From: Sinorhizobium meliloti
GTDB lineage: Bacteria; Pseudomonadota; Alphaproteobacteria; Rhizobiales; Rhizobiaceae
NCBI RefSeq assembly: GCF_017876815.1
Contig: NZ_JAGIOS010000003.1
Coordinates: 360,001 to 392,000, forward strand
Length of the DNA stretch: 32,000 bases
Direction: 5' to 3'
Shown: positions 1 through 32,000 of the stretch, in pieces
How positions within the stretch are numbered: position 1 is the stretch's first letter
Layout: each line of letters starts with the position of its first letter
Notes under the pieces: model-generated
The model's database searches: none
Told to the model about the DNA's origin: nothing
Seen by the model: only the letters and a program-made list of their open reading frames with translations
Translations under genes and position numbers: made by a program

Positions 1-434
1 CAATTGACGCCATGCAGGATGATCCAGAAGGTACGGTAGGCGAAGGCGGAGCGCGTCGCCCCGGCGTCCTTCAGGACAATCTGTGCCAGACCGTTTTCGA
101 CGACCAGCTCGCCGTGCGGATTCTCGAGGACCACCCTTAGGAAGCGCAGTGCTCGCCGCAGTGCATGTTCGAGCGTCGCGGTGGAAAGAATGGCGTGGCA
201 GAGCAATGCGAAGCTGCCGGCGCGCATCGGCCGTGCGCCCTCGCCGAAAAACTCGTCATCCATCGCCTGCGCCACCGCATGCCAAAAGGCGCCGTATTGA
301 TCGGCCGAAACGGGCCCGGTGACGATGGATGGCAGGCCGGCTTGTGCAAGGAGGGGTCCGGCATCCACTCCATGGCGCCGGAGGCATTCGAGCGTGTCGT
401 CCATGAAACATGGGGCGATCATCCGGCGTTCCAT
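1..434 (-). CDS. AraC family transcriptional regulator, N-terminal part only (gene runs off the left edge)
   Basis: Absent from the ORF track because it has no stop in the window. Manual minus-strand translation from ATG 434 gives MERRMIAPCFMDDTLECLRRHGVDAGPLLAQAGLPSIVTGPVSADQYGAFWHAVAQAMDDEFFGEGARPMRAGSFALLCHAILSTATLEHALRRALRFLRVVLENPHGELVVENGLAQIVLKD..., open to position 1. The pattern DDEFFG..RPMR.GSFALLCHA..TLE.ALRRALRF is typical of the AraC-type effector domain (PF12625-like). Divergent from the SDR/thiolase pair. Alternative start is ATG 422. Confidence 0.75.
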   Translation of the reverse strand, partial: MERRMIAPCFMDDTLECLRRHGVDAGPLLAQAGLPSIVTGPVSADQYGAFWHAVAQAMDDEFFGEGARPMRAGSFALLCHAILSTATLEHALRRALRFLRVVLENPHGELVVENGLAQIVLKDAGATRSAFAYRTFWIILHGVN

Positions 435-554
435 GAGCGACGATCCTTCTCATTGAACATTGCAAAAGCGATCACATAAGCTGAGCCATTCGGTCATTGC
501 ATACCATATTTTTCCTCTGCATCATCCGATTGGAAACAGTTGGAGCTGGAGCCT

Positions 555-1322
555 ATGCAACTCAAGAGCCGCGTCTTTATCGTTACGGGGGCCAGTTCCG
601 GGCTCGGCGCGGCTGTGACGCGCATGCTGGCTCAGGAGGGCGCGACAGTGCTGGGGCTGGACCTGAAGCCGCCAGCGGGGGAAGAGCCTGCCGCCGAGCT
701 CGGCGCGGCGGTGCGCTTCCGAAATGCCGACGTGACGAATGAGGCCGACGCCACCGCCGCTCTGGCATTTGCGAAACAGGAATTCGGGCACGTCCACGGA
801 TTGGTGAATTGTGCCGGCACTGCGCCCGGCGAGAAGATTCTCGGCAGGAGCGGCCCGCACGCACTGGATAGTTTCGCCCGCACGGTCGCCGTCAACCTGA
901 TCGGGACATTCAACATGATACGGCTTGCCGCCGAGGTCATGTCGCAGGGAGAGCCGGACGCCGACGGCGAGCGGGGGGTGATCGTCAATACCGCCTCTAT
1001 CGCCGCTTTCGACGGGCAAATCGGCCAGGCCGCCTACGCTGCGTCGAAGGGCGGCGTCGCAGCCCTAACGCTTCCGGCCGCGCGCGAGCTCGCGCGTTTC
1101 GGAATTCGCGTCGTCACCATTGCGCCTGGCATCTTCGATACGCCGATGATGGCCGGCATGCCTCAGGATGTTCAGGATGCGCTCGCGGCAAGCGTGCCCT
1201 TTCCCCCGCGCCTTGGTCGGGCGGAGGAGTATGCCGCCCTCGTGAAGCATATTTGCGAGAATACGATGCTCAATGGCGAGGTCATCCGCCTCGACGGGGC
1301 TTTGCGCATGGCGCCCCGGTAA
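555..1322 (+). CDS. SDR family 3-hydroxyacyl-CoA dehydrogenase (HSD17B10 / 3-hydroxy-2-methylbutyryl-CoA dehydrogenase-like)
   Basis: ORF 540..1322. Preferred start is ATG 555 ([18 protein letters not shown]). It has the TGxxxGxG cofactor motif, catalytic YAASKGG (Y-x3-K), and a C-terminal [13 protein letters not shown] typical of the type-2 HADH subgroup. Confidence 0.85.
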
Positions 1323-1346
1323 GCATGGCCATGCAGGGAGGTTCGA

Positions 1347-2537
1347 ATGAACAAGCAGGATCCTGTGGTCATCGTCGGGCAGGCACGAACCCCGCTTGGC
1401 AGTTTCCAAGGTGAGTTGAAGGACCTTTCCGCCGCCGACCTCGGCGCGGCCGCGATTGTCGATGCTCTGAAGCGCGCCGGACTTGCGCCGGATGCGGTCG
1501 ATGAGGTGATGTTCGGTTGTGTCCTGACCGCGGGACAGGGACAGGCGCCAGCCCGTCAGGCGGCGCTCGGTGCGGGTCTTCCGCCCGGCGTCGGCGCGAC
1601 CACCGTGAACAAGATGTGTGGTTCGGGCATGAAGGCGGCGATGCTGGCGCATGACCTGATCAAGGCGAAATCGGCCTCGATCGTGGTTGCGGGCGGCATG
1701 GAAAGCATGACCAATGCCCCCTATCTGCTCGACCGCGCGCGGCAGGGCTATCGCATCGGGCACCAGAAGGTTCTGGACCACATGTTCCTCGATGGGCTGG
1801 AGGATGCCTATGACAAGGGGCGCCTGATGGGCACCTTTGCCGAGGATTGCGCGGAAGCCTATCAATTCACCCGCAGTGCCCAGGATGAGTATGCCATTGC
1901 GTCCCTGGAGAAGGCGCAGAAGGCAAGCGCCGACGGCAGCTTTGCGGAGGAGATCGTCCCCTTGAGCATCGCCTCGGGCAAGGGGGAACGGACCGTCAAC
2001 CTGGACGAGCAGCCGCAGAAGGCGCGGCTCGACAAGATTCCTCTGTTGAAACCGGCTTTTCGCGACGGCGGCACGATCACGGCCGCGAACGCCTCTTCGA
2101 TTTCCGACGGGGCAGCCGCGCTGGTGCTGATGCGCCGGTCGGCGGCGGATAAACAGAGCATCAGGCCTCTGGCGGTGATCTGCGGTCATGCCACCCATGC
2201 GGACGCCCCCAGTCTCTTTCCGACGGCGCCGATCGGAGCGATCAAGGCACTCTGCCGGCGCATCGGCTGGGACATTGGTGAGGTCGATCTCTTCGAAATC
2301 AACGAGGCCTTTGCCGTCGTGCCGATGGCAGCAATGCGCGAGCTCGGCCTTGATGCGGAGAAGGTGAACGTCCACGGCGGCGCCTGCGCGTTGGGCCATC
2401 CAATCGGCGCCTCGGGCGCCCGGGTGATCGTCACGCTCGTCAATGCGCTGCGCCGCCGTGGCCTTAGACGCGGCATCGCCTCCGTGTGCATCGGCGGCGG
2501 CGAGGCGACTGCAGTCGCGGTGGAGATATCGGGCTGA
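1347..2537 (+). CDS. acetyl-CoA C-acetyltransferase (thiolase II)
   Basis: 396 aa. Contains the NKMCGSGMKA active-site Cys region, NVHGGACALGHPIGASGAR and CIGGGEATAV C-terminal thiolase signatures. RBS gggagg lies 6 nt upstream. Confidence 0.95.
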   Translation: MNKQDPVVIVGQARTPLGSFQGELKDLSAADLGAAAIVDALKRAGLAPDAVDEVMFGCVLTAGQGQAPARQAALGAGLPPGVGATTVNKMCGSGMKAAMLAHDLIKAKSASIVVAGGMESMTNAPYLLDRARQGYRIGHQKVLDHMFLDGLEDAYDKGRLMGTFAEDCAEAYQFTRSAQDEYAIASLEKAQKASADGSFAEEIVPLSIASGKGERTVNLDEQPQKARLDKIPLLKPAFRDGGTITAANASSISDGAAALVLMRRSAADKQSIRPLAVICGHATHADAPSLFPTAPIGAIKALCRRIGWDIGEVDLFEINEAFAVVPMAAMRELGLDAEKVNVHGGACALGHPIGASGARVIVTLVNALRRRGLRRGIASVCIGGGEATAVAVEISG

Positions 2538-2646
2538 CGGGATGACGGGCCGCCCGTGTCGGCCCGGCATGTGGCGGGGTTTCACATTGATCCGGGTTCA
2601 CCGGCGTCCGGTCGGCTTGCGATCGCTTCTGCCAATGGTGTACGTA

Positions 2647-2656
2647 GGTAATTACC
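2647..2656. promoter_or_regulatory. perfect 10-bp palindrome GGTAATTACC immediately upstream of the antitoxin-like ORF (candidate autoregulatory operator)
   Basis: Read directly: tacgtaGGTAATTACCcatatGGAGctgagccGTG. It sits in a locally A/T-richer patch 16 nt before the GTG start at 2673. Confidence 0.3.
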
Positions 2657-2672
2657 CATATGGAGCTGAGCC

Positions 2673-2873
2673 GTGAACATCACGAAAAACGGTCTGGTAG
2701 GCATCACCGACCGCGGCAAGCCTTCCGATGCCCTGGCGACCCATGAAGAATTCGGGCGCTTGACCGGCAAGCAACGCAGCCTTGTCGACTCTCTCGCCAT
2801 GCCCGGCCAGTCGGCAATCGATTTCGTGCTCCCCCGCGTCGAGATCAGGCGCCGCGATGTTGACTTGTCTTGA
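2673..2873 (+). CDS. orphan Phd/YefM-type (VapB-like) antitoxin-like small protein, probably N-terminally truncated, with no cognate toxin
   Basis: 66 aa. GTG start with GGAG RBS 7 nt upstream. The segment EEFGRLTGKQRSLVDSLAMPGQSAIDFVLPRVEIRRRDVDLS resembles the C-terminal half of alphaproteobacterial Phd-type VapB antitoxins (..Y.RL.GK.PSLVD.L...P...D....R.....RDVDL, recalled from memory). The first ~20 residues of that fold are missing. An in-frame TGA lies at 2667..2669. Only 158 nt separate this ORF from the next gene. Confidence 0.4.
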   Translation: MNITKNGLVGITDRGKPSDALATHEEFGRLTGKQRSLVDSLAMPGQSAIDFVLPRVEIRRRDVDLS

Positions 2874-3031
2874 GGCACTTGCTGGAGAGCAAGGTCGTTT
2901 CCAAACTGCGCAAGGACGGATTTGCCGGTTGACGGTGCGGCTGCGGCACGCTGCGGCCACCAGCATGCCCCGACCGGCGCAGCAAGGCCGAGGTGCTGAT
3001 TGCAGCGGCTCGCCAACTGGAGAAAGGGCGA

Positions 3032-4345
3032 ATGACGACAATCACAGTAGACGATGCGCTCGATCGCGCCGGCACGGGAACTTACCAGCGGAGACTGATG
3101 GCCATATTCGGTCTGGTTTGGGCTGCCGATGCCATGCAGGTGCTGGCGGTCGGCTTCACCGCCGCATCGATCGCCGCCACTTTCGGCCTGACAGTTCCGC
3201 AGGCACTTCAGACGGGCACGCTTTTCTTTCTCGGAATGCTGTTCGGCGCCGCGGGTTTCGGCAGGCTCGCGGACCGGATCGGCCGCCGGCGCGTTCTGAT
3301 CGCCACCGTCGCCTGCGATGCCGTCTTCGGTCTGCTGTCCGTCTTTGCGCAGGACTTTACCGTTTTGCTTCTGCTGCGGTTTCTCACGGGCGCAGCTGTC
3401 GGCGGCACACTGCCGGTCGACTATGCGATGATGGCGGAGTTCCTGCCGGCCCGGAACCGCGGGCGCTGGCTGGTCATGCTGGAAGGCTTCTGGGCTGTCG
3501 GCACGCTCATCGTGGCGCTCGCCGCCTGGGCTGCGAGCCTCGCCGGCGTCGCGGATGCCTGGCGATACATCTTCGCAGTGACGGCAATCCCGGCACTGAT
3601 CGGCGTGGGCCTGCGTTTCCTGGTGCCGGAATCGCCGCTCTATCTGCTCCGCCTGGGAAATACGTCCGAGGCGAAGGCCATCGTCGATGAGATCCTCGTC
3701 GTCAACGGCAAAATGCGACTTGGCGCCGGCACATCGCTGGTTCCGCCGCCGCCGACGGCGAGTGCGGGTATTTTTTCCGCGGATTTGCGCAAGCGCAGTC
3801 TGATGATCCTGGCCATCTGGTTTCTGGTTTCCATATCCTATTACGGCGTCTTCACCTGGATGCCTCCGAGGCTCGCAGGCGAAGGCTTCGGCTTCGTTCG
3901 CGGCTACGGCTTCCTCGTTGTCCTGGCATTGGCCCAGATCCCCGGCTATGCGCTCGCCGCCTACGGTGTCGAGAAATGGGGCCGCCGGCCGACCCTGATA
4001 GGCTTCTGCTTGCTGTCGGCGCTCGGCTGCCTGCTCTTCGTGGCGGCGGGAACGGCCATGCTGATCGGCGTCTCGCTCCTGATCATGAGCTTCGCCCTGC
4101 TCGGCACCTGGGGTGCGCTTTATGCCTATACGCCGGAACTCTATCCGACCGCATCGCGGGCGACAGGCATGGGCGCGGCCGGCGCTATGGCCCGGCTGGG
4201 CGGCTTGCTCGCCCCGTCGCTGATGGGGCTCGTGGTGGCGCAGAGTTTCGGTCTCGCCATCGGCATCTTTGCCGGCCTTCTGCTCGTGGCTGCCGTTGCG
4301 GCCTTTCTGATCGACGCCGAGACGCGCCGGGTATCGCTCGCCTGA
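3032..4345 (+). CDS. MFS transporter (niacin/aromatic-acid/sugar-porter-like)
   Basis: ORF 2993..4345. Preferred start is ATG 3032 (MTTITVDD), preceded by ggagaaaggg. Contains the MFS loop motif GRLADRIGRRRV and about 12 hydrophobic segments. Confidence 0.9.
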   Translation: MTTITVDDALDRAGTGTYQRRLMAIFGLVWAADAMQVLAVGFTAASIAATFGLTVPQALQTGTLFFLGMLFGAAGFGRLADRIGRRRVLIATVACDAVFGLLSVFAQDFTVLLLLRFLTGAAVGGTLPVDYAMMAEFLPARNRGRWLVMLEGFWAVGTLIVALAAWAASLAGVADAWRYIFAVTAIPALIGVGLRFLVPESPLYLLRLGNTSEAKAIVDEILVVNGKMRLGAGTSLVPPPPTASAGIFSADLRKRSLMILAIWFLVSISYYGVFTWMPPRLAGEGFGFVRGYGFLVVLALAQIPGYALAAYGVEKWGRRPTLIGFCLLSALGCLLFVAAGTAMLIGVSLLIMSFALLGTWGALYAYTPELYPTASRATGMGAAGAMARLGGLLAPSLMGLVVAQSFGLAIGIFAGLLLVAAVAAFLIDAETRRVSLA

Positions 4346-4370
4346 GATCTCCGCAACGATGTGAGATCTC
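4344..4370. terminator. possible hairpin formed by two copies of the self-complementary octamer GAGATCTC
   Basis: GAGATCTC occurs at 4344..4351 (overlapping the MFS stop codon) and again at 4363..4370, separated by 11 nt. No T-tract follows. Confidence 0.3.
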
Positions 4371-4515
4371 TTGCGTATCCCAGGATGCCTTTCCTCATGC
4401 CCACGGCGGCATCATGTTGAGGCGGGAACCAAACAAATTTAGGAAGAACGCGATCAAATGGGAACCACGCGTGCTCGCCCGGGGGCGCATCGGCACACAG
4501 TGACTTGCTCCCGAT

Positions 4516-5388
4516 TCAGGTACTTTTTATCTTGCCGTTCATTCCATTGGGGTAAAAGCCGCCCTTGCTGGCACCTTCCTTGTCGGAGATATACACAATG
4601 CGTAGGACCTCTTGCGGGGTCCGGGTGAACGCAATCGCATCCGGCGTCGAGGGAACGATGTTGGCCTTGCCATCCACCTGAAGGCCCTGATCCTTGTCTT
4701 CCGGCCCATCGATTTTGTCCCGGGCGTCCGATACCGCCTGCGCGGCCTTCCAGGCTTCTTCGCCCTTTCGATAAAGGGTCGATCGCGCCATTCCCATGTG
4801 GTAGGCCTCGACTGCCAGAATGCCCGCGGCGGCGGCGAGAAAGTCCTTGTTCTTGAGGACGGTGGCTGCTCCGGCATAGGCGGTAACGCCAACATCTTCG
4901 AATAGCATGCCGCCGAGCACGAAGTTCGTCTCATTACCGAACGGATCGAAGTCCTCGCCGAGCCCTGCCGATTTCGCAACCGCGGCGAAGCCGGCGTCGA
5001 AATCAATGGCCGGCCTCGGCACAGCCTGATCTGCGAGCGTCTTGCGATAGAACCTGACGTGGGCAAGTTCGTTTTCGGCTACCTCCTGCATGAACTCGCC
5101 GATCGCAGGGGTATCGAAGGAAACTTGCTTGCCGCCGGTCACCGGGCCGGCGTCAGAACCTGCATCGGAATCATCGATGCCTTTTCCGGTCGTGCCACGC
5201 AGGTAGTACTCGGCTTCCATGTATTCGAGGTTGAGTGCAAATTGGAATATGTCCTCGTCCTCGATGTCACTCGGCTCGTCGGCCTGCGATATCGAGGGGA
5301 AGCCTGCGGTTGAAACGAGCGTCGCCCCGAGGCCAAGCTGTAAAAGGCGACGGCGCGGAAGGAAAATTGAGGGCATTGGACGGATCAT
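4516..5388 (-). CDS. Tat-exported ferritin-like domain protein (Ferritin_2 / desiccation-related PCC13-62-like family)
   Basis: ORF 4516..5409. Preferred start is ATG 5388 (MIRPMPSIFLPRRRLLQLGLGATLV), with AAGGAGG 5 nt upstream. Twin-arginine motif RRRLLQLG. The ferritin-like helix is FQFALNLEYMEAEYYLRG. Confidence 0.85.
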   Translation of the reverse strand: MIRPMPSIFLPRRRLLQLGLGATLVSTAGFPSISQADEPSDIEDEDIFQFALNLEYMEAEYYLRGTTGKGIDDSDAGSDAGPVTGGKQVSFDTPAIGEFMQEVAENELAHVRFYRKTLADQAVPRPAIDFDAGFAAVAKSAGLGEDFDPFGNETNFVLGGMLFEDVGVTAYAGAATVLKNKDFLAAAAGILAVEAYHMGMARSTLYRKGEEAWKAAQAVSDARDKIDGPEDKDQGLQVDGKANIVPSTPDAIAFTRTPQEVLRIVYISDKEGASKGGFYPNGMNGKIKST

Positions 5389-5452
5389 GGCTTCCTCCTT
5401 GAAGCCCACCCGGCGTCAGTCTTGGCTCCTCAGGTGCGGGCCAACTCTCTCG

Positions 5453-5484
5453 AACATTGGGCGAGGCGAAATGTTCCGGAACAT
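5453..5484 (-). promoter_or_regulatory. candidate EcfG/RpoE2-type general-stress promoter (GGAAC-N16-TGTT) embedded in the perfect 14-bp palindrome ATGTTCCGGAACAT
   Basis: The minus strand reads ATGTTCCGGAACATTTCGCCTCGCCCAATGTTCG. GGAAC is the complement of 5473..5477, and after 16 nt TGTT is the complement of 5453..5456. This lies about 65 nt upstream of the ferritin-like start. The palindrome spans 5471..5484. Confidence 0.4.
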
Positions 5485-5612
5485 GCTTGCAGTCGTCCCT
5501 TATCCGACTTCGTCTCTGGCTTGCGACATCTCGTCCGCGAGTAGCCGGCTCGAAATCTGCTGTACCGCCGTCCGATAATCCCATAAGATGTCTGCGACAA
5601 CTATCGGTCGTA

Positions 5613-5624
5613 GTCATATGATGA
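5613..5624 (-). promoter_or_regulatory. candidate GntR/FadR-type operator 1 (GTCATATGATGA, core palindrome TCATATGA) upstream of the gntR gene
   Basis: Its reverse complement, ATCATCATATGAC, shares the 11-mer TCATCATATGA with site 2 at 6417..6428. Confidence 0.4.
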
Positions 5625-5651
5625 TTTTGGATGTGGGGTATGGGAATATTC

Positions 5652-6404
5652 ATGCCGAGTACGAAAAAAGGGGGCGGTCGCCCATCGCTGTCCTCGCAGG
5701 TGGCAGACGCTATAAAGGCGCAGATCGAGGCGGGATACTATGCACCGGGCGACAAGTTGCCGACCGAGCCGGCCTTGATCGACAAGTTCGGCTTCAGTCG
5801 GACGGTGGTGAGGGAGGCGATTGCGGCGCTCAGGGCCGATGGCCTGGTGGAGTCGCGGCAGGGGTCGGGCGTCTTCGTGATAGGGCCGCGGCAGAGCGAC
5901 CCGGGCCTCAAGCTTTTCACCGGCGAGACCGACAAGATTTCCGACATCATCGAGGAGCTGGAACTGCGCATCGGTATCGAGGTCGAAGCGGCAGGTCTGG
6001 CGGCGGCACGCAGTTCCCCGGCGCAGGAGGCCGAAATCCAGGCTCAGGTCGAGCGCTTTGCCCAACTTGTCGCCGAAGGGAAGCCCACGGACGAGGCGGA
6101 TTTCCAGTTTCACATGGCTATAGCGACGGCCACCAACAACACCCGCTTCCGCACGTTTCTGGAGCATGTCGGGCGCCGCATGATCCCGCGCGTGAAGTTT
6201 CGCACGGTCATGGGCGGCGTGGATCCGCTGCCGAACCGCGACGAGCCCATTCTCCTCGAGCACCGCGAGATCGCCGAGGCGATCCTCGCGCGGGATCCGG
6301 ACCGGGCTCGGGAGGCCATGCGTCGCCATCTCGTCACCGGGATCAAGCGGTATCGCTCGCTGACGACCTGGCGACCGAGCGAAAAAACCGATGCGGTTGA
6401 TTGA
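5652..6404 (+). CDS. GntR family transcriptional regulator, FadR subfamily (FCD domain)
   Basis: ORF 5631..6404. Winged-helix segment LPTEPALIDKFGFSRTVVREAIAALRADGLVESRQGSGVFV. The C-terminal helical domain carries DFQFHMAIA and LLEHREIAEAI. The start is ambiguous (5631, 5640 or 5652). Confidence 0.9.
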   Translation: MPSTKKGGGRPSLSSQVADAIKAQIEAGYYAPGDKLPTEPALIDKFGFSRTVVREAIAALRADGLVESRQGSGVFVIGPRQSDPGLKLFTGETDKISDIIEELELRIGIEVEAAGLAAARSSPAQEAEIQAQVERFAQLVAEGKPTDEADFQFHMAIATATNNTRFRTFLEHVGRRMIPRVKFRTVMGGVDPLPNRDEPILLEHREIAEAILARDPDRAREAMRRHLVTGIKRYRSLTTWRPSEKTDAVD

Positions 6405-6416
6405 CTCATCTCAAAA

Positions 6417-6428
6417 GTCATCATATGA
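6417..6428 (+). promoter_or_regulatory. candidate GntR/FadR-type operator 2 (GTCATCATATGA) between gntR and kdgD
   Basis: Located 37 nt upstream of the kdgD TTG start. Shares TCATCATATGA with site 1, in the opposite orientation. Confidence 0.4.
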
Positions 6429-7370
<942 letters not shown>

Positions 7371-7444
7371 AAAGAAACATCGGGCGGGCGCCAGGAGGAT
7401 GGCGCCCGTCTCTAACGTCGTCGTTCCAACTGGGGAGGAGTGCA

Positions 7445-8953
7445 ATGGGAAACAAATCTGTTCGCGTCATCGCGGGAGCAATGGTGGTCGCCGGCTGGGC
7501 CGGCTACGCCGCTGCGCAAAGTGCCTCGGAAATCAAGATCGTCCTGCCGGAGCAGCCGGCCAATTTCGAGCCCTGCGGTACCATCATCACCAATGTCGGC
7601 CAGATATTGAGCCGCAACGTGGTCGAGCCGCTGACCATCATCGATCCGAAAAGCGGCCAGCCGACACCCGGTCTTGCGACCGAGTGGAAGCAGACCGATC
7701 CGAACACCTGGCAGCTCAAGCTGCGCGAAGGCGTCAAGTTCCAGGACGGAGCCGCCTTCGACGCAGAGGCGGTCAAATTCTCCATCGAGCGGATGACCGG
7801 CGGCAAGCTGACCTGCAGCAACATTGCCAAGTTCGGCGATGCCAAGCTGACGGTCACGCCGCTCGATGAGCTGACGGTCGAGATCAAGTCGGACAAGCCG
7901 CAGCCGATCCTGCCGACGCTGCTCAGCGTGGTCATGATCGTCTCGCCGAACACGCCGGCGGACAAGGCCGTCAACGACCCGGTCGGTACCGGGCCGTTCA
8001 AGCTTTCGAGCTTCACGCCGCAGACAGTCGTGCTGGAAGCCTTCGACGGCTACTGGGGCGAGAAGCCGGCCATCGCCAAGGCCAGCTATGTCTGGCGCCC
8101 GGAATCCTCGATCCGCGCCGCCATGGTGGAAACCGGCGAGGCCGACCTGACGCCGTCGATCGCGATCCAGGATGCGACCAATCCGGAAACGGACTTCGCC
8201 TATCTGAACTCCGAAACTACCGCGATCCGCATCGATGCCGGTTTTGCTCCGCTCGACGACGTCCGAATCCGCAAGGCGCTGAATCTGGCGATCGACTGGG
8301 ATGGCCTCGCGCAGCTCTTCGGCGAGGACGTGCAGCGGGCTTCGCAGATGGTCGTCACCGGCATCAACGGCCACGACGACAAGCTGGCGCCCTGGACGTT
8401 CGATGCCGAAAAGGCGCGTGCGCTCATCGCCGAGGCCAAGGCCGCGGGCGTTCCGGTCGATACCGAAATCGAGCTGATCGGCCGCAACGGCATCTACCCC
8501 AACGGTACGGAAGCCATGGAAGCCATGATGGCCATGTGGCAGGATGTCGGCCTGAACGTGAAGCTGACGATGCTCGACGTGAACGATTGGCTGCGCTACC
8601 TGCAGAAGCCCTTCCCGGAGAGCCGCGGGCCGAACCTGCTGCAGATGATGCATGACAACAACAAGGGTGATGCCGCCTTCACCATTCCGATCTTCTACAC
8701 CTCGGCCGGAAGCTATTCGACCTTCAACGACGCGGCACTCGACAAGGAGGTCGCCGATGCCATGGCTGCCACCGGTGAGGACCGTACGGCAAAGTTCAAG
8801 GCGATCTTCGCGAAGGTGCATGACGATCTCGCGGTCGACATCCCGATGTTCCACATGATCGGCTACACCCGGGTCGGCAGCCGCCTGGAGTGGAAGCCGG
8901 ACATCACGACCAACAGCGAGATCCCGCTCGCCAATATCGCTCTCAAGGACTGA
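7445..8953 (+). CDS. ABC transporter substrate-binding protein, family 5 (peptide/nickel/opine type)
   Basis: 502 aa. Signal peptide MGNKSVRVIAGAMVVAGWAGYAAAQS. SBP_bac_5-like length and motifs (WQLKLREGVKFQDG). RBS ggaggag. Confidence 0.9.
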   Translation: MGNKSVRVIAGAMVVAGWAGYAAAQSASEIKIVLPEQPANFEPCGTIITNVGQILSRNVVEPLTIIDPKSGQPTPGLATEWKQTDPNTWQLKLREGVKFQDGAAFDAEAVKFSIERMTGGKLTCSNIAKFGDAKLTVTPLDELTVEIKSDKPQPILPTLLSVVMIVSPNTPADKAVNDPVGTGPFKLSSFTPQTVVLEAFDGYWGEKPAIAKASYVWRPESSIRAAMVETGEADLTPSIAIQDATNPETDFAYLNSETTAIRIDAGFAPLDDVRIRKALNLAIDWDGLAQLFGEDVQRASQMVVTGINGHDDKLAPWTFDAEKARALIAEAKAAGVPVDTEIELIGRNGIYPNGTEAMEAMMAMWQDVGLNVKLTMLDVNDWLRYLQKPFPESRGPNLLQMMHDNNKGDAAFTIPIFYTSAGSYSTFNDAALDKEVADAMAATGEDRTAKFKAIFAKVHDDLAVDIPMFHMIGYTRVGSRLEWKPDITTNSEIPLANIALKD

Positions 8954-9029
8954 GTGTCACCATCCGGGCGAGCGCGCGCGACAGGTTCGCGCGCTCGCAT
9001 TGAACTGCAAGGGAATCCAGAGGCTCCGC

Positions 9030-9947
9030 ATGATGCTCGGCTATATCGGCCGGCGGGCATATCACAGCGTAATTTCGGTGATCGGCCTGCTGACGCTCGT
9101 CTTCTTCCTCACGCGTTTGACCGGTGATCCGTCGGCGCTCTACCTGCCGCTCGATTCAAGTCTCGAGGCGCGCCAGGCCTTTGCACGCCTGAACGGCCTG
9201 GACCAGCCGATCTACGTGCAGTTCTTCCAGTACCTGCAAAACCTCATGTCCCTGGATTTCGGCCAGTCCCCGCGACAGAACCGGTCGGCGATCGAGGTGG
9301 CTCTCGAGGCCTTTCCGGCCACGCTGAAGCTCGCCTTGGTCGCAATGTCGCTCGCGACCGTGCTGGCCATCGTCGTCGGCGCGCTGGCCGCCGCCCGTCC
9401 CGGTAGCCTTTTCGACCGCATCGCCGGCCTCGTTTCGCTGGCGGGAGCGAGCACCCCCGATTTCTGGATCGCGATCGTCGGCATTCTCGTCTTTGCGGTC
9501 GGGCTCGGCATGTTGCCGACGTCGGGTACGGGCACTGCCCTGCACTGGATCATGCCGATCGCCGTCCTGATGTTGCGCCCATTCGGGCTGCTGGTCCAGG
9601 TGGTGCGTGGCACGATGATCTCCGCGCTCGCCTCGCCCTTTATCAAGACCGCCCACGCCAAGGGCATGAAGCGTCGCAAGATCATCTTCGGTCACGCGCT
9701 CAGGAACTCGCTGCTGCCGGTGATCACCGTCGCCGGTGACCTGGCGACCGGGCTGATCAACGGTGCTGTCGTCGTCGAGACGATCTTCGGCTGGCCGGGC
9801 ATCGGCAAACTGATGATCGATTCGATCATCCAGCGCGATTTTGCCGTGGTGCAATCGACGATCCTCGTCACGGCAATCGCCATTTTCATCGTCAACATCG
9901 CGATCGACCTGCTCTACGCAGTGCTCGATCCTCGCATCCGCTACTGA
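9030..9947 (+). CDS. ABC transporter permease (DppB/OppB-like)
   Basis: ORF 9000..9947. Preferred start is ATG 9030 (MMLGYIGRR). Multiple TM segments. The conserved loop is AKGMKRRKIIFGHALRNSLLPV. Confidence 0.9.
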   Translation: MMLGYIGRRAYHSVISVIGLLTLVFFLTRLTGDPSALYLPLDSSLEARQAFARLNGLDQPIYVQFFQYLQNLMSLDFGQSPRQNRSAIEVALEAFPATLKLALVAMSLATVLAIVVGALAAARPGSLFDRIAGLVSLAGASTPDFWIAIVGILVFAVGLGMLPTSGTGTALHWIMPIAVLMLRPFGLLVQVVRGTMISALASPFIKTAHAKGMKRRKIIFGHALRNSLLPVITVAGDLATGLINGAVVVETIFGWPGIGKLMIDSIIQRDFAVVQSTILVTAIAIFIVNIAIDLLYAVLDPRIRY

Positions 9948-9959
9948 AGGGAGGCGACA

Positions 9960-10877
9960 ATGACCGACCTGGCATTGCCATCCGTAAGATCGCCCGGAGC
10001 CCTGCGGCAGCTTGCAATCTATCTCACCCGGGACAAGCTGGCGCTCTGCGCAGCCGTATTTCTGCTCGTGCTCATCGTCTGCGTGCTTGTCGGGCCGCTC
10101 TTCGTCGGCGAACTTGCCGGCAAGCTCGGGCTCAGGCAGCGCAACCTGCCGCCCTTCGCACTGGAGCACGGGTTCATCTACATTCTGGGAGCCGACACGC
10201 TCGGGCGGCCGATCCTGGCGCGGCTGATCGTCGGGGCGCAGAACACGCTCGGCATCGCGGCCGCCGCCGTCTTCTGCTCCATGGCTTTAGGCGGCATCCT
10301 CGGACTTGCCGCCGGCTATTCGGAGCGCTGGTATAGTCACGTCATCCTGCGGCTTGCCGATGTGGTGATGAGCTTTCCCTCGCTGCTGCTCGCATTGATC
10401 GTGCTCTATACGCTCGGTCCCAGCATGACGAACCTGGTGATCGTGCTGGCGATTACCCGCATGCCCATCTTCATCCGCACGGCGCGGGCCGAGGTTCTCG
10501 AACTGCGCGAGCGCATGTTCGTGAGTGCCGCGCGCTCCATGGGCGCAAGTACGGGACGCATCCTGTTCCGTCACATCGCGCCGCTCGTGTTGCCGACGCT
10601 GGTGACGATCGCGGCCATCGATTTCGCCACCGTCATCCTGGCCGAATCCTCCCTCAGCTTCCTCGGGCTCGGCATTCAGCCTCCGGATTTCACCTGGGGC
10701 GCTATGGTGGCCAACGGCCGCGGCTATCTGAAGACGGCGTGGTGGATCGCTTTCTGGCCGGGGCTCGCGATCCTGCTGACGACGCTTTCCTTAAACATTC
10801 TCGCCAGCTGGGCGCGGACCGTCGCCGATCCGCTGCAGCGCTGGCGTCTGCAATCGCTGCGAAAGGCCCCGCGATGA
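9960..10877 (+). CDS. ABC transporter permease (DppC/OppC-like)
   Basis: 305 aa. RBS gggagg. The loop SAARSMGASTGRILFRHIAPLVLP is typical of DppC-type permeases. Confidence 0.9.
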   Translation: MTDLALPSVRSPGALRQLAIYLTRDKLALCAAVFLLVLIVCVLVGPLFVGELAGKLGLRQRNLPPFALEHGFIYILGADTLGRPILARLIVGAQNTLGIAAAAVFCSMALGGILGLAAGYSERWYSHVILRLADVVMSFPSLLLALIVLYTLGPSMTNLVIVLAITRMPIFIRTARAEVLELRERMFVSAARSMGASTGRILFRHIAPLVLPTLVTIAAIDFATVILAESSLSFLGLGIQPPDFTWGAMVANGRGYLKTAWWIAFWPGLAILLTTLSLNILASWARTVADPLQRWRLQSLRKAPR

Positions 10878-12526
10878 ACGCGCCGGACAAACCCATTCTG
10901 CGGATCGACAAACTCACGGTCGACTTCCTGTCCGAAGGCGATCCCGTGCGTGCCGTCGATGACGTCTCGTTCGATGTCTGTCCGGGCGAAACCCTCGTCA
11001 TCCTCGGTGAGAGTGGATCGGGAAAGAGCGTCAGCACCGGAACGGTCATGGGGCTGATCGACTGTCCGCCGGGCGACATCGTCTCGGGCTCGCTGGTTTT
11101 CGACGGCACCGACCTTTCCCGCCTCGATGACGAAGGCCGGCGTGAACTGAACGGCCGCCGCATCGCCATGATCTTCCAGGACCCGCTGGCCTATCTCAAC
11201 CCGGTCTACACCGTCGGCAGGCAGATCGCCGAGGTGTTCGAGAGCCATGGGGAAGGCGAGGGCGGTGCGGTGCGCGACAAGGTCGTTCGGCTGCTCGAAC
11301 GGGTCGGAATTCCGGAAGCGGACGAGCGGATCGACTATTATCCGCACCAGTTCTCGGGCGGACAGAGGCAGCGCGTGATGATCGCCATGGCGATCGCGCT
11401 GAAGCCGGATATTCTGATCGCCGACGAGCCGACTACGGCACTCGACGTCAGCGTTCAGGCACAGATCCTGGAACTCCTGCGGGACCTGCAGCGCGAGACC
11501 GGCATGGCTCTGATCATGATCACCCATGATCTCGAGGTCGCCGCGGCCATGGCGGATCGGATCATCGTAATGAACGGCGGCAAGGTGGTGGAGAGCGGCA
11601 AGGCCGAGGACGTCTTTACCAATCCGAGCCACGCCTATACCCGCCGGCTGATGTCGGCCGTGCCCCATGCCGACGCGCCGAAAGCGCCTCGGAATGCCGC
11701 ACAAGGCGAGGTCCTGTTGCAGGTCGCCCATTTGAGCAAGCATTACAAGCTGGGGTCCGGCCCGTTCTCGCCCAAGCGGGAGTTCAGGGCCGTGGACGAT
11801 GTCAGTTTCACGCTTCGTCGTGGGGAAACCGTCGGGATCGTCGGCGAGTCCGGTTCGGGTAAATCCAGCATTGCACGCATGCTGCTGAGACTGAACGAGC
11901 CGACATCGGGCGCGGCACTCTTTGCCGGCGAGGACATTTTCGAGCTCAAGGGCAAGGCGCTCGATGGTTTCCGCCGAAGGGTGCAGATGGTGTTCCAGGA
12001 TCCGTTCGGGTCGATGAACCCGCGCATGAACGTCCGTTCGATCATATCCGAGCCTTGGGCGATCCACAGGGACATTCTGCCGCGCGAACGCTGGAACGAG
12101 CGGGTCGTGGAGCTGCTGGAGCTTGTCGGCCTGAAGGCAGAGCATGCTGCACGGCATCCGCATCAGTTTTCGGGCGGGCAGCGGCAGCGCATCGCCATTG
12201 CCCGGGCGCTCGCCAGCGAACCCGAGCTGATCGTCTGCGACGAGGCGGTCTCGGCGCTCGACGTGTCGATCCAGATGCAGATCATCGAGCTTCTGGCTGA
12301 TCTGCGCCTGCGCCTCGGCCTCTCTTACGTCTTCATTACCCACGATCTGGCCATCGTGCGCCAATTCGCCGACCGGATCCTGGTGATGCAGCGCGGCAGG
12401 ATCGTCGAGGAAGGCGAGACCGAAGCCCTTTTCGTCTCGCCTCAGCACGAATATACGCAAGCTCTGCTGAGGGCCGTCCCGCAGCCGAAGTGGTTGCGGA
12501 GCGATCCGGCGCCGATCGCAGGGTAG
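10874..12526 (+). CDS. fused double ATP-binding protein of the Dpp/Opp-type ABC importer
   Basis: ORF 10739..12526. Preferred start is ATG 10874 ([11 protein letters not shown]), overlapping the upstream stop as ATGA. Two Walker A motifs (GESGSGKS twice) and two ABC signatures (FSGGQRQR twice). Confidence 0.9.
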
Positions 12527-12551
12527 AGCATTTCCGGGAAAGTTTGAAACC

Positions 12552-12577
12552 GTATCCGGTCGGGTCCGGCCGGATAC
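12552..12577 (+). terminator. hairpin after the ABC ATPase gene (GTATCCGG ... CCGGATAC)
   Basis: 8-bp perfect stem, 12552..12559 pairing with 12570..12577, with a 10-nt GC-rich loop. No T-tract follows. Confidence 0.4.
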
Positions 12578-12629
12578 TCCGGTGCGCTGTCCCCGAGCGC
12601 TTGACGCAAGTCTCCTGCAGTGAATATAC

Positions 12630-12645
12630 CGCACTAACCAGTTAC
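12630..12645 (-). promoter_or_regulatory. island operator copy A: GTAACTGGTTAGTGCG (read on the minus strand)
   Basis: Lies just downstream of a sigma70-like promoter: CTTGAC 12600..12605, then ATATAC about 17 nt later. It is 54 nt upstream of the VOC start. 15/16 identical to copy B. Confidence 0.55.
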
Positions 12646-12698
12646 ATATTTAACTGCGGTGTAGCTGTTGTTCCGAGCGATGACCGGGGAGGGGATCG

Positions 12699-13213
12699 AT
12701 GAGAGTTTTCGGCATGCAGCATATCGGCTTCACCGTGCCGCATCTGGAGGAGGCGGTTCGATTCTTCGAAGCTGCCTTCGGTGCCGTGACGTGTTTGGAG
12801 ACCGGACGCATCGAAGCCGACGACGCCTTCATGCAGAGAAGGCTCGGCGTGCCAGCCGGCTGCAGGATCGAGAACATAAAGGTTCTTCGAATTGGCAACG
12901 GCACCAATCTCGAACTTTTTCAATACTCGGGCGAGGAAGACGGCGAAGAGCCATTGAAGCGCAATAGTCAATCCGGCGGCTTTCACCTGGCGTTTGAGGT
13001 GGATGACTGCCACTCGGCCGCGGATCGGCTGCGGCAGGCGGGCGTCGACGTGCTGGAGGGGCCGACTTTCGTGGATGCCGGAGCGATGCAGGGTCTCACC
13101 TTTACCTGCGTGCGCCGTGGGGGCAGTTCCTCGAGCTCGTAAGCATGAACGGTGCGCTGGGCTATGAGCGGGCCGGTGGGCCGAAACAGTGGTCCCCGGT
13201 AACCGGAGAGTGA
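12699..13213 (+). pseudogene. VOC (glyoxalase/bleomycin-resistance/dioxygenase) family gene with an apparent 1-nt frameshift near codon 136
   Basis: The annotated ORF 12699..13142 ends ...GLTFTCVRRGGSSSSS*. From 13106 the adjacent frame reads LRAPWGQFLELVSMNGALGYERAGGPKQWSPVTGE* (stop 13211..13213). That is the expected conserved VOC C-terminus (compare ..SPWG.QLELVS...G.AYE, recalled from memory). Confidence 0.75.
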
Positions 13214-13260
13214 TTTCATCACCGATCGCAAGAAGGCCGTCGCCACGGAAAGGAGTGCGC

Positions 13261-14277
13261 TTGCCCCACGAGATAACGATCCCTGCAAAGCAGACGTTCC
13301 GACTCGACCGGTATGTGGACTTGCCGCTAAACTCCGGCGAAATCCGTGGGCGGACGGTTTGTACTTTGGTCAGCCCCGGAACCGAACTCGGCTGGGCGAA
13401 TGGCGATGTTTTTCCGATTCGGCCCGGCTATTCTGCCGTCTTCGAGGTGGAAGAGGTGGCGGACGGCGTGGATGGTATTCGGCCCGGTGAATTGCGTTTC
13501 GCGATGGGCATGCACCGAAGCACTCAGACGCATACGGCGCGGGACACGGTTCCATTGCCGGCCGGCTTGAGGCCCGAGATCGCCGTTCTCTCACGCCTCA
13601 TGGGCGTGTCGCTCACGAGCCTCATGACGACCAAGGCCCGGCCTGGCGATCACGTCGTTATCACTGGAGCCGGCCCGGTCGGTCTTCTCGCGGCGCAGCT
13701 CTTCAAGATTTCCGGTTACCGCGTGACCGTCGTCGATCCGGATCCTCTGAGAAGGGCGCAGCTCGCCAGTTGCGGCATCTCCGATTGCCGCGAGCGTGTC
13801 CCGCTTCAGTCGTCGCTTCAGGGGCAGGTCGCGCTCGTTCTCGATTGTTCCGGCCATGAAGGGGCCGTGCTCGACGCATGCCGCATCGTTCGCCGCCTGG
13901 GCGAGGTCGTCCTGGTCGGCGTTCCATGGCGCAAGCTGACCGAGATCTCCGCGCATGAGCTTCTGAACGCGGTTTTCTTCAATCTCGTGACCTTGCGGTC
14001 GGGCTGGGAATGGGAATTGCCGGTTCATGCCCGTGCATTCGAGTGGGAGGAACTGCTGGGCGGTTACAATAACGCGCGCCACAGCGTCTTCGGAGGGTTT
14101 GCCCGGGCGCTCGACTGGCTGGCAGAGGGAAGAATCGAACTCGGCGGACTGCTGCGCCGTGTTCCTCCGACCGATCCTGCCTCTCTCTACGCAGACATTG
14201 CCGCAAGACGTATCGAGGAACCGTTCATCGTCCTTGATTGGACCGATTTCGACGGACCCGACCTGAAGTCGTCGTGA
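13261..14277 (+). CDS. medium-chain dehydrogenase/reductase-like oxidoreductase lacking the classical zinc ligands
   Basis: ORF 13189..14277. Preferred start is TTG 13261, with aaaggag 5 nt upstream. Rossmann motif ITGAGPVGLLAAQ. VSPGTELG occupies the place of the usual Cys/His zinc motif, as in the BchC-like Zn-free MDR subgroup. Confidence 0.8.
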   Translation: MPHEITIPAKQTFRLDRYVDLPLNSGEIRGRTVCTLVSPGTELGWANGDVFPIRPGYSAVFEVEEVADGVDGIRPGELRFAMGMHRSTQTHTARDTVPLPAGLRPEIAVLSRLMGVSLTSLMTTKARPGDHVVITGAGPVGLLAAQLFKISGYRVTVVDPDPLRRAQLASCGISDCRERVPLQSSLQGQVALVLDCSGHEGAVLDACRIVRRLGEVVLVGVPWRKLTEISAHELLNAVFFNLVTLRSGWEWELPVHARAFEWEELLGGYNNARHSVFGGFARALDWLAEGRIELGGLLRRVPPTDPASLYADIAARRIEEPFIVLDWTDFDGPDLKSS

Positions 14278-14278
14278 T

Positions 14279-14938
14279 CTAAGCGCAAACCATGCGCATG
14301 ATGGTCTCTATGTTGAATTGAACGCGCTCTTCGAGCGCGTCTTTCGCCATCAGGTCACGCTCGAAAACGATCGAACCGGTGAAGCGGTTGGTGATGTAGT
14401 AATAGCCGATGGCCGCGATGGTGAGGTTCAGTTGGACCGGGTCGATTCCCGGCCGGAAAACCCCTTCGGAAACGCCCCGCTCCAGCAGTTCCTTGACCAT
14501 GCCGACGAATTTTCGACTGGTTGCACGGACCACCTGGGACTTCTTCAAGTGCTTGGCGCGATGAAGGTTCTCGCTGTTGACCAGCGTTATGAACTCCGGG
14601 TGCTTCAGATAGTATTCCCAGGTGAAACGTACGAGCTTCTCGAGGGCAGCCTTGGGTTCAAGGTCATTGAGGTTGAGCTTTTGTTCCGCGGTCCGTATCC
14701 CGTTATAGGCGTCTTCGAGAACGGTCTGGAAGAGGTGGTCCTTGCCGTCGAAGTAGTGGTAAATCATCCGCTTGTTGGCGTTTGCCTTCTCGGCGATCAC
14801 GTCCACCCTGGCGCCCCCCAATCCGTTTTTCGCGAATTCTTTCTTCGCGGCCTCGAGGATGCGCGCCTTGGTTGCTTCGGCATCGCGTAGCCGTGGCTTC
14901 CCGGCTGCTTTCGCTTTCTGTGCACTCGTCGTTCTCAA
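14279..14938 (-). CDS. TetR/AcrR family transcriptional regulator
   Basis: 219 aa with a TTG start. N-terminal HTH is ILEAAKKEFAKNGLGGARVDVIAEKANANKRMIYHYF. Its stop codon is 1 nt from the stop of the convergent MDR gene. Divergent from the sugar ABC operon. Confidence 0.9.
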   Translation of the reverse strand: MRTTSAQKAKAAGKPRLRDAEATKARILEAAKKEFAKNGLGGARVDVIAEKANANKRMIYHYFDGKDHLFQTVLEDAYNGIRTAEQKLNLNDLEPKAALEKLVRFTWEYYLKHPEFITLVNSENLHRAKHLKKSQVVRATSRKFVGMVKELLERGVSEGVFRPGIDPVQLNLTIAAIGYYYITNRFTGSIVFERDLMAKDALEERVQFNIETIMRMVCA

Positions 14939-15075
14939 GGTCTGACCTTCACGCGTTCATGGCTTGTGTTGTCCGACTCATACACGCCTGCCGGTATAGC
15001 CGTCAAAGCCGCCTGCCGAGATGGTCGGCTTGATGAAAATATATGAAAACCCTTGACTCATGCAACACTAAACAA

Positions 15076-15091
15076 GTAACTAGTTAGTGCG
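15076..15091 (+). promoter_or_regulatory. island operator copy B: GTAACTAGTTAGTGCG (contains the palindrome TAACTAGTTA)
   Basis: Located in the tetR / ABC divergent intergenic region. It starts 17 nt after CTTGACT (15052..15058), so it overlaps the -10 position. Confidence 0.55.
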
Positions 15092-15193
15092 TTAACGGTA
15101 GTGGCGGCGGAAGAAGGGTGCGGGCGGGGAATGATCATTCTCCTCCATGAAGCCGTCGGTGCCGGACACTCAACTGCATTGGGAGGAATGCGA

Positions 15194-16306
15194 ATGTCGA
15201 CATTCATCAAGAACTTCATCGAGCGTGAGACGATCAGCCGTCGTCACTTTCTGCTTGCCTCGGCCGCAGGTCTGGGGGCAGCGGTCCTGCCAAACCCGTT
15301 TGGCGGCGGCGCGCGCGCTGCATTGACGGATCCCGCGATCGCCTGGAGCTATCGCGACCGCGCTTCGGCCTATTGGAACTCGGTCGTCTCCGGCGGCGAA
15401 GCATTCGTCGAATCGCTCGGCAAGCCGAAGAGCGCGCTCGTAAGTCTGATCAACGAAGGATCATCCGAGAAATCTCTGGCCGACATCAAGGCCTTCCTTG
15501 CCAAGAACAATGGAAATTGCGCCCTGGCCTGCGATGCCAATGACAGCCCGAATGCGCGGCCGATCGTGGAGGCGGTGGCGGCTGCGGGCGGCTACATCTC
15601 CACGATCTGGAACAAGACCGATGATCTCCATCCATGGGATTTCGGCGACAACTACGTGTCGCACATGACCTGGTCGGACGAGAAGCCCGCCGAAGAGACC
15701 GCGCGCATCCTGTTCGAAGCCATGGGCGGCGAGGGCGGTGTCGTCCACCTGGGCGGCATTGCCGCCAACAACCCTGCGGTCGAGCGGCTCAACGGTCTGA
15801 AGAATGCGCTGAAGGACTTTCCCAACATCGAACTGCTCGACGCGCAGCCGGCGGACTGGGACACGCAGAAGGGCGCGGCTTTGATGTCATCCTTCCTGAC
15901 CCGCTATGGCGACAGGATCAAGGGCGTGCATTGCGCCAACGACAACATCGCCTACGGCGTCATCGAGGCGCTGCGCGCCGAAGGCATCGAGGGCATGCCG
16001 ATCGTGTCCTATGACGGCAATCCCGAAGCGGTGCAGATGGTCATGGACGGCCAGCTGCTCGCGACGGTCTTCACCAATCCGCACTGGGGCGGTGGCATCA
16101 CGTCGGCGCTCGCCTACCATGCGGCAACCGGCAGCTTCAAGCCGTCGGAAGAGCCGAAAGAACATCGCGAGTTCTACGGACCGACCGTCCTGGTCAGCAA
16201 GAAGGATGCCGAGGAGTTCAAGGCCAAATATCTGGATTCGGTACCGAAATACGATTGGGCCGACTTCTGGGGTCCCTCGAACGGACAAATTCAGTATCGG
16301 TCCTGA
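15194..16306 (+). CDS. sugar/polyol ABC transporter substrate-binding protein with a twin-arginine signal
   Basis: ORF 15101..16306. Preferred start is ATG 15194 (MSTFIKNFIERETISRRHFLLASAAGLGAAVLP), with gggagga 6 nt upstream. Periplasmic-binding-protein type I (ribose/LacI-like) body. ATG 15188 is an alternative start. Confidence 0.9.
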   Translation: MSTFIKNFIERETISRRHFLLASAAGLGAAVLPNPFGGGARAALTDPAIAWSYRDRASAYWNSVVSGGEAFVESLGKPKSALVSLINEGSSEKSLADIKAFLAKNNGNCALACDANDSPNARPIVEAVAAAGGYISTIWNKTDDLHPWDFGDNYVSHMTWSDEKPAEETARILFEAMGGEGGVVHLGGIAANNPAVERLNGLKNALKDFPNIELLDAQPADWDTQKGAALMSSFLTRYGDRIKGVHCANDNIAYGVIEALRAEGIEGMPIVSYDGNPEAVQMVMDGQLLATVFTNPHWGGGITSALAYHAATGSFKPSEEPKEHREFYGPTVLVSKKDAEEFKAKYLDSVPKYDWADFWGPSNGQIQYRS

Positions 16307-16380
16307 CCCTCTTTCCGGGGACGGCGCACAGCTGACCGTCCCCGATATTCCTATCCGAGACCCTGCGAAAGGTGCCCATC

Positions 16381-17346
16381 GTGACCCGGCCCATATCGCG
16401 CGAGACCCTGATCAAATGGGCGCCCCTTCTGGTGCTCATCGCGCTTGTGATCTTCTTTACGGTTTTAAACCCGACATTCTTCTCGGCCCGCAACTTCGCG
16501 CGCATCGCCATCGCATCCGCCCCCGCCTTGATGGTGGCCGTGGGCGTGACTTTCATCATCATCATGGGCTCGATCGACCTTTCCATGGAAGGTGTCATCT
16601 CGCTTACGGCCGTGCTCTTCTCCTTTGCCTTCATAAAGCTCGGCGGCACCTTGCTGGGCACGGCGTGGCTCGCCCTTCCGCTGATCCTGATCATAGGCGG
16701 GCTCATAGGCTTCCTGAACGGCCTGGTCCACGTCAAACTGCGGGTACCCTCGTTCATGGCGAGCCTCGCGATGGGCTTCGTCGGAACCGGCGCGGCAATT
16801 CTGATCACCGGCGGCGACATAGTGAGGGTCAGCGATCCGGCGTTCCGTGGCCTCTTGACCGTCAGATGGCTTGGCTTCCCGCTCATGGTGTACGTGGCCG
16901 CCGTATTCCTGATCGTGGCCTGGTTCATCCAGGAGCACACGAGGCTCGGCCGCAACTTCTATGCGGTCGGCGGCGGAGAAGAGCTGGCGCATGCCTCGGG
17001 CCTCGACGTCAGCCGCGTGCGGATCGCCGGCTTTGCGCTTGCAGGCGTGTTTTACGCGATCGCGGCAGTCCTCGTCGTCGCACGCATCGGTCAAGCGGAG
17101 TCGGTGACGGGTTCCAATTTCATGTTCGTATCGATCACCTCCGTCGTCGTCGGCGGAGTGGCTCTGTGGGGCGGCATCGGCGGCGTGTGGAATGCGCTGA
17201 TAGGCGTCCTGATCGTCGGCGTCATCAACAACGGCATGGTGGTCATCGGTCTGCCGGATTTCCTTCAGGACGGAGTTCTGGGCCTCCTCGTCATCCTTGC
17301 CGTCGTGCTGTCGACCGATCGCAAGCTGGTCTCTTTCGTGAAGTGA
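16381..17346 (+). CDS. monosaccharide-type ABC transporter permease 1
   Basis: ORF 16372..17346. GTG 16381 has better spacing from gaaagg than GTG 16372. Highly hydrophobic RbsC/BPD_transp_2-like sequence. Confidence 0.9.
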   Translation: MTRPISRETLIKWAPLLVLIALVIFFTVLNPTFFSARNFARIAIASAPALMVAVGVTFIIIMGSIDLSMEGVISLTAVLFSFAFIKLGGTLLGTAWLALPLILIIGGLIGFLNGLVHVKLRVPSFMASLAMGFVGTGAAILITGGDIVRVSDPAFRGLLTVRWLGFPLMVYVAAVFLIVAWFIQEHTRLGRNFYAVGGGEELAHASGLDVSRVRIAGFALAGVFYAIAAVLVVARIGQAESVTGSNFMFVSITSVVVGGVALWGGIGGVWNALIGVLIVGVINNGMVVIGLPDFLQDGVLGLLVILAVVLSTDRKLVSFVK

Positions 17347-17356
17347 GGGTGAGGAC

Positions 17357-18868
17357 ATGTACGAGCTGAAGTCCCTCGACAAGAAGTTTCCCGGCGTTCA
17401 TGCGCTCAAGGCGATCGACTTCCATATCAAGCGCGGCGAGATCGTCGGGCTGGTGGGAGAGAACGGCGCGGGAAAATCCACCCTGATGAAGGTGATCTAT
17501 GGCGCCTACCAGCCCGATGGCGGGCAGATCCTCATCAACGGCGATGCCGTGCGCTTCGCGAACCCCCGCCAGGCGATGGAAAAGGGGATCGGGATGGTGT
17601 TTCAGGAGCAGTCCCTGATCCCGAACCTGACGGTGATGGAGAACATTTTTCTCGGCTACGAGCAGCAGTTCGTCCGCCTCGGCGTCATCAACTGGAAGGA
17701 GATGGCCAAGGCCGCGAAAGCACAGCTTGCGAAGGTCAAGCTGGACATCGATCCTTCGACGGTCACATCGAAACTGTCCTTCGCTCAGCGTCAGCTGGTC
17801 GAACTCGCCAAGGTCCTCACACTCGAAGAGCGGGTCGACGGCGATCTCGTCATCCTCCTCGACGAGCCCACCTCGGTTCTGTCGAAGGACGAAGTCGAGC
17901 TTCTGTTCAAGCTCGTGCGCGAGCTCGTGACCCGTGCCTCCTTCATATTCGTCTCGCACCGAATGGACGAAGTCATGGAGCTGTCGGATCGGATCTACGT
18001 GATGAAGGACGGACAGGTGGTCGACGTCGTCGAGCGGGGCGGGGGCGGAGCCGATGCCGAATCGATCCAGCACAAGATGGTCGGGCGGAACGTCGACAAG
18101 CAATATTATCGGGAGCAGCTTCAAAAGCCCTACGATCCCTCGAGAGTCCTCGTCGAAATGTCCGGCATCGACCTGCCGGGCCGCACGAAGGATATCTCGC
18201 TCAGGCTTCACGCCGGTGAGGTCCTGTGCCTCGTCGGAACCGAAGGCTCGGGCCGTGAAGCGATCCTGCGCGCAATCTACGGCATGCTCAGCCCCACCGG
18301 CGGACGCCTGAAGATCAAGGGACGGGAGGTGAGGACATATTCGCCGCGTCAATCGGTCGGCCTCGGTGTCGGATATGTTCCGCGCGAGCGCAAGATCGAG
18401 GGCATCGTGGCGGGCATGAATGTCTACGAGAACATGACCCTCTCGCAGTTGAAGAAGCATTCGACGGCGAGCGTTCTGCAGGTCGGAAAGGAGCGCGCGC
18501 TCGCGCGGGAGTGGATCAGGAAGCTCTCCATCAAGGCCCATTCCGAGCTCGCCGACTGCGGCAACCTTTCAGGCGGCAACCAGCAGAAGGTCGTTCTCGC
18601 CAAATGGCGCTCCGCGGGCGCCGATATCATGCTCCTCGATCACCCGACGCGCGGTCTCGACATCGGGGCGAAGGAGGACGTCTACGAAATGATCCGCGCC
18701 ATGAGCGATGCGGGCGTCGGGATCGTCCTGGTGGCCGACACGCTCGAGGAAGCGATCGGACTCTCCCATACGATCGTCGTCGTCAAGGATGGCAGGATCC
18801 AGAAACGGTTCGATTGCGTGCCTGGCGCGAAGCCCTCCCTGTATGACCTCCTGCATTACATGATCTGA
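17357..18868 (+). CDS. sugar ABC transporter ATP-binding protein (two fused ABC domains)
   Basis: 503 aa. Walker A GENGAGKST, signature LSFAQRQ, and second-domain signature LSGGNQQK. RbsA/MglA-like architecture. Confidence 0.95.
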   Translation: MYELKSLDKKFPGVHALKAIDFHIKRGEIVGLVGENGAGKSTLMKVIYGAYQPDGGQILINGDAVRFANPRQAMEKGIGMVFQEQSLIPNLTVMENIFLGYEQQFVRLGVINWKEMAKAAKAQLAKVKLDIDPSTVTSKLSFAQRQLVELAKVLTLEERVDGDLVILLDEPTSVLSKDEVELLFKLVRELVTRASFIFVSHRMDEVMELSDRIYVMKDGQVVDVVERGGGGADAESIQHKMVGRNVDKQYYREQLQKPYDPSRVLVEMSGIDLPGRTKDISLRLHAGEVLCLVGTEGSGREAILRAIYGMLSPTGGRLKIKGREVRTYSPRQSVGLGVGYVPRERKIEGIVAGMNVYENMTLSQLKKHSTASVLQVGKERALAREWIRKLSIKAHSELADCGNLSGGNQQKVVLAKWRSAGADIMLLDHPTRGLDIGAKEDVYEMIRAMSDAGVGIVLVADTLEEAIGLSHTIVVVKDGRIQKRFDCVPGAKPSLYDLLHYMI

Positions 18869-18875
18869 GGATAAG

Positions 18876-19817
18876 ATGGACATACAACGCCTCAAACCGC
18901 ACCTGCCCTGGATCACGCTCACGGTGCTCGTCGCCATCGTCGGCATGGCCGATCCCGGCTTTCTCAAGCCGCAAAACCTCATGAGCCTCGCAGGCGACAT
19001 CGTGCCGCTCTTCATCATGGCGCTCGGCCTGACCTTCGCCATCTATATCGGAGGCATCGACCTGTCGGCCCAGTCCATGGCCAACATGGTGACCGTGATT
19101 GCCTCGGTCTACCTTGCATCGATGGGAGCCTGGGTGGCCCTTCTCTGCGTGGCCGCGGGTTTCCTGCTGGGCACCTTGTCGGGCTACATCACCACGAGGC
19201 TTTACGTTCCGTCCTTCATTTCCACTCTTGCCGTAGGCGGCGTCGCTTTTTCGGTCGCACAGTGGCTGTCCGGCCAGCGCGCGCTGAACATGGACGCGGC
19301 GCAACGCAACGAGACCTTCGGCTGGATGATCGGCCGGACATGGGGGGTCCCGAACGAACTCCTCATCGCGGCAGTGCTCCTCCTCGTCTGCCTCTTCATC
19401 GAGCGCCGGACCATTCTCGGACGGGCGCTGAAGGCCGTCGGCGCAGGCGAGCTCGCCGCCGCCGCATCGGGTTTGAACGTGGCCCGCTACAAGATACTGG
19501 CCTTTGCGATTTCCGGTGCGCTTGCGGCGATTGCCGGCCTCCTGTTCGCAGTCAAGCTGTCGGGCGGAGCGCCGACGATCGCCAACGGTTTCCTGCTGCC
19601 GGCTATCGTCGCCGTTCTCGTTGGCGGAACTCCGCTGACGGGCGGCGTGGGTGGGGTCCTCAACACGGTTATCGGCACCCTGATCGTGGCGGTCATTCGC
19701 GCCTCGATGCTCTATTTCGAGATCGATGCGACACAACAGCAGATGGTCTTCGGCATCGTCCTCATCGGCGCCATCGCCTTGACGATCGACCGGGCCAAGC
19801 TCAGGACCGTGAAGTAG
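18876..19817 (+). CDS. monosaccharide-type ABC transporter permease 2
   Basis: 313 aa. Hydrophobic RbsC-like sequence. RBS gagga. Confidence 0.9.
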   Translation: MDIQRLKPHLPWITLTVLVAIVGMADPGFLKPQNLMSLAGDIVPLFIMALGLTFAIYIGGIDLSAQSMANMVTVIASVYLASMGAWVALLCVAAGFLLGTLSGYITTRLYVPSFISTLAVGGVAFSVAQWLSGQRALNMDAAQRNETFGWMIGRTWGVPNELLIAAVLLLVCLFIERRTILGRALKAVGAGELAAAASGLNVARYKILAFAISGALAAIAGLLFAVKLSGGAPTIANGFLLPAIVAVLVGGTPLTGGVGGVLNTVIGTLIVAVIRASMLYFEIDATQQQMVFGIVLIGAIALTIDRAKLRTVK

Positions 19818-19826
19818 GAGAGAAGG

Positions 19827-20861
19827 ATGGCGACGATGAAAGCTGCCGTTCTCGTGGAGCCGCGCCGGTTTGAAGTCAGAGAGGTCGGCATTCCCGAGAT
19901 CGGTCCAGCCGACGTCCTGATCCGCGTAACGCGGGCGGGCATATGCGGTACCGACCTCCACATATTCAACGGCCATTACGCGGCTGATCGGTTGCCGATA
20001 GTGCCTGGGCACGAGTTCTGCGGGACGATCGCCGAGATTGGCGCAAGCGTGACGCACCTCAAGACCGGGATGCGTGTGGTCGCGGACATCAATATCGGTT
20101 GCGGCAACTGCTACTGGTGCCGACGCAACGAGGTTCTGAACTGCGGCGAAGTGGAGCAGATCGGGATCGGGCGCGATGGAGCCTTTGCGCAGTATGTCGC
20201 TCTTCCCGGCCGTCTGGTGCTCCCGGTGCCGGATGGGGTTCCCGAAGCAGTTCTTGCCCTCGTCGAACCGGTCGCCTGCGTCGTCCGGGCGGCGCGCAAG
20301 GCCGGTGCGGCCTTCGGTCGGTCGGGAGTGGTTCTGGGAGCGGGCCCCATCGGCAACCTGCATGTCCAGATGATGCGCCTTGTCGGCATGGCCCCGATCA
20401 TTGTTGCGGATCTGTCGAGCGAGCGCTGCCGCATGGCGGTTGAGGCGGGCGCGGATGCTGCTGTATCGGAGCCGGCGACGCTCAGGAGCAAGGTGCTGGA
20501 GATGACGGGCGGACGCGGCGCAGATATCGTCGTCGAAAGCGTCGGCAGCTCGAAGCTCTATCGCCAGGCCTTCGACCTGGTCCGCAAGGGCGGTCATGTG
20601 GCTTTCTTCGGGATTACCCCGCCAGGCGAGACCATTCCGATCGAGATACTCAGGACTGTACTCGAGGAAAACAGCCTCAAAGGCTCGGTTGCCGGAATGG
20701 GGGAGGACATGCATGACGCGCTGACGCTTCTGTCCCATGGCAGGTTCCGGACCGCGGCCTTCACCGCTGCTCACTATCCGCTCGAACGCATTCAGGAGGC
20801 CTTCGAAACGATTCCGGCAAGAACCGGGCACCTCAAGACCCAGATCCTGCTGGACGCTTAG
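19827..20861 (+). CDS. zinc-dependent alcohol/polyol dehydrogenase (sorbitol / L-idonate / threonine dehydrogenase-like MDR)
   Basis: 344 aa. Catalytic Zn ligands GICGTDLH and PGHEF. Structural Zn cluster CGNCYWCRRNEVLNC. Rossmann motif GAGPIGN. Confidence 0.9.
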   Translation: MATMKAAVLVEPRRFEVREVGIPEIGPADVLIRVTRAGICGTDLHIFNGHYAADRLPIVPGHEFCGTIAEIGASVTHLKTGMRVVADINIGCGNCYWCRRNEVLNCGEVEQIGIGRDGAFAQYVALPGRLVLPVPDGVPEAVLALVEPVACVVRAARKAGAAFGRSGVVLGAGPIGNLHVQMMRLVGMAPIIVADLSSERCRMAVEAGADAAVSEPATLRSKVLEMTGGRGADIVVESVGSSKLYRQAFDLVRKGGHVAFFGITPPGETIPIEILRTVLEENSLKGSVAGMGEDMHDALTLLSHGRFRTAAFTAAHYPLERIQEAFETIPARTGHLKTQILLDA

Positions 20862-20862
20862 T

Positions 20863-20916
20863 GCGGGATGAGGAAGTGTCTGCGCGGTTTTCCGCCGCAT
20901 CCCGCTCCAGTTTTTT
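20863..20916 (+). terminator. rho-independent-like terminator after the Zn-ADH gene
   Basis: GCGGGATG (20863..20870) pairs with CATCCCGC (20898..20905), with an inner GCGG-tttt-CCGC element. A TTTTTT run follows at 20911..20916. Confidence 0.5.
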
Positions 20917-20988
20917 GAATCGATTACGGCCATGACTTCAGGTCGACCGGACCTAAAGCCATCGTGGTCGAGTGCGCAGCTAACAGCA

Positions 20989-21004
20989 ATATCCGTTTAG
21001 TTAC
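20989..21004 (+). promoter_or_regulatory. island operator copy C: ATATCCGTTTAGTTAC
   Basis: Ends 7 nt before the gggagg RBS of the ALDH gene. 14/16 identical to copy D. Confidence 0.5.
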
Positions 21005-21023
21005 TAGAATAGGGAGGCACCCG

Positions 21024-22520
21024 ATGGACCAGCTGAACAACTTCCTTTCCCCTCCGGCCGCCCCGCGGGATTTCGGTTTCTTCGTGGACGGCAAATGGCA
21101 AAGCGGGCATGACTTCTTCGTGCGGCACTCGCCCGGACATGGCGTTGCGGTCACCCGCACGGCAAAATGCAGCGTCGACGACCTGAATGCCGCAGTCGCC
21201 GCCGCACGCCGGGCTTTCGAGGACCGGCGTTGGTCCGGTCTCCCGGGGGGCTCTCGTGCCTCGGTACTGCTGCGGGTGGCCGAGATCCTGCGCACCCGCC
21301 GCGATGAGCTCGCCTATTGGGAGACGCTGGAAAATGGCAAACCGATCGCTCAGGCGCGCGGCGAGATCGACCACTGCATCGCCTGCTTCGAAGTAGGCGC
21401 GGGTGCAGCCCGCCTTCTGCACGGCGACAGCTTCAATTCGCTCGGAGACGGATTGTTCGGCATGGTTCTGCGCGAGCCGATCGGGGTCGTCGGGCTCATC
21501 ACGCCATGGAACTTTCCTTTCCTTATCCTGTGCGAGCGCGTTCCCTTCATTCTCGCATCGGGTTGCACGATGGTCGTGAAACCGTCGGAGGTGACTTCCG
21601 CGACGACTCTCATACTTGCCGAGGTGCTCGCCGAAGCCGGACTGCCCGACGGCGTGTATAACGTCATCACCGGCTCGGGCCGGACGATCGGCCAGGCCAT
21701 GAGTGAGCATCCGGACATCGACATGCTGTCGTTCACGGGTTCGACCGCCGTTGGCCGTTCCTGCGTGCATGCGGCCGCCGACAGCAATTTCAAGAAGCTC
21801 GGCCTGGAGCTTGGAGGCAAGAACCCGATCATCGTCTTTGCCGACTCCGATCTAGAGGATGCCGCCGATGGCGCAGCTTTCGGCATCAGCTTCAATACGG
21901 GACAATGCTGCGTGTCCTCATCGCGCTTGATCGTCGAGCGATCGGTGGCGCGCGAATTCGAAGCGCTGCTTGCAGAGAAGATGAAACGCATACGCGTCGG
22001 GGACCCGCTGGACGAGACGACCCAGGTCGGCGCGATCACGACCGAAGCGCAGAACACGACCATTCTCGACTATATCGCCAAGGGCAAGACGGAAGGAGCG
22101 GAGCTCGTGACCGGGGGGACCGCCATCGATCTCGGCCGCGGGCAATACATCGCGCCCACGCTGTTTTCGGGCGTATCGCGTGAGATGGCGATCGCGCGTG
22201 ACGAGATCTTCGGGCCGGTGCTTTGCTCGATGACCTTCGACACGGTCGAGCAGGCGGTCGAACTGGCAAACGACACGGTTTACGGACTGGCTGCAAGCGT
22301 CTGGACCAAGAATATCGACAAGGCCCTGACCGTCACGCGCCGCGTTCGTGCGGGCCGCTTCTGGGTCAATACCATGATGGCCGGCGGGCCGGAGATGCCG
22401 CTCGGAGGCTTCAAGCAGTCCGGTTGGGGCCGCGAAGCCGGCATGTACGGGGTCGAGGAATATACGCAGGTGAAATCGGTCCATGTCGAGATCGGCAAGC
22501 GCACGCATTGGATCTCCTGA
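21024..22520 (+). CDS. NAD(P)-dependent aldehyde dehydrogenase
   Basis: ORF 20964..22520. Preferred start is ATG 21024 (MDQLNNF), preceded by gggagg. Catalytic Glu motif LELGGKNP, catalytic Cys motif NTGQCCVSSSR, and ITPWNFP. Confidence 0.95.
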   Translation: MDQLNNFLSPPAAPRDFGFFVDGKWQSGHDFFVRHSPGHGVAVTRTAKCSVDDLNAAVAAARRAFEDRRWSGLPGGSRASVLLRVAEILRTRRDELAYWETLENGKPIAQARGEIDHCIACFEVGAGAARLLHGDSFNSLGDGLFGMVLREPIGVVGLITPWNFPFLILCERVPFILASGCTMVVKPSEVTSATTLILAEVLAEAGLPDGVYNVITGSGRTIGQAMSEHPDIDMLSFTGSTAVGRSCVHAAADSNFKKLGLELGGKNPIIVFADSDLEDAADGAAFGISFNTGQCCVSSSRLIVERSVAREFEALLAEKMKRIRVGDPLDETTQVGAITTEAQNTTILDYIAKGKTEGAELVTGGTAIDLGRGQYIAPTLFSGVSREMAIARDEIFGPVLCSMTFDTVEQAVELANDTVYGLAASVWTKNIDKALTVTRRVRAGRFWVNTMMAGGPEMPLGGFKQSGWGREAGMYGVEEYTQVKSVHVEIGKRTHWIS

Positions 22521-24115
22521 TGATGGAAGGTTTTGATTACGTCATCGTCGGCGGCGGATCGTCGGGCTGCGTTCTGGCCGCCCGCCTTTCCGAGAACCCT
22601 TCGGTGCGCGTCTGCCTGATCGAGGCGGGCGGGCGCGACCGTCACCCGTTGATCCACATGCCGGTCGGCTTCGCAAAGATGACCGCGGGGCCGATGACCT
22701 GGGGCCTGACGACCGCCCCGCAGAAACATGCAAACAACCGCGAGATTCCCTATGCCCAGGCGAGAGTGCTCGGCGGAGGGTCCTCGATCAATGCCGAGGT
22801 CTATACGCGCGGCCACCCGCGGGACTATGACCGCTGGGTGGAAGAGGGGGCCGACGGATGGAGCTTTCAGGAGGTGAAGCCTTACTTCCTGCGATCCGAG
22901 GGCAATACGATCCTCTCCGGCGAGTGGCACGGGACGGACGGTCCTCTCGGAGTCTCCAACCTTCCCGATCCGCAGCCGATGACACGGGCTTTCGTCCAGA
23001 GCTGCCAGGAACTCGGCATCCCCTATAATCCCGACTTCAACGGGCCGGTCCAGGAAGGTGCGGGGGTCTACCAGACGACGATCCGCAACAGCCGCCGTTG
23101 CTCGGCCGCTGTCGGATATTTGCGGCCGGCGCTCGCGCGCAAGAACCTCATGCTCATCACGGGTGCGCTTGTCCTGCGCATCGTATTCCAGGGCCGCCGC
23201 GCCGTCGGCGTCGAATACTCGACCGGGGGCGCCGCGAAGATCGCCCGGGCGGAAAGCGAGGTTCTCGTCACCTCGGGTGCGATCGGAACGCCTAAGCTCA
23301 TGATGCTTTCAGGCGTCGGCCCGGCCGCCTCTCTGCGGAGCCACGGTATCGACGTCGTGCAGGATATGGCGGGGGTCGGCCAGAACCTCCACGATCACTT
23401 CGGCGTGGACATCGTTGCCGAACTGAAGGGGCATGACAGCCTCGACAAGTACAACAAGTTCCACTGGATGCTCTTGGCGGGAATCGAATACGCGCTTTTC
23501 AAATCCGGGCCGGTCGCCTCGAATGTTGTGGAGGGTGGAGCCTTCTGGTACGGCGATAGGGCAAGCCCCTATCCCGACCTGCAATTCCACTTTCTTGCGG
23601 GGGCGGGAGCCGAGGCCGGGGTGCCGAGCGTCCCAAAGGGTTCCTCCGGCGTGACCTTGAATTCCTACACGGTCCGGCCGAAGTCACGGGGTTCCGTCAC
23701 CCTTCGTTCTGCCGACCCCCGTGCCCTGCCGATCGTCGACCCGAACTTCCTCGATGATCCGGATGATCTCAGGATCTCGGTCGAAGGCATCAGGATCAGC
23801 AGGGAAATTTTCGGGCAGCCGTCGCTGCAGAAGTACATCAAGACGATCCGCTTCCCCGACGAGAGCGTCAGGACACAGGCCGACTTCGAGGCCTATGCGC
23901 GGCAATACGGGCGGACGTCCTATCACCCGACATGCACCTGCAAGATGGGTCGCGACGATATGTCGGTGGTCGATCCGCAGCTCCGCGTCCACGGCCTTGA
24001 CGGCATCCGCATCTGCGACAGTTCGGTGATGCCCAGTCTCGTGGGCTCCAATACCAATGCGGCTACCATCATGATCGGCGAGAAGGCGGCCGATCTGATA
24101 CGGGGCAACATTTGA
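22520..24115 (+). CDS. GMC family FAD oxidoreductase (choline / alcohol dehydrogenase-like)
   Basis: ORF 22223..24115. Preferred start is ATG 22520 (MMEGFDYVIVGGGSSGCVLAARLSE), overlapping the ALDH TGA by 1 nt. It has the N-terminal FAD fold and C-terminal GMC region (HPTCTCKMG, VCDSSVMP-like RICDSSVMP). Confidence 0.95.
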   Translation: MMEGFDYVIVGGGSSGCVLAARLSENPSVRVCLIEAGGRDRHPLIHMPVGFAKMTAGPMTWGLTTAPQKHANNREIPYAQARVLGGGSSINAEVYTRGHPRDYDRWVEEGADGWSFQEVKPYFLRSEGNTILSGEWHGTDGPLGVSNLPDPQPMTRAFVQSCQELGIPYNPDFNGPVQEGAGVYQTTIRNSRRCSAAVGYLRPALARKNLMLITGALVLRIVFQGRRAVGVEYSTGGAAKIARAESEVLVTSGAIGTPKLMMLSGVGPAASLRSHGIDVVQDMAGVGQNLHDHFGVDIVAELKGHDSLDKYNKFHWMLLAGIEYALFKSGPVASNVVEGGAFWYGDRASPYPDLQFHFLAGAGAEAGVPSVPKGSSGVTLNSYTVRPKSRGSVTLRSADPRALPIVDPNFLDDPDDLRISVEGIRISREIFGQPSLQKYIKTIRFPDESVRTQADFEAYARQYGRTSYHPTCTCKMGRDDMSVVDPQLRVHGLDGIRICDSSVMPSLVGSNTNAATIMIGEKAADLIRGNI

Positions 24116-24133
24116 ACGCGCGGGAGCGGCGTC

Positions 24134-24164
24134 ACCTTTCTCTGCTGACCACGCAGAGAAAGGT
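24134..24164 (+). terminator. perfect 12-bp stem hairpin after the GMC gene
   Basis: ACCTTTCTCTGC (24134..24145), loop TGACCAC, GCAGAGAAAGGT (24153..24164). No T-tract follows. Confidence 0.55.
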
Positions 24165-24293
24165 ACGGTGGGCTAGCGTGAAATCTGCTGAAGTCCACTT
24201 TAGTCTAGCAAGCGACAGCCTAGCGCCTGGGCGTGGCCGCGATCCGACGCGACGCTTGACTGCGACGCAGTAACGGATGAGTCCCGACGCAAT

Positions 24294-24322
24294 TTGACAA
24301 GTGTGCTACTGAGTAGCATGAT
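24294..24322 (+). promoter_or_regulatory. parDE promoter candidate with an embedded operator palindrome
   Basis: TTGACA (24294..24299), a 17-nt spacer, then CATGAT (24317..24322). The spacer holds TGCTACT-G-AGTAGCA (24304..24318), a perfect 7+7 inverted repeat. RBS aaaggag lies 8 nt before ATG 24343. Confidence 0.45.
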
Positions 24323-24342
24323 GGGTCAAAGGAGTTCAGCCG

Positions 24343-24618
24343 ATGAGTGTCAAATCATCGATCTCACTGACCGATCAACAGGATGCGTTCGCCCGTTCGT
24401 TGGTAGAGAGCGGCCGGTATTCCAGCCTGAGTTCCGTCCTGCAGCAGGGCCTCGAACTGCTTCGTCAAAAGACGGAAGCGGAGGCCGTCGAAACGGCAGC
24501 GCTTCGTGAGGTGATCCAGCGTCGATTAACAGGACCGATGATTTCTGCGACGGAAATGGAAGGCCGCGTCGCGGCAATGATTGAGCGGAAGCGACGGACT
24601 GTGCGTGTGGACACTTGA
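24343..24618 (+). CDS. parD: type II antitoxin, ParD family (ribbon-helix-helix)
   Basis: 91 aa. The N-terminus SSISLTDQQDAFARSLVESGRYSSLSSVLQQGLELLRQ matches the ParD_antitoxin pattern (..SL.......I...V.SGRY.S.SEV.R.GLRLL). Confidence 0.85.
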   Translation: MSVKSSISLTDQQDAFARSLVESGRYSSLSSVLQQGLELLRQKTEAEAVETAALREVIQRRLTGPMISATEMEGRVAAMIERKRRTVRVDT

Positions 24619-24949
24619 ATATTCTGCGGATGTCGAACGCGATTTCGAGCTGATTTTCGATCATCTGTTCGACGCTTATGTCAAACTTGGAGATCTGCCT
24701 GACGAGGCGTTGGAGCGTAGCGCTGAACGAATCCGCAAACTGCGCCTCGAATTCGATCGTCTCGTGGATACGCCTTATATCGGGACATTGCGGCCCGATA
24801 TACATTCCGGGATCCGGTTTCTTCGGCGGGACAAGACGGCAATATGGTTTCTACCGGTAGAACGTAGCCGTACAATCATTGTGGCAGCAATTTTCTATGA
24901 TGCGCAAGACCACATCAGGCATATGCCCGCACGCATGCTGGCGGAATAA
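24605..24949 (+). CDS. parE: type II toxin, RelE/ParE family
   Basis: ORF 24581..24949. Preferred start is GTG 24605 (VWTLEYSADVERDFELIFDHL), overlapping parD by 14 nt. ParE-like length, with the N-terminal A..D...I..... pattern and C-terminal IVAAIFYDAQD. Confidence 0.8.
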   Translation: MWTLEYSADVERDFELIFDHLFDAYVKLGDLPDEALERSAERIRKLRLEFDRLVDTPYIGTLRPDIHSGIRFLRRDKTAIWFLPVERSRTIIVAAIFYDAQDHIRHMPARMLAE

Positions 24950-25014
24950 AGCTCCTCCCTTCACGCCGCTTATTGGATGTTTCAGGCGTCCCCCGGGCGG
25001 AGGAGGTGCGTGAC

Positions 25015-25836
25015 CTACCGGTCCCAATCCGGAACCCAGGGCAACATCCCGGCTTTCAGAATCCGATAGTTTGTCGCGTTCATCGCATCGATCCGCTTCA
25101 TGTCGTGCGGCGAAAGCGCAAAATCCAATATCTCGAAATTCGCCCGGATATTCTCCGGCTTGGTGGACATGGTATTCATGGACACGCCCTTCTGAAGAAT
25201 CCAGCGAAGCACCGTCTGGGCAGCCGTCTTGCCGTATCTTGCGCCGATCTCGGCGAAGACCGGATGCTTGAACACCTCGCCCCTGGCAACCGAACAGTAG
25301 GATGACAGCGCAATCTTCGTTTCCTCGGCTGCGTCGAGAAGCCGGCTCTGGTCGATGAGCGGGTGGAATTCGACCTGGTTGGTCACCAGCGGCGCCTCTA
25401 CGATCGATTGTGCTTCGCGCATCATCGGGGCCGTGTAATTGGAGACGCCGATGTTGCGGGCGAGACCGATGTCGAATGCCTTCTGTAGCAGCCGCAGGGA
25501 TCGCGCGTTCTCACCATTGATCTCCGGCCAATGCAGCATCAGGACATCGGCCTGATCGACCCGCAAGGCCTTCAGGCTCGCCTCGACCGAAGGCAGGAAT
25601 GCTTCTTCGGAATAATTATCGGGGTGCACTTTCGTGGTGATGCATAGCTCGTCACGAGCCAGGCCGCTTTCGGCAAGCGCTTCCCCCGTCTCGGCCTCGT
25701 TGCCGTACATCTGTGCGGTGTCGAAGGCGCGGTACCCGACCGTGATGGCCTCGCGAACGGCAGCCTTCAACGGCTCGCCCTTCAGTGGGTAGGTGCCGAA
25801 GCCTCTCTGATAGCTCTTCTCGAAATAGACGCTCAT
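25015..25836 (-). CDS. aldo/keto reductase (2,5-diketo-D-gluconate reductase-like)
   Basis: ORF 25015..25848. Preferred start is ATG 25836, just after GGGAGG. Motifs FDTAQMYGNE, MLHWP and IGVSNY. Confidence 0.9.
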   Translation of the reverse strand: MSVYFEKSYQRGFGTYPLKGEPLKAAVREAITVGYRAFDTAQMYGNEAETGEALAESGLARDELCITTKVHPDNYSEEAFLPSVEASLKALRVDQADVLMLHWPEINGENARSLRLLQKAFDIGLARNIGVSNYTAPMMREAQSIVEAPLVTNQVEFHPLIDQSRLLDAAEETKIALSSYCSVARGEVFKHPVFAEIGARYGKTAAQTVLRWILQKGVSMNTMSTKPENIRANFEILDFALSPHDMKRIDAMNATNYRILKAGMLPWVPDWDR

Positions 25837-25917
25837 CGGTCCTCCCATTGGTTAGCCATTAAAACGGGAGCTGAGGAAAAATGCCCCCTTGCCTCTACCG
25901 TTCATCATGCTTAAGCT

Positions 25918-25933
25918 ATATCTGGTTAGTTAC
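25918..25933 (+). promoter_or_regulatory. island operator copy D: ATATCTGGTTAGTTAC
   Basis: Located in the divergent intergenic region between the AKR (minus) and CoA-transferase (plus) genes, 28 nt upstream of ATG 25961. It overlaps a CTATAT hexamer (25916..25921). Confidence 0.5.
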
Positions 25934-25960
25934 TTACGCAACAAGAAAAGGAGCCTTGGC

Positions 25961-27532
25961 ATGGCAAAAGTGATGACCGCAAACGAGGCCGCCGGGCTGG
26001 TCAGGGACGGGGCGGTGCTGGCGGTCAATTCGTCGTCCGGCCTGGGTTGTCCCGATGAGGTTCTGAAGGCGCTCGGAGAGCGGTTCGAGTTGGAGGGACA
26101 TCCGCGCGGACTGACGTCGGTTCATCCCATCGCCGCCGGAGATTTCTTCGGGACGAAGGGTGTCGATCACATCGCCAGACGAGGCATGCTCAAGAAGATC
26201 ATCGGCGGTTCGTATCCTTCCGGTCCGAGCAATGCCGAGCCGCCGCTCATCTGGCAGATGATCCTGAAGGAAGAGGTGGCCGCCTGGAACGTGCCCTCTG
26301 GCATCGTCTTCGACATGCTGAGGGAAGGTGCGGCGAAACGCCCCGGCGTGCTGACCAAGGTCGGCATCGACACCTTCGTCGATCCCGAACAGGAAGGCTG
26401 CGCCATGAACGCCGCAGCGCGGAGCGAGCCGATCGTCAGGCGCGTGCGCTTTGCCGACGACGACTGGCTGCACTTTCCGCCCATTCAGCCCGATGTCGCG
26501 ATCATCCGGGCGACGACCGCCGACGAGAGAGGCAACCTGACCTTCGAGCACGAGGGTGCGACGCTCGGCGCGATGGAGATGGCGCTTGCGGCGCGCAATT
26601 CCGGCGGGATCGTCATCGCCCAGGTGAAGAGGGTCGCGGCCGAGGGAACGATGCGTCCTCACGATGTGCGCGTTCCGGGGATACTCGTCGACGTCATCGT
26701 CGAAGCGCCCGATCAATTGCAGACGACTGCGACCCCGTACGATCCTGCGATATCCGGGGAATTGTTCCGCCCGCTTCATACGTTCCGCACGCCGGCGCTG
26801 GACCCCGGCAAGGTGATCGCCCGCCGTGTGGCGCAGGAACTCAAGGCCGGCTGGGCGGTCAATATCGGGTTCGGTATTTCGGCAAACGTTCCGCGCGTGC
26901 TGATAGAGGAAGGGCATCACGGCAAGATCACCTGGGTGATCGAGCAGGGCGCAGTGGGCGGCGTGCCGCTGCTCGATTTCAAGTTCGGCTGTGCCTCCAA
27001 CGCCGAGGCCTTCGTAGCCTCGCCGCATCAGTTCTGCTATTTCCAGGCGGGCGGGTTCGACTGCTCTTTGCTTTCTTTTCTTGAAATCGACGCCGAAGGT
27101 TCGGTGAATGTCAGCCGTCTCGCAGCGACACCCCACCGCACGGCCGGCGCGGGCGGTTTCGTCGACATTACTGCGCGCGCAAGGAAGATCGTTTTCTCGG
27201 GCAATTTCAACGCGGGCGCGAAAATGCGTATCGAGGACGGGCGGCTCGTCATCGACAAGGAAGGACGAATTGCGAAGATCGTCCCGAAAGTCGATCAGGT
27301 CAGTTTTTCCGGCAGGCGCGCACGCGTTCAAGGTCAGGATGTCACCTATGTGACCGAACGCTGCGTGATGAAGCTCGAGCCCGACGGGCTCGTCGTCAGC
27401 GAGGTTGCCCCCGGATTGGACCTGAGACGGGACGTTCTCGATCAGGCAGCGACGCCCCTGCGGGTAGCCGACGGCCTCAAGGAGATGGACCAGGCCCTGT
27501 TTCTTTCAACTGCGATGGGGCTAGGCCTGTGA
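25961..27532 (+). CDS. acyl-CoA:acetate/3-ketoacid CoA-transferase, fused alpha/beta (YdiF-like, family I)
   Basis: ORF 25889..27532. Preferred start is ATG 25961 (MAKVMTANEAAGLV), preceded by aaaggag. About 520 aa single-chain family I architecture, with the EQGAVGG region where the catalytic Glu motif is expected. Confidence 0.85.
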   Translation: MAKVMTANEAAGLVRDGAVLAVNSSSGLGCPDEVLKALGERFELEGHPRGLTSVHPIAAGDFFGTKGVDHIARRGMLKKIIGGSYPSGPSNAEPPLIWQMILKEEVAAWNVPSGIVFDMLREGAAKRPGVLTKVGIDTFVDPEQEGCAMNAAARSEPIVRRVRFADDDWLHFPPIQPDVAIIRATTADERGNLTFEHEGATLGAMEMALAARNSGGIVIAQVKRVAAEGTMRPHDVRVPGILVDVIVEAPDQLQTTATPYDPAISGELFRPLHTFRTPALDPGKVIARRVAQELKAGWAVNIGFGISANVPRVLIEEGHHGKITWVIEQGAVGGVPLLDFKFGCASNAEAFVASPHQFCYFQAGGFDCSLLSFLEIDAEGSVNVSRLAATPHRTAGAGGFVDITARARKIVFSGNFNAGAKMRIEDGRLVIDKEGRIAKIVPKVDQVSFSGRRARVQGQDVTYVTERCVMKLEPDGLVVSEVAPGLDLRRDVLDQAATPLRVADGLKEMDQALFLSTAMGLGL

Positions 27533-28299
27533 GCGAGCCGGTTCGACTGAAAATCGGGGAAGGTGTCGCCTGGCTGACGATCAGCCGGCCGGATAAGCTG
27601 AACGCGCTTGACGGCGAAATGGTCGATGCAATCGTCCCGGCCTGTCGTGAAATCGAGCGTTCCGCGGCGAAGGTGGCGATACTGACCGGTGAGGGGGAGC
27701 GTTCGTTCTGCGCCGGCGGCGACATCGATGCCTGGAGCAATGCTTCGCCCGAGGCCTTCGGCCGCCATTGGGTGCGTGATGGCCATGCGGCCTTCGATGC
27801 TCTGGCCCGGCTCGCGGTTCCGCTGATCGCGGTGTTGAACGGGCACACATTAGGGGGCGGGCTCGAGCTCGCCGCCTGCGCCGATCTCCGGATCGCCGAG
27901 GCGCACGTCAGGATAGGGCAGCCGGAGACGGGGCTCGGAATAATTCCCGGCTGGTCCGGAACGCAGCGCGCGGTGCGAAGGTTCGGTCCGCAGCTCGTCC
28001 GGCGCATGGCGCTCTTCGGACATGTCTATGGCGCTGAGGAGGCGCTCGCTCTGGGATTGGTGGATCAGGTGGTCGCAACGGGCGAGGGGCGCGCCGCGGC
28101 GGAAATTGCAGCGGCAGGCGTAATGAAGCGATCGGCGCGCGCGACCGAACTTACGAAGATGCTCATCAACGCGGCCGAGGGAGAGGAAAGCGAGCGGGTC
28201 GTCGAAGCCTTGGCGGGTGCCGTCGCCGCCGCGTCCGACGAGCTGCAGGAAGGCTTGTCGGCCTTCCGTGAGAGGCGGCCGGCGCGGTTCGGTCAATGA
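27529..28299 (+). CDS. enoyl-CoA hydratase/isomerase (crotonase) family protein
   Basis: 256 aa. GTG start overlaps the upstream stop as GTGA. Crotonase motifs SFCAGGDI and NGHTLGGGLELAACADLRIA. Confidence 0.9.
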   Translation: MSEPVRLKIGEGVAWLTISRPDKLNALDGEMVDAIVPACREIERSAAKVAILTGEGERSFCAGGDIDAWSNASPEAFGRHWVRDGHAAFDALARLAVPLIAVLNGHTLGGGLELAACADLRIAEAHVRIGQPETGLGIIPGWSGTQRAVRRFGPQLVRRMALFGHVYGAEEALALGLVDQVVATGEGRAAAEIAAAGVMKRSARATELTKMLINAAEGEESERVVEALAGAVAAASDELQEGLSAFRERRPARFGQ

Positions 28300-28311
28300 A
28301 CTGGAGTTTTC

Positions 28312-29571
28312 ATGTCGCCTGAAGATCGGGACTTTCTTTCGGAATTGTTCGAAGCGGCCGTGGGGGCGGCAGACCCGAAGCTTGCGCTTCGCGCGCGATT
28401 GCCGCAGCGCCCGCGCGGGCGCACTGTCGTCGTTGGGGCGGGCAAGGGCGCGGCCCAGCTGGCGGCGGCATTCGAGAGCCTGTGGGGCGGCCCGCTCGAA
28501 GGCGTCGTCGTCACCCGCTACGGCTACGCCGTTCACTGCGATCGGATACGAGTGATCGAGGCGGCACACCCGGTTCCCGACTGCAACGGACTGATCGCCT
28601 CGCACGCGCTGTTCGAAGCCGTTCGGGGTCTGACGCCGGATGACCTCGTCGTCGCTCTTTTCTGCGGAGGAGGCTCGGCCCTGCTGCCTTGCCCGCCCGA
28701 GGAACTCGCACTCGAAGATGAAATCGCCCTGAACAGGGCACTGCTCGCAAGCGGCGCACCGATTTCCGTGATGAACGCGATTCGCAAGCAGGTCTCCCGC
28801 ATAAAGGGTGGGCGGCTCGCCGCCGCCTGCCATCCGGCGAAAGTGATAAGCTTCATCGTTTCCGACGTCCCGGGCGACGACCCGGCACAGGTCGCCTCGG
28901 GACCCACCATTCCCGACGCGACGGACCGAGCTGCTGCCCGCGCAATGAGGGATGCCTGGCGAATCGAACTGCCCGAGAGGCTGGTCGATTGGCTGAAGGG
29001 CGAGAACGGGACGGCTCCGTCGCCGAACGATCCCGTCTTTGCGGGGCACGAGGTCCAGGTTATCGCCTCGGCGCGGCTTTCGTTGGAGGCTGCCGCGGCT
29101 CGGGCCGATGCACTGGGAATTCCTGCCATCATCCTGTCGGACGCGATCGAAGGGGAGGCGCGCGACGTCGGCAAAGTCCACGCCGCAATCGCGCGCGAAG
29201 TGGTTTTGCGCAACCGCCCCTTCGAGCGTCCCGTGGTTCTGCTGTCGGGCGGTGAAACGACGGTGACGCTTCGCGGGCATGGAAGGGGAGGGCGCAATAC
29301 CGAGTTCCTCCTTTCGCTTGCAATCGCAGCCGAAGGCCTGTCCTTCGCCTCACTGGCGGCAGACACCGACGGTATCGACGGTTCGGAGAGCAATGCGGGA
29401 GCGTTTGCGGACGGAAGCAGCGCCACGCGCTTGCGCGCACTCGGCAGAGATCCGGTCGCATTGCTCTCGGGCAACGACGCCTGGACTGCTTTCAATTGCC
29501 TCGAAGATCTGTTCGTGCCCGGGCCCACAGGTACCAATGTGAATGACTTCAGGGCGATTCTGGTCCGGTGA
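28312..29571 (+). CDS. glycerate 2-kinase / hydroxypyruvate-reductase-like protein (DUF4147 + MOFRL, TtuD family)
   Basis: 419 aa. Motifs VVGAGKGAAQLA, IRKQVSRIKGG, LLSGGETTVTL, GGRNTEF and TDGIDG are typical of the class II glycerate kinase/TtuD family. Confidence 0.85.
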   Translation: MSPEDRDFLSELFEAAVGAADPKLALRARLPQRPRGRTVVVGAGKGAAQLAAAFESLWGGPLEGVVVTRYGYAVHCDRIRVIEAAHPVPDCNGLIASHALFEAVRGLTPDDLVVALFCGGGSALLPCPPEELALEDEIALNRALLASGAPISVMNAIRKQVSRIKGGRLAAACHPAKVISFIVSDVPGDDPAQVASGPTIPDATDRAAARAMRDAWRIELPERLVDWLKGENGTAPSPNDPVFAGHEVQVIASARLSLEAAAARADALGIPAIILSDAIEGEARDVGKVHAAIAREVVLRNRPFERPVVLLSGGETTVTLRGHGRGGRNTEFLLSLAIAAEGLSFASLAADTDGIDGSESNAGAFADGSSATRLRALGRDPVALLSGNDAWTAFNCLEDLFVPGPTGTNVNDFRAILVR

Positions 29572-29621
29572 AAGGCGGCTAACCTTCTCTCCCGGCAGTG
29601 GATGCGGGCACCCTCTTCAAA

Positions 29622-29653
29622 CGTCTTCCTCGGGCCAAAGCCCGAGAAAGACG
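29622..29653. terminator. bidirectional terminator-like hairpin in the convergent gap
   Basis: CGTCTTCCTCGGGC, loop CAAA, GCCCGAGAAAGACG (13 of 14 positions paired). It lies between the glycerate kinase stop and the AKR stop. Confidence 0.5.
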
Positions 29654-29685
29654 ATCGGAGAGGGCGCAATCTCTCTTGAGTCGCC

Positions 29686-30702
29686 TCACGCGGGGATCGG
29701 AGCATCCTCGCGCAGGAGCCCCTTGGACTTGAGTTCCGTCCAGAACCCAGCCGGAATCGGGTGGCTGAACCAGGAAAGGTTCTGGCGCAGCTGTTCGATC
29801 GTCCGTGTGCCAGCCATGAAGGAGGGAACGGCCGGGTGCGCGACCACGAATTGGAGTGCGGCTGCCCCAAGGGGCACATCATGTGTCCTGCACACCGCCT
29901 CGATTCGCGCCACCTTCTCCAATATGGCCTTCGGCGCCGGTGCGTAATTGTATTTCGCTCCTTCCCTCGCCCCCGTTGCCAGGATCCCTGAGTTGAAGCC
30001 GCCGCCGACGACCACGGCTGCGCCTCGCTCTTCACAAAGAGGCAGGAATTCCTCGAGTGCGTCCTGTTCGAGAAGCGTATAGCGCCCAGCAAGCAGGAAA
30101 CAGTCGAAATCCCGCTGCTTCAACGCCTCGTGACACACCTCCCATTCGTTGACACCGACCCCGATCGCCTTGACCAGGCCTTCCGACCGGAGTTTCTCGA
30201 GCGCCCGCCAGGTCCCGTCCATGGCCTGGCCGAATACTTCGGGCTGCTCGCTTCCCCGCGTGAAAACGTCGATGTCGTGGATGAAGCAGATATCCATCCG
30301 TTCCAGGCCCAGCCTCTGCAGGCTGTCTTCGAAGGAGCGCATCGTGCCGTCATAGCTGTAGTCGAAGCGCATGCTGAAGGGCGCGGCGTTCACCCAGGGG
30401 GCGAAGTCGATCGTCGATCGCTTGGCGGGCGTCAGCAATCGGCCGACCTTCGATGAAAGCACGTATTCGTCCCGATCCCTCCAGCGCAGGCCCTGGCCGG
30501 TACGAAGTTCGGCCAGGCCATGCCCGTACATGGGCGCGGTATCGAAGAAGCGCACGCCCGCATCCCAGGCGAGCTCAAACATGGATTGCGACGTCTCTTC
30601 GTCGATTTCACGGAAGATGTTGCCGAGCGGCGCAGTCCCGAACCCGAATGCGGTGACGTCGAGGTCCACGCGGCCGAACTTCCGTTTCTCTCCCGGATGC
30701 AT
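29686..30702 (-). CDS. aldo/keto reductase (D-threo-aldose / L-fucose 1-dehydrogenase-like)
   Basis: ORF 29686..30708. Preferred start is ATG 30702, with GAGGAG 8 nt upstream. Motifs FGFGTAPLGN, FDTAPMYGHG and FIHD. Confidence 0.9.
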   Translation of the reverse strand: MHPGEKRKFGRVDLDVTAFGFGTAPLGNIFREIDEETSQSMFELAWDAGVRFFDTAPMYGHGLAELRTGQGLRWRDRDEYVLSSKVGRLLTPAKRSTIDFAPWVNAAPFSMRFDYSYDGTMRSFEDSLQRLGLERMDICFIHDIDVFTRGSEQPEVFGQAMDGTWRALEKLRSEGLVKAIGVGVNEWEVCHEALKQRDFDCFLLAGRYTLLEQDALEEFLPLCEERGAAVVVGGGFNSGILATGAREGAKYNYAPAPKAILEKVARIEAVCRTHDVPLGAAALQFVVAHPAVPSFMAGTRTIEQLRQNLSWFSHPIPAGFWTELKSKGLLREDAPIPA

Positions 30703-30722
30703 TCGCAAATCTCCTCATGTAA

Positions 30723-30738
30723 GTAACTGGATGGTGCA
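30723..30738 (+). promoter_or_regulatory. island operator copy E1: GTAACTGGATGGTGCA
   Basis: Located 6 nt beyond the RBS of the minus-strand AKR gene. The first 10 nt are identical to copy E2. Confidence 0.45.
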
Positions 30739-30827
30739 CAATACGCGCGGCGACGGCCAGTGCGCAAGCCTCGTCGTGGTGCGATCGGCGATTTTCCGGC
30801 TTGACCGTCTGCCGCATGCCGATGTAT

Positions 30828-30843
30828 GTAACTGGATAGTTAC
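30828..30843 (+). promoter_or_regulatory. island operator copy E2: GTAACTGGATAGTTAC (perfect GTAACT / AGTTAC inverted repeat)
   Basis: Overlaps the -10 of TTGACC (30801..30806)-N18-TATGTA (30825..30830). It ends 18 nt before the acyl-CoA dehydrogenase ATG. Confidence 0.55.
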
Positions 30844-30861
30844 TGAATGCGGGATAAGTCT

Positions 30862-32000
30862 ATGTATCTAACGGAAATACAGGGGCAGGTGCGTGATATG
30901 GCGCGCGCGTTCGCCGATGAAGTGATCCGGCCGATGGCGGAGTCTCTCGACCGCGAGGAACGTTTCCCCGCAGAACTTTACGGGGAAATGGCGAAGCTCG
31001 GATTGTTCGGTATCGGCGTTCCCGAACACCTCGGCGGACCGGGCTTCGATACGCTGACCTATGCGGTCGTGATGGAGGAGCTCAGCCGCGGTTATGCGTC
31101 GGTTGCCGATCAGTGCGGGCTGGTGGAGCTGATCTCCACACTGCTCGTCCGTCACGGGACCGAAGGTCAGCAACGCATGCTCCCCGACGTTCTGAACATG
31201 AGCGCCAAGGTCGCTTACTGCATCACCGAGCCCGAGGCCGGAACCGACGTATCGGGCATTCGGACGACGGCGGAACGCGACGGCGACGGCTGGATGCTTA
31301 ACGGCGGCAAGATCTGGATCCATAACGCGCCCGTTGCCGATGTCGGTTTCGTTCTGGCGAGGACCGACAAGGAGGCCGGCAACCGCGGCATGTCGATCTT
31401 TATCGTCGATCTCAATTCCGCAGGGGTCGAGAGAGGTCCGAAAGAGCACAAGATGGGCCAGAGAGCCAGCCAGGTGGGAGCGTTGACCTTCACCGATGTG
31501 CGCCTGCCGGGCGGTGCTCTGCTGGGCCAGGAGGGCCGCGGTTTCCACATGATGATGTCCGTTCTCGACAAAGGCCGCGTGGGCATCGCCGCACTCGCCG
31601 TCGGCATCGCCCAGGCGGGGCTGGAGGCGGCGGTGGACTATGCCGGGACACGCAAGCAGTTCGGCAAGGCCATTTCCGATTTCCAGGGCGTGCAGTGGCT
31701 TCTCGCCGACATGGCAAAGGACATCGAAGCCGCGCGTCTTCTCGTCCATTCGGCCGCCTCGAAGATCGACCGGGGCCTGGACGCGACGAAGGCCTGCTCG
31801 ATCGCAAAATGTTTCGCCGGGGACATGGCCGTTCAGCGCACCGCCGACGCGGTCCAAGTCTTCGGCGGGTCGGGCTATATCCGCGGCTTCGAAGTCGAGC
31901 GGCTCTATCGTGACGCAAAGATCACCCAGATCTACGAAGGCACGAACCAGATCCAGCGGATGATCATTGCGCGTGAACTTCTGAAGAAGGGGGCAAGGGC
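30862..32000 (+). CDS. acyl-CoA dehydrogenase (3-prime end runs off the right edge)
   Basis: Absent from the ORF track because it has no stop in the window. Manual translation from ATG 30862 gives MYLTEIQGQVRDMARAFADEVIRPMAESLDREERFPAELYGEMAKLGLFGIGVPEHLGG...YCITEPEAGTDVSGIRTTAERDGDGWMLNGGKIWIHNAP...VQVFGGSGYIRGFEVERLYRDAKITQIYEGTNQIQRMIIARELLKKG. These are canonical ACAD motifs. The listed antisense ORF 30868..31857 is its shadow. Confidence 0.9.
   Translation, partial: MYLTEIQGQVRDMARAFADEVIRPMAESLDREERFPAELYGEMAKLGLFGIGVPEHLGGPGFDTLTYAVVMEELSRGYASVADQCGLVELISTLLVRHGTEGQQRMLPDVLNMSAKVAYCITEPEAGTDVSGIRTTAERDGDGWMLNGGKIWIHNAPVADVGFVLARTDKEAGNRGMSIFIVDLNSAGVERGPKEHKMGQRASQVGALTFTDVRLPGGALLGQEGRGFHMMMSVLDKGRVGIAALAVGIAQAGLEAAVDYAGTRKQFGKAISDFQGVQWLLADMAKDIEAARLLVHSAASKIDRGLDATKACSIAKCFAGDMAVQRTADAVQVFGGSGYIRGFEVERLYRDAKITQIYEGTNQIQRMIIARELLKKGAR

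Follow-up and report, generated by a model that had tools for sequence, protein, structure and literature searches.

Six palindrome-like sites as putative operators of one TetR-type regulon in a catabolic island of Sinorhizobium meliloti pSymA

Here we describe a catabolic island of 20-odd genes on the pSymA megaplasmid of S. meliloti, whose promoters are marked by six palindrome-like sites of roughly 16-21 bp. Judged from sequence comparison, the six sites are very probably operators of the TetR-type repressor SMa1428, which would join the five promoter regions of the island in one regulon. Neither the motif nor SMa1428 was found described in the searchable literature, and the operator and regulon are apparently undescribed so far. 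The regulon, although well supported, would be an ordinary kind of bacterial gene switch.

Organization of the island and its sites

The window, that is the whole 32-kb stretch of DNA analysed, corresponds to the SMa1431-SMa1400 region of pSymA. Pfam assignments agree with the gene calls of the original prediction (VOC, MDR, TetR, ABC, ADH, ALDH, GMC, ParDE, AKR, CoA-transferase, ECH, glycerate-kinase-like, a second AKR and ACAD), and with its statement that the TetR protein is the only non-TA regulator in the island. The genes are arranged as follows.

12699..14277, plus strand: unit 1, VOC (glyoxalase-fold) protein and MDR-type dehydrogenase (Pfam), with site A upstream
14279..14938, minus strand: TetR-family regulator SMa1428, the proposed repressor (Pfam TetR_N and TetR_C_29)
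15194..24115, plus strand: units 2 and 3 together (Pfam and NCBIfam; synteny conserved)
within 15194..24115, plus strand: unit 2, CUT2-type sugar ABC transporter (SMa1427-1418) and Zn-ADH
within 15194..24115, plus strand, after unit 2: unit 3, ALDH (SMa1415) and GMC oxidoreductase (SMa1414)
25015..29571: unit 4, AKR1 (minus strand), divergent from CoA-transferase SMa1409, enoyl-CoA hydratase SMa1408 and TtuD3 SMa1406
29686..32000: unit 5, AKR2 SMa1403 (minus strand), divergent from acyl-CoA dehydrogenase (ACAD) SMa1400

TtuD3 is glycerate-2-kinase-like. Genes for SDR, DHDPS-like and xylose-isomerase-like proteins and EtfB2A2 follow in the ACAD operon outside the window, and the putative regulon extends beyond the window edge through SMa1398, SMa1397 and SMa1394, probably as far as etfB2A2. 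The encoded steps look like a pathway from alcohol through aldehyde and acid to acyl-CoA, followed by beta-oxidation-like steps to glycerate.

The six 16-mers of the original prediction are exact in sequence and coordinates.

12630..12645, minus strand: candidate operator A, GTAACTGGTTAGTGCG, class II with a GTGCr arm, upstream of the VOC-MDR unit
15076..15091, plus strand: candidate operator B, GTAACTAGTTAGTGCG, class II, at the predicted ABC-operon promoter
20989..21004, plus strand: site C, ATATCCGTTTAGTTAC, weak or half-degenerate, in the 5' leader of ALDH-GMC
25918..25933, plus strand: candidate operator D, ATATCTGGTTAGTTAC, class I, in the AKR1/CoA-transferase divergent region
30723..30738, plus strand: candidate operator E1, GTAACTGGATGGTGCA, class II, at -6..+10 of the mapped SMa1403 (AKR2) promoter
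30828..30843, plus strand: candidate operator E2, GTAACTGGATAGTTAC, a perfect class I dyad, GTAACT-N4-AGTTAC

On re-reading, A and B are indeed identical at 15 of 16 positions and C and D at 14 of 16, and E2 is the perfect inverted repeat it was said to be. The distribution was also described correctly: the first 12.5 kb contains no site, and from there to the right edge each multi-gene unit except the ParDE pair has one. The proposed operator length of 16 bp holds for the core, but conservation reaches about 21 bp (tAAgTAACyrGwTrGTkmnTtA), and the flanks beyond are unrelated among sites. Written as a dyad of about 16-21 bp, the consensus is tAA-gTAACy-rGwT-rGTTAc-TTa. The right arm defines two classes of site, GTTAC (class I) and GTGCr (class II), the latter departing from the dyad yet being conserved. 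Dyads also overlap, those with centres 6/7 and 8/9 scoring equally. If each palindrome simply took up one dimer, neither the GTGCr arm nor the overlapping dyads would be accounted for.

Specificity of the motif

The hexamer GTAACT/AGTTAC occurs seven times in the window, and all seven copies lie inside the six sites (E2 has two), as the original inspection by eye had suggested. Shuffled windows contain 2.1 copies on average, with 2 of 100 reaching seven, and the density of 0.22 per kb compares with 0.08 per kb in 400 kb of other pSymA sequence; thus, the hexamer count by itself is only mildly unusual. The claim that every copy is intergenic holds: all six sites fall within the intergenic 8.0% of the window (composition-adjusted P about 2e-6), where GC content is 57% against 63%.

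The original prediction proposed a matrix scan and phylogenetic footprinting as checks. A 16-mer matrix built from the six sites scored them at 21-26 bits; the next best match in the window had 13 bits, and no match in 400 kb of other pSymA sequence, a background of about 30% of that replicon, exceeded 15.0 bits, or 16.7 bits with a cross-taxon matrix. In leave-one-out scoring, A, B, D and E2 kept 18-24 bits, while C (12.8 bits) and E1 dropped to about 13 bits, the level of the best background match.

Conservation and linkage to the TetR gene

Footprinting showed the sites to be conserved at orthologous promoters. In the loci of the XES5 plasmid and E. adhaerens (~78% coding identity), they form, together with the CTTGAC -35 boxes, conserved islands in diverged intergenic DNA. 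Orthologues of site A lie upstream of VOC/MDR-type units in C101, XES5 and E. adhaerens, and the site B 16-mer is invariant in S. meliloti and these same three, within a 27-bp conserved block. Site D has ATAACT in strain 1021 and the other taxa, and the E1-E2 spacing is conserved at 105-107 bp. Site C is the weakest of the six and Sinorhizobium-specific. A relative with 95% identity has it in degenerate form, and its C101 counterpart scores 15.7 bits; XES5 and E. adhaerens, in which ADH and ALDH are contiguous with a gap of 24 bp, lack it.

Beyond these loci, 80 species-level loci were gathered via the TetR protein only. A match of at least 15 bits was present upstream of the TetR gene in 56 of 79, against 1.8% of 3705 control segments. 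Part of this linkage follows from the way of sampling, since TetR served to retrieve the loci and the sample comprises only clusters that have it. The distance from the motif to the TetR orthologue downstream is about 100-250 bp, with uniform orientation, and loci that carry it span four families in two classes (Rhizobiaceae, Rhodobacteraceae, Acetobacteraceae and Burkholderiaceae). A matrix-free k-mer count found AAGTAAC in 45 of 68 non-redundant TetR upstream regions and in 0.6% of controls. Among 146 motif matches in 1.58 Mb, 138 were outside labelled coding sequence; 132 of these adjoin the start of a labelled cluster gene, and for the other 6 no neighbour is labelled. The motif stands before nearly all operons of the conserved gene set. 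In Paraburkholderia, Gluconobacter, Acetobacter, Paracoccus and one MAG each operon has its own site while gene order varies. In the 56 loci above, the motif adjoins the TetR gene whatever the other neighbour (SBP, ALDH, ACAD, GMC or CoA-transferase).

An identical SMa1428 protein is found on S. meliloti megaplasmids. All 80 orthologues have the same recognition helix, KRMIYHYF, in keeping with the unvarying TAAC/GT core of the motif. Gene-by-gene inspection of two loci, the window and XES5, found the TetR gene to be the sole regulator gene of the cluster. That the motif travels with the TetR orthologue and the gene set across four families supports the reading of one TetR regulon that was originally put forward.

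Promoters and proposed mechanism

The SMa1428 locus tag and mapped transcription starts (TSSs) are from the supplements of PMC3616915 (Table S6); the SMa1403 TSS is also from PMC3616915. Two mapped promoters bear directly on the sites.

14970..15007, minus strand: tetR promoter, -35 TTTGAC (15002-15007), N18, -10 GTATGA (14978-14983), TSS 14970
minus strand: SMa1403 promoter, -35 CTTGCG (30763-30768), -10 GTATTG (30739-30744), TSS 30732

Both belong to the RpoD type, and in neither do the -35 and -10 hexamers fall within the motif. The original placement of all copies at or next to promoters is borne out by E1, on the mapped TSS, and by A, B, D and E2 at predicted -10 boxes; C is at +20..+35 of the proximal (window position 20970) of two mapped upstream TSSs. 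Site A is directly 3' of a predicted promoter CTTGAC(12600-12605)-N17-AATATA; B coincides with the predicted ABC-operon promoter CTTGAC(15052-15057)-N18-GTAACT; and E2 overlaps the last part of the -10 predicted for the promoter of the ACAD operon, CTTGAC(30800-30805)-N18-GTATGT. As had been claimed, these three abut or overlap a predicted -10 downstream of a conserved CTTGAC; so does D, at the -10-like CTATAT (25916-25921). An E. coli-type scan detected no promoter at any of the six sites, so that in four of the five cases the promoter is placed by reasoning from the rhizobial consensus. The positions of E1, A, B, D and E2 are of the repressor type, which supports the regulon proposed here.

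Site B was also said to lie in the regulator's own divergent promoter. It does occupy the predicted divergent ABC promoter, but is 68 bp from, and does not overlap, the mapped tetR promoter, lying at -106..-121 from the tetR TSS; both hexamer blocks of the tetR promoter are conserved in four taxa. This gap means that autoregulation by occlusion is not supported in S. meliloti, and tetR is probably transcribed constitutively from a separate promoter. By our own reading, an operon table from pooled RNA of 16 conditions lists no TSS for the ABC, CoA-transferase and ACAD operons; tetR has a TSS, as do ALDH and SMa1403 although these are preceded by sites C and E1 (PMC3616915). The lack of a listed TSS at these three operons would fit a repressor that is made constitutively and represses tightly.

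We infer that SMa1428 dimers, one or two per site, would bind over or just past the -10 and transcription start, blocking initiation at each sigma-70-type promoter. A small-molecule inducer, either a transported substrate or a pathway intermediate and possibly a CoA thioester, would bind the TetR_C_29 domain and release the repressor. Release would switch on together VOC-MDR, the sugar-type ABC transporter with Zn-ADH, ALDH-GMC, AKR1 with the CoA-transferase-ECH-glycerate-kinase-like genes, and AKR2 with the ACAD-SDR-DHDPS-like-isomerase-like-ETF genes.

Alternative explanations

It could be argued that SMa1428 binds the sites but activates or has a dual role at some of them, or that C and the GTGCr sites are non-functional or low-affinity decoys, the regulon being smaller or wired differently. 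The detectable ALDH-GMC and SMa1403 TSSs, the downstream position and poor conservation of C, and the deviation of the conserved class II arm from the dyad would fit such a scheme. It is nevertheless unlikely, as the -10/+1 region, where E1, A, B, D and E2 lie, is a position of repression and not of activation, the operon table lists no TSS for the operons whose sites are best, and characterized TetR-family members are nearly all repressors. A different protein might bind the motif, for example the LysR-type SMa1387 or a global regulator, with the TetR operator elsewhere. The SMa1387 gene flanks the etf genes just beyond etfA2 in strain 1021, LysR-family genes are present at the edges of the C101 stretch examined, T-N12-A dyads loosely resemble the boxes of LysR regulators, and B does not overlap the tetR promoter. 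The XES5 cluster, however, contains no LysR or further regulator, the motif adjoins the TetR gene beside any neighbour in 56 of 79 loci from two proteobacterial classes, and the operator of RutR, the nearest TetR relative, is likewise built as a 16-bp 7-2-7 dyad, making a different binding protein very unlikely.

We give hardly any credence to the motif being an alternative sigma factor promoter element, a 5'-leader RNA hairpin or a dispersed repeat. AGTTAC faces the downstream gene wherever orientation can be judged, an argument almost without statistical power because three of the five regions are divergent, and several sites are within or at the start of a leader. The RpoD-type SMa1403 and SMa1428 promoters, with hexamers outside the motif, speak against a sigma element; because class II sites lack self-complementarity, no hairpin is conserved, and with its flanks unrelated the motif is no dispersed repeat. 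The idea that an AT-rich hexamer clusters by chance in intergenic DNA, which is richer in AT, draws on the shuffles that reach seven copies and the lower intergenic GC content, but has practically no probability given the exclusively intergenic placement, a likeness spanning 16-21 bp and orthologous positions conserved from Rhizobiaceae to Burkholderiaceae; it is already refuted by cross-taxon conservation, footprinting, TetR linkage and the k-mer count.

Comparison with known systems

The nearest named relative of SMa1428, the putative single regulator of several catabolic operators proposed here, is the E. coli TetR-family protein RutR (best NCBIfam match; PDB 4x1e and 3loc), likewise a single regulator with several operators at catabolic genes. 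The RutR box, 5'-TTGACCAnnTGGTCAA-3', and GTAACyAnnTrGTTAC are both 16-bp 7-2-7 dyads, and the RutR box shares xTxACCAnnTGGTxAx with the best palindromic copies here (GTAACCATATGGTTAC). SMa1428 is not a RutR orthologue (57.9 bits against a cutoff of 368); the outer half-site bases differ (GTAAC here, TTGAC in RutR), rut genes are absent from the gene context, and the sites are strictly promoter-proximal, whereas RutR binds many intragenic sites (PMC2475637).

The TetR-family choline sensor BetI, encoded in betIBA beside betaine-aldehyde dehydrogenase and a GMC choline dehydrogenase, has the same layout of a TetR regulator with ALDH and GMC for alcohol oxidation as Gluconobacter and Paraburkholderia, where an ALDH-GMC pair, matched best in NCBIfam by BADH and BetA, stands divergent from the regulator. 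SMa1428, in contrast, has a TetR_C_29 C-terminal domain and no BetI-type domain match, the ALDH and GMC here score too low for the BADH and BetA equivalogs (458 with a cutoff of 668.6, and 482 with one of 732), and the regulon includes, unlike choline oxidation, CoA-transferase, ACAD, ECH, ETF, glycerate-kinase-like and sugar-type ABC transporter genes. In the regulons of KstR/KstR2 (mycobacteria), FadR (Bacillus, Thermus) and PaaR, one TetR repressor acts through a 14-20 bp dyad per promoter on clustered CoA-thioester catabolism genes, often with acyl-CoA effectors. These proteins give weak, family-level PDB and NCBIfam matches to SMa1428 (E 1e-6 to 1e-12), and their systems differ in operator sequence, gene content and taxa. 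TetR/tetO and QacR/IR1 share the TetR_N HTH and an operator over the target -10/+1 beside the regulator gene. Here, however, the targets are catabolic genes and not an efflux pump, six operators are spread over 18 kb and not confined to one intergenic region, and the promoter of SMa1428 is not covered by an operator. The QacR operator is bound by two dimers, and the ~21-bp conservation and two overlapping dyads here recall such operators.

Six putative operators in one gene cluster

The six 16-mers of the GTAACT-N4-AGTTAC type that underlie the proposal of a single TetR regulon are present in the window exactly as originally given, and the gene calls around them proved correct when the window proteins were subjected to domain searches. 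The sites, with the proposed repressor gene and the units that they adjoin, are as follows; locus tags follow the supplementary tables of Schlueter et al. 2013 (PMC3616915).

Putative operators, regulator and transcription units
12630..12645 (minus), site A, VOC-MDR unit
14279..14938 (minus), TetR-family regulator gene, SMa1428
15076..15091 (plus), site B, ABC transporter (SMa1427, SMa1424, SMa1421 and SMa1418, of which SMa1427 is the SBP) and Zn-ADH
20989..21004 (plus), site C, ALDH (SMa1415) and GMC (SMa1414)
25918..25933 (plus), site D, AKR1 and the CoA-transferase (SMa1409), ECH (SMa1408) and TtuD3 (SMa1406) genes
30723..30738 (plus), site E1, AKR2 (SMa1403) and ACAD (SMa1400)
30828..30843 (plus), site E2, AKR2 and ACAD
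past the window edge, after ACAD, SMa1398 (SDR), SMa1397 (DHDPS-like), SMa1394 (xylose-isomerase-like) and etfB2A2

The window is 99.5-99.9% identical to the corresponding DNA of S. meliloti SM11, 2011 and 1021, and represents 1021 pSymA coordinates 769,736-801,732 in reverse. All seven occurrences of GTAACT/AGTTAC in the 32 kb belong to the six sites, in agreement with the claim that the hexamer is confined to them. Dinucleotide shuffles contain a mean of 2.1 such hexamers, seven being reached in 2 of 100, and the density is 0.22 per kb in the window against 0.08 per kb in 400 kb of other pSymA sequence; thus, the hexamer count alone is only mildly unusual. All six sites fall within the 8.0% of the window that is intergenic (composition-adjusted P ~2e-6). 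Against a matrix built from the six 16-mers the sites score 21-26 bits and the next best window position 13 bits, while a wider scan of the kind proposed as a check returned a maximum of 15.0 bits in the 400 kb of other pSymA, or 16.7 bits with a cross-taxon matrix. The left 12.5 kb, predicted to be free of the motif, contains no copy by either matrix or hexamer scan. When each site was left out of the matrix in turn, A, B, D and E2 still scored far over background; C and E1 dropped to the level of the best background match, and these two sites therefore depend on outside evidence. A match at 31939-31954 (GGATCTGGTTCGTGCC) was rejected as an operator, as it falls within the 3' part of ACAD, in coding sequence that all taxa conserve. 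It scores 13-16 bits in every taxon, and is an expected false positive in any genome scan.

Conservation of the sites in related plasmids

The whole cluster occurs at three more distant plasmid loci, in Sinorhizobium sp. C101 (95% identity), XES5 (78%; its plasmid label 'Roseateles' is unverified) and Ensifer adhaerens (78%). Phylogenetic footprinting, also suggested with the original prediction, bore it out: the matrix derived exclusively from S. meliloti finds high-scoring sites at the orthologous intergenic positions of all three. When the intergenic regions tetR/ABC, AKR1/CoA-transferase and AKR2/ACAD are aligned, the operators and CTTGAC -35 boxes stand out as conserved blocks in otherwise diverged sequence, and the site B 16-mer does not vary among the four taxa. 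Site C departs from this pattern, being absent from XES5 and E. adhaerens, where the ADH-ALDH gap is 24 bp, and degenerate in C101 (15.7 bits).

The AKR2/ACAD divergent region carries two operators 105-107 bp apart, approximately ten helical turns, in all four Rhizobiaceae loci (window 30723-30843; L011, 35508-35630; L012, 34509-34630; L013, 38049-38169). This spacing could permit cooperative binding or looping, or may merely reflect back-to-back promoters. Position 4 of site D (window 25921) is polymorphic, reading ATATCT in the window strain and ATAACT in strain 1021, C101, XES5 and E. adhaerens. The operator has A at this position in 110 of 124 cross-taxon sites, and the change in the window strain yields a perfect rhizobial -10 (CTATAT).

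The motif accompanies the TetR gene in Alpha- and Betaproteobacteria

To link motif and regulator, 80 loci were retrieved from species-representative genomes by the TetR protein alone (55-99% identity); they derive from Rhizobiaceae, Phyllobacteriaceae, Brucellaceae, Rhodobacteraceae, Acetobacteraceae, Burkholderiaceae and several MAGs. In 56 of 79 loci the 350 bp upstream of the TetR orthologue contain a match of 15 bits or more, compared with 1.8% of 3,705 control segments. These sites are located ~100-250 bp from the gene and have a uniform orientation, reading yGCACyAwCyrGTTACtt towards tetR. A 7-mer count that makes no use of the matrix gave the same picture: AAGTAAC/GTTACTT is found in 45 of 68 non-redundant tetR upstream regions and in 0.6% of controls, and 14 of the 15 commonest upstream 7-mers are fragments of the operator or its conserved flanks.

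The TetR orthologue is always found amid the same genes (ALDH, GMC, CoA-transferase, ACAD, SDR, DHDPS-like, isomerase-like and ETF), usually with a CUT2 ABC transporter and often with glycerate-kinase-like, ECH and AKR genes. Within the 1.58 Mb covered by these loci, 138 of 146 matches are outside labelled coding sequence; 132 of these adjoin the start of a labelled cluster gene and six have no labelled neighbour, while the remaining eight are conserved coding sequence inside ACAD. In Paraburkholderia, Gluconobacter, Acetobacter, Paracoccus and one MAG each cluster operon has its own site despite a different gene order. The recognition helix of the TetR protein, KRMIYHYF, is invariant in the 80 orthologues, in line with the invariant T2, A3, C5, T10, G12 and T13 of the motif.

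Alignment of 124 unique sites shows that conservation also takes in two A's to the left of the 16-mer and TtA to its right, giving an element of ~21 bp, tAA-gTAACy-rGwT-rGTkmn-TtA. The sites are of two classes. Class I, with a right arm GTTAC and a good dyad, includes D and E2, the latter a perfect GTAACT-N4-AGTTAC dyad, and perfect copies also occur elsewhere, such as GTAACCATATGGTTAC. Class II, comprising A, B and E1, has a non-palindromic right arm GTGCr. The tetR-proximal site belongs to class II in nearly all taxa, from Alpha- to Betaproteobacteria, and keeps a constant orientation relative to tetR (L016-L089), so the GTGCr asymmetry of this site is itself conserved. Two overlapping dyad registers, that of the original prediction (8|9) and one centred on the 10-bp palindrome TAACT|AGTTA (6|7), are about equally self-complementary, scoring 5.0-5.5 of 10 against 1.3 at an off-register centre; one or two dimers per site are thus both compatible with the element.

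Position of the sites relative to promoters

Transcription start sites (TSSs) were taken from a published 5'-end mapping of strain 1021, based on RNA pooled from 16 conditions (PMC3616915), in so far as its supplementary tables cover these genes. Promoters of the other units were predicted from the rhizobial consensus CTTGAC-N17/18-CTATAT.

Mapped (PMC3616915, transferred to the window) and predicted promoters
30732, mapped TSS of SMa1403 (AKR2), RpoD-type -35 CTTGCG and -10 GTATTG
14970, mapped TSS of SMa1428 (tetR), TTTGAC-N18-GTATGA at 15007-14978
20970 and 20915, mapped TSSs of SMa1415 (ALDH)
Site A, predicted CTTGAC-N17-AATATA, with A directly after it
Site B, predicted CTTGAC-N18-GTAACT, in which the left arm of B is the -10
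Site D, predicted -10 CTATAT, overlapping the start of D
Site E2, predicted CTTGAC-N18-GTATGT, overlapping the start of E2

In the 5' ends available from that dataset, E1 directly follows the SMa1403 -10 and spans -6 to +10 of the TSS. At A, B, D and E2 the promoters concerned are all predicted, and on these the repressor-type placement of A, B and E2 at the -10, as first described, is borne out. Site C lies at +20 to +35 and +75 to +90 of the two SMa1415 TSSs listed there. When 12.5-31 kb was scanned for E. coli-type sigma-70 promoters and terminators, no promoter fell at any site and two matches were returned elsewhere, fewer than in shuffles; such a scan is uninformative for rhizobial promoters, and hence the conserved CTTGAC boxes and published TSSs were used instead.

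Autoregulation is common in the TetR family but does not define it. It had been proposed that the divergent promoter of tetR carries copy B, and B does lie in the tetR/ABC intergenic region. It is, however, 68 bp beyond the tetR -35, at -106 to -121 from the TSS listed for this gene, and would thus leave the tetR promoter, both hexamers of which are conserved blocks in the four-taxon alignment, unoccluded. With at least 68 bp between B and this mapped promoter, no operator was found over the regulator's own promoter. In Paracoccus, Fuscovulum and a Rhodobacteraceae MAG the tetR/SBP intergenic region contains two sites 47-57 bp apart (L032, L034, L035, L037 and L057, about 9780-9900), and the one closer to tetR might provide the autoregulation seemingly absent in S. 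meliloti.

The operon table of the same study, as we read it, gives TSSs for tetR, SMa1403 and SMa1415 and zero TSSs for the ABC, CoA-transferase and ACAD operons (PMC3616915). This pattern fits a constitutively expressed repressor that would hold the operons of B, D and E2 tightly repressed and those of E1 and C under leakier control.

The regulator and its relationship to known systems

SMa1428 carries a TetR_N helix-turn-helix (PF00440, E 2.4e-12, residues 27-71) and a full-length C-terminal domain of the TetR_C_29 family (PF17938, E 1e-42), matching the all-helical ligand-binding and dimerisation part expected of a TetR-family protein. Its nearest structure in the PDB is 3npi, a TetR-family protein; an AlphaFold2 model based on an alignment of 20 sequences reached a mean pLDDT of 62.9, and less than 50 in the HTH region, which is too low for it to be informative. 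The system has the computable features of a TetR-family repressor-operator pair, namely the HTH, the C-terminal domain, a dyad operator, adjacency of the regulator and promoter overlap, autoregulation being the exception.

The nearest named relative of SMa1428 in NCBIfam and the PDB is E. coli RutR, whose published box is TTGACCAnnTGGTCAA (PMC2475637). The two operators have the same 7-2-7 architecture, and share xTxACCAnnTGGTxAx, but differ in the half-site, which is GTAACy here and TTGACC in the RutR box. SMa1428 does not reach the RutR equivalog scores (TIGR03613, 57.9 bits against a cutoff of 368; NF011584, 47.3 against 230), and domain searches detected no rut or car genes in the window. 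Scores so far below the cutoff, together with the unrelated gene context, indicate that SMa1428 is a regulator distinct from RutR. In Gluconobacter and Burkholderiaceae the arrangement of tetR, ALDH and GMC recalls betIBA. A BetI identity is not supported, as SMa1428 has no Pfam match to a BetI-type domain and carries TetR_C_29 instead, and the ALDH and GMC proteins fall short of the BADH and BetA equivalogs (458 against 668.6 and 482 against 732.1, respectively). The equivalog for Bacillus FadR/YsiA was likewise not reached (NF053878, 46.2 bits against 200). Searches of indexed article text turned up no mention of SMa1428, its targets or the operator sequence.

A model for regulation and its alternatives

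We infer that SMa1428 very probably binds all of the operators as a repressor and is released by an inducer. At each operator the repressor would cover the -10/+1 region, or the bases immediately downstream, and block initiation until an inducer bound in the TetR_C_29 domain frees it and the five transcription units switch on together. Binding, repression and the inducer belong to this model; the site set, its specificity and conservation, its linkage to the TetR gene and the overlap of E1 with a mapped TSS are directly shown. The original interpretation of one TetR, one operator and five promoter regions appears essentially right, with corrections that concern autoregulation, site C, the length of the operator and the continuation of the cluster past the window edge.

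Chance can be set aside, as it is refuted by the conservation of the sites across taxa. It is scarcely more credible that the motif serves as a promoter element, forms an RNA hairpin or belongs to a repeat, a view contradicted by the RpoD type of the mapped promoters, by class II sites that are not palindromic and by flanks that are unrelated. Occupation of the sites by another regulator, such as the LysR-family protein SMa1387, is improbable: TetR is the sole regulator gene of the cluster in the two loci inspected gene by gene (the window and XES5), and in XES5, the single locus examined on this point, SMa1387 does not belong to the cluster. Slightly less improbable, yet still unlikely, is the view that SMa1428 is an activator or dual regulator, or that some sites are non-functional; an activator or decoy role is plausible only for C, and perhaps for the class II sites. 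Repression by a TetR protein through dyad operators over promoters is conventional regulatory logic. What the analysis adds is a candidate operator and regulon, defined here for a TetR regulator that is widely distributed.

A possible catabolic pathway

The enzyme set suggests that GMC, ALDH, Zn-ADH and AKRs oxidise an alcohol to an acid, with activation by the CoA-transferase, an ACAD/ETF-ECH-SDR module and a step of the glycerate 2-kinase type. No regulon protein reached an NCBIfam equivalog cutoff, and the PDB, searched with the sequences of the SBP, the DHDPS-like protein and GMC, returned uncharacterised or generic entries only, so that neither search pointed to a substrate. For both the SBP and the DHDPS-like protein the closest solved structure (2rjo and 4dnh, respectively) is an uncharacterised or generically labelled structural-genomics entry; the 382-aa 'DHDPS family' orthologue of SMa1397 (L011, 37580-38728) matches 4dnh, deposited as 'Uncharacterized protein', with an E value of 4.6e-141. 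Ligands bound in either structure, if any, could hint at the substrate. The oxidative deoxyribonate pathway, which combines CoA intermediates with a glycerate kinase, was considered and dropped as its enzyme set differs, and a literature search found no paper joining the terms of that pathway.

It is conceivable, though we rate it somewhat below an even chance, that the operator marks a regulon of over 20 genes that has spread horizontally, is conserved from Rhizobiaceae to Burkholderiaceae and Acetobacteraceae and perhaps encodes an undescribed catabolic pathway. A transported polyol-like or alcohol substrate would be converted to an acid by the GMC flavoenzyme and ALDH, activated by the CoA-transferase and processed by a β-oxidation-like ACAD/ETF-ECH-SDR module with the DHDPS-like and isomerase-like enzymes, the route ending in glycerate and glycerate 2-kinase; TetR would sense the substrate or a CoA intermediate. 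If so, the operator would be a ready-made reporter for finding the substrate.

The ~24 kb of pSymA from SMa1389 to SMa1431, which has no assigned function, now has a testable regulatory map comprising six putative operators, a candidate repressor and one place where an operator overlaps a mapped promoter. The same combination of regulator, operator and enzymes is found in soil, plant-associated and acetic-acid bacteria. A reporter under the operator, or deletion of SMa1428, could offer a route to the inducer and hence to what the island degrades.

Structure of the locus

Window 1-12526 is a separate gene set with zero motif copies, encoding an AraC fragment, an SDR, a thiolase, an MFS transporter, a ferritin-like protein and, together with a GntR regulator, a KdgD-like dehydratase and a peptide-type ABC transporter (SMa1440-1434). 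In one S. meliloti assembly (L001, 10662-11534) the MDR-type dehydrogenase that follows VOC is annotated with 290 aa, against 338-340 aa in the others (L002-L010), which may reflect truncation or a difference in start site.

A GC-rich inverted repeat followed by a T-run (20862-20915) lies 3' of the Zn-ADH stop codon, a mapped 5' end falling at 20915. The 162-bp ADH-ALDH spacer that holds the repeat is missing from XES5 and E. adhaerens, where ADH and ALDH are contiguous; S. meliloti has thus seemingly split one operon into two.

A ParD/ParE toxin-antitoxin pair (24343-24949) separates GMC from AKR1 in S. meliloti only. On the XES5 plasmid GMC adjoins AKR1 and a ParDE pair is found instead after ETF-QO, and some S. 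meliloti strains have an IS transposase (DDE_Tnp_1) at the ParDE position. The GMC-AKR1 gap looks like an insertion hotspot inside the regulon.
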